Part shown: piece by piece, positions 1 to 64,000 of the stretch | Numbering within the stretch: position 1 is the stretch's first letter | Layout of the letters: the number at the start of each line of letters is the position of its first letter | From: an uncultured Fibrobacterota bacterium | GTDB lineage: Bacteria > Fibrobacterota > Chitinivibrionia > Chitinivibrionales > WJKA01 | Assembly (NCBI GenBank): GCA_964589825.1 | Contig: CAZPUS010000001.1 | Span: 100,486 to 164,485, forward strand | Reading direction: 5' to 3' | Length of the DNA stretch: 64,000 nt | Notes under the pieces: generated by a model | Database searches by the model: none | Told to the model about the DNA's origin: nothing | Seen by the model: the letters and a program-made list of their open reading frames with translations, nothing else | Program-made: the position numbers and the translations under genes

Positions 1-1
1 C

Positions 2-1249
2 GCATGCTACAAAATAAAAAATTATTTCATCAATCCTGATCATCTCTATTTTGTACTTGGTGAATTGCCCTATATAACGGCAAAATGTGAAGAGGAACGC
101 CGCGATCCCTTTCTTCAATATACCAGCAAGACTGAGGCTATCAAAGAATTGTTTCATGAAACAAAATACGGTCGTTTTAATGAAACAAAATCAACGCAGC
201 AGCTTTCGAGTCAGTATATACAAACAGCTCTTACATTTGCCCGGAACCTCGCAATCACCGAGGGCAACCTTACCCCGTCGCTGTTCGATATGCTGCAGGC
301 GGCAAAAGGTGTTGCCGGAAACACCTATGCCTATAACCTGCTTAAAAACGCTAAATACTATCCCTTTCTGCCCTATGAAATAGATAAAAATTTTTTATCC
401 CTCGGCATTGACAAAGTGCAATTCAGTGAAGGACTGCCACCGCATCCCGCATATAACCTTCTCAATGACCGACAGCTGACGTGGAAAAAGATCAATATCT
501 ATCCGGAACCTGAAGATGAGGAGCCGGACGAAGAGGCCTGTTCCACCGATTCTATCGATATGGGTATGTGGTGCTCCCATATCCCTGAGGATCGTCGCAT
601 AGAACATTTCAACTCATATGCTCGTGAAAAAACCAAGGACATGGTCACCTCTCGTGCAACCCGTACAGTCCGGTTTACCAGTTCACTCGAAGAGGGCATA
701 GACCTGCGTGAAACCATACGTAACTGGCATACTGGTAAGATCTACGTGAAACAGCACCCGCCACGAAGTTGTAGTGTCGATACGGTTATCATCGTTTTTG
801 ATGCCACACACGATGAACGCTACCCGCACTGCGCGACGTGGTCTGCGGAGCACAAGCATGAATCGACACTCAGTTTTTTTGCCACCGATCCTTTTGAGCA
901 CGTAATAGGTCCAGGTATATCACGTGCTTATTACGGCGGTTTGTCGCTTGTTTATCCGCCACGGCCAATAGAAAACCCCTTCGAAATCACTGAAGATTTC
1001 ATTCGCGGCACGCTTACCCACAGGCTGGTCTATGGTGCATGTATGTTCAGCGAGCGCACACATCTGAGCTATATTGCATACAAAAAGCCGGATTATATTT
1101 TGCAGAAAATTGCACAGAACTTTGGCAAGAGGCTGGTATGGATACCGCTATCCCATTACGGCAAAAAGACATTGCAGCGGTTGCGCACCTTTCATGTACT
1201 TAACGGAAAAGTGGTTCGCAGCTGGGCCTCACGCTTTATCCCTGAATAA
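2..1249 (+). CDS. Conserved hypothetical protein, 5'-truncated by the window edge
   Basis: The frame of ORF 65..1249 stays open back to base 2 (ACYKIKNYF...). Protein-like composition; no confident family. Confidence 0.8.
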   Translation, partial: ACYKIKNYFINPDHLYFVLGELPYITAKCEEERRDPFLQYTSKTEAIKELFHETKYGRFNETKSTQQLSSQYIQTALTFARNLAITEGNLTPSLFDMLQAAKGVAGNTYAYNLLKNAKYYPFLPYEIDKNFLSLGIDKVQFSEGLPPHPAYNLLNDRQLTWKKINIYPEPEDEEPDEEACSTDSIDMGMWCSHIPEDRRIEHFNSYAREKTKDMVTSRATRTVRFTSSLEEGIDLRETIRNWHTGKIYVKQHPPRSCSVDTVIIVFDATHDERYPHCATWSAEHKHESTLSFFATDPFEHVIGPGISRAYYGGLSLVYPPRPIENPFEITEDFIRGTLTHRLVYGACMFSERTHLSYIAYKKPDYILQKIAQNFGKRLVWIPLSHYGKKTLQRLRTFHVLNGKVVRSWASRFIPE

Positions 1250-1264
1250 CCCTTTGATTTTCCC

Positions 1265-2140
1265 ATGCATTCTTTTGCGATGTGTCATATTCCAAACTTG
1301 TCCCGCACTCTTATTCTGAGTGTTGTATGCGCCGGGTTACTGCCGAATGCCGCAATCCCCGATACATCGTATACCGACAATCTCAGAAAACGCTTTACAG
1401 GGGAGTATAGATACTGCCACGTCGATTCCGTCGACTCGGCTATCTCTTTTGACAGCGTGCTTGCCTGGAAAAAGAAAATTAACAACTGGGCTCTCTCGGA
1501 AGAATATCCGGAGTATGTGCAGCGCTACCTCAACGCACATCCGCAACAAAGCGCTGATGAGGTTTTGTCGTGTGAGGTATACCGATGGGCACGCCGGAAA
1601 GAGCAACAACACTACCGTGACAGTGTGCAGCGTGCGCGATATCGCCGTGATTCTCTTCAGATCGCACAGGCCCGGACAAAGGTGACACCTTCAAGGTATG
1701 ACTTTGGCCGTATTCCCTTTGGTCTTACGCGTAAGGTGGTCCAGTTGATTTTTTCACACGAGCGCAATGATACACTACAGGTTAATTTTTCTGAGCTCAT
1801 AAAGGATACAGTGGTTGCCGGTGCCGAATGTACTATAAAGTTTTTTTTCAACCGCAAAGATTTTCTTTATAGTTACTCCTTTCAAAGCAATGCGTGGCCG
1901 GCAGATTCTCTTGACACACGTGTACGGGATATCGCACACAAGTGGACAAAGCTTTTTTCCAAGAGATTCAATGCATCTCCTGGAATACATCGGATCGGTT
2001 TTATCGATATAGGAACCGATTCGACCGCAGTATACCGCACATGGGGTGACAGCTGCCATCAGGCGGCTATCGGATTTATTCAGCGCTCCCATCGTTTTGC
2101 CGTGACTGCAACTGTAGAAGATACCTGCATGCATCGGTAA
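1265..2140 (+). CDS. Hypothetical exported protein
   Basis: 291-aa ORF with a hydrophobic N-terminal segment (TLILSVVCAGLLPNAA), 15 nt after the upstream stop. Confidence 0.7.
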   Translation: MHSFAMCHIPNLSRTLILSVVCAGLLPNAAIPDTSYTDNLRKRFTGEYRYCHVDSVDSAISFDSVLAWKKKINNWALSEEYPEYVQRYLNAHPQQSADEVLSCEVYRWARRKEQQHYRDSVQRARYRRDSLQIAQARTKVTPSRYDFGRIPFGLTRKVVQLIFSHERNDTLQVNFSELIKDTVVAGAECTIKFFFNRKDFLYSYSFQSNAWPADSLDTRVRDIAHKWTKLFSKRFNASPGIHRIGFIDIGTDSTAVYRTWGDSCHQAAIGFIQRSHRFAVTATVEDTCMHR

Positions 2141-2164
2141 AAGCCTCTAAACTCATTGGATGGG

Positions 2165-2184
2165 GTATTGCAATCTTGCAATAC
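2165..2184. promoter_or_regulatory. 20-bp palindrome, candidate operator
   Basis: GTATTGCAA-TC-TTGCAATAC (perfect 9-bp arms) in the intergenic region upstream of the NusG-II/Gx genes. Confidence 0.4.
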
Positions 2185-2300
2185 AGAGACAATCGTGTGG
2201 TTTTTAACCCGAATGTTGTGCTACGCGCAGACCACCAGTACCTTTACACCTCGCATATGTAGTACACGATTGTACAGCTACATTCCGGATAGGAAGTTTC

Positions 2301-2693
2301 GTGATACGCAGAACACACTATGCCACTTTCGCTATTGCCGACATTTTCTTTGTGCTGATAATGCTTGCAGGTACAGCTTTTTCGCTCTTTATATTGCTAA
2401 AGGAACCGGTTGCAAAAAAAAAAGTGGCGGTGTATAAAGGGATGGAAAAAATCGGATCCTACGAGCTGCCGGCGACCAAAGAAGTCACCGTGCAGGGCAG
2501 ATTGGGCGCCATGATCATCGAACTCGACCATGATCGCGTTCGCGTATGCAGATCCCTGTGTAAAAACAAAATATGTATACGCACCGGCTGGATAAGTGAG
2601 CCGGGACAACAGATCGTATGTGTCCCCAATCAGATCATCATCGTTATTAAAGCGATACATAATGGAAAGAGCCCCGATGCATACAGCCGATAA
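2301..2693 (+). CDS. NusG domain II (DUF1312)/EetA-like membrane-anchored protein
   Basis: N-terminal TM, then the V.V..S.C.NKICI.TGWI..PGQ.IVCVPN motif typical of NusG-II. AGGAAG RBS before the GTG. Confidence 0.85.
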   Translation: MIRRTHYATFAIADIFFVLIMLAGTAFSLFILLKEPVAKKKVAVYKGMEKIGSYELPATKEVTVQGRLGAMIIELDHDRVRVCRSLCKNKICIRTGWISEPGQQIVCVPNQIIIVIKAIHNGKSPDAYSR

Positions 2694-3825
2694 ACGCCTG
2701 CATCAGGAAGATATCGTGTATCGGACCTTGCTGATTCTCTGTGCAATCGCGATACACGCTATCGAGTTTTTTCTTCCAAGGATCCCGTTTTTCCCCTGGC
2801 TGAAGCCTGGTCTTTCAAATGTCATTACCGTGCTCTGGATTATCAAATTTGGTATGATCGATGCGTTGCTGCTTGTACTGCTGCGAGTCTGGATTGCCGG
2901 TTTCTATTTTGGTTTCTCCTTTATCACACTTACACTCAGCTGCAGCGGAGGGCTCGCAGCGACCCTTGCGATGGGCATTCTTTGGAAAATCGCAGGGGAG
3001 AAAAAACTGATCGGTACGATCGGCATTTCCATTATCGGCGCCTTTGTGCACAATGTAACACAGTTGAGCGTGGTACATCTGCTACTGGCTCACTCAGTCG
3101 TCCTCTTTTATCAGATTCCGGCGGTTTGTCTCGCCTCCCTTGGCTTTGGTACTATCGTCGGGTTACTCGTCCCCTATATTGATTCGGTGGTGAATTCAAT
3201 CTATCCAACACTTCCGGACACACTTACTATCCCCAGGTCGTCACGACAATTTAAACGTTTCGACATATTTTCTTCGACTTGTGTGCTCGGCACCTGCGTG
3301 GCATTGCTTTTTCTTAACAATCTGCTCGCCCTCGCTGTTTTTGCAACGATTCTGACCGTTCTCGTATTTTTTATCCTGCGAACACCATTAAAGACACTCA
3401 CCTACCCGGTTAGAAGATTCTGGATCATTTTTCTCGGTGTCGCCCTCATCTATCTTTTTTTCACACCCGGCACATCCTATACGCATTTTCCCATGCTTAC
3501 GCATGAGGGGGTCCTTTTTACATCACGACAATGGCTTCGCATCTGGTGCTGGCTGCAACTCTCGCTCACTCTTCATTTTTTCAACTTTCACCATATCACG
3601 TTTTCTGTTCTTTCCAGAATATTTCGCGCACATCACTCGACACTTTATGCCGGTATCCTTGCTCTGGAGTATTTCCCACACACACTTCAGACCATAAAAG
3701 ATACCATCCGGATATCACCTAAAAAATTATTTTTTCACCCGGCGACCTATATAACCGACACATTGAGATCGGGTTTTATTTCGGTTGCACAAATAATGAA
3801 ACAAAGCAAAGAAACAACAGTGTAA
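2677..3825 (+). CDS. Gx transporter (HepS component I/EetB-like) fused to an EcfT/FmnA-like membrane domain
   Basis: N-half has the AIAIHAIE..P...PWLKPGLSN Gx motif. C-half LFLNN...LFFTPG...THEG...LR resembles EcfT. ATG 2677 (or 2662) overlaps the upstream gene. Confidence 0.75.
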   Translation: MHTADKRLHQEDIVYRTLLILCAIAIHAIEFFLPRIPFFPWLKPGLSNVITVLWIIKFGMIDALLLVLLRVWIAGFYFGFSFITLTLSCSGGLAATLAMGILWKIAGEKKLIGTIGISIIGAFVHNVTQLSVVHLLLAHSVVLFYQIPAVCLASLGFGTIVGLLVPYIDSVVNSIYPTLPDTLTIPRSSRQFKRFDIFSSTCVLGTCVALLFLNNLLALAVFATILTVLVFFILRTPLKTLTYPVRRFWIIFLGVALIYLFFTPGTSYTHFPMLTHEGVLFTSRQWLRIWCWLQLSLTLHFFNFHHITFSVLSRIFRAHHSTLYAGILALEYFPHTLQTIKDTIRISPKKLFFHPATYITDTLRSGFISVAQIMKQSKETTV

Positions 3826-3894
3826 CCGGGCTGTTCCGCCGTTTGTTTACAAAGCATACCGCCAACATGACACCATTTACATCGGAGCATAATT

Positions 3895-4953
3895 GTGCAC
3901 ATACCCCCAAAAATGACAAGAATGGAGCTTACCGGTATACGTGAAATGAATTCCGCAACTGTTACGACCCCACGGATCGAAACCCCGACGGACGTACTCG
4001 TTCGTATTACGTCGATCGGTGTCTGCGGCAGTGATATTCACTACTATACACGAGGCAATATCGGCTCACAGGTTGTACAGTATCCATTTGTGGTAGGCCA
4101 TGAATGCGCGGGTATAGTAGCTGAAACCGGAGAAACGGTATCCACCGTAAAAAAGGGTGACAAAATCGCCGTTGATCCGGCAATGCCGTGCGGAAAATGT
4201 GACCAGTGCGCTGCGGGACGTGCTCACACGTGCCGAAATCTGAGATTCCTCGGTTGTCCGGGACAGGCACAGGGATGCATGTCAGAATATATCTGTATTC
4301 CCGAAACGAGCTGCTATCCCGTGCCCCCGGATATGGAGGACGACTGTGCCGTACTTGCGGAACCATTGTCGATCGGAATATATGCATCAACATTTGCCCC
4401 GTCGCTTCAGGGGCGGTCGGTCGCCATCCTCGGGTCAGGACCTATTGGGCTGAGCGTACTACTCGCCTGCCGTGACAACGGTGCCGGCAGTATCTATACC
4501 AGCGACAAGCTGCCGCCGCGAATGGGCAAAGCGTCCGAACTCGGTGCCACCGCCAGCATGAACGCGGATACCGACGATGTAGTACAATTTATACTGCAAA
4601 AAGAACAAGGCGGTGTCGATGTGGTTTTCGAATGTTGTGGTGATCAGGACGCACTGGACCAGGCGGTTTCCCTGCTCAAACCGGGTGGACAGCTTGTTAT
4701 CGTCGGGATACCGGAGCCGAAGAGAGTCAGTTTCGAAATTGATTTTCTACGTCGCAGGGAATTACAAATCTGCAACGTCCGACGACAAAACAAATGCATG
4801 CGCAAAGCGATCGATGCCATACATTCCTCGCGCATGAACGCGGGTGCGATGAAAACCCATCGATTTCCCTTTAAAAAAAGTAAAGACGCGTTCGATTGTG
4901 TCGCCGGGTATCTCGATGATGTCATAAAAGCAATAATTTATTTTCCTGTATAA
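3895..4953 (+). CDS. Zn-dependent medium-chain (sorbitol/L-iditol-type) dehydrogenase
   Basis: CGSD and GHE catalytic-Zn motifs, structural-Zn CGKCDQC..GRAHTC, Rossmann GSGPIG. Confidence 0.9.
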   Translation: MHIPPKMTRMELTGIREMNSATVTTPRIETPTDVLVRITSIGVCGSDIHYYTRGNIGSQVVQYPFVVGHECAGIVAETGETVSTVKKGDKIAVDPAMPCGKCDQCAAGRAHTCRNLRFLGCPGQAQGCMSEYICIPETSCYPVPPDMEDDCAVLAEPLSIGIYASTFAPSLQGRSVAILGSGPIGLSVLLACRDNGAGSIYTSDKLPPRMGKASELGATASMNADTDDVVQFILQKEQGGVDVVFECCGDQDALDQAVSLLKPGGQLVIVGIPEPKRVSFEIDFLRRRELQICNVRRQNKCMRKAIDAIHSSRMNAGAMKTHRFPFKKSKDAFDCVAGYLDDVIKAIIYFPV

Positions 4954-5029
4954 CAACAGGCTGGCGTTTTGGCAGCTTCGGTTCAATCTTTATCTATTAT
5001 TTATTATTACTACTACAAGGAATACATAA

Positions 5030-6325
5030 TTGATTTTTCGACCAGAATTATCATGGGAATCACTTTCACAGGAAGAAATACGAACCCGCACACTTCGGGC
5101 GCTTCGTAATCACATCAGACACATAAAAACTTCCTCGTCTTTCTATTCCGAACTCCTTTTCGATGTTTCGGATGATACGGTCGCTTCGTTCGACGATTTT
5201 AGAAAACTCCCCTTTACCGATGCAACAACCCTTGCAAAACGTAACGACGCATTTTGCATGACCGGTTCGGAATCGATTACCGAAACCGTATTGGTCGACG
5301 ACGCACTCCACACTTCCACGGCCATCCCGGTGTTTCTTACGGCCAGTGATGCCGACAGGATGGCATTCGATATGGCCTTGGGACTTCATGCATGCGGTGT
5401 AACATCCGAAGACACCGTCCTACTTCTTATTGACATGAACAATCCTGACATGGTCGGATTGAGCATCTATCACGGGTTAAAGCTGCTTGGTGCAAATGTG
5501 ATACGCGCCGGAGATTTCAAGGGGAAAAGTATGAAAACAACCCTGCAGCGGCTCCGACCGTCCGTATTCGCAGGCACTCTGACGTCACTAAACGCAATTA
5601 CTACTCATTTGGGAGAATGCGGTCTTTCTGCGGATGCGTTCTCGGATAAAAAGGTTTTTTGTGCAGGTTACGATCTCAGAAACGATACAATGCAGCTCAA
5701 TCAGGACGGTGCTGCCCTCGCCCACTTTTTCGGTGCACATATATTCTCGTTTCAGCCTCTTGGCGCGTGTCAATCTGCCTTATGGGAATGCCCCGCACAA
5801 AAAGGACTGCATATTCACCCCGAATTGACTTTTGCAGAAATAATCGATGAACAAGAGCGTGTTATCACAGACGACAAACCGGGTGAGCTCGTAATCACCA
5901 CCCTCGGAATCGAGGGTATGCCCCTTCTTCGGTTTAAAACCGGAAAGCACGCGTTCGCACTCACCGATTCATGCAGTTGCGGCAGAAACTCCCGCCGCAT
6001 CGTACCTATTGATACGACACATGCACAATCTGTTTCTCGCGAATCGACACAGGAGTCGATTCCCGGACAAATAACCCGGATCCTCGATTCTTTCGAACAG
6101 ATTCAGGACTACGTGGTAATTATCGAACACGATGCAGCAAACAACCGTAAAATAACTATCCACGCACTCATTTCTCCCCAGATGGTGCATACGGTATACA
6201 GAATGCTACACGCAAAACTCAATATCGATATACCCATTCTTGTCTCAAATCCCGCGACCATTCAATCCATTCGGGGCACACAGGATAATAACGGGAAAAT
6301 AATCGATACTCGCAGTCATCGCTGA
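5030..6325 (+). CDS. Phenylacetate-CoA ligase (PaaK)-like protein with degenerate motifs
   Basis: LPFTD, ECP..KGLHI...AEIID and GELVITTL..EGMPLLRF are PaaK-like; the SSGTTG P-loop is absent. Confidence 0.75.
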   Translation: MIFRPELSWESLSQEEIRTRTLRALRNHIRHIKTSSSFYSELLFDVSDDTVASFDDFRKLPFTDATTLAKRNDAFCMTGSESITETVLVDDALHTSTAIPVFLTASDADRMAFDMALGLHACGVTSEDTVLLLIDMNNPDMVGLSIYHGLKLLGANVIRAGDFKGKSMKTTLQRLRPSVFAGTLTSLNAITTHLGECGLSADAFSDKKVFCAGYDLRNDTMQLNQDGAALAHFFGAHIFSFQPLGACQSALWECPAQKGLHIHPELTFAEIIDEQERVITDDKPGELVITTLGIEGMPLLRFKTGKHAFALTDSCSCGRNSRRIVPIDTTHAQSVSRESTQESIPGQITRILDSFEQIQDYVVIIEHDAANNRKITIHALISPQMVHTVYRMLHAKLNIDIPILVSNPATIQSIRGTQDNNGKIIDTRSHR

Positions 6326-6394
6326 ATCCAACTGTATGCTCAATATCGCCGTGCAATCTGCCGATACATATAAAAAGCGCTTTTTTTCACTCGG

Positions 6395-8278
6395 ATGCCG
6401 GTGTATACGTGTATGAACAAACCATTTCGAAGGTGCATACATCCTGTCGTGCTGGCAACACTGCTGATTGCAGCAGGAATAGATGCCAAAACACGCTGGA
6501 GCGCATTCCAGGGCATTCCTCATGCGGATTTCATTAAGGGAGGTGCCTATTCACTGCAGTCGGCAAATTTTGCCACAGCCGACTCTTTGGGAAACAGCAT
6601 CGAGACGAGGGTGGCGTATGAACTCCGTGCCACTGTAGGAGCCACTCGCTGGATCAATCTCGAAGCCGGATATTCCGACGGCCTTGTTTTCGGGTTTAAG
6701 GCTCGCCTTCTTGGTGAAACCAGACCCTATACCCCCTCCCTGTGTGTCGGCGTCAGAAATATAGGTAATCACCGGGAAGCAAATTTTTTCAATTCCCCGC
6801 GTCTTGACTCTTCTGCAGAGTTTTTTGCGGCACTCGGTAAGGACGTAGAGCCGATACGCACCCGCTTTCATGGTGGCATTCTGTCAATTCCATCAATAGA
6901 AGGCGAAAAAATCAATCCGTTTTTCGGTATCGAAAGCTATGCAGGTGTGGGCATATACTATTCCATAGAAGTTTACAGACGTGACAGTTCATTTATTCCT
7001 TCTCTGTATGCGATATATCGTATGCTTGACGATCGGGTGGAAATTTCGGCTGGCATCATCGGTATCAAAAGGCTGCTTATCAACTCCAAAAACGAGTTTT
7101 CATTCGCTTTTTCCTCTCCTCCCGGTCCTTCCGAATACATACGACCGGGTATTTTTTTCGGACTGCGGTATCGGGGAGATATAGCGTTTGGACAAAAAGA
7201 GGCATTCAACAGCGTTGAAGATCTCTCTATTTCTCTTCAGCAACGTCTGGAGAATTTCAACGCTCATTTGGCACGTATCGAAGAAAAAATCGAACAAAAC
7301 AGCACCAGCATCAAGGGGATAAAAGAGGATATCATCCGGCTGGATAATGCGCTTTCTGATCACAAAACCAAGCTCAGAACCATTTTGATGGACAAACTTC
7401 TGCACCTTAAAACACTCTACCATGCATCACCATATAAACCGCAACAGGTACAGCAAACCATACAGGAATTGACAAATTACAAGTTTAACGACAAGGCCAT
7501 GAAGATATTCCAGGAATTCGCCCTTGACAAAACACAGGACCGGGAAATCCGCATCCTTGCTATCGAAATACTAGGGGAAATCGGGAAAAACAGCGCCGCC
7601 GATATACTTCTCGACATCTGTGCCAATGAAGAGGATCCCGGAATACGTATCGCATGTATTATCTCAATTGGCAAAATGGAAGCCACAGAGGCGATTCCAC
7701 TGCTACGACGTCTGTCCAATGCTCCCGATGATAACATCGCCATAAGTGCCCAGGAAGTCCTCGGAACGCTGACTGACGGGGCCTCGTTTGCCGGCAGTCC
7801 TTCTCGCTACAACAAAGCATTGCGTACCATTGCAGAAGCCGATACTGCCCCGGAGACGAACGTAACGTCTTCAGACCAATCTGCTGCTGCTACCAATCCT
7901 GATACAATACAGACACGCGGCGGCACTGACAGTATCCCGAATGACATAAGAGCCGACAGCTCCGTCACTTCTGACCCGACCCCATCCCCAAAAACATCGA
8001 CAGCCGCCACCGATACCGTTATTCAAAACACCGATACCACGGTATCGGACTCATCCGAATCCGAGAACGCACCTGAGGCAGATCCTGCATTGTCCTCTTC
8101 CGATACGCTTACACGCAACTCACCCGATGCCGAACCCAAAGACAGCACCGTCGAAGATCAAGCACCAACCGACACCACTGACTTGCCTGGCACCGAACCA
8201 TCTCCCCTCTCATCCGATACCGCGACATCCGCAGATGCTCAAACAGAGACGGACACCACCGCGGCAGAAAACCAATAA
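6395..8278 (+). CDS. Exported protein: beta-barrel-like N-terminus, coiled coil, HEAT repeats, acidic S/T/D/P-rich tail
   Basis: Signal peptide; YjbH-like alternating strands (GFKARLLGE, PSLCVGVRN); HEAT-like repeats (IRILAIEILGEIG, IRIACIISIGKM); low-complexity C-terminus. Confidence 0.7.
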   Translation: MPVYTCMNKPFRRCIHPVVLATLLIAAGIDAKTRWSAFQGIPHADFIKGGAYSLQSANFATADSLGNSIETRVAYELRATVGATRWINLEAGYSDGLVFGFKARLLGETRPYTPSLCVGVRNIGNHREANFFNSPRLDSSAEFFAALGKDVEPIRTRFHGGILSIPSIEGEKINPFFGIESYAGVGIYYSIEVYRRDSSFIPSLYAIYRMLDDRVEISAGIIGIKRLLINSKNEFSFAFSSPPGPSEYIRPGIFFGLRYRGDIAFGQKEAFNSVEDLSISLQQRLENFNAHLARIEEKIEQNSTSIKGIKEDIIRLDNALSDHKTKLRTILMDKLLHLKTLYHASPYKPQQVQQTIQELTNYKFNDKAMKIFQEFALDKTQDREIRILAIEILGEIGKNSAADILLDICANEEDPGIRIACIISIGKMEATEAIPLLRRLSNAPDDNIAISAQEVLGTLTDGASFAGSPSRYNKALRTIAEADTAPETNVTSSDQSAAATNPDTIQTRGGTDSIPNDIRADSSVTSDPTPSPKTSTAATDTVIQNTDTTVSDSSESENAPEADPALSSSDTLTRNSPDAEPKDSTVEDQAPTDTTDLPGTEPSPLSSDTATSADAQTETDTTAAENQ

Positions 8279-8531
8279 ATGCTAAAGCCCACGGCTTTTC
8301 AATTGCTGCGTACACGTATCCATTCATTACCTCAAACGTATCTTTTCTGAATTGCGGGCCCCTTGCTCCTTTATGGCATCTCTTCTCCGCTTCCGTGCAG
8401 GGCCTGTCGATCTCCACGGGTACGATTTCAGGCTGACTATTCAGGTCAAGAACCACGAGCCTACGGAAAAACCAATGACGCTGGTTTATTCGTGTCCTTC
8501 GCATACCTCAGCCATTGCCAAAGAACCACTA

Positions 8532-9671
8532 TCAGACGATAAAGTCGATCTGTTGCACGGTACCCGCGCTCCCGCTGCTCTCTTTTACGAAGATGCCGGT
8601 ATCCCGTAAAACCCCTGCGTCATCGGTGGAGGAACTGCCAAGACCGATATGAGTGCCTCTGTGCTGCAGTGATATTGCACCGACATCCGCTTCGAGTAAA
8701 GGACGAAGCGTCCGGTTTCCTTCTTTGTCAAGCTCCATTATTTGAAGAGTATAAAACACATCGTCGTTTTCATCGATCCATCCGTTTTTATCGCTGTCCA
8801 GCATCCTCAGTTCCTCAAATCCATCACCTGTACGCGGTCCGAACAGTTCACTGCCGTTATCGATGGTCCCGTTGCCGTTTTTGTCATACGCCAGGAAGCC
8901 GCTGCCGGCTCCGGGGACCGAGATGCGTTCATTTGTCCCGTCACCATTGAGATCGAATTCCGTTTTTGTGTCGCTTAATGTCACATGCGGGGCATTAAAA
9001 TTGACAATCAGTGGATCGATCGCCGCATCCCCCGCTTTTACACTTACCGATACTTCCTCGTACGTTTCCCTGCTCATGTGCAAAGAGACGTCAAAGGAAA
9101 AGGCCCTTCCGTCTTCTGTAGAAAGGTTGCCGGCTGCGGAAAAATTGACCTTTTCGGCAGTATGGGTAATTCGTTTGAAATCATATGAAACACCCCACCC
9201 CTGTCGCTGAGGTTGACTCTGTTCTTCGGCCTGCTCCATTTTTCCCCGTGCGGTCTCTTTTGCCTGAGCTGCAGCCTTTTCTGGATCAGGGCAGCATTCA
9301 TCCTTTTCATCTCCATACAGCTCTACTTTTCGTCCTGTCCACTCTTCAACGAGCATTTTCAGGACAGAAAGCCTGGCATCCGAAATGAATTCTTTAAATA
9401 TTTCATCTTTTGAGCGCGTCTTTTCACCGCATTTCGCATTCTGCGGTTTATTGTCTGATCCGCGCTCATGTACGGGTGCCGATCGTCTCATCCGGTCGGA
9501 AAGCAATGCGATATCGGCCCGGGAAAATCTCGCTTCTGCATACCCCTGCGAAACACGCGCGTATTCTATTCGTTTTTTCCCGTTCCATGCATGTAACCGT
9601 TCATGGGTCTGTGTGTTGACTTTTGCCCGTGACTGCGCATCCATGCGCATTGCAGCACTCGCTATTTTCAT
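8532..9671 (-). CDS. Hypothetical protein with Ca-binding-like DxDxDG/VCBS-type motifs
   Basis: FDLNGDG, YDKNGNGTIDNGSELFG and LDSDKNGWIDEND motifs; no signal peptide. Confidence 0.8.
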   Translation of the reverse strand: MKIASAAMRMDAQSRAKVNTQTHERLHAWNGKKRIEYARVSQGYAEARFSRADIALLSDRMRRSAPVHERGSDNKPQNAKCGEKTRSKDEIFKEFISDARLSVLKMLVEEWTGRKVELYGDEKDECCPDPEKAAAQAKETARGKMEQAEEQSQPQRQGWGVSYDFKRITHTAEKVNFSAAGNLSTEDGRAFSFDVSLHMSRETYEEVSVSVKAGDAAIDPLIVNFNAPHVTLSDTKTEFDLNGDGTNERISVPGAGSGFLAYDKNGNGTIDNGSELFGPRTGDGFEELRMLDSDKNGWIDENDDVFYTLQIMELDKEGNRTLRPLLEADVGAISLQHRGTHIGLGSSSTDDAGVLRDTGIFVKESSGSAGTVQQIDFIV

Positions 9672-9717
9672 CGCTACATCCCTGTAAAATGAAATAATAG
9701 TGTCTCTTCATTACTCT

Positions 9718-9744
9718 ATATCGGATGCTTTTGCTGAAAACTTA
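9718..9744 (-). promoter_or_regulatory. Sigma-28 (FliA) promoter
   Basis: TAAG-N15-TCCGATAT on the minus strand (consensus TAAA-N15-GCCGATAA), 46 nt upstream of ATG 9671. Confidence 0.7.
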
Positions 9745-9787
9745 AAAAAGTGACCTTTCCCAACTGCGTGGCCTTATTCGAATAAAT

Positions 9788-9947
9788 CCTGAATTGAGCC
9801 TTTTTATTTGCGAAACCTGCTTCAATCCGTACTGCGTGCGTTTTACGAGAATGAGAGGGCTCGCATCACGGTTAAGCACTCATTTAAGATGACACAATAA
9901 CAGCACGGGTCATCGTAACCTCAATCCATACAATCACTCGGTTGGGG
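9788..9947 (+). mobile_element. MITE-like dispersed repeat, full-length degenerate copy
   Basis: Left end CCTGAATTGAGC; 9788-9833 matches 59211-59256 at 37/46. Right part is colinear with 50379-50444. Confidence 0.6.
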
Positions 9948-10175
9948 GAGGGTACCCGCAAAAACAACGTGCAAAATGCTATTTTTTATCCATTATATTA
10001 CCTCAAGGGAGTGAGTAACCATAGGCATATTTGCCCGGGCACGACCGGCTCTTTAGCAAATGAACGAGGTATTCCCCCGGGAGTTGGAAGTGACTGATTT
10101 TGCTCATGGAACCTCGTTAGTTAGCTATACCACAGGCACTAAAATCGGACATGGTGACAGAGGATTGGTACCGAG

Positions 10176-10910
10176 ATGAAATATATTACCATATGTCTTC
10201 TTTCTCTTGTTTGCATGGTTCAGGGCAAGGAAACCGTCTACGTACTGCACGGCTACCTCAGCCACCCCATCGCCATGCACGGCACGGTAAAAGAAATCGA
10301 ACGGCACGGCTTCGATGTGGTCAATTACGGCTACAACAGCGTTACCCTCGACATCCGGGATATCGCTACACAACTGAAACAACAGCTGCGTTCTTACGGT
10401 TCAATGGATACGATCCATTTTGTGACGCATTCCATGGGTGGACTGGTGGTGCGCGCGCTTGTACAGCAAAGCAGAAATGATACGCTGATGCCGGTAATCG
10501 ACCGCATTGTCATGCTGACACCGCCGAACAAGGGATCGGAACTCGCAGATTTTTTTTCGCAAATACGGGTCCTGGACTGGATACTTGGTCCCAATTTGGA
10601 TAATATGACGACCGATACCGGTGCGCTGTGGCACACCCTCTCCAAGATGCAGGAACAACGTGTCGGCATTATCGCGGGTATGAGCTTCAGAGATGCCCGA
10701 TTCTCACCAATTATGGAATGTCCCCACGACGGAAAAGTCACCGTCTCCAGGGCAATGCTCAACCGGGGAGAAGACAGAATAATCGTAAAGCAGAATCATC
10801 GCCAGGTTCTTTTCAGCACGCAAATACGAAAAAAGATAGTTTCCTATCTTACCACAGGAAGTTTTCAGTTCCCTCCGGCTTCGAAAACCGATGTCGGGTC
10901 TTCAAAATAA
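10176..10910 (+). CDS. Exported alpha/beta hydrolase (lipase/esterase-like)
   Basis: Signal peptide, LHG oxyanion motif, nucleophile elbow THSMGG, TPPNKGS and HDGKV. Confidence 0.85.
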   Translation: MKYITICLLSLVCMVQGKETVYVLHGYLSHPIAMHGTVKEIERHGFDVVNYGYNSVTLDIRDIATQLKQQLRSYGSMDTIHFVTHSMGGLVVRALVQQSRNDTLMPVIDRIVMLTPPNKGSELADFFSQIRVLDWILGPNLDNMTTDTGALWHTLSKMQEQRVGIIAGMSFRDARFSPIMECPHDGKVTVSRAMLNRGEDRIIVKQNHRQVLFSTQIRKKIVSYLTTGSFQFPPASKTDVGSSK

Positions 10911-10918
10911 TCCGCGGT

Positions 10919-11006
10919 CTCAAATTGAACGCGGGTGATTGGGTTTGAGTAATCTGCTGCGATCAAAACTGCCCTTGCGTCCCCTCAAATAATCGATCGG
11001 TTCAGG
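10919..11006 (+). mobile_element. MITE-like repeat, internally deleted copy
   Basis: Left CTCAAATTGAAC, core AATCTGCTGCGATC (10951-10964), right GATCGGTTCAGG followed by TTAAA. Confidence 0.4.
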
Positions 11007-12410
11007 TTAAAAACCATCCATCAATGAGTGTTTTTTAAGATAGTGCATATGATGTGCACGTGCGATTGTTACGCCGTCGCCGTTGGTTTCGAGCAAATCG
11101 AGTTGATAGATATCGCGAGGACCGAACGACGTGCCGTGTTCGTCGGTCAATACACTCAATTGCGGCTTGGTAAAATGAGTACCGTTGGCTTTGATCACCT
11201 TGGCAATTCTTCCGTCATTGAGTTCCACGATACTCCCGACCGGAAAAAGTGACGCATAGGTGAGAAACGGGACAGTTTTATAATTGCTGATCAGGCCCGC
11301 ACGTGTCATACGTACAATCATCTCCATGGCCTTGTAAGGCATATACGCATCCCGATATGGCCTGCGCGAAGAAAGCGCTTCATACATATCGGCAAGTTGC
11401 ACAATCTGGGCAAATTGATGGATAAGGCGGGAATGACGCTGCTTCGGATATCCCTTCCCGTTAATTCGCTCATGAATCTGATAGGCGATAAGCGGCGTCG
11501 TTGACGGAAGGCGGGTCACGTTTTCGAGTACGTGCAGACCAAGCATGGGATGTTTCATAACCTCGAACCATTCCGATTCTGTCAATTTGCCATTTTTATC
11601 CCATATCCGGGACGGTATCAGCAGCATTCCGATATCGTGCAGCAGCGCACCGATACCTATCTCTTTAACCTGCTCTTCATTGTATCCCATAGCCGCGGCG
11701 ATATTGATACTGAGAAGAGATACGTTCAGGGTATGTGAAAAGAGGTAGGCGTGTGCATTAGAATTACTCCCTGAAATATTAAGCAGTATGTTTCGATCGG
11801 TCAGAAACAGCTCCACAAAAGTCTCCACGACTTTTTTAATCCTCTTGCCATCCACCGACTCCCCTTTAATAAGTGATGTCAGGATATTTTCGACTTCCCC
11901 GGCAGCATTCTCGTACGATTGTGAAACATTTTGCTTGTACTCTTCGCTGCGATCTTCGGGAGCGATTTCTGACGCGCCATCCGAAAGCGGTTTCCCGACC
12001 GGCTTATCAGAGCCACAGGCAGTTTCGAGTTCACGGTCAAGGTCCTGAATCTTGCTGCTTTCAGATAATTGTTCAAAACCCTTTGCTCCCTGCTCAATTT
12101 TCTTCAACTCAGGAGACTGCAAAACCGTCGCTTCCGGCAGGGCTTTCTCTTCTGCTTGCTCCGACGCATCGAACTCCTGTTCGTCGTCCCCGAGATCCTT
12201 TACCTCATAGTCTCGCTCCATGAGACGATTAATCTCTTCATCCTCAGATTCGGAAATATAAACTTTATGGATGTTGCGGCGTTTTAGTGCATCGATATGT
12301 CCCTGTGAAATTGTCACATCTTTTGATATGAGCAGCTCGCCGTTATGAGAAAAATATTGATGCTGTGACACACTTCCGGCTTCGATACTGGAGAGTTCAA
12401 TCTCTTTCAT
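11007..12410 (-). CDS. HD-GYP domain protein (c-di-GMP phosphodiesterase family)
   Basis: LLHDIG and HER.NGKGYP motifs, a typical ~50-aa N-terminal accessory domain and an acidic linker. Confidence 0.9.
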   Translation of the reverse strand: MKEIELSSIEAGSVSQHQYFSHNGELLISKDVTISQGHIDALKRRNIHKVYISESEDEEINRLMERDYEVKDLGDDEQEFDASEQAEEKALPEATVLQSPELKKIEQGAKGFEQLSESSKIQDLDRELETACGSDKPVGKPLSDGASEIAPEDRSEEYKQNVSQSYENAAGEVENILTSLIKGESVDGKRIKKVVETFVELFLTDRNILLNISGSNSNAHAYLFSHTLNVSLLSINIAAAMGYNEEQVKEIGIGALLHDIGMLLIPSRIWDKNGKLTESEWFEVMKHPMLGLHVLENVTRLPSTTPLIAYQIHERINGKGYPKQRHSRLIHQFAQIVQLADMYEALSSRRPYRDAYMPYKAMEMIVRMTRAGLISNYKTVPFLTYASLFPVGSIVELNDGRIAKVIKANGTHFTKPQLSVLTDEHGTSFGPRDIYQLDLLETNGDGVTIARAHHMHYLKKHSLMDGF

Positions 12411-12412
12411 TA
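12218..12412. repeat. 195-bp direct repeat, copy 1 (5' end of the HD-GYP gene)
   Basis: Identical to 15157-15351 except 12360 A vs 15299 G. Confidence 0.97.
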
Positions 12413-12631
12413 TACTGGCTCCGACAAATAATTATAAGCTGTATTTCGAACTCGTACGTAGTCTGAGGGCACAGGGGGAATGCCACGCTATATCTATAAC
12501 ATAAAATATGTTACTCAAAAATAAACCATGTGTACTACCTGCATAATTGATAGCGAATAGTGATGACAAAAAGAGAATACTTCCATGACTGTGGAGGTGC
12601 TGCTCAATTGGCAAGTTATGCGCTTTATATG

Positions 12632-15073
12632 CTATTCAATACATTCGGCAATCTTTATGCTCCAACAGCGGGATCCGTCCATAAATCGTATAATATTTAC
12701 CTGGGCGCTATTACGAGCTATTCGCACTGACTCACCAGCCAAAAGTCTGCCCTGATTCAAAACACGTCCGGAAAAATTGTGCAGATTCCATTGCACAGAG
12801 ATTGCATTCGGATTATACAGAACTAACGAGCGTGCACCGGATTGCACTGAGATTCTCCCGCTTGAAAGCCTCTTTTGATAATCGATTTCCGGTTTCTCCC
12901 CCTTTATGCCTACTACATCTCCCAGTTGGATCCCACCTGCCAATTCTCCGTTGTGATATACCGGCAACCTGGGCAACAATCTCTCTTCGCCCATTATCAG
13001 ACTATCTCCGGAAAAATCATTCGCAATATCGAAATCTCCATTATTGATGTTTTCAAGACGAATAGTCGCTTTTCTCTTATTATTCCAGTTGATGTCGTCC
13101 CATTTTTTAAAGGGCTGAATGGTATCACCAGGGAAGGAAACTTCGATATATCCATCAGTCTCGTCTATCCAGTGAACAGGTGTAATTTCGGCTTCCACAT
13201 TTGACTCTACTATAGAAGCCCCGAAATCTGCGGTATCGGTTCCGGGCTCCACCGAAAGATAATACCGAAACGACAGGCCTCCAGTACGTCTGGCTGGCCA
13301 ACGCGTTCTGTTATGAAGATAGGTTCGTATCTTTACAAAATCATCTGTCTGCTGCAACAACTCTGCGGAAACAAAAAACTCCCTGTCAGTGGTATATAAA
13401 TCATTGGTAAGACGACGTGATTCCGGCTGAGGAAACTCGCTATCCGACAGTACATCTCCTGTTCCATAGTCGTTATCCAACAACCCACTTAGCATTACCA
13501 TGACCTGTGCATTCCAGTAGAGCGCAACTTCACTGGTCTCATAGTCCATTACCCAATTAGGGAAACTGTCATTCGGCGCGTGCGGCCCGGCCAGGACCCC
13601 GCCGTAAAGCACATGACGACATGAATCGGGACGATAAATCATCGGATAGAGTGGTCCATTCTCCTCATACAAAAAATGATCGTGGCTCGCCCATGCACCA
13701 TACGCTCCGCGATGATGTACGGTCTGCCAGTATCCATTATTCTCGGAATCGCTGTAGCCAATCATATAGCTTCGCTGATATGGATTATCCCCCAGAATGT
13801 AGTCAACTTGGCTCTTCACATAATCACAATACTGTTGCTTCTCGCTGGAATCATAAACAGTAAACAGCATACCGAGCGCCGTCGGATAACTCATTACTCC
13901 AATGGTAAACGCGTCAGCCCTGTTCTTACGATAGTGCAACCCCCCAGGGGATGTCACCACACCATTGGGATCGTCAGGATTTGTCTCACGCCATATACGT
14001 GATGTGCTTTCCACTGCATCATATAATCGCTGCCGTGCAGCATCCGAGAGCAATGAATCATTTGCGGCCTCATTCATTAAAAGATGAAGCATACCGTACT
14101 TGGATTTAACCGAGCGCCACCATTTATAATAATTCGCAGAATTGGGGGCCTCATACATTGTTGATTCTACAGCGGCTGCCATTGTAAACAGGGATCCGTC
14201 ACATTCTCCGGGTGTCATTTCCCTGCAGGCACGATTTGCCCAGGTAAGCCCGAGAATCACATTAGGATATGCAAAATAGTCCCGATAATCTATTTCCCGG
14301 TGATCACCATCAGGATCGATAACAAGCTCTTCTCCTTTGTCGTTAATCTCGATAAATTTATCGAGATAATTCCGCGCATACACAGCACATTTTTTGCCCG
14401 TGCGAAATAAAGTATCCGCATATTCCTCCATCTGGATCTCCCCGTGTAGGGAAAAAACCAACGCAGATGCGCAAAGCGCAGCAGCCATGTGTCCAGCGAC
14501 ATCCGACCCCGGTACAACAGTATCACACTTAACTGCTTCACGAACTGCGTAGCCCTCCATCGCTTCAGGAGATCCCCATCCACTGTGTACTCCAGGCTTA
14601 GGTCCCGGTCTACCGCCAACATCCACATAAATCTCATACTCTGAAAAATCATGAAGAGATTCGGGGTTTTTATCCACTATACACCTTAGAAAATAATCGC
14701 AAATATATTTCAGACCGTTTTTAAGCTCATCATCTTGAAAAGAGGATTTATATGCATCAGGAAATTCAATCATGCTCCACGCAAGCAACATTGCAGACCG
14801 TGCCATTGTATTATTCGATTTCCAGTGGTCTCCCGCATCGTACCACCCCCCCGAAAGATCAAGATCGACATCCGCGCCGTCATGGGTATGAGCTGGTCCT
14901 CTCCAGCTAACCCGGTTATTAGTAGAAAGTCTTCCGGATTCCTGACATTCATAAAAATAGATGCCCATCTGAAGTGCCTTTGCATAATTGAACTCTGCCC
15001 CTGCAACGAAAATCGTGCAAAGAGACGCTACCACAAACTTAATCACAGGCAATGTTTTTCGATTATTAATCAT
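12632..15073 (-). CDS. GH9 endoglucanase with CBM3c and a T9SS-like C-terminal domain
   Basis: Signal peptide; DLSGGWYDAGD, HHRGAYG and DYETSEVA GH9 motifs; YLHNRTRWPAR...LSFRYY CBM3c; basic C-terminal sorting-domain-like tail. Confidence 0.9.
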   Translation of the reverse strand: MINNRKTLPVIKFVVASLCTIFVAGAEFNYAKALQMGIYFYECQESGRLSTNNRVSWRGPAHTHDGADVDLDLSGGWYDAGDHWKSNNTMARSAMLLAWSMIEFPDAYKSSFQDDELKNGLKYICDYFLRCIVDKNPESLHDFSEYEIYVDVGGRPGPKPGVHSGWGSPEAMEGYAVREAVKCDTVVPGSDVAGHMAAALCASALVFSLHGEIQMEEYADTLFRTGKKCAVYARNYLDKFIEINDKGEELVIDPDGDHREIDYRDYFAYPNVILGLTWANRACREMTPGECDGSLFTMAAAVESTMYEAPNSANYYKWWRSVKSKYGMLHLLMNEAANDSLLSDAARQRLYDAVESTSRIWRETNPDDPNGVVTSPGGLHYRKNRADAFTIGVMSYPTALGMLFTVYDSSEKQQYCDYVKSQVDYILGDNPYQRSYMIGYSDSENNGYWQTVHHRGAYGAWASHDHFLYEENGPLYPMIYRPDSCRHVLYGGVLAGPHAPNDSFPNWVMDYETSEVALYWNAQVMVMLSGLLDNDYGTGDVLSDSEFPQPESRRLTNDLYTTDREFFVSAELLQQTDDFVKIRTYLHNRTRWPARRTGGLSFRYYLSVEPGTDTADFGASIVESNVEAEITPVHWIDETDGYIEVSFPGDTIQPFKKWDDINWNNKRKATIRLENINNGDFDIANDFSGDSLIMGEERLLPRLPVYHNGELAGGIQLGDVVGIKGEKPEIDYQKRLSSGRISVQSGARSLVLYNPNAISVQWNLHNFSGRVLNQGRLLAGESVRIARNSAQVNIIRFMDGSRCWSIKIAECIE

Positions 15074-15106
15074 ATTGTCTAACCCCTTTGTGATATGATA
15101 AAAAAT

Positions 15107-15349
15107 TTAAGAATATAAATGCCACACTTTTCTTCCCCTAATAGTCAAGTCAATCCCCATGAGACGATTAATCTCTTCATCCTCAGATTCGGAAATATAA
15201 ACTTTATGGATGTTGCGGCGTTTTAGTGCATCGATATGTCCCTGTGAAATTGTCACATCTTTTGATATGAGCAGCTCGCCGTTATGAGAAAAATATTGGT
15301 GCTGTGACACACTTCCGGCTTCGATACTGGAGAGTTCAATCTCTTTCAT
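15107..15349 (-). pseudogene. Truncated duplicate of the HD-GYP 5' end (64 identical aa + 16 unrelated aa)
   Basis: MKEIELSS...EINRLM is identical to 11007..12410; it has its own GGAGCC RBS. Confidence 0.9.
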
Positions 15350-15351
15350 TA
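15157..15351. repeat. 195-bp direct repeat, copy 2
   Basis: 194/195 identity with 12218-12412; offset 2939 bp. Confidence 0.97.
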
Positions 15352-15555
15352 CATACGGCTCCCAGGAATAGTAGAAAAGTGCTTGCAGGATCTGTATGTG
15401 GCCGGTCAGTGGGGGGATTACTAAACCACATCATAACTATAAAATAAAACAATCACACAAAAATTTCATAACACCTCGTGAAAGGTGCAGTTTTCATAGG
15501 TATGATGAATGGAAAATACGCCAACGAGTTATTTATGCGTATGGCCGAAGAAATA

Positions 15556-17088
15556 CTACCTGTTACACTGCAAATGCATTCCCAGCGTTGTCCCTCCCCA
15601 CACACGATTACCCGTTGTGACCGATTTTCCCCACGGCTGCGATTCACCTCGCGTGGTTCCATCAAGAATCCACGGGATATGCTGGCGCAGTTGGAATTTG
15701 AGCCGTAATCGCTTCTTACGGTACATGAGCGATAGTTGCGGAGTACACATAACTGCACCAACATCCCAGTATTGCTTCTCTCCCAGACTCTCGTATATGG
15801 GAAGGAGGTTGATAATCACTTTTTTCTTTTGTAAGTGCGCACCCGCATACGTTTCAAAGTACCGCGCATGCAGCGAAACCTCCATAGAGCAGCCTTGTAT
15901 ATCGATAGTTTTATCCAGCCGCATACCGATTTCCCGGTACTGCACGCGCGCGTTACTGTATTTATAATCCTGTGGTGCAAATACCGACCATGGTGAAAAA
16001 CTAGACAACTTATAGTGCCCGCGTGGGCTCACGGCATTCAGCATTCCCGCCTTCATGTGCCCGTCTATGCCCCCTTTTATCCGCCACTGTGTATACACAA
16101 CCCCATGACGAACACGGAGCGAATCCATCCTGAAATATTCATACCCTCTGAGCGCCGCATCGTAGCCGATACCCCGTCCGCCGGTTATTGACGCGCGCAG
16201 TCCCATACGCAGCGTGTCGCATAAAAAACCGTGCACGGTTACTCCGCCCCCACCCATATATCCGATTACCTCAGCGTGTGACGGCATCGCATTGTCGGGA
16301 TATATCCATCGGGACGTTTTCAGCCGATATGTGGCGGCCCGAAGATCAAAACCAACACCGGTGGTATGCGCACTGCATTGCAGTGCAACTCTTTTACGGT
16401 GAAAAGAGAGAGGGAAGCTGCGGTAATTCCCTGTCGTCCGGTTTATAAGGCGGCCAGCATAAGATACAACAGGTGCGCTGGACACCCGTGCCCTCAGAGT
16501 AACCGCACGACACTGGTATCGCGGCGAAACAGCCGCAAACCACGGCCCGTTCCAAAACCACTCCTGCGGGCGATCCCGCAACCATACATACATGGAATCG
16601 TTCATAAATTGCGGGGATCGCATCCCTCCGGTATGCAGGTAGAAATCAACCGGACCAATTGAGAATTCACTCCCCACAAGAACAATACTCGTTCGTGTAC
16701 GTGCGGTAACACGGTAATCTTCCGACCTCCTGCAGTAGGTCCCATTATGACGGGCTACAGAAAAGTACATACCCAGAGACGAGTGTTGCCCCCGCAGCGT
16801 TCGCATTCCATGAATTCGAACCAGACCCACCCTGGAATAACACGTATCCTTCGGCGAATCACTCCACTCATATAAAAACGGCTGATAGTCCAACGCAACC
16901 GAAAACGACTGGGAATCGCTGCATATATCGGAAGGAACGCAGAGACCGAAATCACGTGACGTCACCACAGGCAGCAATTCCTGCCCGAAACTATTGATTG
17001 CCGCACCAACACCACACAACACCAAAAAACAAAGGCCGAAGAGAAATCTCTCCGGCCCTGGTTTGCTGTAAAACAATTGCCACCTCAT
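15556..17088 (-). CDS. Hypothetical outer-membrane beta-barrel-like protein
   Basis: Signal-like segment and many alternating aromatic/Gly strands. ATG 17088 overlaps the TGA of the upstream lipoprotein (ATGA). Confidence 0.6.
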   Translation of the reverse strand: MRWQLFYSKPGPERFLFGLCFLVLCGVGAAINSFGQELLPVVTSRDFGLCVPSDICSDSQSFSVALDYQPFLYEWSDSPKDTCYSRVGLVRIHGMRTLRGQHSSLGMYFSVARHNGTYCRRSEDYRVTARTRTSIVLVGSEFSIGPVDFYLHTGGMRSPQFMNDSMYVWLRDRPQEWFWNGPWFAAVSPRYQCRAVTLRARVSSAPVVSYAGRLINRTTGNYRSFPLSFHRKRVALQCSAHTTGVGFDLRAATYRLKTSRWIYPDNAMPSHAEVIGYMGGGGVTVHGFLCDTLRMGLRASITGGRGIGYDAALRGYEYFRMDSLRVRHGVVYTQWRIKGGIDGHMKAGMLNAVSPRGHYKLSSFSPWSVFAPQDYKYSNARVQYREIGMRLDKTIDIQGCSMEVSLHARYFETYAGAHLQKKKVIINLLPIYESLGEKQYWDVGAVMCTPQLSLMYRKKRLRLKFQLRQHIPWILDGTTRGESQPWGKSVTTGNRVWGGTTLGMHLQCNR

Positions 17089-18968
17089 TGCTCGACAAAC
17101 GGCGTAAAAAAGTCTATCCATTCCTGCCGTGTGGTCATGTCAGGGAAAATGCCGCCGAATGTGTAGTCCTTAAAATAGGGAAATGCTTTTTTAAGCATTT
17201 CTTCTTCACTCATTTCCCCGTCTTCCATAAAAAACATCTTGTCATAATCGATCACGTTGTTCTGATCATCGACGTATTTCATAGCCACATAGCTGATAGT
17301 CGAATCGTACTCCACTTCTGTGGTATACCCCTGGGTAAGGGATATCTGGAATGAATACGAATTCCTTTCGATGGTGTCTATTCTCGAGGCCGGGATATCG
17401 ACGATCACGGTATCGTAATCACTTAAATAATGATACAACGTGCTGTCCTCGTACGATAAAGTCCGGGAATAATAACCATCCCTGATACTCTGGAGTCTGT
17501 CATCTCCTGAAACGAGCGTATACCTGGGCCAGCGATCTTTGAGGTCCTTTGCCGGATTAGTGAAGAATTTCGACAGATCGATCTTTATGGTTACATTGAT
17601 ACTGTCAATTGTCTCATTAAACTCATAGGGTCCGGCAAGCAATTCCAAAATAAAATCCATCAACGCGCTCGGACTTGCAAAATTGGCCGACAGGTCCGCA
17701 CTGAAACCTTCCTTGCGCATATCGCTTTCAAACGACGCCATGTCCGATTCCATATCGATCACATCAGTATTGACGAGAAGATCATCGTTCTGATCGTCGG
17801 TTTCATCACGTATCGCACTAAGGCCGTTCTTTATGCCGGTCGGCACTTTCTTTAAATCCTCGTACGCTACCTCGAAATAGTTGTTTTTCATCTCAAGGAA
17901 CCCGTCTCGTGTCAGGTTGTATGCCTGGACCTCAGCCATTTTGCGGCTGATCGCGCCTCCGTCATAAATAGAGGTCTTATACAACGTATCGTTTGACAGG
18001 CGATACCTGATACTGCTTGAATTCTCCATAGTATCCGCGATGTCGATCATGTCGTCGATCCAGCGCATATCCTTTGAGCCATCAGGTGAATGCAAATCAT
18101 AATCATAGATACAGAACATCGCCAGCATCGCTCTGGTGAGACGTACACCGGAAGAAAACAGCATGAGATCACCGCGATCTAACTCTGCAGAATCCCCGTT
18201 AAGGGTAACGATCAGCGACATGTCGTTTTCATTTATCAACCGCTGCGAAGCGGCAAGAACCTGATTGAGTTTTGGGATTACCCCGTGTTTTATTATTCCC
18301 TGAATAAACGACACCGTCAGAAAACGCGGAAAAGCAGGACGTTTTGTCGCCGCGAGCAGCACCTTTGGTGATTCTGCCAGCAATACACGTCCCACACCAT
18401 TTATCCCGGACCTTGCATAGGTATTTTTTAATATTCCGGAAGAAAGCGCAGTAGCCGGAGCTGCCGATTTTGCGCTGCGTTTTGCTGCAGCGGGCATACG
18501 TGTCTCCGAGGCAGATGTATCGGAATAATACTCATCGATCTCGTTGATATATGCCTCGATAGAATCGATAAGCATCTGTATGGAATCATTACTGTTAAGA
18601 GACAACAAACTTGCAACGATCAATCCGAAATTCGCCTTTACATGCGATGTGTCCTGTGCAACCGCCGCGCCGAATCCCCGACGCAGCCCGTCAAAATCGA
18701 TTGCATACATATCCTTTTGATCTTCACAGCTATCCATTTTTTCTACCCGGCTCATTAAGAGGGTATACATCGAATCGATCCCTGCATCAGAGGTATTTGC
18801 ATCCGGATCGATATCGGTCGGAATATCGCCCGGACTGTCATCGTTCACGATATCATCGGATGGTGCGAGTACATTGTCGTCACCCTCGCCGTCAGGAAAA
18901 CATGATACCAGCAACAACGAAACAACCACCACTACCAAACCGCTACCCCATAGGTATGTGTACTTCAT
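17085..18968 (-). CDS. Hypothetical lipoprotein
   Basis: Lipobox LLVSC at Cys23, acidic linker, strong AAGGAGG RBS. Confidence 0.85.
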   Translation of the reverse strand: MKYTYLWGSGLVVVVVSLLLVSCFPDGEGDDNVLAPSDDIVNDDSPGDIPTDIDPDANTSDAGIDSMYTLLMSRVEKMDSCEDQKDMYAIDFDGLRRGFGAAVAQDTSHVKANFGLIVASLLSLNSNDSIQMLIDSIEAYINEIDEYYSDTSASETRMPAAAKRSAKSAAPATALSSGILKNTYARSGINGVGRVLLAESPKVLLAATKRPAFPRFLTVSFIQGIIKHGVIPKLNQVLAASQRLINENDMSLIVTLNGDSAELDRGDLMLFSSGVRLTRAMLAMFCIYDYDLHSPDGSKDMRWIDDMIDIADTMENSSSIRYRLSNDTLYKTSIYDGGAISRKMAEVQAYNLTRDGFLEMKNNYFEVAYEDLKKVPTGIKNGLSAIRDETDDQNDDLLVNTDVIDMESDMASFESDMRKEGFSADLSANFASPSALMDFILELLAGPYEFNETIDSINVTIKIDLSKFFTNPAKDLKDRWPRYTLVSGDDRLQSIRDGYYSRTLSYEDSTLYHYLSDYDTVIVDIPASRIDTIERNSYSFQISLTQGYTTEVEYDSTISYVAMKYVDDQNNVIDYDKMFFMEDGEMSEEEMLKKAFPYFKDYTFGGIFPDMTTRQEWIDFFTPFVEQ

Positions 18969-19072
18969 ATACCCTCCTTAATGGAAAATTAAAAAATGGA
19001 TTGTATCCTATACTGTAAATAAAATAGTACATTCTGCCGGCTGCATCCGGTGAAAGTAAACGTTGCCCCGTA

Positions 19073-19138
19073 ATTTTCGAGAACACAATAGCGGCAGGAC
19101 TCACCGCAGCGTTCATCAAAACAACCGCTCAATTAAAG
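19073..19138 (+). mobile_element. MITE-like repeat, right-half copy
   Basis: 19073-19134 matches 50379-50440 at 54/62, ungapped. Confidence 0.7.
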
Positions 19139-19311
19139 TAGTTTACAATCCGCTAATGTATTTCTCTATAAAAAATACTCGTTTTACCGGGCGGAATAAT
19201 GTCGCACTGTCTTTTGGTGTATCGATAACAATTAATCCATTATTTTGTACCCGAACCGAACCTGCTCGGTTAAGGTTCTGAGTACTCACTCGTAACACCG
19301 GGGAGGAACCA

Positions 19312-19623
19312 ATGCCCTATTGCTGTGTAATGACCACATGCGGATCAAAGGAGGAAGCACAGCGTATTGCCGCACAAATAGTGCACAAAAAAGCCGGTGC
19401 GTGCGTGCAATTGCGCGAGGTTACCAGTGTATATACATGGCAGGGAGAAGTACATTACGATCCCGAGCACCTTCTTTACATCAAAACAACACAAAAAGCC
19501 TACCCGCAGCTTGAAAAACTTATCCGCGACACACACAGTTACGATGTACCCGAAATCGTCTCGCTTCCCATACAGAACGGGTTGAAAGAATACCTCGACT
19601 GGATTGATGAGGTAACAGAATAG
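19312..19623 (+). CDS. cutA: Divalent-cation tolerance protein CutA
   Basis: AACVQ-like GACVQL, SVYTWQG, HSYDVPEIV and YLDWI motifs. Confidence 0.92.
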   Translation: MPYCCVMTTCGSKEEAQRIAAQIVHKKAGACVQLREVTSVYTWQGEVHYDPEHLLYIKTTQKAYPQLEKLIRDTHSYDVPEIVSLPIQNGLKEYLDWIDEVTE

Positions 19624-19650
19624 ACGACTGCGACAATTGGCAACGCCATC

Positions 19651-20961
19651 TTATTCCCGGTGCTGTACGTTTCTGCTGCGCCGTACCGCACAATACTCAC
19701 CGCACATGCTGCAAAGCTTTTCATTATTGACCGGCATCGAGTTTCGATACTGAAGCGCCTTTTTCGGATCGACACACAATGACAGGACCTTCTCCCAGTC
19801 GAGATCGAATTTTGCCTGAGAAATTCTGTTATCCCATTCTATCGCCTCTTTTCTCCCGCGGGTGATATCCGCCGCATGTGCCGCGATGCGGGACGCAATG
19901 ACGCCCTCTTTGACATCGCCGACATCAGGGAGCCTGAGATGTTCAGCCGGCGTCACATAGCACAAAAAGTCCGCACCGTTCATTGCCGCAACCGCACCTC
20001 CTATAGCCCCGGCAATATGATCGTAGCCCGGGCTCACATCGGTAACCAGGGGGCCGAGCACATAAAACGGCGCATCGTCACATAACCGCTTCTGCAGCTG
20101 CATATTGGCGGCGACCTGATCGAGCGGAACATGCCCGGGACCTTCGACAAATGCTCCCACACCACGCTGACGTGCCCGTTTTACGAGTTCACCAAGTACG
20201 ATAAGCTCATCGACCTGTACACGATCGGTCGCATCTTTAATCGCACCGGGTCTGAAGCCGTCTCCGAGGCTGACCGCCACGTCGTACTTTTCACATAAAT
20301 CAAGCACACGGTCATAATCCGCATACAGCGGATTTTCCTTCTCATTTCTGGTAATCCATTCCATAAGCATGGTTCCCCCGCGGCTTACCGCGCCACCCAG
20401 CCGGCCGCATTCATGAAACCGTTCAACCGTATGCCGGTTAACCCCGCAGTGAAGCGTCAGAAAATCGACGCCCTGCGCACAGTGGTTTTCGATAACCGAA
20501 AACATCTCTTGCGGTGTCAACTGCCACATCTCCTTGCCCTGCTGCTGGGCGACACGACCCATATCGTACAGTGGCACGGTTCCCACCGGTATGTTACTCT
20601 TTTCGATGATCAGCTTCCGAAGCTTGTCGGTGTCCCCGCCTGTAGACAAATCCATTACCGCATCCGCACCGCTCTCCTGTGCCATCTGCAGCTTGTCAAG
20701 CTCCTGTTGCTGCACACTGCTCTCTGTCGACGACCCGATATTGGCATTCACCTTTATGCGCGTGCCTCGTCCCAGTGCCATCGGAGCGATATTTCGTTGC
20801 GTGTTTCGTACAATGACAACCTTGCCGCTGGCGACTTCCCGGCGAAGCAATTCTTCATCCATATGTTCCTGCCGGGCGGTCTGTCGCAGTTCTTCGGTTA
20901 TCTCGTTCGCCCTGGCGCGCTGGATTCTTGTATGTCTCACTATTGCATGCTCCCTTTTCAT
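19651..20961 (-). CDS. thiC: Phosphomethylpyrimidine synthase ThiC (short type; Bza paralog not excluded)
   Basis: KVNANIG, MDLSTG, SRGG, SLGDGFRPG, EGPGH and CSMCGEYC. Confidence 0.85.
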   Translation of the reverse strand: MKREHAIVRHTRIQRARANEITEELRQTARQEHMDEELLRREVASGKVVIVRNTQRNIAPMALGRGTRIKVNANIGSSTESSVQQQELDKLQMAQESGADAVMDLSTGGDTDKLRKLIIEKSNIPVGTVPLYDMGRVAQQQGKEMWQLTPQEMFSVIENHCAQGVDFLTLHCGVNRHTVERFHECGRLGGAVSRGGTMLMEWITRNEKENPLYADYDRVLDLCEKYDVAVSLGDGFRPGAIKDATDRVQVDELIVLGELVKRARQRGVGAFVEGPGHVPLDQVAANMQLQKRLCDDAPFYVLGPLVTDVSPGYDHIAGAIGGAVAAMNGADFLCYVTPAEHLRLPDVGDVKEGVIASRIAAHAADITRGRKEAIEWDNRISQAKFDLDWEKVLSLCVDPKKALQYRNSMPVNNEKLCSMCGEYCAVRRSRNVQHRE

Positions 20962-21085
20962 ACATTAAATTCTATAACCTCAATTAATTATACGAGCATA
21001 TTTCGTGTGCTCACCCTCGCTATACGTTCTGGTGATGCCCTTACTACTCAGGAAAGATAAAAATACAAAATTCCAGCAGCCGGAT

Positions 21086-22186
21086 TCACTCCGGAGAGCC
21101 TCCCAGTTGACCACAGGCCCCTGCGATATCCCTGCCTCTGCTTTTTCGCACCGTCACCATAACCCCTCTGTGATGAAGCCTATCCGCAAAATCTTCCACC
21201 ACCGGTGCATTTGTATGTCCGAGTGCACCGGATGTATGAGGGTTCATCGCAATACAGTTCACCTTTGCCGGATGGCCCTTCAGCAGTTGAGCCAAAGCTT
21301 TCGCATCATCATCCGAGTTATTGAATCCCTCCACTACAGTATATTCACACGTGACGGTGGTTTCGGTCTGCCGGGCATATTCCCACGCGGCTTCAAGCAC
21401 CTGCGCAATGGAATATGTGTCGGTTAACGGCATAATCTCTCTTCTTTTCTCATTTGTCGGCGCATTAAGTGATATGGCGAGGTTAATATCGGGCTCATAC
21501 TGCAAAAATCGTCGTATGCCGGGAACGAGCCCTGCGGTGGAGAGTGTAATACGTCGTCCGGATATATTGAACCCTTCCGGATGACGGATTACGGAAAGTG
21601 CTCCCCTGAACGCATCCATATTCGCGAGCGCCTCTCCCATACCCATAAATACGATATTCGTTATCTTTTTATCATCGTGTTGTTGCAGATACGCATTGAT
21701 ACCGGTGAGCTGACCGAGTATCTCCGATTGTGTAAGATTTCGAATCAGACCCATGCGTCCGGTTTCACAGAAAACACACCCCATTGCGCAGCCAAGCTGG
21801 CTCGAGATGCATGCGCTGCGACGCTTGCCGTCATAGAGCAGTACGCTTTCTACGATACCTGCTCCGTCAGGCAATGAAAACCCGAATTTAACCGCATCAT
21901 TGTGGCATGAATGCAATGTGCGGACAACCGGGAGAGCCTCTACACAGTACTGCTGCGCAAAAAGTGCCTTGCTCTTTTTGGATACGTTCGTCATTTCATC
22001 AAATGAGCCGACCCCCTTCTGATACAACCATTTAAAAAACTGGGTCGCTCTGAATCGCGGCTCCCCCATATCTAGGCATTCCTGCTGAAGTGCCTCGAAC
22101 GTAAGATCCTGCAACGGCTGTCGCTGCTTATGAACAGGCTTCACCTCGCTCATACTGCGGCTTATATCCCCCATGTGTGTTTGCAT
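21086..22186 (-). CDS. rlmN: 23S rRNA/tRNA methyltransferase RlmN
   Basis: CISSQLGCAMGCVFC radical-SAM motif, NIVFMGMGE and DIAGACGQL. Confidence 0.95.
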   Translation of the reverse strand: MQTHMGDISRSMSEVKPVHKQRQPLQDLTFEALQQECLDMGEPRFRATQFFKWLYQKGVGSFDEMTNVSKKSKALFAQQYCVEALPVVRTLHSCHNDAVKFGFSLPDGAGIVESVLLYDGKRRSACISSQLGCAMGCVFCETGRMGLIRNLTQSEILGQLTGINAYLQQHDDKKITNIVFMGMGEALANMDAFRGALSVIRHPEGFNISGRRITLSTAGLVPGIRRFLQYEPDINLAISLNAPTNEKRREIMPLTDTYSIAQVLEAAWEYARQTETTVTCEYTVVEGFNNSDDDAKALAQLLKGHPAKVNCIAMNPHTSGALGHTNAPVVEDFADRLHHRGVMVTVRKSRGRDIAGACGQLGGSPE

Positions 22187-23325
22187 ACATCCATCATCCG
22201 TGAAATACGCACATCGTAGGTATGATTTTGTCTCACTTTTTCCACTCCGTTTTGCGCAATTCGCTCTCGTTCCTGATCATGTGTACGATAGTAGTCACAA
22301 TAGTCAATACACTGCTGCGGTGTGTCGAATTCGACAATTTCCCGGTTCGGCCCCTGGGTAATGAAAAATTTATGATTGAGTGCCCGTCGTTCGGTAAGAA
22401 TAAAGGCCGCGCTGGCCTTGCAATCGAATATCCTCTGTGTAAAGGAGGTAATTATCTGTATACGGTTTATATTAACATTCACCCTGCTGCTGCGATAGTA
22501 GCTGCAGAGGTTTGTATAATAACATGCATCGGTGGATACCCGGGACGCATCGATAAAACGCTGCCAGTAAATATCCCCGAAACACATAAAGGACGATCCG
22601 AATCGTTGTGCCAGTGTTTTTATTACATCACGACGGTAAAAATAGCCAATAAGCCACTCTACCACAAACATGAATTTTTCAGGATCTGTTTGTAAATGCG
22701 GTCGCCATACCGACTCGTTGCGCAAAAGCAATTCTCGAATATCGGTGCGCGGATTTTCCCGATAACATGCATGCAGCTCGTTTATCAGCTCCCGATGTAT
22801 GGAAAGCTCTTTTTCCATCTCCCCGGTGATAAGCGTATCGATAAATTCCAGACTCGAATTCCCTACAAAGGCGATATCTCTGCGGTAGTCGACATTTTCG
22901 CTGGTATTGAAATACTGAGGATCTGTTGCCAGGGGAAGGAAATATGCCTGAAAACCCATTTGTTTCATTCGCGGCACGAACGTTTCCTCTGTGACAAAAT
23001 CGATACGTTTTTTGCATGACGGAAATGTCCGGGCGCCGTATATATACTCGTAAAACGGGTTGTCATGATACCAGTTGACCTGATAGACACCCGCCGTATC
23101 GAGCAATTTGTTCAGTTGTCCGTATTTGTCATACCCTGCATCGTTAAGCGATACCACCATGGCCGCATCATCGCGACGTACGCATTCAAAAATTTCCCCG
23201 ACCGTTTTTTCGTCTGAATGTACCGGTACTTTCAGAACGGAAAGGTTGACCCCGGGTGCCCGTGCTAATGCCGCTTCGACCTCTCTGGCGAGAAAGGTGT
23301 GGGATTTGAAAAAAATGACATTCAC
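22162..23325 (-). CDS. CgeB/DUF3880-family glycosyltransferase
   Basis: WYHDNP, FLPLATDP, RDIAFVGN, NINR...QRIFD and ERERIAQNG...HTY..R. Confidence 0.8.
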   Translation of the reverse strand: MNVIFFKSHTFLAREVEAALARAPGVNLSVLKVPVHSDEKTVGEIFECVRRDDAAMVVSLNDAGYDKYGQLNKLLDTAGVYQVNWYHDNPFYEYIYGARTFPSCKKRIDFVTEETFVPRMKQMGFQAYFLPLATDPQYFNTSENVDYRRDIAFVGNSSLEFIDTLITGEMEKELSIHRELINELHACYRENPRTDIRELLLRNESVWRPHLQTDPEKFMFVVEWLIGYFYRRDVIKTLAQRFGSSFMCFGDIYWQRFIDASRVSTDACYYTNLCSYYRSSRVNVNINRIQIITSFTQRIFDCKASAAFILTERRALNHKFFITQGPNREIVEFDTPQQCIDYCDYYRTHDQERERIAQNGVEKVRQNHTYDVRISRMMDVCKHTWGI

Positions 23326-23353
23326 GATCTGCTCTGGATTGCCGAGGGAAAAA

Positions 23354-23438
23354 TGCGGTTGGCCGGACTCGAACCGGCACGGAGGAGCACTCCACTACCC
23401 CCTCAAAGTAGCGCGTCTACCTATTCCGCCACAACCGC
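23354..23438 (-). tRNA. tRNA-Leu(GAG)
   Basis: Cloverleaf GCGGTTG...CTACT-TTGAGGG-GGTAG, long variable arm, GGTTCGAGTCC. No encoded CCA. Follows secG. Confidence 0.95.
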
Positions 23439-23490
23439 ATAATATTAAACATTATTTACTGCCCGGCAGCATCCCGGAAACGAGGATTCA

Positions 23491-23970
23491 TTACCGGCCG
23501 GTAGTATTCTCACCTGACTGAGATGCATCATTACCCGGTGGTAATTGCTGCGAGGTTCCCTGCTGCTGCATCGGTATTTGTGCGCCCCCCTGTCCCGGCA
23601 CAGTCTGAGGCTGTCCACTCTGCTGACCGGACGGTGCCTGAGGCATCTGTCCGTTCTCAAGGATCGATGCCGGTGCGTACTCCTCTTTCTGCTCGGCCCG
23701 CTGCTTGAGCATCGATTCGGACTGTCTTCCTGTTTTGGAAAGAAAAAGAGAAAGCACTACACACAATGCCATATAGGAAATTGCAAAAATCACCGTTCCC
23801 CGGGAAAGGATGTTTGCCGACTCACGGGTACCGAGTACAGAATTCGCATTCGACAAACCGCCGCCGAATGCGCCCGATATTCCGCCTCCTTTATCCGACT
23901 GTAATAATACAAGAAGACACAATACTACACTTACGATAAGCAGCAATACTACACCAATTCCAAAAAGCAT
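23491..23970 (-). CDS. secG: Preprotein translocase subunit SecG
   Basis: LVLLQSDKGGGISGAFGGG, two TMs, Q/P-rich tail; downstream of tpiA. Confidence 0.93.
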   Translation of the reverse strand: MLFGIGVVLLLIVSVVLCLLVLLQSDKGGGISGAFGGGLSNANSVLGTRESANILSRGTVIFAISYMALCVVLSLFLSKTGRQSESMLKQRAEQKEEYAPASILENGQMPQAPSGQQSGQPQTVPGQGGAQIPMQQQGTSQQLPPGNDASQSGENTTGR

Positions 23971-23987
23971 CTCTATTTACCTCTCTG

Positions 23988-24740
23988 TCAGGACATCACT
24001 ATTTCAGAAAACGCATCAGCCTTGAGTGCTGCGCCCCCGATCAGTCCGCCATCGATATCGCTCTGTGAAAAGAGCTCGGCGGCATTATTGGGTTTTACGC
24101 TGCCTCCATACTGTATACGAATTCCCTGCGCGATTTCTTCACCATACATCTCGGAGATTCGCGCACGAATAATTCCATGCATTTCGTTCGCCTGTTGCGG
24201 CGTCGCAGTTTCTCCGGTGCCAATGGCCCAGACCGGTTCGTAGGCAATGGTACATGCATCCATGTGCGATGCATCGATACCGGCGAAGGCGCCTTTTATC
24301 TGGGTGGTAACCACACTGTCCGCAATATTCTGATTACGCTCCTGCAGTGTTTCTCCTACACACACAATCGGCTTGAGACCTTCACCGAGTGCGGCATTGA
24401 GCTTTTTATTCACTGTTTCGTCGGTTTCACCAAAATACTGGCGCTGCTCCGAGTGGCCAATGATAACATACGTTGCACCGATCGCTTTCAGCATGGATGC
24501 GCTGATTTTGCCGGTAAACGCACCTTTGGACTCCCAATGAAGATCCTGTCCACCGAGTGCGATAGAAGAGCCTTTGATCACATCGTGCACCGGTACGCAG
24601 TTGACATACGGCGGACAGACGGCAATATCGACATCGGTTTTATCACCGATTTTTTCAATGAGCTCATTTGCCAGCGCCACCGCCTCATCACGCGTAGTGT
24701 TCATTTTCCAGTTACCTGCAACGAATTTTTTTCGAGCCAT
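23988..24740 (-). CDS. tpiA: Triosephosphate isomerase
   Basis: VAGNWKMN, IGHSE, AYEPVWAIGTG and YGGSVKP. Confidence 0.98.
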   Translation of the reverse strand: MARKKFVAGNWKMNTTRDEAVALANELIEKIGDKTDVDIAVCPPYVNCVPVHDVIKGSSIALGGQDLHWESKGAFTGKISASMLKAIGATYVIIGHSEQRQYFGETDETVNKKLNAALGEGLKPIVCVGETLQERNQNIADSVVTTQIKGAFAGIDASHMDACTIAYEPVWAIGTGETATPQQANEMHGIIRARISEMYGEEIAQGIRIQYGGSVKPNNAAELFSQSDIDGGLIGGAALKADAFSEIVMS

Positions 24741-24825
24741 TTATCCGGTTCCTCTCAATTTCTGTTTCATGTACTCACAATATATTTGACATAAAATAAT
24801 AAATACCGACACCTGCTTTGCATAT

Positions 24826-26028
24826 CTAATCGACTTCACTCAATGCGGCTATTCCGGGAAGTGTCTTACCTTCGAGATACTCCAGCGATGCACCGCCTCC
24901 GGTCGAAATGTGACTCATTTTGTCCGAAAGACCCGCTTTAGCAATCGCGGATGCACTGTCACCACCTCCGATGATCGTAGCGGCTCCTTTTGCCGTCGCA
25001 TCTGCAAGCACCTTCGCGATGGCATCGGTTCCGCCGGCAAACGTATCGACCTCGAACACACCCATCGGACCGTTCCATACAATTGTTTTCGCATTCGTGA
25101 GCTCCTGTGAAAACAATTCTACCGTCCGGGGACCGATATCCGCCGCTTCCTTATCCGCAGGGATGCTGTCTCTGTCCACGGTATCGGTTTTTGCATTATC
25201 CGTAATTTCGTCGGTGATGATACAATCGACCGGAAGAAGCAGCTTGGTCGATTTCGCCTCCGCCTCTTCTATGAGAGAACGTGCGAGATCGATCTTGTCC
25301 TCTTCCAGAAGCGAGTTGCCGATCTCTTTCCCCATGGCTTTAAAGAACGTATAGGCCATACCTCCACCGATAAGCAACGCATCCACTTTGTCGAGTAAAT
25401 TGCGGATCACGTCGATCTTTCCCGATATCTTCGCGCCACCCAGTATCGCAACAAACGGATGCTGCGGATTTTCGAGCGCCCCGCCGAGATAATCTATCTC
25501 TTTTTTAAGCAAATACCCGGCCGCACATTGCGAAATATGTCTGGTGACCCCTTCGGTGGATGCATGTGCACGATGCGCGGTTCCGAACGCATCGTTGACA
25601 TAGACTTCACCGAGTTGTGCGAGCTGTTGTGCGAATTCGGAATCGTTCTTCTTTTCTCCCTCGTAATAGCGAAGGTTCTCCAGCAGAAGAATCTCACCTG
25701 CCTGGAGTGTAAGCGCTTTCTCTTTAACCGCATCTCCAATGCAATCTTCCACGAATGTAACCGCGGTGTCGAGACGTCGCTGCAGTTCATCCGCAACCGG
25801 CTTCAGGCTGAATTCGGGTTTGCGCTCCCCTTTGGGACGTCCCAGGTGGGACATCAGGATTACCTTCGCCCCTTTGGCAACAAGATGTTTAATGGTCGGA
25901 AGCGAGGCGACGATCCGGTTATCGTTGGTAATCGTGCCGCTGGCATCCAGCGGCACGTTAAAATCAACTCGCACCAACACACGTTTTCCTGCTACATCAA
26001 GATCTTCTATGAACATTTTCCTTGACAT
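24826..26028 (-). CDS. pgk: Phosphoglycerate kinase
   Basis: RVDFNVP, SHLGRP, LENLR, NDAFGTAHRAHAS and HISTGGGASLE. Confidence 0.98.
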   Translation of the reverse strand: MSRKMFIEDLDVAGKRVLVRVDFNVPLDASGTITNDNRIVASLPTIKHLVAKGAKVILMSHLGRPKGERKPEFSLKPVADELQRRLDTAVTFVEDCIGDAVKEKALTLQAGEILLLENLRYYEGEKKNDSEFAQQLAQLGEVYVNDAFGTAHRAHASTEGVTRHISQCAAGYLLKKEIDYLGGALENPQHPFVAILGGAKISGKIDVIRNLLDKVDALLIGGGMAYTFFKAMGKEIGNSLLEEDKIDLARSLIEEAEAKSTKLLLPVDCIITDEITDNAKTDTVDRDSIPADKEAADIGPRTVELFSQELTNAKTIVWNGPMGVFEVDTFAGGTDAIAKVLADATAKGAATIIGGGDSASAIAKAGLSDKMSHISTGGGASLEYLEGKTLPGIAALSEVD

Positions 26029-26084
26029 ACATGACCTCTCGTTTTTCGTTCAACAGGATAGTGTGTGATAAATGGTATTGCGTG

Positions 26085-27080
26085 TTACGCCATCTTCTTG
26101 AACAGATCGACACATCTGTTCGAATAACCCCATTCGTTGTCATACCAGGAGAAAGTCTTTACCATGTTACCGGCAATCGCCATTGTTGCCTGCGAATCGA
26201 TAATCGACGATGCAGGATTGTGCACGATGTCGGCCAGCACGATAGGATCTTCCTCGTATTCCAGAATACCTTTGAGTTCGCCTTCGGCGGCTTTTTTGAA
26301 TGCGGCATTGACCTCATCAACGGTTACATCGCGCTTCAGCGTGGCCACCAGATCGGTAAGAGAGCCTACCGGGGTGGGAGTACGCACCGACATACCGTTG
26401 AGCAGTCCGTCCATATCAGGCATTACTTTGCCTACCGCTTTTGCCGCGCCGGTAGTGGTCGGAATCATGGAAACCACACCGCTGCGTGCGCGTCTGGGAT
26501 CGCTGTGCACCTGATCGAGCACATTCTGGTCATTGGTAACGGAGTGGATAGTGGTCATAAGACCTTTTTCAACACCGAAATTCTCATGCAGCACTTTCAC
26601 CATGGGAGCAAGCGAATTGGTAGTGCAGGAAGCATTCGAGACAAGTTTGTCGTCAGCCGAAAGAGAATCGTCGTTCACACCGAGTACGACGAGTTTGATG
26701 CCGTCGCCTTTGGGCGGCACGCTCAGCAGCACTTTTTTTGCGCCACCGCTGATATGTTTCTCGATCTGATCCGCTTTACGGAATACGCCGGTCGACTCCA
26801 GCACCACATCGACACCATAGCTTCCCCACGGTATCTCCGACGGATCTTTGATTGCAGTCACCGGTATCTCTTTACCATTAAATACCACTGCGTTCTCTTT
26901 TGCTTCGACCGTTCCGTCGAATTTTCCCTGTGTTGAATCGTATTTCATCGCCATGGCGATCTGTTCCGGAGTCATGAGATCGTTTATTCCTACGATATCG
27001 ATTCCGCCTTTTTCGAAAATCGCCCGCGCAACGAGCTTTCCGATACGTCCGAACCCGTTAATACCAACTTTTACTGCCAT
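26085..27080 (-). CDS. gap: Type I glyceraldehyde-3-phosphate dehydrogenase
   Basis: GINGFGRIG, SNASCTTN, PTTTGAAKAV and WYDNEWGY. Confidence 0.98.
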   Translation of the reverse strand: MAVKVGINGFGRIGKLVARAIFEKGGIDIVGINDLMTPEQIAMAMKYDSTQGKFDGTVEAKENAVVFNGKEIPVTAIKDPSEIPWGSYGVDVVLESTGVFRKADQIEKHISGGAKKVLLSVPPKGDGIKLVVLGVNDDSLSADDKLVSNASCTTNSLAPMVKVLHENFGVEKGLMTTIHSVTNDQNVLDQVHSDPRRARSGVVSMIPTTTGAAKAVGKVMPDMDGLLNGMSVRTPTPVGSLTDLVATLKRDVTVDEVNAAFKKAAEGELKGILEYEEDPIVLADIVHNPASSIIDSQATMAIAGNMVKTFSWYDNEWGYSNRCVDLFKKMA

Positions 27081-27407
27081 AAGTCTACCTCCATTTTAGT
27101 AGGATGAAAAGTACGTAATAGTATAATATGCATTGTTGTTCGCATGGTCTCTGCACGCTGAGCCCCGTTCTCCTGCCGCTTCAGCCCTGTTGTCGCATCT
27201 CTTCGAATATCGATTTTCAAAGGATACGAACTCACACCTGCATCCACCTGGCCCTTTTCTTTAACCGTGATCGGGTATGATCCGGTTATGAAACAACAGG
27301 AAAACGGTTCCACACAACGGTGAGCACCATATATTTTTAAGGATACTAAAAATAGCTTAATTACATTTACACAGTCAAATTATTTTTTTTAAGGTAGAGA
27401 ACGACCC

Positions 27408-28217
27408 ATGCCACAGAAGATTCAGCACACCGATTCCGGGCCTTGTTCCAAAGAGCTCTTTTTTATCGCGGGGCCGTGTGTCATCGAATCGGCTGAAGTC
27501 TGTCTTCAGATCGCCCGTCGTCTTGCACAGCTTGCGGCCTCGCACGAAACACGCATCTATTTTAAGGCATCGTTTGACAAAGCCAACCGCACCAGTGCCG
27601 ATTCGTTCAGGGGGCCCGGTCTGAAAAAAGGTCTTGAAATTCTCGCACAGGTAAAAGCGGATACCGGTCTTGCCGTTCTTACCGACATACATACACCTGC
27701 ACAGGCACAAGAGGTGGCCGAAGTGGCCGACGTACTGCAGATTCCCGCATTTCTGTGCCGTCAGACCGACCTTATTCGTGCGGCTGCAGCAACCGGCAGA
27801 CAGGTAAATATCAAAAAAGGCCAGTTTATGGCACCGCAGCAGATGCAACAGGCCGTGGGTAAAGCGGGGCCTCACGCATGGATCACCGAACGGGGCACCT
27901 TTTTCGGCTACAACCGACTTGTGGTCGATTACAGCGCAATGTATGAGATGAAACGATTCGGGGTACCGGTACTATTCGACGCCACCCATAGTGTGCAGAT
28001 GCCGGGGGCCGGCACGAGCTGCTCGCTCGGCAACCGGGATTATATCCTGCCGCTTGCCAGGGCAGCGATTGCAACCGGTGTTGACGGGCTTTTTTTCGAA
28101 GTCCATCCAGATCCAGATACCGCACGATGTGACGCTGCCAATACGCTTTCTCTCGAGGTATTTGTTGGGCAACTGCCTAAACTTCTGCGCCTGCACCGCA
28201 CCGTAACCGATCTATAG
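27408..28217 (+). CDS. kdsA: KDO-8-phosphate synthase
   Basis: AGPCVIES, KASFDKANRTS, QIPAFLCRQT, KKGQF and FDATHSVQ. Confidence 0.96.
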   Translation: MPQKIQHTDSGPCSKELFFIAGPCVIESAEVCLQIARRLAQLAASHETRIYFKASFDKANRTSADSFRGPGLKKGLEILAQVKADTGLAVLTDIHTPAQAQEVAEVADVLQIPAFLCRQTDLIRAAAATGRQVNIKKGQFMAPQQMQQAVGKAGPHAWITERGTFFGYNRLVVDYSAMYEMKRFGVPVLFDATHSVQMPGAGTSCSLGNRDYILPLARAAIATGVDGLFFEVHPDPDTARCDAANTLSLEVFVGQLPKLLRLHRTVTDL

Positions 28218-28274
28218 CGATGTACGCATCTCTGATCATATATAGCGTACTATTGTCATAGGAGATATCTTTGC

Positions 28275-28748
28275 ATGCCCGAGAATGATTCGTCTTTCAC
28301 ACCGCATATGCGCAGTGCCCTGGGGCAGGCACACACTGCTGCGGCTGCTGGTGAAGTACCCGTCGGCGCAGTAATAGTAAAAGATGGGCGTATTATCGCA
28401 AAGGGTTATAACCGTATGGAGCAGGCAAAAGACCCCACCGCTCATGCCGAAATAATCGCGATCGGGGCAGCCGCCTGGGCTCTCGGTGACTGGCGTCTGA
28501 ACGAATGCAGCATCTATGTGACACTGGAGCCCTGCTGCATGTGTCTCGGGGCAATATGTTCCGCCCGCATTCAACAAATTGTATATGCTGCCGCCGATCC
28601 GCGCCGCGGTGCGGTCGATTCCTTGTTTTTTGCACAGGAGATTGCCCGGGCATATCACTATTTTCCCGATGTTGTCTCCGACGTATGCGCCGAAGAGAGC
28701 TCTCGGCTTCTGCAGGAGTTTTTTTCCAGTCGGACACGGGCACGATAA
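28275..28748 (+). CDS. tadA: tRNA adenosine deaminase TadA
   Basis: EVPVGAV, DPTAHAE and TLEPCCMC. Confidence 0.92.
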   Translation: MPENDSSFTPHMRSALGQAHTAAAAGEVPVGAVIVKDGRIIAKGYNRMEQAKDPTAHAEIIAIGAAAWALGDWRLNECSIYVTLEPCCMCLGAICSARIQQIVYAAADPRRGAVDSLFFAQEIARAYHYFPDVVSDVCAEESSRLLQEFFSSRTRAR

Positions 28749-28996
28749 CTTCCGAAAACCTGCCAGATACGTTTTTTGGGCGCTTCCGGGTATCGTATGG
28801 GGCTTCACATTTTTAAATAATGTACTGGTTTTTCATGGGGAATTTTTCCCCGATATTTTTGGGAAGATAGTTTCCGGTGCTAACAGCGGTGCAGAAACGC
28901 GATACTTTTCCATTACGGGAACCCCGATATAATGCCAATAGGCGATCAAATAAGCCACCTGATTTCCTCAAACCCCGTTTTTTTAAAACTTTCCCC

Positions 28997-29023
28997 TAAA
29001 GTTTTCACCTTTGTTCCCGATAT
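28997..29023 (+). promoter_or_regulatory. Sigma-28 (FliA) promoter of flagellin
   Basis: TAAA-N15-CCCGATAT, ~200 nt upstream of the flagellin ATG. Confidence 0.85.
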
Positions 29024-29165
29024 AAGGAATAGGAGAAAATAGACACAGGGAGAAAAAGAGAAACGGCACACTCTGTACCTCCCTGAACAGCGGTATCTGC
29101 TCATCCTTACAACCCTAAGGAGGTGGTAACGAATCATCAGAAGGGAACACGGCAACGGTGGGCAT

Positions 29166-29186
29166 GATTAACACGGATCGTTAATC
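29166..29186 (+). promoter_or_regulatory. CsrA-type site (GGA in a hairpin loop) in the flagellin leader
   Basis: GATTAAC-ACGGATC-GTTAATC perfect 7-bp stem; further GGA motifs, including the RBS CAGGGAGG. Confidence 0.65.
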
Positions 29187-29224
29187 GAAACTGTTCAACA
29201 ACAATCTACACAGGGAGGTTGACA

Positions 29225-30067
29225 ATGAGAATCAATCACAATGTATCTTCAATGATCACACAGTCGGCATTGTACACGGTAAACCGCGACATGCAGCAGT
29301 CTCTCGAGCGTCTCTCTACCGGACTCCGCATCAATCGAGCAAGTGACGACGCTGCAGGGCTGGGTGTATCCGAAAACCTGAGGACACAGATAAGAGGTGT
29401 GCGTCAGGCACAACGTAACGCACAGGACGGAATCTCCGCCCTCAATATCGCAGAAGGTGCGGCAAACGAGGCATCCGCAATTCTGCAGCGTATGCGCGAG
29501 CTGGCAATCCAGTCCGCCAACGATACCCTTACCACAACCGAACGGCAGTATATCGATTCCGAGTTCCAGGACCTGGAAACCGAAGTCGATCGTATCTCGC
29601 AGGTAACCAACTATAACGGTCAGGAGCTGATTTCGAGCAATACAAGCCGATTCGGGACCTCCGGGAACAACACGCTATGGATCGATGCAAACGATACCGA
29701 GGGTGTCGACAGCATGACGGTCACCATCACGAGTCTCGATTCATCCGATCTTTCCCTCAACGACCTGAACATCTCGACACAGTCGGCAGCCACAGCGGCA
29801 ATATCGACACTTGACGACGCAATCGACTCTGTCAACTCGATGCGTGCTAATGTCGGTGCATATGTAAACCGTCTCGAACATGCGGTCAATAACCTGCAGG
29901 TATCCGAAACCAACCAGGTCTCTGCAGAATCACAGATCCGCGACACCGATTTTGCCGCCGAATCGAGCAGATTCTCGAGAAATCAGATCCTGCAGCAATC
30001 CGCAACTTCCATGCTGTCACAGGCGAATATGGTCCCCTCGGGTGTGCTCACCCTGCTGCAAGGCTGA
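29225..30067 (+). CDS. fliC: Flagellin (short, D0/D1 only)
   Basis: MRINHN, LERLSTGLRINRASDDAAGL, LQRMRELA, SQIRDTD and ILQQSATSMLSQAN. ATG 29225 follows the RBS. Confidence 0.97.
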   Translation: MRINHNVSSMITQSALYTVNRDMQQSLERLSTGLRINRASDDAAGLGVSENLRTQIRGVRQAQRNAQDGISALNIAEGAANEASAILQRMRELAIQSANDTLTTTERQYIDSEFQDLETEVDRISQVTNYNGQELISSNTSRFGTSGNNTLWIDANDTEGVDSMTVTITSLDSSDLSLNDLNISTQSAATAAISTLDDAIDSVNSMRANVGAYVNRLEHAVNNLQVSETNQVSAESQIRDTDFAAESSRFSRNQILQQSATSMLSQANMVPSGVLTLLQG

Positions 30068-30103
30068 GCATTACTACAGCACACCAGGTTTTTAACGTTA
30101 CGC

Positions 30104-30142
30104 AAAGCGATGCGGACTTCAATGTCCGTATCGCTTTTTTTT
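30104..30142 (+). terminator. Rho-independent terminator after fliC
   Basis: AAAGCGATGCGGAC-TTCAAT-GTCCGTATCGCTTT followed by a T run. Confidence 0.88.
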
Positions 30143-30244
30143 GTGGGCGAGCCAATATAGTCACTATCCGCATCATATATTTTTTTACACATTTAATTGC
30201 TTTTTGGATAGTGCCTTACGCAAAAAAAAGGATTCTCACGCATC

Positions 30245-31495
30245 ATGCACACATGGACCCGCGACAATGCGGTGGACTACATCGAGGGTTTCGATGAACT
30301 CGGCGATGATGAAAAGAGGGCGCTGCTTACGTATCTCAACGACCATTTCCCGCCTTCTGCGTATGAAAGCCACCGGGATGCCCGTCGGCGCGCCCGGCAG
30401 AATATACGGGCCGTGCAACAGGAAGTCGAATCCGCTGTTGCAGCCTATCCGCCTTATATTCTTGATAAGGATATCCCTCACACGCACAACGCGCTTGAAG
30501 GATGTGCCGTGGTACTCACCGCAGGCGGAGACGGTGAGAGACTCAAACAAAGCCTCGTCGCACAGGGCGCCTCGCCACACGCGCTTGCCGGTTATACCAA
30601 AGCGACATTTCCTTTGCCCGAGCGTGCCGGCAATGTCTCGACACTCGAGCTTAACCTGCATCATATCGCATCCATTGCGCAATCGGCGGGTACAGAAATT
30701 CCCCTACTGGTTACCACCGGACCGCCGGGAAGTACGACCGCCCGGGTAATTCCATCACTGCTTAAAGAAAAATCTCATTTCGGGCTTTCGTGGTGCAGAA
30801 CTCTTGCGCAGCAGGCACGCCTTCATCTTACCGAACAGGACAAAATTGCGGTCGCTCATACACCCGAAGGTCCCCGCCCCGTCACTCACCCTGACGAAAC
30901 CGGCGGCCCGCTGATGCGGCTGAAAAAACCATGGAACTCCCGCTCCGATACATCAATCCTCGACGAGCTTGCATCACAAGGCGTCGATCGTCTCATTATT
31001 CTTCAGGCAACCGCCGTCTACCATCCCCACCTGATTACCGCTCTTGCACAGATTTCGCGCACACACGACGTGGTCGGTGTGGGCATACGCGGTGACAATG
31101 CGGAAATGATTGCATCACTGGGAGTGTATGTCGCTCTTGAAAAAGAGAACGATCGCATCATAAGGGTCCTCGACCCGCATTACCGTAATGCAGCGATCGA
31201 TTCGATGAAAGATGAGACCGGTACCTGGTTTCTCCCCTGCAATACCGGGTTGTATGCGTGCCGCCTCAAGACCCTTGCGCAGGGATCACTTCCCGATTTT
31301 TGTACTTCGGGCAAAGAGGTGCTGCCCCACCTTCCCAAAGCCCCGAAAACCGGATATGCCGCCACCGACCTTATGTCACTCAGTCATAGCGCTACCATAA
31401 TTGTAACCGAGGCGGACAAATTCGCGGTCATCAAAAAAGCGAAGGACCTGTCCGAGGTCGCCCGTGCGGCGAAGCGTTTTGGACTCGTAAAATAA
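30245..31495 (+). CDS. Divergent UDP-sugar pyrophosphorylase (UDPGP/UAP-like) nucleotidyltransferase
   Basis: VVLTAGGDGERL...KATFPL, P..TGG-like HPDETGG and PCNTGLY motifs. Confidence 0.6.
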   Translation: MHTWTRDNAVDYIEGFDELGDDEKRALLTYLNDHFPPSAYESHRDARRRARQNIRAVQQEVESAVAAYPPYILDKDIPHTHNALEGCAVVLTAGGDGERLKQSLVAQGASPHALAGYTKATFPLPERAGNVSTLELNLHHIASIAQSAGTEIPLLVTTGPPGSTTARVIPSLLKEKSHFGLSWCRTLAQQARLHLTEQDKIAVAHTPEGPRPVTHPDETGGPLMRLKKPWNSRSDTSILDELASQGVDRLIILQATAVYHPHLITALAQISRTHDVVGVGIRGDNAEMIASLGVYVALEKENDRIIRVLDPHYRNAAIDSMKDETGTWFLPCNTGLYACRLKTLAQGSLPDFCTSGKEVLPHLPKAPKTGYAATDLMSLSHSATIIVTEADKFAVIKKAKDLSEVARAAKRFGLVK

Positions 31496-31570
31496 CAGGA
31501 AAATGCACTGAGAATAATCACACATGTATCCACGTCATAATGGTATTTTATACCAAAAAAGGCGATACAG

Positions 31571-32425
31571 ATGAAAACGATCGGCATTCTCAATCACAAA
31601 GGCGGTGTGGGCAAAACGACCTTTACGGGTTCGTGTGCGCAGGCGCTCGCGCTTGTTGGCTACAAAGTCCTGGTCATTGACAACGACAGCCAGCATAATC
31701 TCACCTCAATGATGCAGCTTCGTCCTGCGGATACGACAATCCGTGATGTCTATATCTCATCCTCTGTTGATAATGCAGCAAGAATGCTTCTTACATCTGT
31801 TATTGCGACCGAGCTTGAAAATCTCAATATCATTACCGCTCCCGCCCATCTGCAGGAGACCGATATTCATGACACCGGTCTGCTGCGGGCGGCGATTACC
31901 ACTGCAGGCCTGGAACGGTTTTACGATTATGTCCTTATCGATAATGCACCCGGACTCGATCAGCTGCAGTCAGAAGCTATACATGCGGCGGATGAACTTT
32001 TTGTACCCACCGAACTGAAGCAGTTCGCCGTGAACGGGCTTACCGAAATGGATCAGATTATTACCGGATCCTACCCGGACGGTGCGCGGATTACCAGGAT
32101 AATACCCAATTTTTACCGTAACATTAAACGACACCACACCTACCTGCATTCGCTTAATCGCCTCTTTCCCGGCCGGATAACCAAAACCGCAATTCCATCG
32201 GACAGTACATTCGATGAAATAATCACAGAGGGCAAAATCCTCTTTCTGCATCGTCTCTACTCAAAAGCAGCGGCCTATTACCTCAAGCTCATACATGAAT
32301 TGTTCGATCTCGAGGAAGATTCGGTATGGGAACAGGTAAGCGATAAGCGCAATCAGCGTATGAGGGAAGAAGCCCGTGACCGATATTACAACAGAACGGG
32401 AACCACACAAGGAGTGCAGTCATGA
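31571..32425 (+). CDS. Orphan ParA-family ATPase
   Basis: Deviant Walker A KGGVGKTT, VLVIDNDSQHNLT and YDYVLIDNAPG. No parB adjacent. Confidence 0.9.
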   Translation: MKTIGILNHKGGVGKTTFTGSCAQALALVGYKVLVIDNDSQHNLTSMMQLRPADTTIRDVYISSSVDNAARMLLTSVIATELENLNIITAPAHLQETDIHDTGLLRAAITTAGLERFYDYVLIDNAPGLDQLQSEAIHAADELFVPTELKQFAVNGLTEMDQIITGSYPDGARITRIIPNFYRNIKRHHTYLHSLNRLFPGRITKTAIPSDSTFDEIITEGKILFLHRLYSKAAAYYLKLIHELFDLEEDSVWEQVSDKRNQRMREEARDRYYNRTGTTQGVQS

Positions 32426-32682
32426 CCATACAGCAGAAAGGATCGCCCGTATTCGGCGACAACGTGGACAATCTGCTCTCGGATAAGATTGTTGCACAAG
32501 CCAGGACTACCAATGCTGCTTCCCGCAATAACGGAAAGATATCCTCCCGCACCACCAGGCACACCTCTACCACGCATACGAAGAAAAAGTCTCACACCGC
32601 ACGTGCAGCCGTAATTATCACCGTCGTACTGCTGCTGCTGTATACCGCAGGCTGCGTTGCGCGCCGGGCATTGGCAAGATAA
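32422..32682 (+). CDS. Small protein with a C-terminal TM, coupled to ParA
   Basis: ATGA overlap with the parA stop, GGAG RBS, hydrophobic AVIITVVLLLLY. Confidence 0.6.
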   Translation: MTIQQKGSPVFGDNVDNLLSDKIVAQARTTNAASRNNGKISSRTTRHTSTTHTKKKSHTARAAVIITVVLLLLYTAGCVARRALAR

Positions 32683-32748
32683 TCCTTTACTGACATGCAA
32701 TGCAGCCGAGACGGCAGGGACCGGCATTTGCAATATCGAAGCTGCCGC

Positions 32749-33330
32749 TCAATCGGCATCCAGCTCGATACTTCCAAGCGGGGTTTTGTACAACAGCAAA
32801 AGGGTATCGTTCTTTTCTGCACTAAAAAGATGCTGTGTATATGCAACCTTTGCATGAAAATCGTCTGCAATAAAAACACTCGTATCACCTCTATATATCG
32901 AAGCAGTCACGGCTGCATTTCGCAGTGCACGCTGTTTTGCCGCCCGCCGCCTTCCTGCCGCCCGCACCGCAGCAGGCAATGAATCTGACCCCAGTGCTTT
33001 TCCCGCACTGAAAACCGCCCCTGCGGCAGAGTCAATCCCCAAACCAAGAAGCTTTTTTCGCAATTGCAAATCGGAGGACGCATGCATCGCACGATGCTGG
33101 ATCCCTGCAAGCTGCAGTAGATATGCAAGGGTATCCTCTATCTGCTTTGGTTTTGCGGCAGCGGTCATTGAAGCCTCAGAGCGGTCGCTGCCCGGGATTG
33201 AATCCTTTTTTATTGATGCAGCGCCATGGTTTTCCAACGTTTTTTCATCTTCGTTGCGGTCTCTGCACCCGGAAAAAACCATTAGCGTCGCCAGGGATAA
33301 AAAGAGTACAGGAATGGCTTTCATTTGCAT
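32749..33330 (-). CDS. Hypothetical lipoprotein
   Basis: Lipobox FSGC after a hydrophobic stretch. Confidence 0.7.
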   Translation of the reverse strand: MQMKAIPVLFLSLATLMVFSGCRDRNEDEKTLENHGAASIKKDSIPGSDRSEASMTAAAKPKQIEDTLAYLLQLAGIQHRAMHASSDLQLRKKLLGLGIDSAAGAVFSAGKALGSDSLPAAVRAAGRRRAAKQRALRNAAVTASIYRGDTSVFIADDFHAKVAYTQHLFSAEKNDTLLLLYKTPLGSIELDAD

Positions 33331-33365
33331 ACCTCCTTATGTATACCTGATATACCTGAGTGAAA

Positions 33366-34286
33366 TCATTTGTGCTTTGTATCACCATCTGAATGCAGCC
33401 GGGGGAACCACCACGGGATATAGGCTTGTGTATACGCGCGGCATATCCGCCACATGCACATTAAAAAACGCCCGGGGTTGTAGCCGCCATGTGAGCTCCT
33501 GCAGATATATTCAGTCAGATTACGAACCGATTTAAAAAAACGAATGGTCGGACAGAGGTGAATATGCCGGAAATAAAACATGACATGGTTATGCAGCCGG
33601 TCGCAAAGCGCGGGTATCCTTTGTTTGGTTCGTCCTCCTCCACTATCCCGATTGTCGTGTGTGACTGCCGCCTCAGGGGTGTACCATACCCGATAGCCCC
33701 AGGCACGTGCACGAAGGCAAAAATCAACCTCTTCGAACAGCCCGTGGCCTGCATAGCGCGTATCAAAAAGACCTATACGTTCGAATACACTGCGCTTTAT
33801 CGACATGTTGCAGCCCGTTGCATACACACTCTCCTGCGCAGCATCGAGGTCGAAATTCCCTTCCGTCTCCCCGGTTGCCGGGTCGATATATGAAGGAATA
33901 TCGATTGCCGCCCAGCCATGTGTCTCTTTCTGCACTACACGACCAGCGACTATCGCAGCCATATCCGATGCATGCGCCGCTCTGTGTGCCTCGATACATC
34001 CCGGATGAAGTCTCACATCATCATCTAAAAAAAGGACGATGTCGCCCGTAGTCGCCACTATTCCTGAGTTCCTTGCTGCGGGCAGTGATCTCACCCCGCA
34101 CCACAGGAAAGTACAATACGGATACTGACGCTCGAGTGCCGTTATTCTTTCACGCATTCCGGGCGTATGATCGACCACCAGAACCGATACGGATGAATCC
34201 AGCTGCGGGTATATCGATTCGAGCACCGTTGGAATCGCGTCCAGGCGTCGGTAGGTAGGAATTATTATATCAAGGGTTTGTTTCAT
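33366..34286 (-). CDS. GT2-family glycosyltransferase
   Basis: IIIPTYRR, PAARNSG, FLDDD, TGCNMS and EEVDFC. Confidence 0.9.
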   Translation of the reverse strand: MKQTLDIIIPTYRRLDAIPTVLESIYPQLDSSVSVLVVDHTPGMRERITALERQYPYCTFLWCGVRSLPAARNSGIVATTGDIVLFLDDDVRLHPGCIEAHRAAHASDMAAIVAGRVVQKETHGWAAIDIPSYIDPATGETEGNFDLDAAQESVYATGCNMSIKRSVFERIGLFDTRYAGHGLFEEVDFCLRARAWGYRVWYTPEAAVTHDNRDSGGGRTKQRIPALCDRLHNHVMFYFRHIHLCPTIRFFKSVRNLTEYICRSSHGGYNPGRFLMCMWRICRAYTQAYIPWWFPRLHSDGDTKHK

Positions 34287-34656
34287 ATTCGGCTCCAGAT
34301 TTTCGTCTACAAATCAATATACAATGTTGCACTCAACGATATACGCCTGCATCCCATCCGTGTGCGGGCAAAAGGTAGATACGCCCCATCTGTCCGCCCG
34401 ATATGAGAATGATTTCAGGTATTGTTGCTGTATCGCCTCTTTCTCAGGCTGTGCAGAATGTGGTTTTTGCAGGCGTCATTTCTTCGGTCACAGCTGCCTG
34501 CAGCCATATACCCATCGATTGTATTCACCCGGACCTTGACACACTTTCCTGCGATTTTTTATTTTTGTATGCTTTCTACTTAGACCAATGAGCAAATAAT
34601 TTACACAAACAAATTTAATTTACTCAGATATCTTCCAACCAAAGGAGGGAGAGAGT

Positions 34657-34941
34657 ATGAATATCAAACCGCTCGAAGATCGCGTGGTACTTAAACCAAT
34701 GCCCGCAGAAGAAAAAACTGCAGGTGGTCTCATCATACCTGATAATGCAAAAGAAAAACCGCAGAAAGGAGAAGTCGTAGCGGTAGGCCCGGGAAAAACC
34801 AACAAAAACGGCACCAGAAACGACATGAGTGTAAAAGAAGGTGATACGGTTTTACACGGCAAATACGCCGGCACCGAAATCACCATCGACGGAGAAGAAT
34901 ACCTTATTGCACGCGAAGACGATCTGCTTGCAATAGTCTGA
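34657..34941 (+). CDS. groES: Co-chaperonin GroES
   Basis: [25 protein letters not shown] and VAVGPG. Confidence 0.98.
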
Positions 34942-35011
34942 TACGCCGGCCTCATGATCATATTTGTAAATGAATTATCATGGATAAAAACCTGAACAAG
35001 GAGATGTACCA

Positions 35012-36676
35012 ATGGCAAAAATGCTCGCATTCGACATAGAAGCGCGCGAAAAACTTCTTAACGGAATAGACACTCTGGCCGATTCCGTAAGCACCACTCT
35101 CGGACCGCGTGGAAGAAACGTGGTAATCGATAAAAGCTATGGCTCCCCCACCGTAACCAAAGACGGAGTGACGGTCGCAAAAGAGGTCGAGCTTGAAGAC
35201 AAATTTGAAAACATGGGTGCACAGATGGTAAAGGAAGTCGCTTCAAAAACATCTGACGTGTCGGGAGACGGAACCACCACCGCAACGATCCTTGCACAGA
35301 CTATCGCGCATCTGGGAATAAAGAACGTCACCTCGGGGGCGAATCCGATGTCTCTCAAACGCGGTATCGACAAGGCGGTAAAGGCCATCAGCGAACAGCT
35401 CGCAAAGGATACAAGTGAAATCTCGGGGAAAAACGAAATTTCTCAGATCGCATCCATTTCCGCAAACAATGATAACGAGATAGGTGAGCTGCTGGCGGAT
35501 GCAATGGAAAAAGTCGGAAAAGACGGCGTCATTACCGTAGAAGAAGCAAAAGGGATCGAAACGTCGCTTGACGTGGTCGAAGGAATGCAGTTTGACCGAG
35601 GCTACATCTCTCCGCATTTTGTCACAGACCAGGAACGCATGGAATGTGTACTCGAAGACCCCTATATCCTTATCCACGACAAAAAAATCAGTGCCATGAA
35701 GGACCTTGTACCTCTGCTTGAAAAAACTCAGCAGAGCGGAAAAGCGCTTCTGGTTATTGCAGAAGACGTGGAAGGCGAAGCCCTCGCCACCATGGCGGTC
35801 AATAAACTGCGCGGATCTCTTAAAATAGCAGCGGTAAAGGCTCCTGGGTTTGGCGACAGACGGAAAGCGATGCTTGAGGATATCGCGGTTCTTACCGGTG
35901 GCATCCTCATTTCAGAAGATGCCGGCTTTACACTTGATAATACCACTGTAGATTCACTCGGTCAGGCAAAACGCGTGGTCATCGACAAAGAGAATACCAC
36001 TATCGTCGAGGGTGCGGGCAGTGCTGACGACATTAAATCCCGTGTAAGCCAGATACGTACTCAAATCGAAGAGACTACTTCTGATTACGACCGGGAAAAA
36101 CTGCAGGAACGCCTTGCAAAGCTCGCTGGAGGCGTTGCGCGTGTCAACATCGGTGCGGCAACCGAGACCGAAATGAAGGAGAAAAAAGCCCGTGTGGAAG
36201 ATGCACTAAATGCAACCCGCGCCGCGATTGAAGAAGGTGTCGTTCCCGGAGGCGGCGTTGCCTTTATTCGTGCAGCGAGCGCGCTCGATTCGGTTAAAAC
36301 CGAAAACGAAGAGGAATCGGTAGGAATCGATATCGTGCGTCATGCCATTGAAAAGCCGCTTCGCAAAATTGTCAGTAATGCGGGCCAGGAAGCCTCGGTT
36401 GTGTGCAACGAAGTAAAGAAAAAGAGTGGGAGCGAAGGGTATAATGCAGCCACGCTCGAATACGGTGACCTTATAAAACAGGGAGTAATCGATCCTAAAA
36501 AAGTGACCCGTACTGCGCTGGAAAATGCAGCGAGTATCGCAAGCCTTGTTCTAACGACTGAATGCACCGTGACCGATAAACCCGAAGAGGATAAAGACGA
36601 AGGCGGTGCAGCAGGTGGTGGTGCACCAGGCATGGGTGGTATGGGAGGAATGGGTGGTATGGGCGGCATGTACTAA
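35012..36676 (+). CDS. groEL: Chaperonin GroEL
   Basis: [24 protein letters not shown] and a GGM-repeat tail. Confidence 0.98.
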
Positions 36677-36725
36677 GCACACCTCGCAGGGCTGCGACGC
36701 AACCATCCTGCTCAGAACAAACCAG

Positions 36726-36757
36726 AAGGAGCGGCTTTTGTGCCGCTCCTTTTTTTT
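36726..36757 (+). terminator. Rho-independent terminator after groEL
   Basis: AAGGAGCGGC-TTTTGT-GCCGCTCCTT followed by a T run. Confidence 0.9.
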
Positions 36758-36820
36758 GTGCAAATACGTCTTTTCTTATTTGATTACTACCCTTTTTTCC
36801 ACTTTTCACACAAAAAAGGC

Positions 36821-36864
36821 AAAAAAAAACGCTCTTGTCACACCAGATTATCGGGGACAGAGCG
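36821..36864 (-). terminator. Terminator after the tRNA-Val/Asp pair
   Basis: Minus strand CGCTCTGTC...GACAAGAGCG followed by T9. Confidence 0.7.
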
Positions 36865-36888
36865 CATCATTTGAACCATGCTCAAAAA

Positions 36889-36966
36889 TGGCGGACCGGA
36901 CGAGACTCGAACTCGCGACCTCTGGCTTGACAGGCCAGCGTTCTAACCGATCTGAACTACCGGTCC
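36889..36966 (-). tRNA. tRNA-Asp(GTC)
   Basis: GGACCGG...CTGGC-CTGTCAA-GCCAG...TTCGAGT...CCGGTCC-G-CCA. Confidence 0.96.
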
Positions 36967-36985
36967 GTGATATATCGAAAATGGA

Positions 36986-37063
36986 TGGTGGGCGTTGTAG
37001 GACTCGAACCTACGGCAACCTGCTTGTAAGGCAGGCACTCTATACCAACTGAGTTAAACGCCC
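36986..37063 (-). tRNA. tRNA-Val(TAC)
   Basis: GGGCGTT...CCTGC-CTTACAA-GCAGG...TTCGAGT...AACGCCC-A-CCA. Confidence 0.96.
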
Positions 37064-37263
37064 GTGTTATCTTCTTGTTTTTGTCCCGGATCGCGCAAAA
37101 TAACTGCAAGAGGAAGTATTACGATATATCCGAGAATTAAAAGCACTGGTGCCACTATCCAGGAAAGAGGATTTCGTACCGGGCCCTGACCGAGTAATAT
37201 AAACCCGATGATTAAAACCGCAATTCCTATTCCCAGAATGATAAAGTTTCTTTTTCCAAACAT
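37054..37263 (-). CDS. DUF3098-like small membrane protein
   Basis: FGKRNFIILGIGIAVLIIGFILL...APVLLILGY resembles DUF3098. The 3' end overlaps tRNA-Val by 10 nt. Confidence 0.75.
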   Translation of the reverse strand: MFGKRNFIILGIGIAVLIIGFILLGQGPVRNPLSWIVAPVLLILGYIVILPLAVILRDPGQKQEDNTGV

Positions 37264-37297
37264 AATTAATTGCACACCATTTTTATTGTGTCTATAG

Positions 37298-37327
37298 AAA
37301 TTACTATTTAGCACCCTTGTTTGTCAA
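37298..37327 (-). promoter_or_regulatory. Candidate sigma-70 promoter for DUF3098-tRNA-Val-tRNA-Asp
   Basis: TTGACA-N18-TAATTT on the minus strand. Confidence 0.5.
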
Positions 37328-37329
37328 TA

Positions 37330-37950
37330 CTAAAATGATACTTTTTTTGCCTCTTTTGCGCGTTCTTCGTCATTCGGGGCATTAACGATCGCCTTAAACC
37401 GCTCCCGGGTTTTCTTGTTTACCTCATTAAGAAGATTGGCCAATCGTTGCATTTCATCATGTTTTCGTAAATGGATATCCTCGGTATAATCGCCCCCGAT
37501 CATGCGATTACACGCCTTTTCAAGCCTGAAAATCGGCCCTGCGAGCCGATGCGAGAAAAAGACTGTCAACAACACGATCTGTATAATTACCAAAAATACG
37601 CCAATTCCGAATATCCACAATAAAAAAGAAATTATCTGCATCCTCGATTTTTCATTTCCTTCGAAATTACGAAGATACTTCACGATGTCGTCAAGAAGTA
37701 CCTCATATTTTTGTTCCTTGGGATGAGTGGACATCTGAAGATGCATCGCTATTTTATTCTCTATATCCTCTTTAATTATTTCGGTATTGGTAGTAATGAT
37801 GCTGCGGGTCGTATAAAAAATTGTAAACAGCCAAAAGGCCAGCATCACCATCATCGGCAGCAGAAAACTGATCATGTATTTGCCCTGCAACTGCCTGTTA
37901 ATAAATACATGTTTTCGAACAAAGCCTTTTTGTGCGCTCATAATAAACAC
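37330..37950 (-). CDS. Two-TM protein with a stand-alone HAMP domain
   Basis: FSHRLAGPIFRL...GDY...LRKHDEMQRLA..LN. No output domain. Confidence 0.8.
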   Translation of the reverse strand: MFIMSAQKGFVRKHVFINRQLQGKYMISFLLPMMVMLAFWLFTIFYTTRSIITTNTEIIKEDIENKIAMHLQMSTHPKEQKYEVLLDDIVKYLRNFEGNEKSRMQIISFLLWIFGIGVFLVIIQIVLLTVFFSHRLAGPIFRLEKACNRMIGGDYTEDIHLRKHDEMQRLANLLNEVNKKTRERFKAIVNAPNDEERAKEAKKVSF

Positions 37951-37960
37951 CCTCCTCCGG

Positions 37961-40315
37961 TTATCTGGTTATTTTCTGGGTAGTAGTATTATACTCAATA
38001 CGCGTGTGAAAAATTCCCTGCAGCACCGGCATGAACCCTTCGACCACCTTTTCCAGATCACGCAGTGTAAGATCACATTCATCGAGCTGATACGAAAGAA
38101 ATTTATCGCGAATAATCTTCTTTACAAAGTCGCGTAACAGCTTTGGTGAAGATTTTTTCAGACTACGGGACGCAGCCTCCACCGAATCGGCGAGCATAAT
38201 CAACGCGTTTTCTTTGGTCTGGGGTAATGGGCCCGGATATCGAAAATCCTTTTCATTTATTTGATCGTGTGGATCCTGCTCCTTTGCTTTTTCATAGAAA
38301 AAAGATATCATACCGGTACCGTGATGCTGCTGAATCGCATCAATAATAACACGAGGAAGACGATGCTTTTTCGCCATTTCCATCCCATCCTTTACATGCG
38401 AAGACAAGATAAGTGCACTCATACTCGGTGAAAGCTTGTTGTGTATGTTTTTGGCCCCTACGATATTTTCTATAAAATAATTGGGTTTTTCCATTTTACC
38501 CACATCATGGTAATACGAGGCAACCCGGGCAAACAGAGAGTTCGCCCCAATTTTTTCAGCCGCTGATTCAGCGAGATTCGCCACGAGAACACTATGATTA
38601 TAGGTACCCGCCGCACGAATGGATAATTGTTTCAGAAGTGGATGGTTCATATCCGATAACTCGACCAATGTCATATTGCTGGTCATATTGAACACATTTT
38701 CAAATACCGGCACACACATCATAGTAAAAAAACTCGCTGTTGCAGCACTTATGCACCCAAGTGCTATATTTTGCATAATGCCGGAAAGCGACACGTTAAA
38801 ATTGATAAGATGATAAAGAAAAATAATCAAGGCATAGGCACCAATCAACGGTGGTATGGCTTTGAAAAAATCACGACGATAACGTATGTTTCGATGCGTA
38901 TACGCTGCCACCAGACCACCAAAAAGCGCATAAACAAAAAACATAAACTTATAGCCGAGCATAAGCCCGAAAAAAAGTGCCACAAAAAGGGTGACGATCA
39001 TACTGAGTCGCAGATCGAACAGTATAGAAGTAAGGATGGCGGCTATTGCAGTCGGTATAATAAACTCCATAATAAGAGGACTCGAAAAACTCGCCTGCTT
39101 GAATAAAGTCGGGCCAATTAACATAAAAAACCGTATCAGCGCGACCTGTAAAAGTATGATACACGCAAGCGCCCATAAAAAATGGCTGCTTCTAATCACA
39201 AACGGATGAAATGTTTTGACGTAGTAGGCCAGCAGTCCCAATGCGAAAAGTGATAACAAAACACCACCGCCATATGCCGCGATTCGTTTCCATGTATCAG
39301 ATTCCTGGGTACGCTTGGCATTAAGGACTCGGTATAGCGATTTCAGTTTTTCTTGTACCTGCGGCGTTACGATTTGATTTTTTCGCACAATTACCGTGTT
39401 TTTGATAACCTTGCCTTCGGTCGATTTTACGCTCATTGCCGCCCGCTCCCTGCGCAGCGCAGTCTGTTTTTCATTAACGGTCACGTTCGGCTCCAGATAA
39501 TTATACAGGACGTCATAAAGAGAATTCAGCTTATGTTCCCTGAACATATCCTGTTCCTCATACACTGACTGCTGTAGCGAATTGATTATCCGCTCAACAA
39601 CGATTGACTTGATGGTAAAGTGCTCTGCCGCAACAGTCTGCTCCACCGTGTCTTTTCGCAACAGCACATAGTTCTTTTTGTAAATGAGGTAATCATCAAT
39701 TGTGCTGTTGTATTTATGCTCCAGCTTTTCGACTTCTTCCCTGGAATCGCATATAAGCGTTGCCAGTATGCCCTGTTCGAGATACTCACGTGCCCTCAGA
39801 ACTGCATCCTCGAGAAAATAGCGTCGTGTTTTAAGTGTTTCGATGGTGCGTTCGGAAAGATCTTCCTTTAATTTGTCAAGGATACTTTCTTTTTGCGCAG
39901 AGGGGACATCCATTCGCTCCAGTTTTTGCAGGCCCTTTCGAAGTGAATAGAACCGCCGGTTTATTTTTTCGTTTACCTTATTGTGATAATCAAGTACGAG
40001 AGGAACTTTTTCTCGTGCTTCTTCCCGTTGGTTCTCAAGTTCTTCTTCGCTTTTGTAAATATCATATGTAAAGGGCGCGATTATCGTCTCATCCGCGACA
40101 TCTCCCACATCCGGCAAATCGAACTGTTGCCTGGTAATGACAACCGGAAATAACGCAACGAGCCCAACCGCGGTTATCAGCGCTACCGTAGCCGGTTCGC
40201 GAAAAAAACCGAACAGCTTTTTCCTGCGATTTTGCTTCTTACGCAACGTGGAAAAAGAATCCGTATCTTTTCTGTTATTTTTTTCCTTTTTTGTATCCGC
40301 AGAATTTTGTGTCAT
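37961..40315 (-). CDS. 7TM-HD phosphohydrolase (PgpH-like cyclic-di-AMP phosphodiesterase family)
   Basis: Extracytoplasmic 7TM-HD region, multiple TMs, GTYNHS, YYHDVGK, FYFIEN-like YFIEN, FRYPGP and ADSVEAA. Confidence 0.88.
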   Translation of the reverse strand: MTQNSADTKKEKNNRKDTDSFSTLRKKQNRRKKLFGFFREPATVALITAVGLVALFPVVITRQQFDLPDVGDVADETIIAPFTYDIYKSEEELENQREEAREKVPLVLDYHNKVNEKINRRFYSLRKGLQKLERMDVPSAQKESILDKLKEDLSERTIETLKTRRYFLEDAVLRAREYLEQGILATLICDSREEVEKLEHKYNSTIDDYLIYKKNYVLLRKDTVEQTVAAEHFTIKSIVVERIINSLQQSVYEEQDMFREHKLNSLYDVLYNYLEPNVTVNEKQTALRRERAAMSVKSTEGKVIKNTVIVRKNQIVTPQVQEKLKSLYRVLNAKRTQESDTWKRIAAYGGGVLLSLFALGLLAYYVKTFHPFVIRSSHFLWALACIILLQVALIRFFMLIGPTLFKQASFSSPLIMEFIIPTAIAAILTSILFDLRLSMIVTLFVALFFGLMLGYKFMFFVYALFGGLVAAYTHRNIRYRRDFFKAIPPLIGAYALIIFLYHLINFNVSLSGIMQNIALGCISAATASFFTMMCVPVFENVFNMTSNMTLVELSDMNHPLLKQLSIRAAGTYNHSVLVANLAESAAEKIGANSLFARVASYYHDVGKMEKPNYFIENIVGAKNIHNKLSPSMSALILSSHVKDGMEMAKKHRLPRVIIDAIQQHHGTGMISFFYEKAKEQDPHDQINEKDFRYPGPLPQTKENALIMLADSVEAASRSLKKSSPKLLRDFVKKIIRDKFLSYQLDECDLTLRDLEKVVEGFMPVLQGIFHTRIEYNTTTQKITR

Positions 40316-40340
40316 AAGGATGAAAAGACCAGTGCCGGTA

Positions 40341-40380
40341 AAAATACAAATGGCTTGAATCCTTTACGATTCAAGCCATT
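40341..40380 (-). terminator. Terminator after the LysM gene
   Basis: AATGGCTTGAATC-N6-GATTCAAGCCATT 13-bp stem, then TTGTATTTTT on the minus strand. Confidence 0.75.
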
Positions 40381-40413
40381 GCTGTCTTTATTAACCAACC
40401 CGTTATCAAATAA

Positions 40414-41139
40414 TTACCGTGGAATATCGAAAACCTGTCCCGGGAAAATAAGGTCCTGTGGTCTGTCGTATTTGGGATCGGGAACATTACGTCTGTAGGA
40501 CTGATAATCACCGTCTATCAGTGATTTATTGGCTCGATAAATCGTAGGCCACTGAGAAGGATCATCGTAAATTTTTTCGTATTCCGAGATTCTCCACAGG
40601 CATTCGCGGCGACTGCGATTCAGTTTAACAGTGTACTGATGAGGTTTATCCGGCAAATTAGCACGTACCCTTTCAACGAGATTTTCGAGCTCTTCGATTT
40701 TGTCCCGGATTTTCCACAGATACGATACCGGCTCCTGCTTAAGGGAATCGATTCGAGCTTCCTGTGTTTCGATCTCTTCGATTCGCTCCGCAAGTTCATC
40801 CGAGGTGAGTCCAAGAAGCAGCTCGAGTTTCTGACGAATGTCCGCAATCACGTTTTCGGCATCAATTACATCCTGTTCGGTAATCCCGAGGATATCGTAT
40901 TTCTCCTGAATCACCGCAGCGATCTGCTCTTCTATTTTTTCAATCTCCTGCTTAATACTGTCGATCTTGGCCTGCTCCTGGGCGATCTGTTCCTTTGCCT
41001 GTGTCTCACGCTGTTCCGCATTGGCAAGCGCGAGTTCGTATTCTTCGTACGTCATATCTGTTTTGGCCGCGTACGACGATACCGACATCGTCATGACCGC
41101 GAGCGCAACCGCGAAAATACCTATCTGAAAAAATCGCAT
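40414..41139 (-). CDS. Exported coiled-coil protein with a C-terminal LysM-like domain
   Basis: Signal peptide, heptad region, YTVK...CLWRIS...IY..P..W..IY.AN...IFPGQVFDIP. Confidence 0.85.
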   Translation of the reverse strand: MRFFQIGIFAVALAVMTMSVSSYAAKTDMTYEEYELALANAEQRETQAKEQIAQEQAKIDSIKQEIEKIEEQIAAVIQEKYDILGITEQDVIDAENVIADIRQKLELLLGLTSDELAERIEEIETQEARIDSLKQEPVSYLWKIRDKIEELENLVERVRANLPDKPHQYTVKLNRSRRECLWRISEYEKIYDDPSQWPTIYRANKSLIDGDYQSYRRNVPDPKYDRPQDLIFPGQVFDIPR

Positions 41140-41171
41140 TATTAACTCCCTTCTTTATTATATTCAATTAA

Positions 41172-41450
41172 TTATTGTTCGTCTTCCATTTTTTCTTCAA
41201 GTTCATCGCGCTCGCGTTCGTGCTCTGCGAGTTCGGATTGCTTATCTTCCAGTTTCCTTTCGAGCTGTCTCCTTTCCTGCTTCAACTCAGACAATTTCTG
41301 TTCAGCGCTGGTTGCAGCGGCCTTCTGTTCCTCGAGTTTCGCAAGCTCTTCTTCACTTGGTCGTTTCGTACAACCAACCATACCGATAATCATCATACAC
41401 GATCCCACCGTTACCAGTCTGGACCACATTTTTCCTCTCAACCATTTCAT
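41172..41450 (-). CDS. Small coiled-coil lipoprotein
   Basis: Lipobox MVGC, then an E/K-rich helix; AGGAGGAG RBS. Confidence 0.8.
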   Translation of the reverse strand: MKWLRGKMWSRLVTVGSCMMIIGMVGCTKRPSEEELAKLEEQKAAATSAEQKLSELKQERRQLERKLEDKQSELAEHERERDELEEKMEDEQ

Positions 41451-41571
41451 AACTCCTCCTTATTGATAGAGAATGATTCTCGTTTATAAATTATACTAAC
41501 TCACACGCTTAAATGCAATATCTACAAAAAATTATTACGTGAATAAAATATAATTATTCACTCGCAGAAAA

Positions 41572-42957
41572 TCAACCATTATCCGGCTTATGCGTTCCGA
41601 GCGCATAGACATTAAAGCCTTCATTTTGCAACTTTTTGTGATTTAATATGTTACGACCATCAAAAACAAACGCCGGTTTCTGCATTTCTGGGAAAATGCG
41701 CTCATAATGCAGCTGCGAATATATCTCCCATTCCGTAAGAAGCAGCACTGCGTGCGCATTTTTTGCGGCTGCATACGGGTCGTCACAATATTCTACCCGG
41801 TCTTCATATTCTTTTAAATCATTACGTGCACCAGGAAGTGCTTTGGGATCATGCACCGAAAGAAACGCTCCTTCCTGCAACAGCATCCTGGAAATTGCAA
41901 TAGCCGGTGATTCTCTTGTATCACCGGTATTCGCCTTGAACGCGAATCCGAAAAGACAAATTCTTTTGTCGGCAAGCGTATTGAACATTCGCTGCATTAT
42001 ATTTTTCACGAAACGGTGCTGCTGGTATTGATTGATTGCCACGACATTTTCCCAGTACCGTGCCACCTCCTCCAGATTAAAGAATTCACACAAATAGACC
42101 AGGTTCAGAATATCCTTTTTGAAGCAGGAGCCCCCAAAGCCGATACTTGCTTTCAAGAATTTTTCGCCGATTCGCGAATCCTTCCCAATCGCATTCGCCA
42201 CTTCATCGATATCCGCTCCTGTTTTTTCACACAATGCCGATATACTGTTTATCGAAGATATGCGTTGCGCAAGAAATGCATTACTTGCAAGCTTCGACAA
42301 CTCAGAGCTCCACACGTTTGTAGTAAGAATACGTTCTTTGGGTACCCAGTGTGAGTAAATCTCTTGTATGCGGCTTCTGGCATTGATACCCGTTTCATTC
42401 TCTCTCGATCCGATAAGCACGCGATCCGGATCGAGCAGATCCCGAATTGCAGTACCCTCCGCAAGAAACTCGGGGTTGGAAATCACATCAAAGCGAATGC
42501 CTTTATCATTTGCATTAAGAATGTACTCCATCGCTTCGGCCGTCTGCACCGGCACCGTACTTTTTTCAACGATTATTTTATCCCCATCGGATGCCCGCAC
42601 GATGCTTCGCGCGGTCTGTTCCCAGTAGCGCAGATCCGCGGCCTTACCCTTACCTTCTCCATACATTTTGGTCGGCGTGTTGACAGATACAAAAATTATT
42701 CCGGCATCGCGTATATTTTCCTGAACCGCAGTTGAAAAAAAGAGGTTTTTTCCCCGGACCTTTTTTACTATCTCCTCCAGTCCCGGTTCGTAAATAGGAA
42801 GCGTCTCGCTATTCCACGCATCGATACGAGAGACGTTTATATCCACGACTACAACGGTATACTCCGGGCACTTGTGGGCAATCACCGCCATAGTTGGACC
42901 GCCTACGTATCCCGCCCCTATACACAATATTTTTTTGTTTTGCGCCGGATTGCTCAT
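41572..42957 (-). CDS. ugd: UDP-glucose 6-dehydrogenase
   Basis: [33 protein letters not shown] and [13 protein letters not shown]. Confidence 0.95.
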
Positions 42958-43041
42958 AATCGTGTCCTTTCGACACCACCCAATTTAGGTTATACGCACC
43001 CGACCCCCTCGTCGATATCTTTTTTTTATAAAATAAATTTA

Positions 43042-44127
43042 TCAGCTTCCGAAAACGATATCGGCTATATTTTTCCGTACCGTGTTTATGGTATCGGCCT
43101 CTCCCCGTCTCCTCGGATGCACGTAATTGCTGAGCATCACCATTGCACGACTCTTACATGGATCGACTATGCATACGCATCCTGTAAAGCCGGTTTTCCC
43201 AAACGCACACTCAGAGGTGCGTTCTCCCATATATCTTTTCTGATTGAGCTCCCATCCAAGCCCCTGTGATATGCTGCAGTTTTCAAACTGATTGGTATGC
43301 ATACTCACTACTGTATAGGGAGAATATAATCGCATCCCCCGAAAGGCTCCTTCATTCACCAGCATGTGCAATACGTTGCAAATATCACGGGCTGTGGAAA
43401 AAAGGCCGGCTGATCCTGCTATGATTTCCGGTCGCATCGCATAGGCGCTTTCATCGTGAACTTTGGCCTGTACCAGACCACCACGCCAGGGGTCGATCTC
43501 CGTCGGGACAACCTGACGCGTATATTCCGGTGGTACCGTAAACCAGGTGCGCGTCATACCCAACGGCTCGAACAGCGTTGTTTGCGCACATTTGTCAAGC
43601 GATGCTCTCCAGACCCGTTCAACGACCATGCCAAGGAGAATACTCGTGGCATTACAGTAACGGAATGTCATCCCGGGAGGATTTACCGCTTCCGCGGAGT
43701 AAAGGATATTTCGAAGCTGCTCGGGGCTACGGTCTTTATACGCCGAAAGCGAAAACCGGAAATCGAGCGTATGAGTCAACAGATGCCACAACCCGATTTG
43801 CTCTCTGTGAGTCCCCCGGAACTCAGGAAGATATTCGATAAGCTTGTCCTGTACTCCTATGTTTCCCCGATCCAGCGCCATAAGCGCCAGCAATGCCGTT
43901 GGAATCGATTTTGTAATCGAGGCGACGTCATAAATCGCATCAGGAGATACCGCAGGTGCGTTTTCCTCATACGTATACCTGCCACGTGCTGCGTATTCAA
44001 TCCCGATAGTACTGTCACAAATACCGACAACACACCCTGGAAAGATCTGTTGTGCGACCGCCGCTTCGAGCGCTTTACCTACCCGTTCTTTGCACATATT
44101 CACATTCATGTTTTTTCCATTTTCCAC
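43042..44127 (-). CDS. Beta-lactamase-fold serine hydrolase (cytoplasmic)
   Basis: SxxK (SITK), YxN (YCN) and KTG motifs. Confidence 0.88.
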   Translation of the reverse strand: MENGKNMNVNMCKERVGKALEAAVAQQIFPGCVVGICDSTIGIEYAARGRYTYEENAPAVSPDAIYDVASITKSIPTALLALMALDRGNIGVQDKLIEYLPEFRGTHREQIGLWHLLTHTLDFRFSLSAYKDRSPEQLRNILYSAEAVNPPGMTFRYCNATSILLGMVVERVWRASLDKCAQTTLFEPLGMTRTWFTVPPEYTRQVVPTEIDPWRGGLVQAKVHDESAYAMRPEIIAGSAGLFSTARDICNVLHMLVNEGAFRGMRLYSPYTVVSMHTNQFENCSISQGLGWELNQKRYMGERTSECAFGKTGFTGCVCIVDPCKSRAMVMLSNYVHPRRRGEADTINTVRKNIADIVFGS

Positions 44128-44187
44128 GCATAGCTGAAAAATCCCGCTACGACAGTAACGAGCTCGGGGATTATACGCATACCCTGC

Positions 44188-45240
44188 TTATTTCTCGAGA
44201 GCTGAGGCTGCTGTATTTTTATTCGCTTTGGCTTCTTTGAGGAGATCGGCAATCATTTCCCGTTGCTCTTTTGTATATGATCCGCTCAGACATTTATCAT
44301 ACATTCGGATAGCTTTTTTATACTCACCACTTTGGAAATAAAGCCTGCCCAGCTCATACCAGGCTATGCTCAGGTTATAGGTATCATTTGGATACTCCTT
44401 TTGAATAGTATCCACCAATCGCTGCAGATATTGCCTGGCTTCTTCATACCGTTCCACGCCCAGCAATGCTCGTGCTTTTCCCCATGCAAAAACCGGCGAG
44501 TGCGGATACTTGCCCAGGAACGCATCCACTACCTTCATCGCGGGTACGTGACGGGATTCCCGATTGAATATTATAACGAGTTGATGCGCAGAAGACTCGC
44601 GTGTATAGACACCCTGATTCTTTGCAATATACAACTTCTGTATGCCCTGTTTACGATTATCTTTATCTGAGGGAGCCCACCATAATTGATCCGTTTTTGC
44701 ACTACGCCAGTATTCATAGCTGCCGATACCAAAATAGACATCCTTAAGCGACGGATACTTTTTTTTCACCTTTTCGAGGTATCGTATTCCCTTCCATGCA
44801 TGCCGAAAAGCGGTAATCCATCTCTCCATCTCCATTTCATACATCCCCATCAGGCCATTCGCACCGCCAATGAAAAAATTAGGCCAGGGTCCATGTTTTT
44901 CATTCCCCAGCATATCCTCCGCCTTTTCAATTGCCTTCTCGCAATGTCGATAAAATTCGTCCTCACGTTCGGTGTTTTTAAAGACCACCATTTCCACTTC
45001 CACACTAAGAGCGTAAAAAAAATATCCTGCGGGATTGTTCGCATGCCTCCGGATCAGGGTATTTGCCGTCTGACGAGATGCCTCGAATTCACCATTGTAC
45101 AGTAAAGATAAAAACCGCTGTGCTTTCTCATGAATAGACGCCGGCAGCCTGATATCCGTCTCACCATGAAGCCTGACGGGTATGCCGGAAACGGCAACTA
45201 AAACAATAAAAATGCATCCACGCACAAAAGACACAAACAC
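44188..45240 (-). CDS. Exported TPR protein
   Basis: Signal-like N-terminus; TPR-like helices (AWYELGRLYFQSGEYKKAIRMY). Confidence 0.8.
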   Translation of the reverse strand: MFVSFVRGCIFIVLVAVSGIPVRLHGETDIRLPASIHEKAQRFLSLLYNGEFEASRQTANTLIRRHANNPAGYFFYALSVEVEMVVFKNTEREDEFYRHCEKAIEKAEDMLGNEKHGPWPNFFIGGANGLMGMYEMEMERWITAFRHAWKGIRYLEKVKKKYPSLKDVYFGIGSYEYWRSAKTDQLWWAPSDKDNRKQGIQKLYIAKNQGVYTRESSAHQLVIIFNRESRHVPAMKVVDAFLGKYPHSPVFAWGKARALLGVERYEEARQYLQRLVDTIQKEYPNDTYNLSIAWYELGRLYFQSGEYKKAIRMYDKCLSGSYTKEQREMIADLLKEAKANKNTAASALEK

Positions 45241-45264
45241 ACATCCTGTTTAAAACCAAAACAA

Positions 45265-45642
45265 TTATTCTGGCGTTACGCTATAATATTCCCACCGATT
45301 ATAATACCGTTCCCATTTACCCCTAAACCGTTCATATCTGTATTTTCTTCTTACTTTAGCCTGTGCCTTTTTGATAACGAAAAAATCGACAACCCCCTTG
45401 GCAATATAATCGCCTTCTTTAAAATATTCATACGAAACTATGGAATAATACGGAGAATCGATCACGCTCGTATCAGGTAATTGCGCAACAAGACTATTCA
45501 AATCATGGGTAACGACTGCGTCGAGTTTTTTTCGAATACGTTTCGACGATTCAGCGACACAGGATAACACGAGACACATCCCCAGAATACCGAGCGCGGT
45601 AATAAAAATACTACTATGAGTTTTCATCATTCGTATCCTCAA
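45265..45642 (-). CDS. Hypothetical lipoprotein
   Basis: Hydrophobic segment ending VLSC. Confidence 0.65.
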   Translation of the reverse strand: MRIRMMKTHSSIFITALGILGMCLVLSCVAESSKRIRKKLDAVVTHDLNSLVAQLPDTSVIDSPYYSIVSYEYFKEGDYIAKGVVDFFVIKKAQAKVRRKYRYERFRGKWERYYNRWEYYSVTPE

Positions 45643-45739
45643 AAAATCAATCGATATCGTATATGTATACGCTCAGAACCGCTCTGTCATTACGCAGGGA
45701 TGTAACACAATGCAGAGGCGGCCGGGCTGCTACAATTTA

Positions 45740-46846
45740 TTACTGAAAAATATTGACTTCGCTCTCATGGTCAAACAGGTGAATTTTTCTGCCATCTATT
45801 GACGCATATACGGTACCGGTTCGATCAATATCCGCCTCTCTGGTCACAAGAAACCGAAGCCTGCTCTGCGCGCACTGTCCTACCACGATCCTTCGATCAC
45901 CGAGCTCTTCTATAATGTCAGTACACATTTCGATGCGTGTATCCGAGTGACGACGTATACGTTGTTCACCTATGTAATGAATATTTTGCGGACGGATACC
46001 TACAACCACCCTTTTCCCTGTCAACGGATATATCTTCTCCGCCCGTTGCTTATCCAAGCGGAGAAAACCGATATCCGAATCAACACCTGTTTCATTATTA
46101 CGATATGCAACAGCACCTTTGAAAAAATTCATCCTCGGGCTTCCGAGAAAACGCGCGGCAAAAAACGTCTGCGGATAATCGTATGCACTGTTTACATCAT
46201 TGTATTGTTCGAGCCGTCCGTTTCTTATGAGCGCGATACGATCGCTCATCGTCATTGCTTCTTCCTGATTATGGGTAACGAATATAATCGTTTTGCCCAC
46301 TCTCTGATGAATCCTGCGCAGCTCCTCGATCGCATCTTCTTTCAATGCGGCGTCGAGATTGCTGAGCGGCTCATCGAGAAGCAACACGGACGGGTCGAGT
46401 ACAAGTGCTCTGGCCAATGCAACCCGTTGTCGCTGCCCTCCGGACAGCTCCTTGGGCAACCGGTTTTCCAGACCGTCAAGCGAAAGCGTATTCAACGCCC
46501 ATTCCAGTTTCTCCTGCATATCAATACGAGAGGTATTTCGGATTTTCAGGCCAAACAGGATATTGGTTCGCACGTTGAGATGAGGAAACAGCGCATAGTT
46601 TTGAAAAACCATGGCAATATTTCTCTGCTGTGGAGAAAGATCGGTATAACGGACTCCATCTACATATACATCTCCTTTGTCAACACCTTCCAACCCGGCA
46701 ATCATCCGAAGCAGCGTGGTTTTTCCACACCCGGATGGACCAAGCAGTGTTACGAACTCCCCGTCCTCTATTTCAAGGGAAATGTTCTCTACCGCTCCAT
46801 AGTTTCCGTAAAATTTATAAATATTGTGCAGCGTTACTGCGGCCAT
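45740..46846 (-). CDS. Sugar ABC transporter ATPase (MalK/MsmK-like)
   Basis: GPSGCGKTT, LSGGQ, LLLDEPLSNLD and C-terminal TOBE region. Confidence 0.95.
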   Translation of the reverse strand: MAAVTLHNIYKFYGNYGAVENISLEIEDGEFVTLLGPSGCGKTTLLRMIAGLEGVDKGDVYVDGVRYTDLSPQQRNIAMVFQNYALFPHLNVRTNILFGLKIRNTSRIDMQEKLEWALNTLSLDGLENRLPKELSGGQRQRVALARALVLDPSVLLLDEPLSNLDAALKEDAIEELRRIHQRVGKTIIFVTHNQEEAMTMSDRIALIRNGRLEQYNDVNSAYDYPQTFFAARFLGSPRMNFFKGAVAYRNNETGVDSDIGFLRLDKQRAEKIYPLTGKRVVVGIRPQNIHYIGEQRIRRHSDTRIEMCTDIIEELGDRRIVVGQCAQSRLRFLVTREADIDRTGTVYASIDGRKIHLFDHESEVNIFQ

Positions 46847-46863
46847 TGTAGATCACCTTACGG

Positions 46864-47691
46864 TTAACGTATGCTCCCGTACGCAACATCCTTTACCATG
46901 TATCGCTGGAACAACAATGTAAACAACAGAACCGGCAGAGTAAGACAAACAGAGATCGCTGCCAGTATATTCTGTGGCGGTGAATATGCAAGATTCTGTT
47001 TAAGATATAACGTGAGTGTCGATATTTTCCCGAGTCCAAGCAGAAAATAGGCAAATACGAATTCGTGCCATGAAAGGATGAGCGTATAGATCGCCGCTGC
47101 CATTAAGCCAGGTATCGCAATAGGCAGCAAAATAGTAAAGAAAACGCGAATTTTTCCCGATCCCATCACAATAGCCTGCTCTTCGAGTTCATGCGGAATC
47201 GGCTCGAATGCGCTGTTTCCAATAAATATCACATACGGCAATGCAAGCAGGGTATGTGCAAGGATAACCCCCCAATATGTATTCTGTGCATTTATTGTTA
47301 TAAAAAACTCGGTAATAGGGACTACCGATGCGATATCGGGAAACAAGCGTATCGAAATAAGCCCGATCAACAGCGCTTTTTTAAAGGGGAATGAATACCT
47401 GGAAAGTACATAAGACGCGGGTACCCCCAGACTCATCGACAAAAGTACCGTCATCGAAGCTATAAAAACCGAATTCCCTATTACCGTGTAAATTGCGGGA
47501 TCGGAAAAAATGTACAGAAAAGAAGAAAATGTAGGCTGCTGTGGCCACAACGGTATCGGTTCACCACCGGTATTTATACTTCCCACATCACTTATCGAAT
47601 ATTTGAAAAGGAGATAAAGCGGTACACAAATAATGAGCACGGCTGCTATAACCGCTAAAACGTATAGACCGGATTTAATATATCGCTTCAT
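46864..47691 (-). CDS. Sugar ABC permease (MalG-like)
   Basis: EAA-like ELEEQAIVMGS loop; six TMs. Start at ATG 47691 (MKRYIK). Confidence 0.9.
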   Translation of the reverse strand: MKRYIKSGLYVLAVIAAVLIICVPLYLLFKYSISDVGSINTGGEPIPLWPQQPTFSSFLYIFSDPAIYTVIGNSVFIASMTVLLSMSLGVPASYVLSRYSFPFKKALLIGLISIRLFPDIASVVPITEFFITINAQNTYWGVILAHTLLALPYVIFIGNSAFEPIPHELEEQAIVMGSGKIRVFFTILLPIAIPGLMAAAIYTLILSWHEFVFAYFLLGLGKISTLTLYLKQNLAYSPPQNILAAISVCLTLPVLLFTLLFQRYMVKDVAYGSIR

Positions 47692-47717
47692 TGGTAGAGT
47701 AACCGGGATACAGGTAA

Positions 47718-48617
47718 TTAAACTTTTATGTCCGTTGAAAATCGAGTCAGAATTTTCATCAGATAGAAAATAATGCCAAGAGTACACACAATACTCGTAA
47801 CCAGAATGAGCGCAACGACTGCCGCCTGGTTTGTATAGCCCCAATTCTGATAAAGTGACTCGATAAAGGTCCCGAGCATATTATATTGTCGTGCAACTAT
47901 AAAAGGGAAAATAAATTCTTTCCACATTTCAATTGACCGTAAAAGCAACACTGCAGATATAGCAGGTAGTATGGAGGGTATAATGATATGCAGCAACTGT
48001 ACCCGAAGTCCGGCCCCAAGCGTTTTTGCTACATCGAACAGATCTTTGTTAATTGCATTCAATCCGGAAAGAATAATAAGCATTGTGATAGGCATATCAC
48101 GCCATATTTTTCCAAGCATACAGATCCCAAGCGCGGTAGGCGCAGATCCCTTCCAGTTGATCGGATGTGTCAGCATTCGGGGGATAAAAGGGTATTCGCC
48201 CATAAGGAAACTGTTTATATGACCTGTCGGATAATCGAAAAGAATGTATATGATAGTGGCAATAACGATGGCGGGGATGGCAAAAGGGACAATAAATATA
48301 CTGCGAATCATTTTCTTCCCTTTTTCACTAGAATAAATAAGGACCGCGAAAAAAAAGCCGATAAAAAGCTCACTAGGCGTTCCAACGATCACGAATAAAA
48401 CGGTGTTACGCCATGCCGCCCAGAATTCTTCATTGGAAAAGATCTCAGAATAATGTGTAAGCGAAAAGACCTGCCCGTTTCCCCCTTCTGCAGAAAAGCT
48501 TAACCCTATGAGGTATATGATTACTAACAGTAAAAATCCCAGGAGATACAATGTAACCGGTATAAGCGGCAGTATCTCCTGGAATTTTTTTACACCATGA
48601 TTTGGATTTGTGGTCAT
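47718..48617 (-). CDS. Sugar ABC permease (MalF-like)
   Basis: HYSEIFSNEEFWAAWRNT and DLFDVAKTLGA loop. Confidence 0.9.
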   Translation of the reverse strand: MTTNPNHGVKKFQEILPLIPVTLYLLGFLLLVIIYLIGLSFSAEGGNGQVFSLTHYSEIFSNEEFWAAWRNTVLFVIVGTPSELFIGFFFAVLIYSSEKGKKMIRSIFIVPFAIPAIVIATIIYILFDYPTGHINSFLMGEYPFIPRMLTHPINWKGSAPTALGICMLGKIWRDMPITMLIILSGLNAINKDLFDVAKTLGAGLRVQLLHIIIPSILPAISAVLLLRSIEMWKEFIFPFIVARQYNMLGTFIESLYQNWGYTNQAAVVALILVTSIVCTLGIIFYLMKILTRFSTDIKV

Positions 48618-48670
48618 ACCTTCATAATGATTCCATAACCGTAATTAAAAAACCATTTACCTGCGTATGG

Positions 48671-50122
48671 TTACTTTTTTTTAGCCGGTTCATAATCTGA
48701 CTTGAGTATCCGCTTAATTGTTTCATTCTTCATCACAGGATTTTTTTCCTCAACACTAATATCATTCCACGCGGAAACGTACATTCTGCTCACTTGCTGA
48801 TACATGTCATTAAGCGGGATGGTAGTAAGCTTGTTATTCTCCATCTGACTGACCGAGGTTTTGTATATCGAGCCGACCCATCCCTGTTCAAAAACCTGTG
48901 GTACATTTCTAAGAATATCTTTTCGGACGGGTATCATACCAAATGTAGTGCTCTCTTTTGCATGGACGTCTTTGGAAGTAATGTATCTCATAAAGGAATA
49001 CGCCAGTTTCTTGTTTTTACTGGTTTTAGGGATACCCCACCACCATCCGCCGGTCGATATCTTTCTGGTTCCCTCGAATACGGGGGTCCCTTTATTATCC
49101 AATCTGAAAGATATCGCCTGAGGTACCATCGATAATCCCATGTCATCTTTTTCCGGCAGATATCCCGGCATAGGAGGATATTCTTCCCAGCCGTGAAGAT
49201 TAAAACAGTCGATCTGCTGCATATAGGCACAGTAAATCTTTCCGTCTTTGACCGCATTGTATATATCCGCACCTTTCCATTTTTCCTGCCAGATTCCGGG
49301 GTTATAAATACCAGCTTTTTTAAACGCATTCTCCCAGAGAAAGGTTTCTGCGACCTTTTCGCCTTTCATTTTCATAATCTCTTCAGTCGTCGCTCCCATC
49401 TGCAGCATTCTGTCAACAAAAAACAACGCAGTGCCACCATAATTTGCGCCGCGATGAGCAATACGCCCCATTTTTACATTATTATACTCCTCGTTGGCCC
49501 ATATATATCCTGCGGCAAACAAATCGTAAAAATCCCACTCTCCGGGATCTTCCTCAAACTCGTACCCTTCTGGCAGCCCCCCGCCATTCATTTTTCTCAA
49601 TGTATTATCTATTTCATTTTTATATGTTTCATATTTATCTACCGCATCCTTCACCTTCGATTTTCGGTAAAAGAATATCCTCGTTTCCAATTTTCTCGGG
49701 AGATAAAAAAGGGTGTCGTTAATAAAGCCCAAACCACTGGCCAGCTGATGGTATTCTGCAAGATCCATCATAATTTTCGCGCTGTCTTCTACCTTTTTCA
49801 AGGGTTCCATGTATCCCTTATCGGCCAAAACCCTTGTCATTTCGAACGGGGTTTTAACTATATCAATTTCCGGGTTATCTTTATCCTTCTCAAGCTTCAA
49901 CATTCTGTCGATATCCCACTGGTTTTCGAAATCGACTGTCCTCACCTTACATTTGTACTCATTTTCAAACGCGGGTAAAACCTCCTGGCGCAAATACCGT
50001 TCCTGGGCAGGCATCATTCTGAGTAATATAGTTAACTGAGGTTGTTCTGCTTTCTGGTTACACCCTAAGTAAACCAGCATCAATGATAAAACGCCACATA
50101 TTTTAAGAAGCCGACCCGGCAT
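48671..50122 (-). CDS. ABC solute-binding lipoprotein (CUT1)
   Basis: Lipobox YLGC; GGWWWGIP..SKNK..A..F..YITS; FGMIPVRK; operon position. Confidence 0.88.
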   Translation of the reverse strand: MPGRLLKICGVLSLMLVYLGCNQKAEQPQLTILLRMMPAQERYLRQEVLPAFENEYKCKVRTVDFENQWDIDRMLKLEKDKDNPEIDIVKTPFEMTRVLADKGYMEPLKKVEDSAKIMMDLAEYHQLASGLGFINDTLFYLPRKLETRIFFYRKSKVKDAVDKYETYKNEIDNTLRKMNGGGLPEGYEFEEDPGEWDFYDLFAAGYIWANEEYNNVKMGRIAHRGANYGGTALFFVDRMLQMGATTEEIMKMKGEKVAETFLWENAFKKAGIYNPGIWQEKWKGADIYNAVKDGKIYCAYMQQIDCFNLHGWEEYPPMPGYLPEKDDMGLSMVPQAISFRLDNKGTPVFEGTRKISTGGWWWGIPKTSKNKKLAYSFMRYITSKDVHAKESTTFGMIPVRKDILRNVPQVFEQGWVGSIYKTSVSQMENNKLTTIPLNDMYQQVSRMYVSAWNDISVEEKNPVMKNETIKRILKSDYEPAKKK

Positions 50123-50270
50123 ATGATCCTCCTACCTTTACAATGATAAAAATGACAGTAATTATCTTATTTATTCATTAAAGGGACTCACGCTTAATAC
50201 AAAGTCATGTCTCTTCCACAAGTAACGTGATATGCCCTTTATATATTGTGTAAATCCTCTCCGACTTAAA

Positions 50271-50444
50271 CCTAACTTGAGCGTTTTGGGTGGCGCAATC
50301 TGCTGCAATCCGCTCTACTCTTATATGCCCGGGTATATGCCCGGAAATCATAAAGGCAACCAGCAAGATTGCTCCATGATTTTCAAGAACATAATAGCAG
50401 CACGTCTCACAGCAGCTTTCATCAAAACAATCGCTCAATTGTGG
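50271..50444 (+). mobile_element. MITE-like element, best-preserved copy with a 5-bp TSD
   Basis: Imperfect TIRs CCTAACTTGAGC / GCTCAATTGTGG, flanked by TTAAA at 50266-50270 and 50445-50449; internal TATATGCCCGG duplication. Confidence 0.75.
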
Positions 50445-50552
50445 TTAAAAAAAGGATATTACCCCATAAACACGTCTGCACGGGAAAATATCCTTTACCA
50501 CTTAGCCTTACCACCTGTCCACGCCTAACTTTCAAAACGCCGTTTTACTTTG

Positions 50553-51854
50553 TCAGAAGCTGTATGTAACGCCAAATCTTGTAAAAAAATGGTGCTGCGG
50601 TCCGCTCACAAAATTTGTAAGAGTAAAGCAATTATCTTCGGCAACAATACAGTCAATTTTTAGCCTGTTTTCCACATTTGCGCCTATGCCAATACCAAGG
50701 AAATCATTTTTTGTTCCGTCAGCTTCCACATTTTCGGTCCATGTACCATCCTCTCCCTGTTTTACATATTTAAAGGTTTTGGACACCCCTGCCCGGAATA
50801 AAAACCAATTCCAAATAATATTACGCTCCAGTCCAAAGCTAAGTCTGGTGCCCATGGTTTTTCTTATATCGTTTCCGATTATACCACCTTCCTCGTCATC
50901 ATATAATATTTCAACTCCTGCCCAGCCGAAGCCTCTGTCGATATTCAGATTTGCACCCATTCCAATGTTTATACCGAGCTTTGTGTAATCCGCTAGATCA
51001 AAATAGGTAACTCCAAGTCTCGGTACGAATTTACCGTTAAGAACAACCAGATCGGAAAAAAGCCGTACACTTAGATCCGCGATAAAATCTGAACTGTCTG
51101 AAAAGCTGGCAAGTGTTTTATCCTCTAGCGTGGTGCCGGTTCCGCTGGTAACGGTATCCGTATACATTGCGTCTACTGCAGTAATCCCCAGTGACGCTTC
51201 AAGCGAGGTGGATGTTGCCAAAGGGGTATTGACACCTACATTTCCGCGTATATATCTCAGCCGTGCACCACTTGGGCTACCAATACCGGCGTTGTTATTT
51301 ACAATATACGCACCGCCACCAATCATTGTACCGCTTGGAAACGCATAGCTTCCTAAAAGATCTATCTTTCCAACAGGTTCGGGCATATAAATGCTGTCGC
51401 TACTGCCGGCTATCTTTTCGAATTCTTTTTCACCTTTAATGAAATAATCGAGATATTTGTCATACCTGTTAAGTGCAACACCTACGGAAAACATTGGATA
51501 TTGCATCATCTTTTCATTTTTTTTGTCTTCTTTAGAGGGTTTTGCAAGAGAATATGAAAGGATGCCACCGCCGTATTGTCGAATCGGATCTCTATTTTTT
51601 CTTTTCAAAGCAGCCAAATCATTGTTGTTATTTGATGACTGGTTATTTGACTCCTCCTCCTGTTCGGTAAAAATACCCCCTGAGCCGATAATCATATTCG
51701 GATATAAATTTGCATTTGCGGGATTACGAAATACGCTATAATCGTCTCTGAAAAAATTATCGTGTTTTCCCAAACCAATGATTCTCGATTCTGTCGCGTA
51801 ACTCATGGTAGCGCACGATATCATTACTGCTGCGACTGCTATCTTTTTCATCAT
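50553..51854 (-). CDS. Outer-membrane beta-barrel protein
   Basis: Signal peptide, alternating strands, C-terminal FGVTYSF (BAM-type Phe). Confidence 0.85.
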   Translation of the reverse strand: MMKKIAVAAVMISCATMSYATESRIIGLGKHDNFFRDDYSVFRNPANANLYPNMIIGSGGIFTEQEEESNNQSSNNNNDLAALKRKNRDPIRQYGGGILSYSLAKPSKEDKKNEKMMQYPMFSVGVALNRYDKYLDYFIKGEKEFEKIAGSSDSIYMPEPVGKIDLLGSYAFPSGTMIGGGAYIVNNNAGIGSPSGARLRYIRGNVGVNTPLATSTSLEASLGITAVDAMYTDTVTSGTGTTLEDKTLASFSDSSDFIADLSVRLFSDLVVLNGKFVPRLGVTYFDLADYTKLGINIGMGANLNIDRGFGWAGVEILYDDEEGGIIGNDIRKTMGTRLSFGLERNIIWNWFLFRAGVSKTFKYVKQGEDGTWTENVEADGTKNDFLGIGIGANVENRLKIDCIVAEDNCFTLTNFVSGPQHHFFTRFGVTYSF

Positions 51855-51921
51855 AGCATCCCCCTCTTTAAATAAGGATAACTAAAAATTGAACAAATCG
51901 TATTTACAGCAAAAAAGATAA

Positions 51922-53223
51922 TTATTGCGAAAACACGAATGGGTATTTTACCGTTGTTACATCACCAGGCTTGTCGATTTTACCAAAGTTCCATCTTTTT
52001 ATAATGGTAACAATTTTGTCCTCAAGCTGGCTATCATTTATGGTACTACTGACCACTTTACAAAAGATAACTTTTCCATATTCGTCAATGGAAAACTTGC
52101 ATATAATTTTACCACCGAGCCCCGGCTTATCTCGAAGTCTTCTGTTATACGCATACCGGAGTGCCGGAAGGTTCTGCATTACGACACGCCGAATGCTCGC
52201 TTTGCTTCGTCCTCCGCTGATGGCGCCACCCTGGGAGAAATCGGGCCGTGCCATTTCGAGTTTTTTACCGCTTTTTTTCAACCCAAGGGAACTCTCTTCA
52301 CCTCCCATAAGACTTCCAACCAAATCGTCTATACCACCGCTTCCCCCACCAAATCCGCTGCCGTATCCGGCTCCATATCCAATACCGGCAGCACCCTTTC
52401 TACCCGATCCGCCGCTTCCTCCGGATTTGAGTCCTCCCATTCCTTTGAGAACCGCATCAATACCCGAGGCAAAACCGCCTTTTCCGAACACATCTGCGGA
52501 AGCGACTGTTTTTCCTTTAACTTTTCCTGATATTATTCCAAGTACACCTTTTCGTGTTACGCGAGCTCTCGGATCTCCTCCACCACCGGTTTTACCTCCT
52601 GCCCCTTTTTTCTTCGTCTCTTTCATTTTCTTCTTTTCAGTCTCTATTTTCTCCTCTTCCTTCTCTTTTTCCTTTTTAATAAGCTCTTCTGGGATGCTTA
52701 CTGCCACTTTTGCTTTTCGCTGTTCGGGCATCTTCTCGTAAAAATCTGCTTTAATCTTGGTATATTCGTAATTCGAAACCCAGAATCCACATATAAGGCC
52801 TAGAATTATGCATACGATTTCAAGATTACGCAGTCGTTTATTCTCTTCAACATGAAATATATCTTTTCGCTGCGTCACCTTATTTGTGTATTCCTGATCC
52901 GTCAAAACCCTTCCATCTTCTTCGTCGTCGTCATCATCTGCCCGGCCAGTAGGCGTTGTTGCGGCAGAAACTGACGATGCACCGGCCTCAACCTCTTCAC
53001 CCGCCAGTTCAACAGTGCCAACCTCTGCACCAACACCTTCAAATTTTTCCTTGAGCGCAGCGGCTTCTTCTTCAGTCGCCTCTTTTTTTATGCATATATC
53101 TTTCTGCATCAATGCAGACTCTACCACACCTTTCTCGGTCCCGGACCATTTGGCGACTTCTTCTGCAATCGTCCGGGCACGCTGCGGATCTTCACACTTT
53201 TTAATAATTACTTTTGACTTCAT
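51922..53223 (-). CDS. AgmX/PglI (GltG-like) TonB-C-terminal-domain protein
   Basis: Cytoplasmic N-domain, one TM, K/E helix, Gly-rich linker, SIRRVV...LRYAYNRRLR..PGLGGK...F.I...G.V C-domain. Confidence 0.85.
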   Translation of the reverse strand: MKSKVIIKKCEDPQRARTIAEEVAKWSGTEKGVVESALMQKDICIKKEATEEEAAALKEKFEGVGAEVGTVELAGEEVEAGASSVSAATTPTGRADDDDDEEDGRVLTDQEYTNKVTQRKDIFHVEENKRLRNLEIVCIILGLICGFWVSNYEYTKIKADFYEKMPEQRKAKVAVSIPEELIKKEKEKEEEKIETEKKKMKETKKKGAGGKTGGGGDPRARVTRKGVLGIISGKVKGKTVASADVFGKGGFASGIDAVLKGMGGLKSGGSGGSGRKGAAGIGYGAGYGSGFGGGSGGIDDLVGSLMGGEESSLGLKKSGKKLEMARPDFSQGGAISGGRSKASIRRVVMQNLPALRYAYNRRLRDKPGLGGKIICKFSIDEYGKVIFCKVVSSTINDSQLEDKIVTIIKRWNFGKIDKPGDVTTVKYPFVFSQ

Positions 53224-53246
53224 GAGTAATAACCCTTATTTTGGGA

Positions 53247-53750
53247 TTAACCTTCTCTTTGCATAACAGCGAACCGCATGTTATTATATCCGACTTCACC
53301 ACACGTTCGCATCACTTTATACATCACATCGAACTCCATGTTCTTATCTATCTGCACAATCACGTTCCCCTCTACCTCGTTTTTCGCCCCCATCTTTACA
53401 AGCTGCTGCTCTTCAGCATAATACTTTTTCAGGGTTTCGGCAAGTTTGGGGATTATCTGTTTCACTTTTTCCTCAGACATATTACGGACCTCTTCTGTGG
53501 GCACAACCGGATCATGCTCCACAAGCAGCATGTCGTTTGTCACCTCAATCTGCAAATTCACTTCCTTTGGCTTTTTATCGGAAATGGAATTAGGCAGGAC
53601 AAGGTCTTCCGCATTTGTCAAAATATTACCTTCAGCCGAAAACTGTTTGAGAAGAAATACAACCATAATCGTAAACATATCCATCATAGGGGTTATATTC
53701 AACCCCCCCGGTTTTTTGACCTTAGTTGCTCTACCTCTTTGAATAGCCAT
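53247..53750 (-). CDS. ExbD/TolR family (AglQ/S-like)
   Basis: LNITPMMDMFTIMVVFLL with the conserved Asp; IVQIDK...YKVMRTC..GY. Confidence 0.92.
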   Translation of the reverse strand: MAIQRGRATKVKKPGGLNITPMMDMFTIMVVFLLKQFSAEGNILTNAEDLVLPNSISDKKPKEVNLQIEVTNDMLLVEHDPVVPTEEVRNMSEEKVKQIIPKLAETLKKYYAEEQQLVKMGAKNEVEGNVIVQIDKNMEFDVMYKVMRTCGEVGYNNMRFAVMQREG

Positions 53751-53752
53751 TA

Positions 53753-54559
53753 TCAGCTCCTCATTTTTGCGATTTCAATTTGAGGATATCCTGCCATACG
53801 TGCAGCATCCATTACCTGCACGATCTTATCGTACAGCACCTCATTTTCCGCTGCCACGATAATCCTATCCTTATCATCGGCATCCTTGAATCTCTCTTTG
53901 ATTTTCATCAAACGGCTTTTAAGCAAATCGTATGCCGAAAGCTTCTGCAAACTGTATTTCGACGGGTCCTTAATTACGATTGCATGGCGCGGGTGAGTGA
54001 TTACATATACAGAATCCCCAACGGAGACCTCTTTTAAAGGAGTCCCGTTAAAATCAGTGATAAGGTGCCCTCTCTGAGAATAGAGAGCTTTCTGCACTTC
54101 TTTGGTTTTTGGATCGATTACATACAGCCAGATATCGTAGCGTTCGTGAATGGTAAGTTTTCTTCCGGTTTGAGGATGCGTCGGTGTCTCCTCAGGTTTT
54201 TTCGGATTGTACTTAACAGTCATCTCTTCGCCGCCTTCTTTGGCGATGTAATGATGATACTCCTGGTACCAGATACTTGGCAAAAATCCACCCTTAGCGC
54301 CCATTGTAATCGCAGAATCGGTGATAATTGCAGTCAGCATCAGCTTATTCGCTTTTTCCTCTTTTGGCCTTTCCTTAACCGTCTGCTGTGTCTGAGAACC
54401 TCTTCCTTCAGGCAGATTAATCTCGATAATCGCGACTTTCGCGAACTCCGCCTGGAGCAGAAGAACCGGCACCAGCACCGCCATAATACACATAAATGGT
54501 ATAATATCTACATCTTTGGTTCCCGAGGATTTCTTTCGTCCTCTTTGTGCCATATTCAA
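53753..54559 (-). CDS. Long ExbD/TolR-family protein with an internal insertion
   Basis: DIIPFMCIMAVLVPVLL TM; C-terminal IIVAAE.EVLYDKIVQVMDAAR.AGY; ~120-aa insert. Confidence 0.85.
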   Translation of the reverse strand: MNMAQRGRKKSSGTKDVDIIPFMCIMAVLVPVLLLQAEFAKVAIIEINLPEGRGSQTQQTVKERPKEEKANKLMLTAIITDSAITMGAKGGFLPSIWYQEYHHYIAKEGGEEMTVKYNPKKPEETPTHPQTGRKLTIHERYDIWLYVIDPKTKEVQKALYSQRGHLITDFNGTPLKEVSVGDSVYVITHPRHAIVIKDPSKYSLQKLSAYDLLKSRLMKIKERFKDADDKDRIIVAAENEVLYDKIVQVMDAARMAGYPQIEIAKMRS

Positions 54560-54595
54560 CCCCTTGTTATACTATACATACTTCGTAAATGAGGC

Positions 54596-55225
54596 TTATT
54601 CTTCTACTATATTCATAAGCTTGGTGGTCTTTTCATCCATTTCTTCCGAAATTTTATCTGCACGACCACTCAACACACCATGAAGAAGAATGGTAGGAAC
54701 CGCCACAATAAGACCGAAAAGTGTAGTTGTCATAGCCACAGAAATACCAGATGCAAGTGCCTGTGCACGCTGCGCTGCAGGAACGTTTGCGACTGACTCA
54801 AATGCAAGCATCAGACCATAAATAGTTCCGGTAAGTCCCAGAAGAGTGGCAAGGTTCGCAAGAGTATTCAAAAGTGGCAGCATACGATTAATGCGCGGCG
54901 TCTCGGTAAGAAAAACTTCGTCAACCGATTTCTGCACCTGTTTGCGTCCCTGTTTGCGATTTTCAAGAACACTCGCAACACCTTTGGCCAATGGAGTATC
55001 GAGAGATTTTGCATATTTGAGTGCCTTGTCGTATTCACCAGCTTTGAGGTATTTGCCGATCGATCCCATAAAAGCAGCGTTTTTGCTCCCGCATTTAAAA
55101 TATAGAAACCAGACTCTCTCGATAACCAGTGCAAGAATAGCAGCCAGCACCAGAAGAATAACCCACATAATCGAGCTACCTGCGGAAGTGAAACCATCAA
55201 CAATAAAATGAAATAGCTTAAGCAT
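54596..55225 (-). CDS. MotA/TolQ/ExbB (AglR-like) proton-channel subunit
   Basis: Three TMs; ATLLGLTGTIYGLM.AF and GISVAM.TT.FGL.VAVP. Confidence 0.93.
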   Translation of the reverse strand: MLKLFHFIVDGFTSAGSSIMWVILLVLAAILALVIERVWFLYFKCGSKNAAFMGSIGKYLKAGEYDKALKYAKSLDTPLAKGVASVLENRKQGRKQVQKSVDEVFLTETPRINRMLPLLNTLANLATLLGLTGTIYGLMLAFESVANVPAAQRAQALASGISVAMTTTLFGLIVAVPTILLHGVLSGRADKISEEMDEKTTKLMNIVEE

Positions 55226-55328
55226 AACTCCTCCTTAAAAGTGTTAAAAATGCATAGGTGCATTAAATAATAGATAAAATATTTTTTTCCACGTACAATT
55301 TCAATAATAAATCAGACCTTTCGATCTA

Positions 55329-58300
55329 TTACTTCCATAACATCCAGAACTGCCACCACGGCTTACCCGTTTGATCCTCCTTTTCTACAGGCTTTTTATC
55401 AATTGATATTATCCTTTCTTCAGCTGCCACAGAGTCTGCAATCGCTGCAGAGTCCTGTGCAGCGGCCTGCTGAGCAGAATCAATCTCCGGCGTCCATTTT
55501 TCAATATCAACCTCTACAAACTCGGATGTTGGAGCGATATTTTCCAATCGAGCCTGCGTGCTGTCAAGCCACTCGTTTTCGGCAATTCCCAGCTGCTTTG
55601 CCACCCGAACCGCTTCTTCATATTTGGGTATCGATTGCTGGACTGCCTGCAGATTTTTATCCTGCAACTGTTCCTGATAAATGCGCCTTTCTTCTTTGTT
55701 GAACTCCCGGGGAATAGGCGCGTTAGCGAATGTCTGCCCCACACGTTCAAAAAGCTTGGCCCGTTCGAATGCACATTTCATGAGCATATCTTTGGACTGC
55801 TTAACGATATCGCTCGTAAAATTATCCTCATGCGCTTTCTTAATATTCCATTGAAATTGTTCGATCGCTTTCTGATAGTATTTATCCAATTGCATGAGTA
55901 TTTTAATTTTTCCGGCCACTTTTTCTGATTCGTTGCCGAACAGTGTCTGGTTTTCCATCGCGTTCGCCATCTGTACGAAGCTTTCTCCTATTCGGTAGGT
56001 CGAACGCATCACCCATTCACGTATACCCGTCTTGATAGCTTTTGTGTACTTCTCACCGACTTTCGAAAGCGCCTCGACCTTTTCTTCGACCTTTTGTTCA
56101 ACCGCACGTTCACTGCGTCCGGTAAGCGCGATATCATTGTATCGCTTCTGCAAAATCTCACCGATACGAAAATATGCTTTCGCGATTATGGTTTTGTCAT
56201 AATCCGCCTTGCGAGTAAACTTTTCGTACAGTGTAACAGCGCCGAGATAATTCTCGCGTGCCGCTTCGAGATTATCGAGCTTGAAATACGCATCTCCCGC
56301 TTGTACCAGCGCATGTGTCTGTTTCGCTTTATTATCGAAATTTTCGGCAAATTTGATATACGCGGCTGCGGCGTTTTCGTACTCTTCCATTTTTTCGTAG
56401 CACAGGCCGATTGAGTACGCGCCTTCGGAGGCCCATTCGCTTTCGGGATATTTTCCGGCAAGAATCTTGTATACGTGTATCGCTTTATTATAGGCATCCG
56501 CTTTTTCGTATACAAGACCGGCATTATAAAGCGCCTGTGGTGTACGGGGATCCTCACCGTAGCGTTTATATACCATTTCGAATACCTCACCCGCTTTCCG
56601 AGGCTTTTCAGCTTTCTGAAAGGACTCCGCTGCATGGGAAAGAGAGGGTATGGCATAATCGGCTGTGGGTATGGTATCTGCTGCCTCGATATATACCTGT
56701 GCAGCTTTTTCGTACGCCTCAATCTTTTTGTAATTTTCGGCAGCTCGAATAAATGAGCTTTCGAGCAATTTTACGGTCTTCATCCGTTTTTTCGAAAAAT
56801 TGACCGACATCTTCGCAAAGGTTTCTGCCGCCTTCTGCCAACTTTCCGCTTCTTCATACGCCGCACCCGCATCAAACCACGCATTGATGGCCACTTTTGT
56901 CTGCGGATATTTTGAATAAATAGTCTTAAACACATCCGCTGCACCGATATAATTGCGGTTTTTCTTCATTTCATCCGCTTTTGCATACATTGCACTTGCA
57001 GCCAACTCCGCGATATTCTGATAATCGGACTGACCTTTTTCCATAACCGCCATAAGACTGTCGTATCGCTGTATAGCGAGTTCGTAATTACCGAGTTTCA
57101 CGAATGCCTTGGCAAGCATCTTGTACGCATCGATAAATACATCAGCTTTTTTATAATGATCAACGATGGCCTGAAAATTATTTATAGCTTCTTCATAGCG
57201 CTGCGCAAGGTAATTGATGTTTCCCGCAGTATAAACAACCTTGGATACGTGCTCGCTTTCAGGAAACTTTTCTCTATATTTTTCGATAAGACTGAGCATT
57301 TTCTGCGTAACCGGCAACTCATACGCTTCTTTGTCATCAAGTTTTTTATCCGCTTTTATCTTTTTTCGCTGCGTATTAAGCGCCACTATTGCATTATACC
57401 CCGCATCTTTCTGAGGTATTACATTTGGCCCTTTTTTCTGTTTTTTCTGCTTTTTCTTCTCGTACTCGACCGCATCCTGGTAGGCAAAACTGTCTACCTT
57501 TGCCTTGTATTCAGGAAAGGTCGATATTTCCGCCATTGCAACTTCCCAGAAATAATCGGCAGCCTTCTCGTATTGTTTCAGCGTATGATATATTTCAGCA
57601 CTATAATACGTAAACTCGTAATTCTGCCATTTCTCCTCAGGAAACCGCTCCATGTAATCGTGATATCGCTCAAGTGCTTTTTTATAAAGGGAACGCTTTT
57701 TTTCCTTCTGCGCCATTGAATGATAGTAAACTCCCATATTGTACAATGCGCTTTTGACGTGTTCCCTGGATCTATCGATCACCGCTTTTTCATTACTGTT
57801 TTTCTCGTACCATTCGGTTCCGGATTTGTAATTATCAACCAGTATTTTGCGTTGCTCGTTCGCTTTTTCCGGTTTTTTCTGAATCATATAACATTCTATA
57901 AGCTTCTGTCGCGCAATCGGCGCTTCCCGGTAATACGGGTATTTTTCCAAGGCCGTATGAAACGCCTCTATCGCCTTGTCATACTGTCCGTGCTTGCGGT
58001 TTTTGAAACCGATGGTATACATCACATAGGCTTCGTAGGGCCGGTGCCCTACCTTTTTAAAAAACTTAACCGCACGTTCCGGACCGTTTGGAATATCGGA
58101 AAATGAAATCGCGAGAAATTCCTTTGCCTCGCCAATAAACTCCTTCTTGATGTATTCCCCTGAATTGCATTTTTCAATATAAGTGAAGAAAAGATCTATA
58201 GCTTTGTCGAACGCTGCCTGATTATAATACATTTCCGCCTTACGATAATGCGTCATCTCCCATACTTCTATGTTAACATCTTTTTCTTCAACTTTTTCCA

Positions 58301-58958
58301 AATGCTTAATAGCCTTGGGATAATCTCGCTGGTTATAATAATAATCAGCAAGATGGAAATGAGCATACGAGGCTCTCGGACTCTGCGGCCATTCTTTAAC
58401 GAGCTCTTCATACGCTTCGGCCGCCCGGTCGAACTGTCCGCTTAAAAGACTTATATGTCCTATCTGGTAAGCAGCTTCATCGCCTTTTTCATAATCGGGA
58501 TATTCTTCGAGCACACGGTTATACATCTCAAACGCTTTTGAATAATCAGGTTTTGGATTTTGAGGCCGTGGTCCCTGCTGAGTCCGCTCCCACTCATCCA
58601 TAGCCTTGCTGAACTCTTTTTGGGCTTCTATAAAGTCACTTTTTGCCTTTTTGTAATACAACTTGCCCAATGTTATCAATACCCGTGCACAGCGAGTGTT
58701 TTTTTTCTGATCGCAGCCCTGAGCAATATTTTCGTATTTTGCAATAACCTCGCTGTAATCCTGATCAGCCTGCACCTCCTGCTCAAGCTTCTGCTGCATA
58801 TCCTGGTTAAGCTCCTGTTTTTTGCGTTTGAGCGCTTCCAGCTTTCGCTTCAGTTTTTCTTCCTTGGATAATCCGTACGATGTTGACGCTGCACCGAATA
58901 CCAGTACAACGCACATGAATAATCTTGCGTATCCGGCTAACTTTTTATTGAGTCTCAT
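55329..58958 (-). CDS. Large exported TPR protein (AgmU/GltD-like)
   Basis: 1209 aa, signal peptide, many TPRs; directly upstream of the exbB/exbD/exbD/gltG-like genes. Confidence 0.85.
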   Translation of the reverse strand: MRLNKKLAGYARLFMCVVLVFGAASTSYGLSKEEKLKRKLEALKRKKQELNQDMQQKLEQEVQADQDYSEVIAKYENIAQGCDQKKNTRCARVLITLGKLYYKKAKSDFIEAQKEFSKAMDEWERTQQGPRPQNPKPDYSKAFEMYNRVLEEYPDYEKGDEAAYQIGHISLLSGQFDRAAEAYEELVKEWPQSPRASYAHFHLADYYYNQRDYPKAIKHLEKVEEKDVNIEVWEMTHYRKAEMYYNQAAFDKAIDLFFTYIEKCNSGEYIKKEFIGEAKEFLAISFSDIPNGPERAVKFFKKVGHRPYEAYVMYTIGFKNRKHGQYDKAIEAFHTALEKYPYYREAPIARQKLIECYMIQKKPEKANEQRKILVDNYKSGTEWYEKNSNEKAVIDRSREHVKSALYNMGVYYHSMAQKEKKRSLYKKALERYHDYMERFPEEKWQNYEFTYYSAEIYHTLKQYEKAADYFWEVAMAEISTFPEYKAKVDSFAYQDAVEYEKKKQKKQKKGPNVIPQKDAGYNAIVALNTQRKKIKADKKLDDKEAYELPVTQKMLSLIEKYREKFPESEHVSKVVYTAGNINYLAQRYEEAINNFQAIVDHYKKADVFIDAYKMLAKAFVKLGNYELAIQRYDSLMAVMEKGQSDYQNIAELAASAMYAKADEMKKNRNYIGAADVFKTIYSKYPQTKVAINAWFDAGAAYEEAESWQKAAETFAKMSVNFSKKRMKTVKLLESSFIRAAENYKKIEAYEKAAQVYIEAADTIPTADYAIPSLSHAAESFQKAEKPRKAGEVFEMVYKRYGEDPRTPQALYNAGLVYEKADAYNKAIHVYKILAGKYPESEWASEGAYSIGLCYEKMEEYENAAAAYIKFAENFDNKAKQTHALVQAGDAYFKLDNLEAARENYLGAVTLYEKFTRKADYDKTIIAKAYFRIGEILQKRYNDIALTGRSERAVEQKVEEKVEALSKVGEKYTKAIKTGIREWVMRSTYRIGESFVQMANAMENQTLFGNESEKVAGKIKILMQLDKYYQKAIEQFQWNIKKAHEDNFTSDIVKQSKDMLMKCAFERAKLFERVGQTFANAPIPREFNKEERRIYQEQLQDKNLQAVQQSIPKYEEAVRVAKQLGIAENEWLDSTQARLENIAPTSEFVEVDIEKWTPEIDSAQQAAAQDSAAIADSVAAEERIISIDKKPVEKEDQTGKPWWQFWMLWK

Positions 58959-59210
58959 TCTCTACATTCTCCACAATAGCATTAACACATGAAAAACTAA
59001 ATCTATTTCAATTAATTTATACGCTTAAGTTCCGTTTATATAAAAATAATACTGTCCCCGAACAAATTACAAATAATATCCATAATTCAGCTGTATCACA
59101 TCACCTCAGCCATTCCTTCATCGCCCTCCTGCACATCTCTTTTTGAAAGCTCTTGTATTGCCTGGCATCCGCTTGGTTATACTTCGTGTATTCGTGCAAT
59201 ATTATTTATA

Positions 59211-59260
59211 CCTGAATTGAGCGGTTTTGTCCGCGGAATCTGCTGCAATCCGCACTAATC
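59211..59260 (+). mobile_element. MITE-like repeat, left-half copy
   Basis: 40/50 identity to 50271-50320; starts CCTGAATTGAGC after TTATA. Confidence 0.7.
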
Positions 59261-59388
59261 CCGACACAGCGGAAGTTCCCCTCCCTTTCGCCTTGTCGAT
59301 TTAAGGAGACTGCCAGTGGTCATGCCGTATTGTCACTCTTCCTCCTTTTTCTTGCGCAACAAACGCAACCACTTGTTTCGCATCTCCT

Positions 59389-59691
59389 TCACGCACCGGA
59401 CACTAACTCTTTCCTGGCTGGGTAAAACGTGTAAAACGAGAACAAAGCGGTCACTTTGATGAAAGTGCAGGAAACTGTACTTTTTTTTGTGCTCTGGCCA
59501 ATAGCGGGACAATTGTATGGATGTGTATATTTCCCTCCGGAAACGCAACGGCTGGGTGGACGACAACAACGTTCTCGAATACAATCGTTCAGTTCAAACA
59601 AAAAAGGTATCTTTCTCGGGCGACAGATATTTTTAGCACTATTTTTACCGGGACGTTTGGTATGCAGGGCACATCGACATGGCTGACTCAT
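59389..59691 (-). CDS. Possible 100-aa Cys-rich basic protein
   Basis: AGGAG RBS 9 nt before ATG 59691; 9 Cys; no recognisable family. Confidence 0.3.
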   Translation of the reverse strand: MSQPCRCALHTKRPGKNSAKNICRPRKIPFLFELNDCIRERCCRPPSRCVSGGKYTHPYNCPAIGQSTKKSTVSCTFIKVTALFSFYTFYPARKELVSGA

Positions 59692-59733
59692 ACTATTGTT
59701 CTCCTGGTGTTTCTCCCGGTATCGCACACAGCC

Positions 59734-62094
59734 TTACTCTTCAGATTCATTCAGTTGTTGCTCGAGCTGTTTTATCTTTTCATCAAGTTTCTCTTCCTCT
59801 TCTTTCTGTTTTTCGATTACTTCCCTTTCTTTCTGCGTTGCCATCATCTCTTCGGCTCTGGCAAGTGCGTATTCCGCATCGTCAAGAATCTTCTCTTTTC
59901 GTCTTAGAAACTTCGTATGTGATTTGGCCTTGAGGGTGTACTCAAAAAACTGTTCATCCTTCTGCGCAAAATCCTCATACTCCTGCTCCAGTTGCTCACG
60001 CTCCTTAAGTGTCTGTGCCACCGGTCTGGTCATCGCATTCTTCTTTATATTTTCGGCTACCGGTTCAAACTCATCGACCGTTTCCTCGTACATGTTTTTG
60101 CGCCGCTGCAGGTCCGAGTCGGTGATATAATCATCATTGCAGAGCTCGACACATTTATCAAGCATCTCTTTTGCCGTAGTATAGCGCTGGAGCAAAATGT
60201 TTGCATACCCTTTCAGAAGATATACCTCGGGAAGAAAAGGCGACTCCGGATGATTGTTAATCAACGGAGTGAGTACTTTGAGACATAACTTCGGCTTCTG
60301 TACCTTTATCCATGACCACGCCATACCGATAAGCGCTTCTTCACGATACGGGGAAGATGCACTGACCTTCTGGTATGCTTCTACCGCCTGTCGCAATTTA
60401 ACCTGTTCGAAGTAGAGGTGACCAAGTTTTGTGTTGGCTGCATCAATAAGAAGTAGGTGATCCTGCTTCATGCTTGTATCCTGCACAATCGACTGCAGAT
60501 TCTGCATGGCCGCCTTAGGTCTTTCCTCTTCTATATTGATAATCGAAAGCGTATATTGTGCGTAAAGATATGCCGGGTCACCCGGTTCGAGCCGGTTAAA
60601 AAGCCGCCTGGCCGATTCGTAATTCTTCTGTGTGAAATAGATCTCACCGGCAAGGTAATCCGCATCGGTACGGATATCGCTATCAGGATACAAATTGACT
60701 ATAAACGCATGCCGCTTCAATGCACTCTCATAATCACCTTCGCTGTAATCGAGTTGCATAAGCCCGTAGAGGTATTTAGGTCGCATCTGAGATGCCGAAT
60801 AATTGTCAAGCCCCTCGCTGTACATATCGTGTGCAATCGATTTCATGCGAAGAAACCGATAACAATTACCCATGAAATACATGACCTTATCATTAAGATG
60901 GAAATTCGGAAAGAGCGTCATCACTTTGCCGAAAGCAAACGAAGCTTCCCAATACTTGCCTTCAACGTACAATTTCATGGCCTCGTTGTAGGCATTCTGC
61001 GGCTCTGCAATCAGCTGGTTATAAAGCCGCCGTGATTCACGCTGCTCGCGGGTGGGTCCGACGTCACCCGAAATCTTGGCCATAAGGGTAAAACCTCTGG
61101 GATCAACCCCCATATCGGTCAACAAACCACTGAACGCATATCCGACATCAAAATCGGCAACGATATAGTTTATTGCCTCGGGCAGCGGAAACATGAGATT
61201 TGTTTTTACTCCCACGTAGGAGATATTATTATTGGTCCATCCGCCCTTGAGCCATATCTGGGGAATAAATTCATATTTCACGTGTGCCCCGTAACGAGGG
61301 ATAACAGGGGCAGACTCATTTTCAAGACTGTCAAGCAGATTCACCCAGATATCTCCGAAGATATTATCTATTACCACCTCGACATCCGCAACCAGTATGT
61401 CGTTGAATGCGCTGTAACGAATTCCCGTACGCATCCGTGGAGTAACGGGGTAGCTTGCTATAGACTCCCATTCGATCTGAGCCGGGATGACATCCTGCAG
61501 ATTGACACTAAAACCGAGGTCCCCATACAGATAGTGATCAATCGGATTGAAATAAACGCCAAGATCGATACCTGGCACTTTACTGACTTTCCACTCTTTG
61601 TACTGGTTCTGAATCCAAAATTTAAGATTTGTACCGGCCATAAGCCAGGGAAGAATTTTAAGCCCATAATTCGCAGTGATCCAGTAATCTCCGAACGGAA
61701 TCATTGAAACGTCATCATCGTTGAATTCTGTCCGTTCCTTGATCTGCGCGCCCCCCGCGATTGCGGTGATACCGAATGTATGGTTCATTCGTACAGGAGC
61801 ATAAAACCCGAGTTGCTTGTACCCCCACGGCGCCAGTAAACCAGCCCAGCTGTACATACCGACATCGAAATGGTACTGATTAACACCATGCAGAAGCGCA
61901 GGGTTGACAAGGGCAGACGTATAGTCCGAAAGTTTCTGGTAACAGTCCGACTGCAGATATGGTGCCGGATATCCACCACTTCCCTCGGCCTCAAGCGCCA
62001 TGGTTCTTTGCAAACTTCCCGCAAGGAGCACAACAGTTAATACGATCCCTGAAATGCTTGATAAATTGCTGGCTTTTCTTTTCATATTTTTCAC
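59734..62094 (-). CDS. PorV-like beta-barrel fused to TPR repeats
   Basis: Signal peptide; SALVNPALL..., barrel strands (GIDLGVYF, LGFSVNLQD); BamD-like TPR half (AYNEAMKLY...AFGKV...FP). Confidence 0.75.
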   Translation of the reverse strand: MKNMKRKASNLSSISGIVLTVVLLAGSLQRTMALEAEGSGGYPAPYLQSDCYQKLSDYTSALVNPALLHGVNQYHFDVGMYSWAGLLAPWGYKQLGFYAPVRMNHTFGITAIAGGAQIKERTEFNDDDVSMIPFGDYWITANYGLKILPWLMAGTNLKFWIQNQYKEWKVSKVPGIDLGVYFNPIDHYLYGDLGFSVNLQDVIPAQIEWESIASYPVTPRMRTGIRYSAFNDILVADVEVVIDNIFGDIWVNLLDSLENESAPVIPRYGAHVKYEFIPQIWLKGGWTNNNISYVGVKTNLMFPLPEAINYIVADFDVGYAFSGLLTDMGVDPRGFTLMAKISGDVGPTREQRESRRLYNQLIAEPQNAYNEAMKLYVEGKYWEASFAFGKVMTLFPNFHLNDKVMYFMGNCYRFLRMKSIAHDMYSEGLDNYSASQMRPKYLYGLMQLDYSEGDYESALKRHAFIVNLYPDSDIRTDADYLAGEIYFTQKNYESARRLFNRLEPGDPAYLYAQYTLSIINIEEERPKAAMQNLQSIVQDTSMKQDHLLLIDAANTKLGHLYFEQVKLRQAVEAYQKVSASSPYREEALIGMAWSWIKVQKPKLCLKVLTPLINNHPESPFLPEVYLLKGYANILLQRYTTAKEMLDKCVELCNDDYITDSDLQRRKNMYEETVDEFEPVAENIKKNAMTRPVAQTLKEREQLEQEYEDFAQKDEQFFEYTLKAKSHTKFLRRKEKILDDAEYALARAEEMMATQKEREVIEKQKEEEEKLDEKIKQLEQQLNESEE

Positions 62095-62126
62095 GATTAT
62101 GATCCTTATTTATATCCAACAATACA

Positions 62127-63629
62127 TTAATTGATTGGCACGATCTCTACACGTCTGTTCTTCGCGCGACCCTGCGCAGTCTCATTGGTAGCAATAGGCT
62201 TGTCTTCGCCATAACCCTTGGCAATCAATCGATCGGCGGAGATACCGCGCTCTACGAAATACTCCTTCACCGCTTTCGCTCTTTTATAGGAAAGCACCCT
62301 GTTATAATCGGCTCCACCCCGATTGTCGGTATGACCGGCGATTTCGAATTTCTTGTTTTCAAACGCTTCAAGGCTGTTAAATACTTTGTCAAGTACCGGA
62401 TAGGACTCTTTAAGGATCTGGGCACTTCCTGTTTTAAAATGAACGCCCCGCAATGTAAGCTTCTTTGTGATCTTTTTGGGTTCTTCATCCGGACAGCCGT
62501 CCTTATCCTTGAATCCATTAACCGTTTCAGGGTTATTAGGACATTTATCGCGATCATCAACGATGCCATCCTTGTCATTGTCGTTGTCCGGACAGCCGTC
62601 CTGATCCTGGAACCCGTCCTTATCTTCCGCTTCATCCGGACAGGCGTCATCTTTGTCGTAAATGCCATCATTATCGTTGTCATAATCGGGACATCCATCC
62701 TCATCCTGAAACCCATCCATATCTTCCGCAACCTTGGGACATTGATCGATATCGTCGAGGATGCCGTCTCCATCCGCATCCTTGCTCAGCTGCATTACTA
62801 CTTCAGCCGGCATCAGCCCGATATCCGAATTGTTCTGTCCCTGCTCCTTGCATGGCGATGTCTGCTTTACATAATAATTGAATTTCGGAAATCCGGGAGA
62901 TATGAATTTCGGATCCTTGCTGATATTCGTTTTATCAACCCGTGCGATAGGATTGAAAGGAGCGCGGTTATTATAGATATTGTTATAAACGACACGTGTT
63001 TTCTTGGCACCGGGCCCCACAAAAACCGCATACTGTTTATTGCCCATAATAATATTATTATGTATCGCCACCGCAGTATGGTGCGCCGCAAAGATTCCGC
63101 AATAGCCGTTCTCGACGATCACGTTATGATCGATCGCGGTACGGGTGCCACGCACAGATTCGAGGAATATACCTGTCCATTTGTTACGATAAATAATGTT
63201 GTTCTCTATTTGAGGAAGCGACATAATTGCATGTATGCCGGTTCCTTTATTGTCGAGTATTATGTTGCGCTTGATAACAGGCCGGGTATTTTTACACAGT
63301 ATCCCCTTTTCACCGTTCGTTATCGTAAATTTCATGATGGTTGCATTTTCTGCTCCAACTATGACCGGTCCTTCTCCGCCTCCGTTGATTATTGTTTTGG
63401 TCTTGTCCTGTCCCTCGAGTATTACATCGGGTTTTAATGAGATGTTCTCATGATAGGTACCGTTTTTAACATAAACGGTATCTCCTGCGGATGCCTGTTG
63501 AATCGCCTTGAAAATCGTGGGGAAATCATGAGGGACAAGAATTTTTCGCGCCTGCTGCGCCTGGGAAGTCACGAGCACGTTGCACAACACAAAAAGGGAC
63601 ATCATTCTGAACCATTTTCTTATTTCCAT
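62127..63629 (-). CDS. Right-handed beta-helix + TSP type-3 repeats + OmpA peptidoglycan-binding domain
   Basis: VPHDFPTI..AI..A..GDTV.V.NGTY.E beta-helix start; DxDxDG...CP repeats; GHTD...N..LS..RA..V..Y and GYGE..P...N.T..GRA.NRRVE. ATG 63629 follows an RBS. Confidence 0.9.
   Translation of the reverse strand: MEIRKWFRMMSLFVLCNVLVTSQAQQARKILVPHDFPTIFKAIQQASAGDTVYVKNGTYHENISLKPDVILEGQDKTKTIINGGGEGPVIVGAENATIMKFTITNGEKGILCKNTRPVIKRNIILDNKGTGIHAIMSLPQIENNIIYRNKWTGIFLESVRGTRTAIDHNVIVENGYCGIFAAHHTAVAIHNNIIMGNKQYAVFVGPGAKKTRVVYNNIYNNRAPFNPIARVDKTNISKDPKFISPGFPKFNYYVKQTSPCKEQGQNNSDIGLMPAEVVMQLSKDADGDGILDDIDQCPKVAEDMDGFQDEDGCPDYDNDNDGIYDKDDACPDEAEDKDGFQDQDGCPDNDNDKDGIVDDRDKCPNNPETVNGFKDKDGCPDEEPKKITKKLTLRGVHFKTGSAQILKESYPVLDKVFNSLEAFENKKFEIAGHTDNRGGADYNRVLSYKRAKAVKEYFVERGISADRLIAKGYGEDKPIATNETAQGRAKNRRVEIVPIN
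62487..62780 (-). repeat. Three tandem ~33-aa TSP3-type Ca-binding repeats
   Basis: D.D.DGI.D..D.CP...ED.DGFQD.DGCPD x3 (~99-bp period). Confidence 0.88.
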
Positions 63630-64000
63630 GGCACGTACTTTCCTCGCTATTTTTTTTGATTGCGTTATTTCTCGCACTTAAAAAATGTTAGAAATTTGTA
63701 AGGATTCTGTGTTACTAATGTCCTAATATACTAAAAAACAAGAAAAAAAACTGCATTCTCGATTATTTTACGTGTGAAAGACCACATCACTTTCTAATTC
63801 TTCTTCCTTGATAGATAAAATATTTTTCGTTGCACACAAATGCAAATTTTGTTTTGAGTTACACATGCCGTCAAAACACTTGTAACCGCAGTTTCTCAGC
63901 ACACCGTTTTTTCTGCCGTGGGTTCCGGTCCCATGTTTACTCTCCCTTTTGAATCTGCTGCCTGCACACGCTTTCTCCTGCAAAAGACCATGTCCCCATA

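What the first reader, a model, noticed from the sequence alone, without database searches (positions are those of the whole stretch)
2301..3825. Gx/EetB S-component fused to an EcfT/FmnA-like domain beside a NusG-II/EetA-like gene
Gx proteins are normally ~170 aa; this one is ~380 aa with a second, EcfT-like membrane domain. Established: in the Listeria extracellular electron transfer locus, EetB (Gx family) and FmnA (EcfT-like) act in ECF-type flavin export and EetA is NusG-II-like. The fusion would be a Rosetta-stone version in a diderm. Seen: the EcfT half lacks both ARG coupling motifs and no ecfA lies nearby. Inference: an ATPase-independent or facilitator-type flavin or cofactor translocator.
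Basis: partly seen in the sequence, partly recalled or inferred. Interest (0 to 1): 0.65.

Follow-up and report, generated by a model that had tools for sequence, protein, structure and literature searches.

The report
Single-chain ECF-like flavin exporter candidate
A membrane protein of a Fibrobacterota-type bacterium joins an EetB-like cofactor-binding domain to a shortened EcfT-like scaffold that has lost the motifs used to dock transport ATPases, which makes it a testable candidate for moving flavin into the periplasm without the usual ATP motor.

Summary
Window 2301-2693 encodes a NusG_II/EetA-type membrane protein. Overlapping it by 17 nt, 2677-3825 encodes a 382-aa protein. Its N-half is a clear Gx/EetB domain (PF07456, E 1e-29; RibU-like fold). 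Its C-half is invisible to Pfam but is a true, shortened EcfT homologue (hhalign 98.3%, E 2e-14; the nine best Foldseek PDB hits are all EcfT/CbiQ chains).

The fusion is not an artefact. More than 100 non-redundant relatives exist, in 59 species genomes that are almost all Fibrobacterota. Contigs from three sequencing runs reproduce it.

Both EcfT Ala-Arg-Gly motifs are absent. The Arg of A-L-R-F-I-P is Glu in 107 of 116 members, and about 50 C-terminal residues are missing. The 64-kb window holds no EcfA and no ApbE.

NusG_II lies directly upstream in 61 of 66 loci. ApbE abuts the fusion gene in 5 of 66 loci, in three lineages and two arrangements.

Best reading: a single-chain S-T module of the EetB/FmnA FAD-export kind, probably uncoupled from EcfA/A'. 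EetB-EcfT fusions were already published in 2023, so the Rosetta-stone point is not new. The motif-less, truncated Fibrobacterota form is a new variant. Substrate, direction and ATPase independence remain inferences.

The parts
2301..2693 (+). EetA-like gene: one N-terminal TM helix followed by a NusG_II domain (130 aa)
   Evidence: PF07009, E 5.5e-23. A homologue lies directly upstream on the same strand in 61 of 66 loci. Three invariant Cys (C87, C92, C107) plus P109-N110 across 52 relatives. Rivera-Lugo Data Set S1 labels EetA as NusG_II PF07009.
2677..3825 (+). Gx-EcfT fusion CDS (382 aa from ATG 2677; 387 aa if from ATG 2662). It overlaps the NusG_II stop codon by 17 nt.
   Evidence: ORF list. 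P0001 is 382 aa. Sequence and start codons. The modal overlap among relatives is also 17 nt. AF2 full-length model: pLDDT 90.8, pTM 0.87.
2731..3171 (+). Gx / EetB-type ECF-S-like domain (residues 24-170 in the 387-aa numbering)
   Evidence: PF07456, E 1.1e-29, 103.8 bits. The best Foldseek PDB hits are RibU S-components 3p5n and 5kbw/5kc0 (prob 1.00, TM on target 0.52-0.70).
3211..3255 (+). Variable Arg/Lys-rich linker between the two domains (residues 184-198). Inferred to be cytoplasmic.
   Evidence: Non-helical in the AF2 model, with lower pLDDT of about 80. Variable in length and sequence in alignment A1. The cytoplasmic location is an inference from the positive charge and from the known N-in/C-in topology of S-components and N-in topology of EcfT.
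3256..3816 (+). Truncated EcfT/CbiQ-like domain (residues 199-385): four TM helices plus three cytoplasmic helices. It lacks the last TM helix and both Ala-Arg-Gly motifs.
   Evidence: hhalign against EcfT: 98.3%, E 2.3e-14, residues 199-345 aligned to EcfT 24-174. hmmsearch cross-hits to canonical CbiQ proteins. The nine best Foldseek hits are all EcfT/CbiQ chains, TMq 0.45-0.57. Median of 49 residues after F-P, against about 100 in EcfT.
3661..3678 (+). A-L-E-Y-F-P motif, the counterpart of the EcfT A-L-R-F-I/V-P motif with Arg replaced by Glu
   Evidence: Aligned by hhalign to 'AIRFIP' of EcfT. Glu at this position in 107 of 116 non-redundant family members.
3499..3510 (+). T-H-E-G loop motif, shared with the Y-E-G of canonical EcfT (loop before the fourth TM helix of the T domain)
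   Evidence: T280 and G283 are nearly invariant in the family. Aligned to 'SYEG' of EcfT. Y-E-G is invariant in the EcfT alignment A3.
2..1249 (+). Context: the C-terminal 415 aa of a highly conserved ~604-aa cytoplasmic protein of unknown function. The window starts inside this gene.
   Evidence: 53% identity, E 9e-158, to the 604-aa protein of locus L002. Present upstream on the same strand in 37 of 50 loci with enough flank. No Pfam or PDB match.
1265..2140 (+). Context: a ~290-300-aa protein with a signal-peptide-like N-terminus and two invariant Cys. Function unknown.
   Evidence: Cluster 2, present in 39 of 59 loci on the same strand. Alignment A5. No Pfam or NCBIfam hit.

Best explanation
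The locus encodes a two-gene, translationally coupled membrane module.
- The first gene is an EetA-like NusG_II protein.
- The second is a single polypeptide in which an EetB-type (Gx, ECF-S-like) cofactor-binding domain is fused through a cytoplasmic linker to a shortened EcfT-type scaffold domain.

**Shown.**
- The identity of both domains.
- Conservation of the fusion across Fibrobacterota.
- The missing ATPase-docking Ala-Arg-Gly motifs and the missing C-terminal part of the T domain.
- The absence of an ECF ATPase gene in the window and in the ±10 kb examined around relatives.
- ApbE (FAD:protein FMN transferase) directly next to the fusion gene in several relatives.

**Inferred.**
- The Gx domain binds FAD or a close flavin in the cytoplasm.
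- It topples or rotates against the covalently attached T-domain platform, as S-components do on EcfT.
- It releases the flavin on the periplasmic side. There ApbE would use it to flavinylate envelope redox proteins such as RnfG/RnfD, which are present in cultured Chitinispirillia.
- Because the ATPase-docking elements are gone, the cycle most likely runs without EcfA/A'. The driving forces would be the outward flavin gradient, consumption by ApbE, and possibly the membrane potential acting on an anionic substrate.
For: **Domain identity.**
- PF07456 E 1e-29 and PF07009 E 5e-23.
- RibU-like fold for the N-half.
- EcfT homology of the C-half: hhalign 98.3%, cross-hits to canonical CbiQ proteins, and nine of nine top Foldseek hits.

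**Confident single-chain model.**
- pLDDT 90.8, pTM 0.87.
- The C-terminal helices score 85-91 in the full-length model but only 72-83 when the C-half is folded alone. This is consistent with packing against the Gx domain.

**Conservation.**
- About 75 full-length homologues.
- 59 species genomes.
- NusG_II directly upstream in 61 of 66 loci.

**Loss of coupling elements.**
- The same truncation and motif loss is seen in a second fusion clade that is detectable by Pfam: P0076 and P0280-P0284.
- No ECF ATPase in the window.
- The recurrent neighbouring ABC ATPase in relatives is DrrA/ABC-2-like, convergent, and has its own permease.

**Flavin link.**
- EetB binds FAD and is required for FAD export with FmnA (PMC9973259).
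- eetB colocalises with apbE in 2,169 of 4,214 genomes.
- In this family, ApbE (PF02424, E 1e-67) abuts the fusion gene in L008, L013, L059, L052 and L061. These show two arrangements, and their fusion proteins are ≤47% identical between lineages.
- Chitinispirillum alkaliphilum carries a family member (P0054) and has rnfCDGEAB.
Against: - No ApbE, FMN_bind, Rnf or Nqr gene lies in the 64-kb window.
- ApbE is adjacent in only 5 of 66 loci.
- Substrate and direction are extrapolated from one characterised Listeria homologue.
- EcfA/A' encoded elsewhere in the genome cannot be excluded, because whole genomes could not be searched.
- A Lys/Arg-rich stretch persists after the CH2-like helix (K+R 81% at position +7; some members carry S-R-G or A-R-S at +10 to +12). 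A degenerate docking site is therefore conceivable.
- The window protein's C-half does not reach Pfam's CbiQ threshold.
- Model coordinates could not be inspected, so the S-T interface is inferred only from pTM and pLDDT.
- The role of EetA is unknown. The Listeria ΔeetA strain had no EET phenotype.
Confidence: 0.5

Rival explanations
1. It is the fused S-T part of a conventional ATP-driven ECF exporter. EcfA/A' encoded elsewhere in the genome would dock on the T domain through a diverged interface, as EetB-FmnA-EcfA/A' does in Listeria.
For: In Listeria, FAD export by EetB/FmnA needs EcfA/A'. Group II ECF modules are often encoded away from their S-components (established knowledge). A basic stretch follows the CH2-like helix, and some members carry S-R-G or A-R-S there.
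Against: No Arg is conserved at either coupling position. The second coupling-helix end and the terminal TM helix are missing in 116 of 116 members and in a second fusion clade. There is no ECF-type ATPase in the window or among the recurrent neighbours in 66 loci.
Confidence: 0.2
2. It is a transporter built the same way but for another substrate or direction. Examples would be uptake of a vitamin, or handling of a prenylated or quinone compound, rather than FAD export.
For: ECF-S-like folds bind very different small molecules, and PF07456 has only one characterised member. An IspH(LytB)-UbiA prenyltransferase fusion recurs 1-3 kb downstream in relatives (8 of 41 loci). The Listeria EET locus also pairs EetB with the quinone genes DmkA/DmkB; this point rests on my own knowledge of Light et al. 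2018 and was not checked here.
Against: The best structural matches are riboflavin S-components. ApbE adjacency occurs in three lineages. The wide eetB-apbE colocalisation in the literature also points to flavin.
Confidence: 0.15
3. It is not primarily a transporter. It would be a membrane scaffold or assembly factor working with the conserved upstream genes (DUF2225, MoxR-type AAA+ ATPase, ~604-aa protein, ~300-aa secreted protein), with the AAA+ ATPase as the energy source or maturation chaperone.
For: Co-directional synteny MoxR - 604 aa - 299 aa - NusG_II - fusion is seen in 31 of 46, 37 of 50 and 39 of 59 loci with enough flank, across fusion proteins only ~36-45% identical to the window's. 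MoxR and the 604-aa gene overlap by 4 nt in L002.
Against: A non-conserved 160-224-nt gap separates the 299-aa gene from NusG_II. The NusG_II-fusion pair also occurs without these genes (L004, L005, L067, L003). No precedent links MoxR ATPases to ECF-type modules.
Confidence: 0.1
4. The long ORF is an artefact: read-through, frameshift or chimeric assembly of separate Gx and EcfT genes.
For: None found. One relative (P0075) is frameshifted in its C-half, and L059 carries frameshifts, but these are exceptions.
Against: More than 100 non-redundant relatives share the same architecture and length. There are 59 species genomes. Contigs from three runs span the junction without indels. The full-length AF2 model is confident.
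Confidence: 0.01

Closest known systems
Listeria monocytogenes EetB-FmnA-EcfA/A' FAD exporter with EetA (Rivera-Lugo et al., mBio 2023, PMC9973259)
   Same: The same Pfam families for the S-like part (PF07456) and for the neighbour (NusG_II PF07009). The T part is homologous to ECF-T. Association with ApbE in some relatives.
   Different: Here S and T are one polypeptide. The T domain is about 50 residues shorter, lacks both Ala-Arg-Gly motifs, and is too diverged for Pfam CbiQ. There is no ECF ATPase nearby. The host is a diderm of the Fibrobacterota. No EET genes (PplA, Ndh2, DmkA/B) were found in the window.
EetB-ECF-T fusion proteins already listed in the literature (WP_021725833.1, MBE6480012.1, MBQ3267887.1) and Pfam-detectable fusions such as P0076 and P0280-P0284
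   Same: The same domain order, Gx then EcfT. The P0076 clade is also preceded by NusG_II and is also truncated with degenerate ARG motifs.
   Different: Those are recognised by PF02361, and JGI names them '.../EcfT'. The Fibrobacterota family is not. P0076 is only ~24% identical to the window protein overall. P0076 sits in a multihaem-cytochrome/cytochrome-b/porin-like operon. I could not retrieve the three published accessions to compare their motifs.
Canonical group-II EcfT (e.g. Lactobacillus brevis 4HUQ_T/4RFS, L. delbrueckii 5D3M_D)
   Same: TM1-TM4 and the following cytoplasmic helices. The Y-E-G loop and the ...A-L-x-F-x-P... motif align.
   Different: Arg is replaced by Glu in A-L-R-F-I-P. 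The motifs 'AQRARG' and 'AMEARGY' are absent, and the C-terminal TM helix is absent. It is not a separate subunit shared among S-components.
Solitary S-components that transport without an ECF module (e.g. BioY; from my own knowledge of Hebbeln 2007 and Finkenwirth 2013, not checked here)
   Same: A precedent that an ECF-S fold can mediate ATPase-independent transport.
   Different: Those lack any T domain and act as importers. Here a T-derived scaffold is retained and fused.
Bfe/YeeO MATE-type FAD exporters of diderms (Shewanella, E. coli; from my own knowledge, not checked here)
   Same: The proposed physiological role: delivering FAD to the periplasm of a diderm.
   Different: An unrelated fold and mechanism (MATE antiporter).

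Membership tests
Gx transporter / EetB family (PF07456) | Match to the family HMM above Pfam's gathering score | tested here: met
   103.8 bits against 30, E 1.1e-29, residues 24-170 covering model positions 1-144 of 147.
Gx transporter / EetB family (PF07456) | ECF-S-like six-helix fold resembling RibU | tested here: met
   AF2 pLDDT 90.8. The best Foldseek hits are 3p5n and 5kbw/5kc0 RibU (prob 1.00, TM on target 0.52-0.70).
Gx transporter / EetB family (PF07456) | Adjacent eetA (NusG_II) gene, as in 3,328 of 4,214 genomes | tested here: met
   NusG_II at 2301-2693 overlaps the fusion start. The same arrangement holds in 61 of 66 loci.
Gx transporter / EetB family (PF07456) | FAD binding and requirement for extracytosolic flavinylation | not testable with these tools
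   This needs biochemistry or genetics. The only indirect support is ApbE adjacency in 5 of 66 loci.
EcfT / CbiQ (PF02361) | Match to the family HMM above the gathering score (25 bits) | tested here: not met
   No hit for the window protein at E ≤ 0.1. Five of 28 relatives hit weakly, best E 0.0062.
EcfT / CbiQ (PF02361) | Homology detectable by profile methods and a shared fold | tested here: met
   hhalign 98.3%, E 2.3e-14. The profile hits canonical CbiQ proteins at E 2e-5 to 2e-4 among 1.84 billion proteins. The nine best Foldseek hits are all EcfT/CbiQ chains.
EcfT / CbiQ (PF02361) | First Ala-Arg-Gly coupling motif at the end of coupling helix 2 (AQRARG in 4HUQ_T) | tested here: not met
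   Arg frequency is 6% at the canonical +16 position and never above 39% within 25 residues after F-P (n=116). The window has I-R-I-S at +10 to +13.
EcfT / CbiQ (PF02361) | Second Ala-Arg-Gly motif (AMEARGY) and the C-terminal TM helix | tested here: not met
   The protein ends a median of 49 residues after F-P, against about 100 in canonical EcfT P0147.
Complete ECF transporter (S + T + EcfA + EcfA') | ECF-type ABC ATPase genes in the operon or nearby | tested here: not met
   The only ABC ATPase in the window is MalK-type with its own BPD permeases and SBP. The recurrent ABC in relatives is DrrA/ABC-2-like and convergent.
Complete ECF transporter (S + T + EcfA + EcfA') | EcfA/A' present anywhere in the genome | not testable with these tools
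   Only the 64-kb window and ±10 kb loci were available.
Listeria-type flavin-based EET locus | FmnB/ApbE, PplA (FMN_bind lipoprotein), Ndh2 and DmkA/DmkB in the cluster | tested here: not met
   None of these Pfam families appeared among about 55 window ORFs scanned. A six-frame ApbE HMM search of the window found nothing.

The most novel reading that the evidence does not exclude
The Fibrobacterota family would be the first ECF-derived transporter that works with no ABC ATPase. It would be a covalently tethered S-T 'toppling' uniporter or potential-driven exporter that supplies FAD to periplasmic ApbE. This would identify a route for flavin delivery to the periplasm in a diderm phylum. A bolder variant is that its cycle is assisted by the conserved upstream MoxR-type AAA+/604-aa pair.
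Probability: 0.3. Interest if true: 0.75.

Novelty: new variant of a known kind. Interest (0 to 1): 0.5.

Why it matters
ECF transporters are defined by an S-component that topples on an EcfT scaffold driven by two ABC ATPases. The first ECF exporter (EetB/FmnA, for FAD) was described only in 2023.

This conserved family keeps the S domain and the S-binding scaffold in one chain but has shed the ATPase-docking elements. That raises a clean, testable question: can the toppling mechanism run without ATP when the substrate moves down its gradient?

It also gives a concrete candidate for how FAD reaches periplasmic ApbE, and hence Rnf-type complexes, in Fibrobacterota. These bacteria are important anaerobic degraders of cellulose and chitin.

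In practice, the T-like half is missed by Pfam and NCBIfam. These proteins are currently annotated only as 'Gx transporter' or, misleadingly, as 'heptaprenyl diphosphate synthase'.

Tried and rejected
- **PDB by sequence.** A single-sequence and a profile search of the PDB for the whole protein or the C-half found nothing relevant; only chance P450 hits at E ~0.5.
- **Foldseek with the full-length model.** It returned only S-component hits and noise for the C-half. Folding the C-half alone was needed.
- **The window's own contig.** Looking up P0001 on its own contig to see the upstream genes failed; it is not on record.
- **Riboswitch or conserved RNA upstream of NusG_II.** No Rfam hit in window 1-6000 at E ≤ 1. 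nhmmer found no conserved intergenic element across 66 loci. The promoter and terminator scan was not above shuffled expectation.
- **The neighbouring convergent ABC ATPase in relatives as a hidden EcfA.** Rejected. Its best NCBIfam matches are DrrA, lantibiotic-protection and NodI types, and it comes with its own ABC-2-like permease.
- **Flavinylation targets next to the ApbE-linked loci.** No FMN_bind or Rnf was found.
- **The 604-aa upstream protein.** No Pfam or PDB relative even with a profile.
- **Short-contig contexts.** The contexts of the distant fusions P0142 and P0132 were uninformative.
- **Two 433-aa ORFs at 50553-53223.** They looked like paralogues but are unrelated.
- **Literature.** No paper discusses this Fibrobacterota family or links EetA to a function.
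Full report
**1. What is at the coordinates**

Window 2301-2693(+) is a 130-aa ORF and window 2596-3825(+) is the longest form of a second ORF.

- The first ORF is a NusG_II protein (PF07009, E 5.5e-23). It has one N-terminal hydrophobic helix. In 52 relatives it carries three invariant cysteines and a C-x-P-N motif.
- The second ORF most likely starts at ATG 2677, giving 382 aa. That is the length of the database copy P0001. It also gives the same 17-nt overlap with the upstream stop codon that is the mode among relatives.
- The numbering used below counts from ATG 2662 (387 aa).
- Residues 24-170 match PF07456 (Hpre_diP_synt_I, the 'Gx transporter'/EetB family) at E 1.1e-29.
- NCBIfam names neither protein.

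**2. The fusion is real**

- A word-seeded search of 5.8 billion proteins returned about 75 homologues of 364-425 aa that cover 85-100% of the query. The named ones come from Chitinivibrionales, Chitinispirillaceae, Chitinispirillum alkaliphilum and 'Fibrobacter sp.' MAGs, with a few from Thermodesulfobacteriota-labelled MAGs.
- A scan of one genome per species found the family in 59 genomes. Almost all are Fibrobacterota. A handful are labelled Desulfobacteraceae, Deltaproteobacteria or Acidobacteriota.
- Contigs assembled independently from three sequencing runs cover the gene, including the domain junction, with no indels.
- The alignment shows conservation in both halves.
- The window itself encodes OmpA, ExbB/ExbD and BamD-like proteins and a GH9-CBM3 cellulase. 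These fit a diderm of the Fibrobacterota.

**3. What the C-half is**

Sequence-to-profile methods fail:
- The window protein has no Pfam hit, and only 5 of 28 relatives give weak CbiQ hits (best E 0.0062).
- A profile search of PDB sequences finds nothing.

Three independent stronger tests agree that it is an EcfT homologue:
- **Exhaustive profile search.** An hmmsearch of 1.84 billion representatives with the C-half profile found only 88 proteins at E ≤ 1e-3. Nearly all carry the domain at residues ~190-380 of ~380-aa proteins. The hits also include stand-alone proteins P0144, P0147 and P0152 (E 2e-5 to 2e-4). These are canonical CbiQ proteins (Pfam E 1e-36 to 1e-49). P0147 matches the L. brevis EcfT of 4HUQ at E 3.6e-47.
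- **Profile-profile comparison.** hhalign against an EcfT alignment gives 98.3% probability, E 2.3e-14, over 144 columns. Residues 199-345 align to EcfT residues 24-174.
- **Structure.** An AF2 model of the C-half alone (pLDDT 87.1) has EcfT or CbiQ chains as its nine best PDB matches: 5d3m_D, 7nnu_D, 9kym_C, 7nnt_D, 8bmr_C, 8bms_C, 6zg3_D, 5x3x_Q and 5x41_F. The first five have probability 1.00, with TM 0.45-0.57 over ~205 columns across the nine. Everything below them is noise.

The full-length model is confident (pLDDT 90.8, pTM 0.87). Its best PDB matches are the riboflavin S-components RibU.

**4. What the T domain has lost**

In canonical EcfT the motif A-L-R-F-V-P is followed 15-17 residues later by the first Ala-Arg-Gly motif ('AQRARG'). 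Later come 'AMEARGY' and a final TM helix. In 116 non-redundant family members:
- The Arg of A-L-R-F-I-P is Glu in 107.
- Arg occupies the canonical motif position in 6%. No position in the next 25 residues exceeds 39% Arg.
- The chain ends a median of 49 residues after F-P, against about 100 in EcfT.

A basic stretch remains, and some members show S-R-G or A-R-S five residues 'early'. A degenerate site therefore cannot be fully excluded.

A second clade of Gx-T fusions is Pfam-detectable (P0076, P0280-P0284; JGI annotates them 'uncharacterized membrane protein/EcfT'). It shows the same truncation, with 'LKN' in place of ARG.

**5. Genomic context**

I clustered the ORFs of 66 loci and ran HMM checks.

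- **NusG_II.** Directly upstream on the same strand in 61 of 66 loci.
- **Conserved co-directional array further upstream.** DUF2225 (23 of 44 loci with enough flank), a MoxR-type AAA+ ATPase (31 of 46), a ~604-aa protein (37 of 50) and a ~300-aa protein with a signal-peptide-like N-terminus (39 of 59).
  - The window begins inside the 604-aa gene.
  - That protein is very conserved (68% mean column identity) but has no Pfam or PDB relative.
  - A non-conserved 160-224-nt gap separates this array from NusG_II. Co-transcription is therefore open.
- **Downstream and convergent.** Relatives often carry a DrrA-like ABC ATPase with an ABC-2-like 221-aa permease (16 of 49 and 13 of 54). This ATPase is not an EcfA. 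An IspH-UbiA fusion follows in 8 of 41 loci.
- **ApbE, the most informative neighbour (PF02424, E 1e-67).**
  - In L008, L013 and L059 it is the last gene of that convergent ABC operon and ends 0.15-0.65 kb from the fusion's stop codon.
  - In L052 and L061 it lies divergently just upstream. In L061 it sits between NusG_II and the fusion.
  - The fusion proteins of these lineages are ≤47% identical to each other. The adjacency has therefore been kept or arisen repeatedly.
- **The window itself.** The 64-kb window has no ApbE, FMN_bind, Rnf, Nqr or ECF ATPase. Its single ABC ATPase is a MalK-type sugar-importer subunit about 42 kb away.
- **A distant fusion in a redox operon.** P0076 sits in an operon with two multihaem cytochromes, a cytochrome b, NusG_II and a porin-like gene.

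**6. What is known**

Rivera-Lugo et al. 2023 (PMC9973259) report the following:
- EetB (PF07456) is an FAD-binding ECF-S-like protein.
- With the ECF-T paralogue FmnA and EcfA/A' it exports FAD for ApbE/FmnB-dependent flavinylation.
- eetB colocalises with eetA in 3,328 of 4,214 genomes and with apbE in 2,169.
- Their Data Set S1 labels EetA as NusG_II PF07009. It includes an unfused EetB-EetA-ApbE-ECF-A-CbiQ cluster in a Bacteroidota genome.
- They explicitly list proteins with EetB plus ECF-T domains and EetB plus ECF-A domains as Rosetta-stone evidence.
- ΔeetA had no EET phenotype.

Chitinispirillum alkaliphilum encodes family member P0054. Both it and Chitinivibrio alkaliphilus have rnfCDGEAB, whereas Fibrobacter succinogenes does not (PMC4814513). 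Rnf needs ApbE-attached FMN on its periplasmic side; that requirement is established knowledge and was not tested here. No paper in the searchable library discusses this Fibrobacterota family.

**7. Mechanism**

Shown:
- An EetB-type S-like domain and an EcfT-derived scaffold are one chain.
- The gene is translationally coupled to an EetA-like gene.
- The ATPase-docking elements of the scaffold are gone.
- No ECF ATPase is local.
- ApbE is a recurrent immediate neighbour in relatives.

Inferred:
- The Gx domain binds FAD on the cytoplasmic side and re-orients against the tethered T platform.
- It then releases FAD to the periplasm for ApbE.
- Export of an anionic cofactor that is consumed outside needs no ATP in principle. 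Loss of the ATPase interface is therefore plausible rather than disabling.

I put about 0.5 on this composite reading. Domain identity alone is above 0.95. The flavin substrate is about 0.6. ATPase independence is about 0.5.

Rivals are:
- a conventional ATP-driven complex with distant EcfA/A' (0.2);
- another substrate or direction (0.15);
- a scaffold role tied to the upstream MoxR/604-aa array (0.1);
- an artefact (refuted).

**8. Verdict**

- The architecture itself is already in the literature, so this is not a new kind of system.
- The conserved, Pfam-invisible, motif-less and truncated T domain in a diderm phylum is a new variant. It carries a clear experimental question.
- Interest is 0.5.

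Noticed in passing
window 2-1249 (+); L002:4655-6469; L001:4921-6744: A ~604-aa cytoplasmic protein family that is very highly conserved (68% mean column identity; motifs such as C-S-H-x-P-E-D, D-G-I-D-x-R-E-T-x-R-N-W-H-T-G and D-E-R-Y-P-H). It has more than 1,400 database hits, all named 'hypothetical', and no Pfam or PDB relative. It always follows a MoxR-type AAA+ ATPase gene, overlapping it by 4 nt in L002. The window starts inside this gene.
   Followed up: partly
L008:3350-5922, L013:11203-13799, L059:11410-14009 (all minus strand): An operon of a DrrA-like ABC ATPase, a 221-aa ABC-2-like permease (E-R-x-x-G-x-L-E motif) and ApbE, convergent on the fusion gene. In many other loci the same ABC-permease pair is present without ApbE. 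An ABC-2 exporter co-transcribed with ApbE may itself have a role in flavin or cofactor handling.
   Followed up: partly
L001:11037-12806, L002:10929-12761, L005:10999-12771, L013:13846-15693: A single ~590-610-aa protein that fuses IspH/LytB (HMBPP reductase, TIGR00216 E 4e-85) to a UbiA-family prenyltransferase. It recurs 1-3 kb downstream of the fusion gene in relatives (8 of 41 loci).
   Followed up: no
L003:326-6714: In an unidentified metagenomic contig, a Pfam-detectable Gx-CbiQ fusion (P0076) and its NusG_II partner sit in one co-directional array with two multihaem c-type cytochromes, a Ni_hydr_CYTB-type cytochrome b and a porin-like gene. This looks like an extracellular or periplasmic electron-transfer cluster of a diderm.
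   Followed up: no
window 2301-2693: The EetA-like NusG_II proteins of this family have three invariant cysteines (C-x4-C ... C-x-P-N) in the soluble domain. This suggests a metal site or disulfide chemistry. The function of EetA is unknown.
   Followed up: partly
window 3895-4953 and 5030-6325 (+): Immediately downstream of the fusion gene lie a Zn-dependent medium-chain dehydrogenase (idonate/threonine-dehydrogenase-like) and a FlxY-like acyl-CoA ligase (flexirubin-type, NF053551, E 1e-65, below its cut-off). Neither is conserved next to the fusion in relatives.
   Followed up: no
window 6395-8278 (+) and 8532-9671 (-): A 627-aa HEAT-repeat protein with a long Ser/Thr/Pro/Asp-rich acidic tail. 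Next to it, a 379-aa protein without a Pfam hit that carries repeated D-x-N/D-G-D/N-G-x-I-D calcium-binding-like motifs.
   Followed up: no
window 12632-15073 (-), 29219-30067 (+), 62127-63677 (-): A GH9 cellulase with a CBM3 module, a flagellin gene, and an OmpA-anchored beta-helix/NosD-like protein. These are consistent with a motile, polysaccharide-degrading diderm of the Chitinivibrionia/Fibrobacterota group.
   Followed up: no
L059:9761-10973; P0075: The closest genome relative of the window's fusion gene (51% identity in the best segment) is broken into several frames in its long-read-derived MAG. P0075 is frameshifted in its C-half. These are probably sequencing or assembly errors rather than pseudogenes.
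   Followed up: no

Follow-up and report, generated by a model that had tools for sequence, protein, structure and literature searches.

Bacterial MITEs such as Correia/NEMIS of Neisseria, RUP of Streptococcus pneumoniae, MITEAba12 and the MaeMITEs of Microcystis are small, non-coding, multi-copy elements that are mostly intergenic and carry TIRs and a target duplication. Correia and RUP have a TA duplication and are linked to IS families other than IS1380. Among other small repeats, REP/BIME sequences are palindromes of 20-40 nt that have neither TIR-defined ends nor a target duplication and are moved by RAYT transposases. Tn3-type ends are ~38 bp long and start with GGGG. Many MaeMITEs occur without a partner IS in the same region (PMC2779907), and MITEAba12 stands among the comparable bacterial MITEs (PMC6382973). 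Tn3-derived TIMEs, like the element described here, are non-autonomous and have an AT-rich 5-bp duplication (PMC4133298), and the inverted repeats of Tn3 measure 38 bp (PMC2887853). In the IS1380 family, TIRs are ~14-24 nt long and the 4-5-bp duplications are often AT-rich, of the form T...A (PMC2887853; PMC3281130); a 5-bp duplication, TATGA, has been reported for ISEcp1 (PMC2887853) and a 5-bp direct repeat for IS1247 (PMC3281130). In the titles and abstracts of 12 papers mentioning both IS1380 and MITEs, no IS1380-derived MITE appears.

The window analysed here is a 64-kb stretch of DNA from an uncultured sediment bacterium of Chitinivibrionales (phylum Fibrobacterota), and an element of ~160 bp without coding sequence occurs in it in six decaying copies. 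These copies form a MITE family with defined ends, repeats, a target duplication, a high copy number, an intergenic bias, and IS1380-like ends and duplication length; we infer that a transposase and transposition act for the family. Taken as a whole, the 160-bp repeat family is, with good probability, a MITE for which an IS1380-type transposase is supplied in trans. The family is real, apparently undescribed, and an ordinary kind of thing. The query for nhmmer was a 160-nt consensus rebuilt from contigs of the source metagenome. The features of the family in the window, with the evidence for each, are as follows.

9788-9947, plus strand: full-length older copy, 160 bp (nhmmer 9788-9943, E 2e-12; alignment)
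10919-11006, plus strand: probable short copy, internally deleted (repeat family D2, 62%)
19058-19138, plus strand: right half, consensus ~80-160 (nhmmer 19058-19135, E 6e-15)
50266-50270, no strand: left copy of the target duplication, TTAAA (sequence inspection)
50271-50444, plus strand: full-length copy, 174 bp, ~86% identity to the consensus (nhmmer 50272-50442, E 5e-28)
50445-50449, no strand: right copy of the target duplication, TTAAA (sequence inspection)
59211-59260, plus strand: left half, consensus 1-50 (nhmmer 59212-59260, E 3e-10; exact TIR match)
59437-59598, minus strand: sixth copy, full-length, strongly diverged (nhmmer E 1e-5; alignment)

With a consensus of 160 nt and copies of 50-174 bp, the element has the size of a MITE (<~300-600 bp, without coding sequence of its own). 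A preliminary description of this DNA had listed five copies, four of which proved highly significant (nhmmer E 5e-28 to 3e-10) and one of which, 10919-11006, was marginal. It had overlooked the minus-strand copy at 59437-59598, and it had placed the start of the right-half copy at 19073, which actually lies near 19058. Its pairwise identities were exact (40/50 for 50271 vs 59211, 37/46 for 9788 vs 59211, and 54/62 for 19073 vs 50379), and nhmmer with the consensus recovered all window copies but 10919-11006, with E values down to 5e-28. Furthermore, a repeat search of the window arranged the copies in two families, D2 for left halves and D3 for right halves, the latter including 19058-19138 at 85% identity to the right half of 50271-50444. 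The sixth copy, which shares one 775-bp gap with 59211-59260, reached a local alignment z of 8.7 vs shuffles. For 10919-11006, which takes up the interval separating two convergent genes, the evidence was divided: a two-block chain scored 50 vs a background maximum of 44 (~3200 windows), and nhmmer with the 160-nt consensus gave no match. The TTAAA said to lie on its right is present and overlaps the stop codon of an HD-GYP gene. We regard this stretch as a probable family copy.

The 160-nt consensus, CCTGAATTGAGCGG...CCGCTCAATTCAGG, forms an imperfect palindrome, and its TIR extends over at least 14 nt, CCTGAATTGAGCGG, rather than the 12 nt first proposed. The left-half copy 59211-59260 carries this 14-nt repeat in perfect form. 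The ends of the element are sharp in runs X1, X2, X3 and X5, where many contigs concur up to CCTG and CAGG; outside these, contig agreement is ~0.5, and the flanks are AT-rich and non-conserved, tending to read ...TAAA before the element and T(T/A)AA... after it. This agreement from CCTG to CAGG followed by divergence, in four runs, bears out the original reading of the repeat as a non-autonomous element. Copy 50271-50444 has imperfect TIRs (CCTAACTTGAGCG / CCACAATTGAGCG) and, internally, a 12-nt stretch duplicated in tandem (TATATGCCCGGG x2). The TTAAA described on both of its sides was found at 50266-50270 and 50445-50449, and a chance origin of these flanks, raised beforehand as a possible refutation, has P = 0.0016, the probability that two random intergenic 5-mers of the window are identical. 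The duplication is retained at this window copy only, and older copies have lost theirs. In 9788-9947, for example, an intact left TIR (CCTGAATTGAGCC) stands opposite a degraded right end (CACTCGGTTGGGG), and no recognisable target duplication is left.

The coding fraction of the window is 0.90 and all copies (6/6) fall within the non-coding 10%, so that the description of the family as intergenic stands for every one of them. Their gene contexts are divergent, convergent and tandem, and their orientation is not constant; 17085-18968 (minus strand) and a CutA gene at 19312 (plus strand) diverge from the promoter region in which 19058-19138 sits. The sole ORF across a copy, 59389-59727 (112 aa), overlaps 59437-59598. 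Such ORFs across the MITE copies matched no Pfam family, and among 1.84 billion representatives 59389-59727 had no real homologues. No transposase family matched any window ORF of at least 80 aa, which agrees with the earlier statement that the window has no transposase.

The intergenic position of every copy, one of them between convergent genes, and the long hairpin of the consensus (DNA fold -39.5 kcal/mol, z -8.8) are also what might be expected of a host-selected repeat, namely a structured small RNA, a hairpin that acts as a terminator or stabilises mRNA, or a regulatory palindrome of the REP/ERIC type, whose spread would be incidental. We consider this very improbable. The fold of copy 50271-50444 is no more stable than those of its shuffles (z -1.7), and in the full-length copies the consensus structure reaches -5.7 kcal/mol, with the TIR stem alone surviving and the internal stems broken; this comparison covered only four sequences and has low power. 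No Rfam match was obtained even at E <= 1, which, together with the loss of the hairpin in older copies, argues against a structured RNA. Promoter-like and terminator-like matches over the copies are at chance level, and the mixed gene contexts and orientations also speak against a host function, while the sharp ends and target duplications mark transposition. REP/BIME identity was rejected because a 160-nt element with TIRs and a 5-bp duplication is unlike the REP definition, and identity with Tn3-derived TIMEs because the ends read CCTG, not GGGG.

In the source run, the element is covered at 40-100 times the single-copy depth, in line with the suggestion of many copies genome-wide. As the depth comes from a metagenome, related strains may make the number of copies per genome look higher than it is. 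Depth was 855 vs 8.85 at the right end in run X1, 566 vs 7.6 at position 19093, and ~300 vs 2.6 in run X5. Such depths in independent runs, together with nhmmer E values reaching 5e-28, refute the notion that there is no repeat family at all and only chance or low-complexity similarity. That notion could draw on the marginal copy at 10919 and on the short TIR pattern, which alone is not enriched (8 matches with <= 3 mismatches vs 5.8 expected), but we accord it practically no probability. On an NCBI contig of 68.7 kb, a DUF2391 gene has a further copy upstream of it. Among 5.8 billion proteins, only P0121 matched the consensus translated in six frames, and this annotated protein begins inside a copy.

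Sites orthologous to those of the window were sought in a ~92%-identical relative in run X5. There, 50271-50444 has a same-site ortholog without the 12-nt duplication and 9788-9947 likewise has a same-site ortholog; the site of 10919 was unalignable and the other sites lie outside X5 coverage. No clean empty site was thus found in this relative for any window copy. Given that two copies are common to the relative, several are truncated or diverged, and the hairpin has been lost, the window copies are old. They are probably neutral relics and not working parts of the host.

The ends of the element were compared with ten annotated elements of the IS1380 family, whose TIRs include CCTGAATTATTCAT, CCTGAATGATTTCT, CCTGAATAATTCAT (twice), CCTAGATTCTACGT, CCCACATTTCCC, CCCGCCTTATTCA (twice) and CCCGGATTTCTC. 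About 8-9 of the ten have CC-initiated TIRs, and four (L060, L064, L065 and L066) start with CCTGAAT, as does the window MITE. The remaining six start otherwise (three with CCCG, one with CCTA, one with CCCA), including the IS1380A prototype, L068, which has no CC-initiated TIR. Duplications were seen at four of the ten, with 5 bp at L064, L065 and L067 and 4 bp at L069. The likeness to IS1380 ends that had been suggested, provisionally, for this element is therefore upheld by the CC-initiated TIRs, the CCTGAAT start and the matching 5-bp duplication. On the other hand, the TIR shares 7-8 terminal bases with IS1380 ends and 13/21 overall with the closest sampled member, so another family with similar ends could be responsible.

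Candidates for such a family would be other 5-bp-duplicating transposases, i.e., IS1634, ISH3, some IS3 or IS481, or an unclassified one. The likeness to IS1380 is confined to CCTGAAT(T) and scattered positions, six of the ten sampled elements start differently, and no transposase was found in the window or beside 54 metagenome matches to the TIR, all of which would suit this alternative. The terminal bases are, however, TG for IS3 and IS481, GGT for ISH3 and GGGG for Tn3, and the alternatives listed thus differ from the element in this respect. Moreover, CC ends, exact CCTGAAT (four sampled elements) and 4-5-bp duplications co-occur in the IS1380 family (PMC2887853; PMC3281130). We therefore regard mobilisation by another family as unlikely but not negligible, and judging from the sequence features the MITE family would most likely have been mobilised by an IS1380-type DDE transposase. 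The element itself, ~160 bp of non-coding DNA between the TIRs CCTGAATTGAGCGG...CCGCTCAATTCAGG, is immobile alone. Binding of both repeats would fall to a DDE transposase from elsewhere, most likely that of an IS1380-family IS whose ends are the same, and insertion would take place at AT-rich T-N-N-N-A sites, where the staggered cut would then be repaired into the 5-bp duplication.

Sister elements that share the 20-nt end CCTGAATTGAGCGGTTTT(T)G were detected in other metagenomes (L003/L036, 159 bp; L045, 119 bp; L005, 63 bp; L010, 165 bp; L039, 82 bp). Their interiors are unrelated to the window family, and the TIR is common to both. Three have perfect 5-bp duplications (TTGAA, TATAA and TAACA); along with TTAAA at the one intact window copy, these accord with the AT-rich 5-bp target proposed from the window. 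At least one sister element is hosted by Desulfobacterales, which belong to another phylum (Desulfobacterota), and in orthologues of the Desulfobacterales locus TTGAA occurs once at the end of the gene, followed by an unalignable downstream flank. Around the 54 metagenome TIR matches, there was no adjoining transposase-like ORF and no second inverted end within 6 kb; about a dozen of the 54 were rejected as elements, being a conserved coding motif instead. In L033, the match to the TIR pattern falls in a long stop-free frame. The TIR pattern had one match among viral contigs (L057), on a contig of the same length as that of L033. No autonomous IS with these ends turned up in the window, among the 54 TIR matches or in plasmids, where a blastn search with the TIR region gave nothing relevant. 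The exact right end had no match in the metagenome or viral scans, nor did the interior pattern in viral contigs. A genome-contig scan with the left-half pattern yielded only a chance match, in Erythrobacter, and the right-half search of sequencing runs matched only the source study. In the literature, the TIR string retrieved unrelated primer sequences only.

A conserved 20-nt end, CCTGAATTGAGCGGTTTT(T)G, on several interiors in at least two phyla may represent the first recognised group of MITEs from IS1380-type (piggyBac-related) transposons, a proposal that we make tentatively and hold at somewhat less than an even chance. Such a distribution, with interiors that are unrelated to one another, would imply a horizontally spreading IS1380-like transposase that repeatedly spawned MITEs. 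With the common end, the transposase responsible can be probed for precisely in sediment bacteria that belong to different phyla. To our knowledge, Chitinivibrionales are known almost only through metagenome-assembled genomes, and the window family documents mobile-element activity in them. In this lineage it accounts for contig breaks and for some gene calls that are spurious or extended too far, P0121 being one example, and annotation of this Chitinivibrionales lineage should mask it. The understanding of MITEs in general is unchanged by the window family.

Among known systems, the IS1380 family (ISEcp1, IS1247, IS1678, ISSsu5 and unnamed members) is like the element in its CC start, which in four of the ten sampled members extends to CCTGAAT. 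Its members are unlike the element in being autonomous, 1.6-1.9 kb long and equipped with a transposase gene, whereas the element is 160 bp, gene-free and mostly palindromic, and the TIRs of the two differ past the first 8 bases. Tn3 ends are unlike those of the element, which read CCTG and span ~14-20 nt. Compared with Correia/NEMIS, RUP, MITEAba12 and the MaeMITEs, the window family is distinct in its sequence, its host phylum (Fibrobacterota, Chitinivibrionales) and its putative transposase family.

The repeats in the window form a real MITE family of the uncultured Chitinivibrionales bacterium, apparently undescribed until now, which a putative IS1380-type transposase most likely mobilised; MITEs as such are already known, and this family adds to them. 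The five stretches listed in the preliminary description are present at the coordinates claimed, its by-eye identities (40/50, 37/46 and 54/62) were exact on recount, and TTAAA directly flanks 50271-50444 on each side, as it had reported (P = 0.0016 for identity of two random intergenic 5-mers in this window). Repeat grouping of the window separated a left-half family, D2 (9783, 10920, 50266 and 59206), from a right-half family, D3 (9872, 19063 and 50369). The window was then re-scored by nhmmer with a 160-nt consensus, giving these copies:

50272-50442, E 5e-28
19058-19135, E 6e-15
9788-9943, E 2e-12
59212-59260, E 3e-10
59441-59596, - strand, new, diverged, full-length, E 1e-5

The boundaries of this new sixth copy are 59437-59598 (local-alignment z 8.7). 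The stretch at 10919-11006 is graded only a probable copy, because nhmmer did not report it and its two-block chain score (50) barely exceeds the background maximum (44). The bare 14-nt TIR (<=3 mismatches) is unenriched in the window (8 matches versus 5.8 expected), and the family is defined by longer similarity instead. One TIR-like 14-mer, CCTAAATTGGGTGG (42976-42989, - strand, 3 mismatches), lies in an 84-bp intergenic gap; beyond it the sequence does not resemble the element (z 0.3), and for this reason it was taken as chance.

For depth, ends and consensus, Logan contigs of the source run X1 (SRR13334649, whose words cover 98% of the window) and of the runs X2, X3 and X5 were placed on the window. 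Depth rises sharply at every copy: in X1 the right end of 50271-50444 has a depth of 855 versus 8.85, and position 19093 one of 566 versus about 7.6; ~40 times single-copy depth comes from the 59211 half, and X5 shows about 300 versus 2.6. The expectation of many copies genome-wide is thereby borne out at 40-100 copies per genome, an upper estimate since depth was measured in a metagenome. Contigs agree as far as ...GCTCAATTCAGG on the right side and, on the left side, from CCTGAATTGAGCG onwards; outside these ends agreement drops to about 0.5 and the flanks are AT-rich, tending to TAAA before the element and T(T/A)AA after it. The consensus, its interior recovered from the contigs' loose ends, is CCTGAATTGAGCGGTTTTGTCCGCGGAATCTGCTGCAATCCGCACTACTCTTATATTCTCGAAAATCATGAGACAACCAACAAGTTGCCCCATGATTTTCGAGAACACAATAGCAGCACGGCTCACCGCAGCTTTCATCAAAACAACCGCTCAATTCAGG. 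For the greater part it is an imperfect palindrome, with a DNA fold of -39.5 kcal/mol (z -8.8). Frame 0 is stop-free on both strands (53 codons each), which in a palindrome does not clearly exceed chance. On an NCBI contig of 68.7 kb, the annotated start of a 239-aa DUF2391 protein (P0121) lies upstream of a copy, and its reading frame continues through that copy (LSGCFDERCGEPCCYCVLENH...); the start call is probably over-extended.

A relative about 90-93% identical to the window, in the tidal-flat metagenome X5, has the 50271 and 9788 copies in the same positions, so both insertions are older than a divergence of roughly 7-10% at the nucleotide level. A 12-nt tandem duplication inside the 50271 copy (50316-50339, TATATGCCCGGG x2) is missing from the X5 orthologue (12 nt left out at 50322) and is thus a recent, lineage-specific change. 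No contig of X1-X3 or X5 skips a copy exactly and the X5 relative is unalignable at 10919, so none of the window's copies yielded an empty site.

The coding fraction of the window is 0.90, and all six copies fall in the other 10%, which is more AT-rich (GC 41.6% versus 47.3%); the intergenic location described earlier thus holds, as does the absence of a transposase, no ORF of >=80 aa in the window matching any transposase family. A 112-aa ORF over the sixth copy has neither a Pfam family nor a real homologue among 1.84 billion representatives. Gene contexts are divergent, convergent and tandem, and among the genes on either side are a GH9 cellulase with CBM3 (12632-15073), ThiC, CutA, glycolysis genes, flagellin and a TPR/ExbB/ExbD/TonB/OmpA cluster. 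Rfam, even at E <= 1, returned three tRNAs only; the fold of 50271-50444 is no more stable than that of shuffled sequences (z -1.7); when the consensus and the three full-length copies are aligned, the terminal stem alone survives; and promoter-like and terminator-like matches over copies are at chance level. Together with the varied gene contexts, these results are in keeping with insertions in decay rather than with a structure under selection.

Several neighbouring features were also recorded. The - strand cluster (51922-63605) has two genes for very large TPR proteins (1209 and 783 aa), between which lie two MITE copies, and further encodes ExbB, two ExbD-like proteins, one TonB-C and one OmpA/beta-helix protein; Pfam matches the last to TSP_3 (thrombospondin type 3 repeat) weakly and below threshold, and its gene contains 99-nt tandem units x3 (62488-62714). 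Named homologues of the HD-GYP protein (11007-12410) come from MAGs of Chitinivibrionales or Chitinispirillaceae, and the window's version of it is found on an NCBI contig of 179 kb; the host is accordingly placed as an uncultured Fibrobacterota bacterium. A direct duplication (12209-12412 and 15148-15351; 204 nt, 98% identity) repeats the opening ~67 codons of the HD-GYP gene (start 12410) upstream of the cellulase gene, where they form an 80-aa ORF (15107-15349, -); source-run contigs break at each copy.

The exact right end has no match in JGI metagenomes or viral contigs. The 19-22-nt end, searched as the pattern CCTGAATTGAGCGG(0-3)TTTTG, matches 54 loci, none with the window element's interior and none adjoined by a transposase-like ORF; about a dozen were rejected as elements, being a coding motif. 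Among the loci are several short elements that carry this end, as inverted copies, at each of their boundaries:

L003/L036, 159 bp
L045, 119 bp
L005, 63 bp
L010, 165 bp
L039, 82 bp

Three such elements have perfect 5-bp duplications (TTGAA, TATAA, TAACA). The loci include distinct MITE-like families of other metagenomes (L003/L036, L005, L009, L045 and L054; L010/L018; and L039 separately) with the 20-nt end in common and unrelated interiors. The gene beside L003 has 92% identity to proteins named as Desulfobacterales, another phylum, so the end is common to different phyla. Three orthologous loci of this gene carry a single TTGAA at the gene end (TTGAG in one), and homology ends precisely at the element's left boundary; because the downstream flank is unalignable, these loci do not count as clean empty sites. 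One recurring locus on six metagenome contigs (L006, L019, L025, L043, L050 and L052) has one perfect CCTGAATTGAGCGGTTTTTG beside motA/motB-like genes, with neither a second end within 8 kb nor a transposase, and could be either a solo end or a match by chance.

The preliminary description had likened the CC-initiated ends and 5-bp AT-rich duplications to IS1380-family elements. ISEcp1 on pCTX-M3 has IRL CCTAGATTCTACGT and IRR CCTAAATTCCACGT. A 5-bp duplication, TATGA, is published for ISEcp1 (PMC2887853), and IS1247 is listed as having a direct repeat of 5 bp (PMC3281130). Inverted repeats were sought around the transposase genes of nine further annotated IS1380-family elements from plasmids:

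L060, Ligilactobacillus, TIR start CCTGAATTATTCATACTTTTC, no duplication seen
L064, Tetragenococcus, TIR start CCTGAATGATTTCTAAA, ATATC (5 bp)
L065, IS1678, TIR start CCTGAATAATTCATA..., AGTCA (5 bp)
L066, ISSsu5, TIR start CCTGAATAATTCATA, no duplication seen
L059, IS1247-like, TIR CCCACATTTCCC / CCTGCATTCCCC, no duplication seen
L067, Halomonas, TIR start CCCGCCTTATTCA, GTTAA (5 bp)
L070, ISSp1, TIR start CCCGCCTTATTCA, duplication not called
L069, Nostoc, TIR start CCCGGATTTCTCACAA, ATAC (4 bp)
L068, IS1380A prototype (tenth element), no CC-initiated repeat found

The CCTGAAT start of the MITE is identical in 4 of the 10 sampled elements, and its 5-bp duplication is consistent with the family. 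The proposed likeness stands for ends and duplication length, a correspondence that does not in itself identify the enzyme. The TTAAA and T...A targets of the MITE are similar to TTAA, the target of piggyBac. IS1380 transposases have served as the prokaryotic outgroup of piggyBac (PMC10813416).

What the first reader, a model, noticed from the sequence alone, without database searches (positions are those of the whole stretch)
50553..63629. Contiguous Agl-Glt-like proton-driven trans-envelope machine in a flagellated non-myxobacterium
Seen in one orientation: beta-helix/OmpA, PorV-TPR, a 1209-aa TPR, ExbB-like, two ExbD-like, an AgmX/PglI-type TonB-C protein and an OM barrel. Established: AglRQS + GltG + GltD form the core of the Myxococcus gliding and Nfs spore-coat machines, and a core homolog set is known in Fibrobacter with unresolved function. 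Inference: with its own OM and PG-anchored modules, this is a distinct variant. It could drive surface translocation, polysaccharide handling or energised export/import, rather than ordinary TonB uptake (no TonB-dependent receptor nearby).
Basis: partly seen in the sequence, partly recalled or inferred. Interest (0 to 1): 0.72.

Follow-up and report, generated by a model that had tools for sequence, protein, structure and literature searches.

The report
Fibrobacterota Glt-core-like trans-envelope motor cluster
This is the local copy of an eight-gene, proton-driven envelope-spanning machine found throughout the cellulose- and chitin-degrading phylum Fibrobacterota; it is related to the core of the Myxococcus gliding motor, was already listed for Fibrobacter succinogenes, and its function is still untested.

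Summary
Eight collinear minus-strand genes (50553-63629) encode a beta-helix/TSP3/OmpA protein, a barrel-plus-TPR protein, a 1209-aa TPR protein, one ExbB/TolQ-like protein, two ExbD-like proteins, a TonB-like protein with an AgmX/PglI C-terminal domain, and an outer-membrane barrel.

The Glt relationship is real for three proteins:
- The 1209-aa TPR family aligns end to end with a genuine GltD.
- The TonB-like protein aligns with GltG from the membrane helix to the C-terminus, and its domain models as a TonB CTD.
- 16 of 22 orthologues of the barrel-TPR protein weakly hit the GltC model.

It is not a distinct variant. The organism is a Chitinivibrionia-type Fibrobacterota. The cluster is the orthologue of F. 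succinogenes FSU_2396-2404 (Fisuc_1892-1897), listed in 2011 as a Glt "core complex". Its proteins are cellulose-induced, and its barrel (FSU_2404) is a PopA-superfamily protein.

The gene order holds in more than 70 species-level genomes.

Details I did not find in the papers read:
- ExbD1 never has the membrane Asp.
- The PopA-like barrel is strictly linked to the motor.
- A bL12-like cytoplasmic domain sits on the TonB-like protein.
- A cis-motif is shared with the adjacent ABC sugar importer.

Function remains inferred. This is a new member of a known kind.

The parts
62127..63629 (-). Secreted beta-helix (NosD/CASH-like) + thrombospondin-3 Ca-binding repeats + OmpA-type peptidoglycan-binding domain. 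Orthologue of F. succinogenes FSU_2396.
   Evidence: Pfam Beta_helix 66.6 bits, NosD 45.5, OmpA 85.5. Orthologues at 43-64% identity lie in the same position in about 30 loci.
59734..62094 (-). 786-aa protein: signal peptide, about 330-aa predicted outer-membrane beta-barrel-like domain with an NPA motif, then TPR and a long coiled coil. The TPR part is GltC-like. Counterpart of FSU_2397/Fisuc_1892.
   Evidence: TPR families. PorV_fam is weak, E 5.5e-5. 16 of 22 orthologues hit NF033756 gliding_GltC, best E 6.5e-11, on TPR residues about 445-680. PMC3169522 Table S3 pairs Fisuc_1892 with MXAN_2541. The N-domain has no PDB or Pfam match beyond weak OMP_b-brl hits.
58959..59733 (.). 775-nt non-coding spacer. 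Orthologous loci have about 35 nt here. It carries one copy of a 36-nt repeated cis-motif at 59217-59252.
   Evidence: No Rfam hit.
55329..58958 (-). 1209-aa periplasmic TPR scaffold, GltD-like. Counterpart of FSU_2398/Fisuc_1893.
   Evidence: The family profile aligns collinearly with the GltD of a genuine Glt cluster (P0041 in L004): hmm 38-725, 772-999 and 1060-1140 against residues 76-805, 815-1047 and 1032-1111, 249 bits. A generic 1004-aa TPR protein gives 78 bits in scattered pieces. P0041 was also hit at E 2e-32 in the 5.8-billion-protein search. L004 was validated as a Glt cluster.
54596..55225 (-). ExbB/TolQ/AglR-like proton-channel subunit (209 aa); presumed pentameric stator ring.
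   Evidence: PF01618 88.4 bits. TolQ is the best NCBIfam hit but far below cut-off, 66.9 against 221. Identity is 55-91% across Chitinivibrionia-type relatives and 44-48% to Fibrobacterales.
53753..54559 (-). ExbD1: 268-aa ExbD/TolR-like protein with an insertion of roughly 110 aa in the periplasmic domain. It has Cys where the essential membrane Asp should be.
   Evidence: PF02472 in two stretches. All 49 orthologues have N, C, S or A at the Asp position. Fisuc_1895 was not recognised as an AglQ homologue in PMC3169522 Table S3.
53247..53750 (-). ExbD2: 167-aa ExbD/TolR/AglS-like protein that keeps the membrane Asp (TPMMDMF).
   Evidence: PF02472 54.3 bits. The Asp is present in all orthologues. 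Fisuc_1896 is paired with AglS in PMC3169522 Table S3.
51922..53223 (-). GltG-like transducer: about 75-aa cytoplasmic bL12-CTD-like domain, acidic run, one membrane helix (about 131-160), Lys/Glu-rich segment, Gly-rich linker, and an AgmX/PglI-type TonB-CTD-like domain.
   Evidence: NF033768 84.4 bits against a cut-off of 40. The GltG model aligns 164-433 with 384-647 of 650. The family profile aligns with L004 GltG, hmm 140-429 against 356-644, 122 bits. AF2 model pLDDT 81; the top 17 Foldseek hits are all TonB-family CTDs (TonB, FusB, HasB) except one TolA domain III at rank 16. The N-domain matches bL12 at E 0.0011. Topology.
50553..51854 (-). 433-aa outer-membrane barrel with a signal peptide and C-terminal Phe. 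PopA-family-like; orthologue of FSU_2404.
   Evidence: NF053618 PopA 48.6 bits, below its cut-off of 150. 28 of 29 orthologues hit it. PMC12228718 assigns FSU_2404 to the PopA superfamily. In 74 of 77 barrel-anchored loci the GltG-like gene lies directly upstream.
50277..50312 (+). Second copy of the 36-nt cis-motif, 155 nt upstream of the ABC substrate-binding-protein gene.
   Evidence: 3 copies in the window, 0 expected by chance.
45740..50122 (-). Adjacent CUT1-type ABC sugar importer (substrate-binding protein, two permeases, MalK-like ATPase). Possibly co-regulated; not shown to be part of the machine.
   Evidence: Pfam. An SBP orthologue lies downstream of the barrel in at least 18 loci of the first scan and 25 of the barrel-anchored scan.

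Best explanation
The cluster encodes a Tol/TonB-style, proton-motive-force-driven machine that spans the envelope. It is of the 'Agl-Glt core complex' type and is orthologous to F. succinogenes FSU_2396-2404.

Inferred mechanism:
1. An ExbB/TolQ-like ring surrounds a heterodimeric axle. ExbD2 carries the protonatable Asp. ExbD1 lacks it and has an extra periplasmic insertion.
2. This stator energises the single-pass GltG-like protein.
3. The Lys/Glu-rich and Gly-rich periplasmic arm of that protein carries a TonB-CTD-like domain. The domain docks on the 1209-aa GltD-like TPR scaffold and, by strand addition, on outer-membrane partners.
4. Those partners are the barrel-TPR (GltC-like) protein and the PopA-like barrel.
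5. The beta-helix/OmpA protein ties the assembly to peptidoglycan.

The most likely output is mechanical work on an abundant outer-membrane complex at the polymer-contact surface. That could mean handling or gated uptake of cellulose or chitin chains or oligosaccharides, which would then pass to ABC importers such as the one next door.

Shown: gene content, the homologies, the TonB-CTD-like fold, phylum-wide linkage, and the Asp asymmetry. Inferred: stoichiometry, contacts, direction of force, and physiological role.
For: - Domain content.
- Collinear homology to GltD and GltG.
- GltC-model hits in 16 of 22 orthologues.
- TonB-CTD-like fold.
- ExbD1 without Asp and ExbD2 with Asp in every orthologue.
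- Same gene order across Fibrobacterota plus one Raymondbacteria MAG.
- PMC3169522 Table S3 lists Fisuc_1892/1893/1894/1896/1897 as GltC/GltD/AglR/AglS/GltG homologues and reports that these genes fall in the Agl/Glt clades.
- PMC6851124 reports FSU_2396-2398 and 2400-2403 up 1.2-1.7-fold on cellulose, and FSU_2396/2397 in a vesicle complex with cellulases and fibro-slime protein. FSU_2404 is up 1.27-fold.
- PMC12228718 places FSU_2404 in the PopA superfamily.
- An adjacent ABC sugar importer shares a 36-nt upstream motif.
- A GH9+CBM3 cellulase lies in the same window.
- Precedent: the Glt paralogue Nfs moves a polysaccharide, powered by AglRQS (PMC3858216).
Against: - No experiment ties any of these genes to a function.
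- The cellulose induction in F. succinogenes is small.
- Abundant outer-membrane proteins will appear in vesicles and cellulose pull-downs anyway.
- The cluster is conserved regardless of substrate (cellulose or chitin specialists). In Fibrobacterales it sits next to mreBCD-PBP2-rodA rather than a sugar importer. Both points fit a housekeeping envelope role as well.
- GltE is absent.
- The PorV and PopA assignments are below the curated cut-offs.
- The barrel could not be modelled (pLDDT 29.5).
- I could not obtain AglR references to place the motor phylogenetically.
- All protein contacts are inferred from Myxococcus AlphaFold models (PMC11761067), not from this system.
Confidence: 0.55

Rival explanations
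1. It is the phylum's functional equivalent of Tol-Pal. In this reading it is a housekeeping system that uses proton-motive force to tether and organise the outer membrane and peptidoglycan during growth and division, and it has no specific role in polysaccharide use.
For: - TolQ and TolR are the best-scoring named motor models.
- The TPR proteins are built of YbgF/CpoB-type repeats (TIGR02795 149 bits).
- An OmpA/Pal-type peptidoglycan-binding protein is part of the cluster.
- The motor is very strongly conserved and present phylum-wide.
- In Fibrobacterales the cluster is followed directly by mreB-mreC-mreD-PBP2-rodA.
- No 'TolB' string occurs in the F. succinogenes proteome tables searched; one of those files was truncated when stored.
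Against: - All Tol models score far below their equivalog cut-offs: TolQ 66.9 against 221, TolR 38 against 127, Pal 78 against 125.
- There is no TolB-like gene in the cluster.
- The C-terminal domain is closer in fold to TonB CTDs than to TolA domain III.
- F. succinogenes has a separate putative Pal next to a TPR lipoprotein (FSU_0604/0603).
- The GltD and GltG homology is specific.
Confidence: 0.25
2. It is a conventional TonB-ExbB-ExbD energiser that serves TonB-dependent (or plugged FadL/PopA-like) outer-membrane transporters importing cellodextrins or chito-oligosaccharides. Raut et al. proposed this for FSU_2400-2403.
For: - ExbB/ExbD/TonB-like domain set.
- TonB-CTD fold.
- Induction on cellulose and the authors' import model (PMC6851124).
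- A plugged PopA-like barrel is encoded immediately downstream, and an ABC sugar importer follows it.
Against: - No TonB-dependent receptor lies in the cluster or the window.
- ExbB, ExbD and TonB equivalog models are far below cut-off, and Pfam TonB_C is below its gathering score.
- The linker is Lys/Glu- and Gly-rich, not Pro-rich.
- Two giant TPR proteins and an OmpA protein have no counterpart in Ton systems.
- PopA itself behaved as a non-transporting porin-like protein in liposome assays (PMC12228718).
Confidence: 0.2
3. It is a surface-translocation (gliding) motor like Myxococcus Agl-Glt, moving adhesins or enzymes along the cell surface.
For: Homology to GltD, GltG and GltC plus an AglRQS-like motor. 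Fibrobacter cells adhere to cellulose and its degradation is thought to depend on cell-surface proteins (PMC4619616 abstract; PMC6851124).
Against: - None of the Myxococcus-specific modules is present: GltA/B/H/K, CglB, GltF, GltI, GltJ, or the FHA domains of GltG.
- Luciano et al. argue that the core alone is unlikely to drive motility.
- The organism has flagellin.
- F. succinogenes has been described as non-motile (PMC4704652).
Confidence: 0.07

Closest known systems
F. succinogenes S85 cluster FSU_2396-FSU_2404 (Fisuc_1892-1897), the Fibrobacteres 'core complex' of Luciano et al. 2011
   Same: Same genes in the same order with similar sizes: OmpA protein, about 746-aa TPR, about 1292-aa TPR, 212-aa ExbB, long ExbD, 164-aa ExbD, TonB-like, PopA-like barrel. 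Fibrobacterales loci L047 and L212 are collinear with the window.
   Different: - Protein identity is only 24-48%.
- The window's GltG-like protein carries an extra cytoplasmic region of roughly 125 aa (a ~75-aa bL12-like domain plus linker and acidic run). It is 433 aa against 308-319 aa.
- The downstream neighbour is an ABC sugar importer here, but mreBCD-PBP2-rodA in Fibrobacterales.
- A 775-nt spacer splits the window's cluster.
Myxococcus xanthus Agl-Glt gliding machine and its Nfs spore-coat paralogue
   Same: - GltD-like TPR scaffold of the same length class with collinear homology.
- GltG-type transducer with an AgmX/PglI TonB-CTD-like domain.
- GltC-like TPR.
- One TolQ-like plus two TolR-like motor genes.
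   Different: - No GltE, GltF, GltH, GltI, GltJ, GltA/B/K or CglB.
- No FHA domains.
- One of the two ExbD-like proteins lacks the membrane Asp, whereas AglQ and AglS both keep it (PMC9389320).
- The GltC-like TPR is fused to a barrel-like domain.
- The two Cys residues typical of the AgmX/PglI domain are replaced.
- All genes lie in one cluster.
Tol-Pal system (TolQ-TolR-TolA-TolB-Pal-CpoB)
   Same: TolQR-like stator, a TolA/TonB-like spanning protein with a charged helical segment, an OmpA/Pal-type peptidoglycan binder, and YbgF/CpoB-type TPR repeats.
   Different: No TolB. Two different ExbD-like subunits. TPR proteins five to ten times longer. Two outer-membrane barrels. All Tol equivalog models are below cut-off.
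TonB-ExbB-ExbD uptake systems
   Same: ExbB/ExbD-family motor and a C-terminal domain with the TonB CTD fold.
   Different: No TonB-dependent receptor. No Pro-rich linker. Sequence models are below cut-off. Extra TPR, OmpA and barrel components are present.
PopA (Bd0427) porin-like lipid-trapping superfamily, Parr et al. 2025
   Same: The terminal barrel is the orthologue of FSU_2404, which that paper models as a hexameric PopA-superfamily member. 28 of 29 orthologues hit the NCBIfam PopA model.
   Different: The sequence match is weak (48.6 bits against a cut-off of 150, mostly in the N-terminal 65 residues). A profile search found no PDB match. In full-text term searches, that paper contains none of 'TonB', 'Tol', 'gliding' or 'gene neighbourhood', so it does not discuss the motor linkage seen here.

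Membership tests
Agl-Glt 'core complex' (Luciano 2011 Group B genes in one cluster) | GltD-type periplasmic TPR protein of about 1000-1300 aa | tested here: met
   The family profile aligns collinearly over nearly the whole length of GltD from a validated Glt cluster, 249 bits. The same GltD was hit at E 2e-32 in the database search.
Agl-Glt 'core complex' (Luciano 2011 Group B genes in one cluster) | GltG-type single-pass protein with an AgmX/PglI TonB-like C-terminal domain | tested here: met
   NF033768 84.4 bits, above its cut-off of 40. The GltG model aligns from the membrane helix to the C-terminus. Profile against L004 GltG gives 122 bits. The fold is TonB CTD. The full GltG equivalog cut-off (650) is not reached, because the FHA domains are absent.
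Agl-Glt 'core complex' (Luciano 2011 Group B genes in one cluster) | GltC-type TPR protein | tested here: inconclusive
   16 of 22 orthologues hit NF033756, best E 6.5e-11 at 41.7 bits against a cut-off of 450. The window's own protein does not reach E 0.01. The assignment rests on PMC3169522 Table S3 for Fisuc_1892.
Agl-Glt 'core complex' (Luciano 2011 Group B genes in one cluster) | GltE-type TPR lipoprotein | tested here: not met
   None of the eight proteins hits NF033758. The TPR profile of the barrel-TPR protein does not hit GltE of L004. PMC3169522 also lists none for F. succinogenes.
Agl-Glt 'core complex' (Luciano 2011 Group B genes in one cluster) | One TolQ-like (AglR) and two TolR-like (AglQ, AglS) genes adjacent, both TolR-likes with the membrane Asp | tested here: inconclusive
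   The gene set and adjacency are met. ExbD1 lacks the Asp in all 49 orthologues, while ExbD2 keeps it.
Agl-Glt 'core complex' (Luciano 2011 Group B genes in one cluster) | Motor proteins fall in the Agl clade rather than the TolQR or ExbBD clades | not tested
   No AglR reference could be fetched: 80 GltG-anchored loci had no adjacent ExbB-like gene. PMC3169522 reports this placement for the F. succinogenes orthologues.
Myxococcus Agl-Glt gliding machine (full) | Group A modules (GltA/B/H/K barrels, CglB adhesin, GltF, GltI, GltJ) and FHA domains on GltG | tested here: not met
   No NCBIfam hits to the CglE or CglF models. The GltJ model matches only the shared C-terminal domain. There are no FHA domains. 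The same models do hit the control cluster L004. GltA, GltB and GltK were not tested individually.
Tol-Pal | TolQ, TolR and Pal equivalogs plus a TolB beta-propeller | tested here: not met
   TolQ 66.9 against 221, TolR 38 against 127, Pal 78.4 against 125 bits. There is no TolB-like gene in the cluster. The YbgF model passes (149 against 90.1), but only through six repeated stretches in a 1209-aa protein.
TonB-ExbB-ExbD uptake system | ExbB, ExbD and TonB equivalogs, a Pro-rich linker, and a TonB-dependent receptor partner | tested here: not met
   ExbB 41 against 206. ExbD at most 31 against a cut-off of at least 123. Pfam TonB_C 22.5 against 24.6. TIGR01352 26.1 against 27.1. The linker is Lys/Glu/Gly-rich. 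No receptor lies in the window. Only the CTD fold is met.
PopA porin-like superfamily | 16-strand plugged barrel with the PopA-like loop-8 and outer-wall architecture | tested here: inconclusive
   NF053618 48.6 bits, below its cut-off of 150. 28 of 29 orthologues hit it. The single-sequence model was unusable (pLDDT 29.5). A profile found no PDB sequence match. Membership rests on PMC12228718 for the orthologue FSU_2404.
PorV/PorQ family (T9SS shuttle barrels) | Match to the PorV/PorQ family model over the barrel | tested here: not met
   NF033709 22.9 bits against a cut-off of 90, in 4 of 22 orthologues. The N-domain profile finds no PorV or FadL chain in the PDB. Pfam gives only weak OMP_b-brl hits in 2 of 22.

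The most novel reading that the evidence does not exclude
This conserved Glt/Nfs-like motor could be the missing energy-driven device behind contact-dependent deconstruction of crystalline cellulose and chitin in Fibrobacterota. In that reading, a stator with one active and one 'dead' ExbD subunit pulls, through the GltG-like arm and the TPR scaffold, on a PopA-like and barrel-TPR outer-membrane complex. That complex would hold surface enzymes or thread glycan chains inward to the neighbouring ABC importer.
Probability: 0.15. Interest if true: 0.85.

Novelty: new member of a known kind. Interest (0 to 1): 0.42.

Why it matters
Three literatures touch this gene set, and I found no sign in the papers read that they have been joined:
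- the Myxococcus 'core complex' phylogenomics;
- Fibrobacter cellulose-adhesion and vesicle proteomics;
- the PopA porin-like superfamily.

The window shows that the whole eight-gene unit, including the PopA-like barrel, is one strictly linked module across Fibrobacterota. That gives a concrete, testable candidate for how these bacteria couple membrane energy to their cell-surface polysaccharide machinery. It also offers a simple, stand-alone relative in which to study what the ancestral Glt core does. The instance in this window adds no new kind of system by itself.

Tried and rejected
- A protein-database search with only the 114-aa C-terminal domain collected just 11 candidates, 10 of them significant and the named ones Chitinivibrionales. 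It did not reach Myxococcus.
- Context look-ups of distant TPR hits: P0029 was not informative. P0041 led to the Glt control cluster L004.
The single-sequence barrel model was unusable (pLDDT 29.5), so no fold search of the barrel was possible.
- Profile searches against PDB sequences gave nothing for the barrel, only TPR hits for the barrel-TPR protein, and only designed beta-barrels for its N-domain.
- hhalign of the barrel family against the N-domain of the barrel-TPR family was not significant (probability 1.9%). I do not claim the two barrels are related.
- An hhalign batch timed out and was replaced by hmmsearch.
The second returned 80 Myxococcota-type loci without any adjacent motor. 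The ExbB phylogeny was therefore dropped.
- One row of alignment A3 (L048:1462-3849) turned out to be a PcrA helicase and was left out of later work.
- The repeated 36-nt motif has no Rfam match and no RNA-folding signal, so I read it as a DNA-level element.
- The large representative-protein search was not used, because it carries no taxonomy or context.

Full report
**What is there**

Eight genes lie head to tail on the minus strand between 50553 and 63629. Domain scans give the following.

| # | Coordinates | Size | Content |
|---|---|---|---|
| i | 62127-63629 | 500 aa | Secreted right-handed beta-helix (NosD-like), thrombospondin-3 repeats, C-terminal OmpA-type peptidoglycan-binding domain |
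| ii | 59734-62094 | 786 aa | Signal peptide, about 330 residues without a firm family, TPR (about 430-660), long coiled coil |
| iii | 55329-58958 | 1209 aa | Secreted protein made of YbgF-type TPR units |
| iv | 54596-55225 | 209 aa | MotA/TolQ/ExbB protein |
| v | 53753-54559 | 268 aa | ExbD-like protein |
| vi | 53247-53750 | 167 aa | ExbD-like protein |
| vii | 51922-53223 | 433 aa | Single-pass protein; C-terminus passes the AgmX/PglI model (NF033768, 84.4 bits against a cut-off of 40) |
| viii | 50553-51854 | 433 aa | Secreted protein ending in Phe; weak match to the PopA porin-like family |

Gaps between the genes are 2-103 nt, with one exception. A 775-nt spacer separates (ii) from (iii). 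Simple hydropathy agrees with the expected locations.

**Whose genome**

The closest relatives of every protein are MAGs labelled Chitinivibrionales or Chitinispirillaceae (Fibrobacterota).
- The best database hit to the ExbB-like protein is 91% identical and comes from an unnamed metagenome contig. All other hits are 72% or lower.
- The window also carries a flagellin gene (29219-30067) and a GH9+CBM3 cellulase (12632-15073).
- This fits the flagellated, polymer-degrading Chitinivibrionia/Fibromonadaceae described in PMC4704652.

**The cluster is conserved across the phylum**

Two independent scans of species-representative genomes support this.
- Scan anchored on the ExbB-like gene. It returned 52 loci. 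tblastn showed all eight genes in the same order in about 35 of them.
- Scan anchored on the barrel gene. It found 201 relatives, nearly all labelled Fibrobacterota, plus one Candidatus Raymondbacteria MAG and a few MAGs with other taxonomic labels.
- Of the 77 new loci kept from that second scan, 74 have the GltG-like gene directly before the barrel. Every locus with enough upstream DNA shows TPR-TPR-ExbB-ExbD1-ExbD2-GltG-like-barrel.
- F. succinogenes MAG L212 and Fibrobacteres MAG L047 are collinear with the window.
- Some Fibrobacterales loci (L046, L048) show only the last five genes in the stretch fetched.
- KSB1 (L052) and an unclassified MAG (L053) have a barrel-less version.

**It is the already listed Fibrobacter cluster**

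Three separate literatures describe parts of the F. succinogenes orthologue.
- *Luciano et al. 2011* (PMC3169522, Table S3) list the following for F. succinogenes S85:

| S85 gene | Description | Listed Myxococcus homologue |
|---|---|---|
| Fisuc_1892 | 746-aa TPR | MXAN_2541 (GltC) |
| Fisuc_1893 | 1292-aa TPR | GltD |
| Fisuc_1894 | 212-aa ExbB | AglR |
| Fisuc_1896 | 164-aa ExbD | AglS |
| Fisuc_1897 | 308-aa TonB | GltG |

  These are the same order and sizes as here. The authors call this a 'core complex' of unknown function and consider it unlikely to drive motility alone.
- *Raut et al. 2019* (PMC6851124) use the other locus-tag series. FSU_2396 (OmpA), FSU_2397/2398 (TPR), FSU_2400 (ExbB), FSU_2401/2402 (ExbD), FSU_2403 (TonB) and FSU_2404 are all 1.2-1.7-fold more abundant on cellulose. 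FSU_2396/2397 were found in a vesicle complex with cellulases and a fibro-slime protein. The authors propose TonB-dependent cellodextrin import.
- *Parr et al. 2025* (PMC12228718) place FSU_2404 in the PopA porin-like superfamily, modelled as a hexamer. In full-text term searches, that paper contains none of 'TonB', 'Tol' or 'gliding'.

**Tests of Glt homology**

A distant hit of the 1209-aa protein (P0041) lies in a deltaproteobacterial cluster. NCBIfam identifies that cluster as genuine Glt: GltE 112 bits, CglF, full-length GltG 336 bits, CglE. I used it as the reference.
- *GltD.* A profile of the window's TPR family aligns with that GltD collinearly over almost its whole length, 249 bits. 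A generic 1004-aa Flavobacterium TPR protein gives 78 bits in scattered pieces, and GltE gives nothing.
- *GltG.* The GltG-like family aligns with that GltG from the membrane helix to the end, 122 bits.
- *GltC.* 16 of 22 orthologues of the barrel-TPR protein hit the GltC model on their TPR part. The scores are far below the cut-off, and the window's own copy does not reach E 0.01.
- *GltE.* No homologue exists in the cluster.
- *Fold of the C-terminal domain.* The AlphaFold model of the C-terminal 114 residues has pLDDT 81. The top 17 PDB fold matches are TonB-family C-terminal domains (TonB, FusB, HasB) apart from one TolA domain III at rank 16 (probability 0.92), and the other TolA matches rank lower.

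It is not met on the homology side. I could not run the motor phylogeny, because none of the 80 GltG-anchored loci I fetched had a motor next to it.

**Differences from the relatives**

1. ExbD1 never has the membrane Asp. The position is N, C, S or A in 49 orthologues, and Cys here. ExbD1 also carries an insertion of roughly 110 aa. ExbD2 always has the Asp. Myxococcus AglQ and AglS are both described as keeping it (PMC9389320).
2. The GltC-like TPR is fused to an N-terminal barrel-like domain. The PorV label for that domain is not supported by the family cut-off or by PDB and Pfam profile searches.
3. The barrel-like N-domain and the PopA-like barrel are not detectably related to each other.
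4. The GltG-like protein has no FHA domains. In Chitinivibrionia-type genomes it has a conserved ~75-aa N-terminal cytoplasmic domain (part of a roughly 125-aa N-terminal extension absent in Fibrobacterales) that weakly resembles the C-terminal domain of ribosomal protein bL12 (E 0.0011, with several bL12 chains among the best hits). That domain is absent from the 315-aa Fibrobacterales forms.
5. The two Cys residues of the AgmX/PglI domain seen in Myxococcota-type and KSB1 proteins are replaced in Fibrobacterota.

**Surroundings**

- *Downstream in the window.* A complete CUT1-type ABC sugar importer lies on the same strand at 45740-50122. An SBP orthologue follows the barrel in many Chitinivibrionia-type loci. 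In some, a 1070-aa HEAT/cNMP-binding protein lies between them.
- *Downstream in Fibrobacterales.* The neighbours are mreB-mreC-mreD-PBP2-rodA instead.
- *Repeated motif.* A 36-nt motif occurs three times in the window, where none is expected by chance. All copies have the same orientation. Each lies 123-259 nt upstream of a minus-strand gene start: the 1209-aa TPR gene, the SBP gene, and an unrelated gene at 8532-9671.
- The motif has no Rfam match and no RNA-folding signal. I read it as a shared DNA regulatory site. This is inference.

**How it most likely works (inferred)**

By analogy with TolQR, ExbBD and AglRQS, I propose the following path.
1. The ExbB-like protein forms a ring around an ExbD1-ExbD2 pair.
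2. Proton flow through the single Asp of ExbD2 drives the complex and energises the GltG-like protein.
3. The periplasmic arm and TonB-CTD-like head of the GltG-like protein engage the GltD-like scaffold and the outer-membrane barrels.
4. The OmpA protein fixes the assembly to peptidoglycan.

Several observations make polysaccharide handling or uptake at the cell surface my preferred output:
- the cellulose-linked proteomics in F. succinogenes;
- the carbohydrate-type beta-helix domain;
- the neighbouring, possibly co-regulated sugar importer;
- the precedent of Nfs moving a glycan (PMC3858216).

The evidence for that output is indirect. Phylum-wide conservation irrespective of substrate, and the mreBCD neighbourhood in Fibrobacterales, fit a Tol-Pal-like housekeeping role nearly as well.

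**Verdict**

The Agl-Glt-like reading is supported at the level of the 'core complex'. The claim of a distinct variant is not supported: this is a new member of a cluster already listed for Fibrobacter. Its value lies in joining three separate descriptions of the same genes and in a few conserved details that suggest experiments.

Noticed in passing
window 9794-9829, 50277-50312, 59217-59252 (+ strand): A 36-nt motif (TTGAGCNNTTTNNNNNGCGNAANCTGCTNCAATCCG) occurs three times where none is expected by chance. Each copy lies 123-259 nt upstream of a minus-strand gene start: the gene at 8532-9671, the ABC substrate-binding-protein gene, and the 1209-aa TPR gene. It has no Rfam hit and no RNA-folding signal, so it is probably a shared operator or promoter element.
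   Followed up: partly
window 58959-59733: A 775-nt non-coding spacer separates the barrel-TPR gene from the GltD-like gene, where orthologous loci have about 35 nt. It has no similarity to the loci held at the time of the search (L001-L059) and probably splits the cluster into two transcription units in this genome.
   Followed up: partly
window 52999-53223 (first 75 codons of the GltG-like gene): A conserved cytoplasmic N-terminal domain weakly resembles the C-terminal domain of ribosomal protein bL12 (profile against PDB, E 0.0011). It is present in Chitinivibrionia-type orthologues and absent in Fibrobacterales. It could be a regulatory input site.
   Followed up: partly
L047 14920-20385; L048 15023-20501: In Fibrobacterales the cluster is followed, after one small unassigned ORF, by mreB, mreC, mreD, PBP2 and rodA on the same strand (Pfam run on L047; in L048 inferred from matching ORF sizes only).
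   Followed up: partly
window 12632-15073 (-): A GH9 endoglucanase with a CBM3 cellulose-binding module, so this organism is probably cellulolytic.
   Followed up: no
window 29219-30067 (+): A flagellin gene (Flagellin_N + Flagellin_C), followed at 31571-32425 by a MinD/ParA-type ATPase.
   Followed up: no
window 8532-9671 (-): A 379-aa protein with no Pfam family but with repeated D-x-N/D-G-D/N-G calcium-binding-like motifs. Its upstream region carries the third copy of the 36-nt motif.
   Followed up: no
L052 (KSB1) 1853-13204; L053 2-9203: Barrel-less TPR-TPR-ExbB-ExbD(Asn)-ExbD(Asp)-GltG-like clusters outside Fibrobacterota. Their AgmX/PglI domains keep the two Cys residues seen in Myxococcota-type proteins, so they look intermediate between the Fibrobacterota and Myxococcota forms.
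   Followed up: partly
L009 14948-18160 and equivalent positions in other loci: In many Chitinivibrionia-type loci the SBP orthologue lies about 3.4 kb downstream of the barrel rather than directly after it; in L009 that gap holds a 1070-aa HEAT-repeat plus cyclic-nucleotide-binding protein (only L009 was examined).
   Followed up: no
L007 (Chitinispirillum alkaliphilum) 11946-13225 and upstream: In the cultured species the GltG-like gene is called as two ORFs (248 and 174 aa). No beta-helix/OmpA gene precedes the cluster; an oppositely oriented PD40/Omp85 fusion gene lies upstream instead.
   Followed up: no
L048 1462-9990: In this F. succinogenes-labelled MAG the stretch upstream of the motor holds a PcrA-type helicase and about 6 kb with no match to the TPR or OmpA families. 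Another F. succinogenes MAG (L212) has the TPR genes in place.
   Followed up: partly
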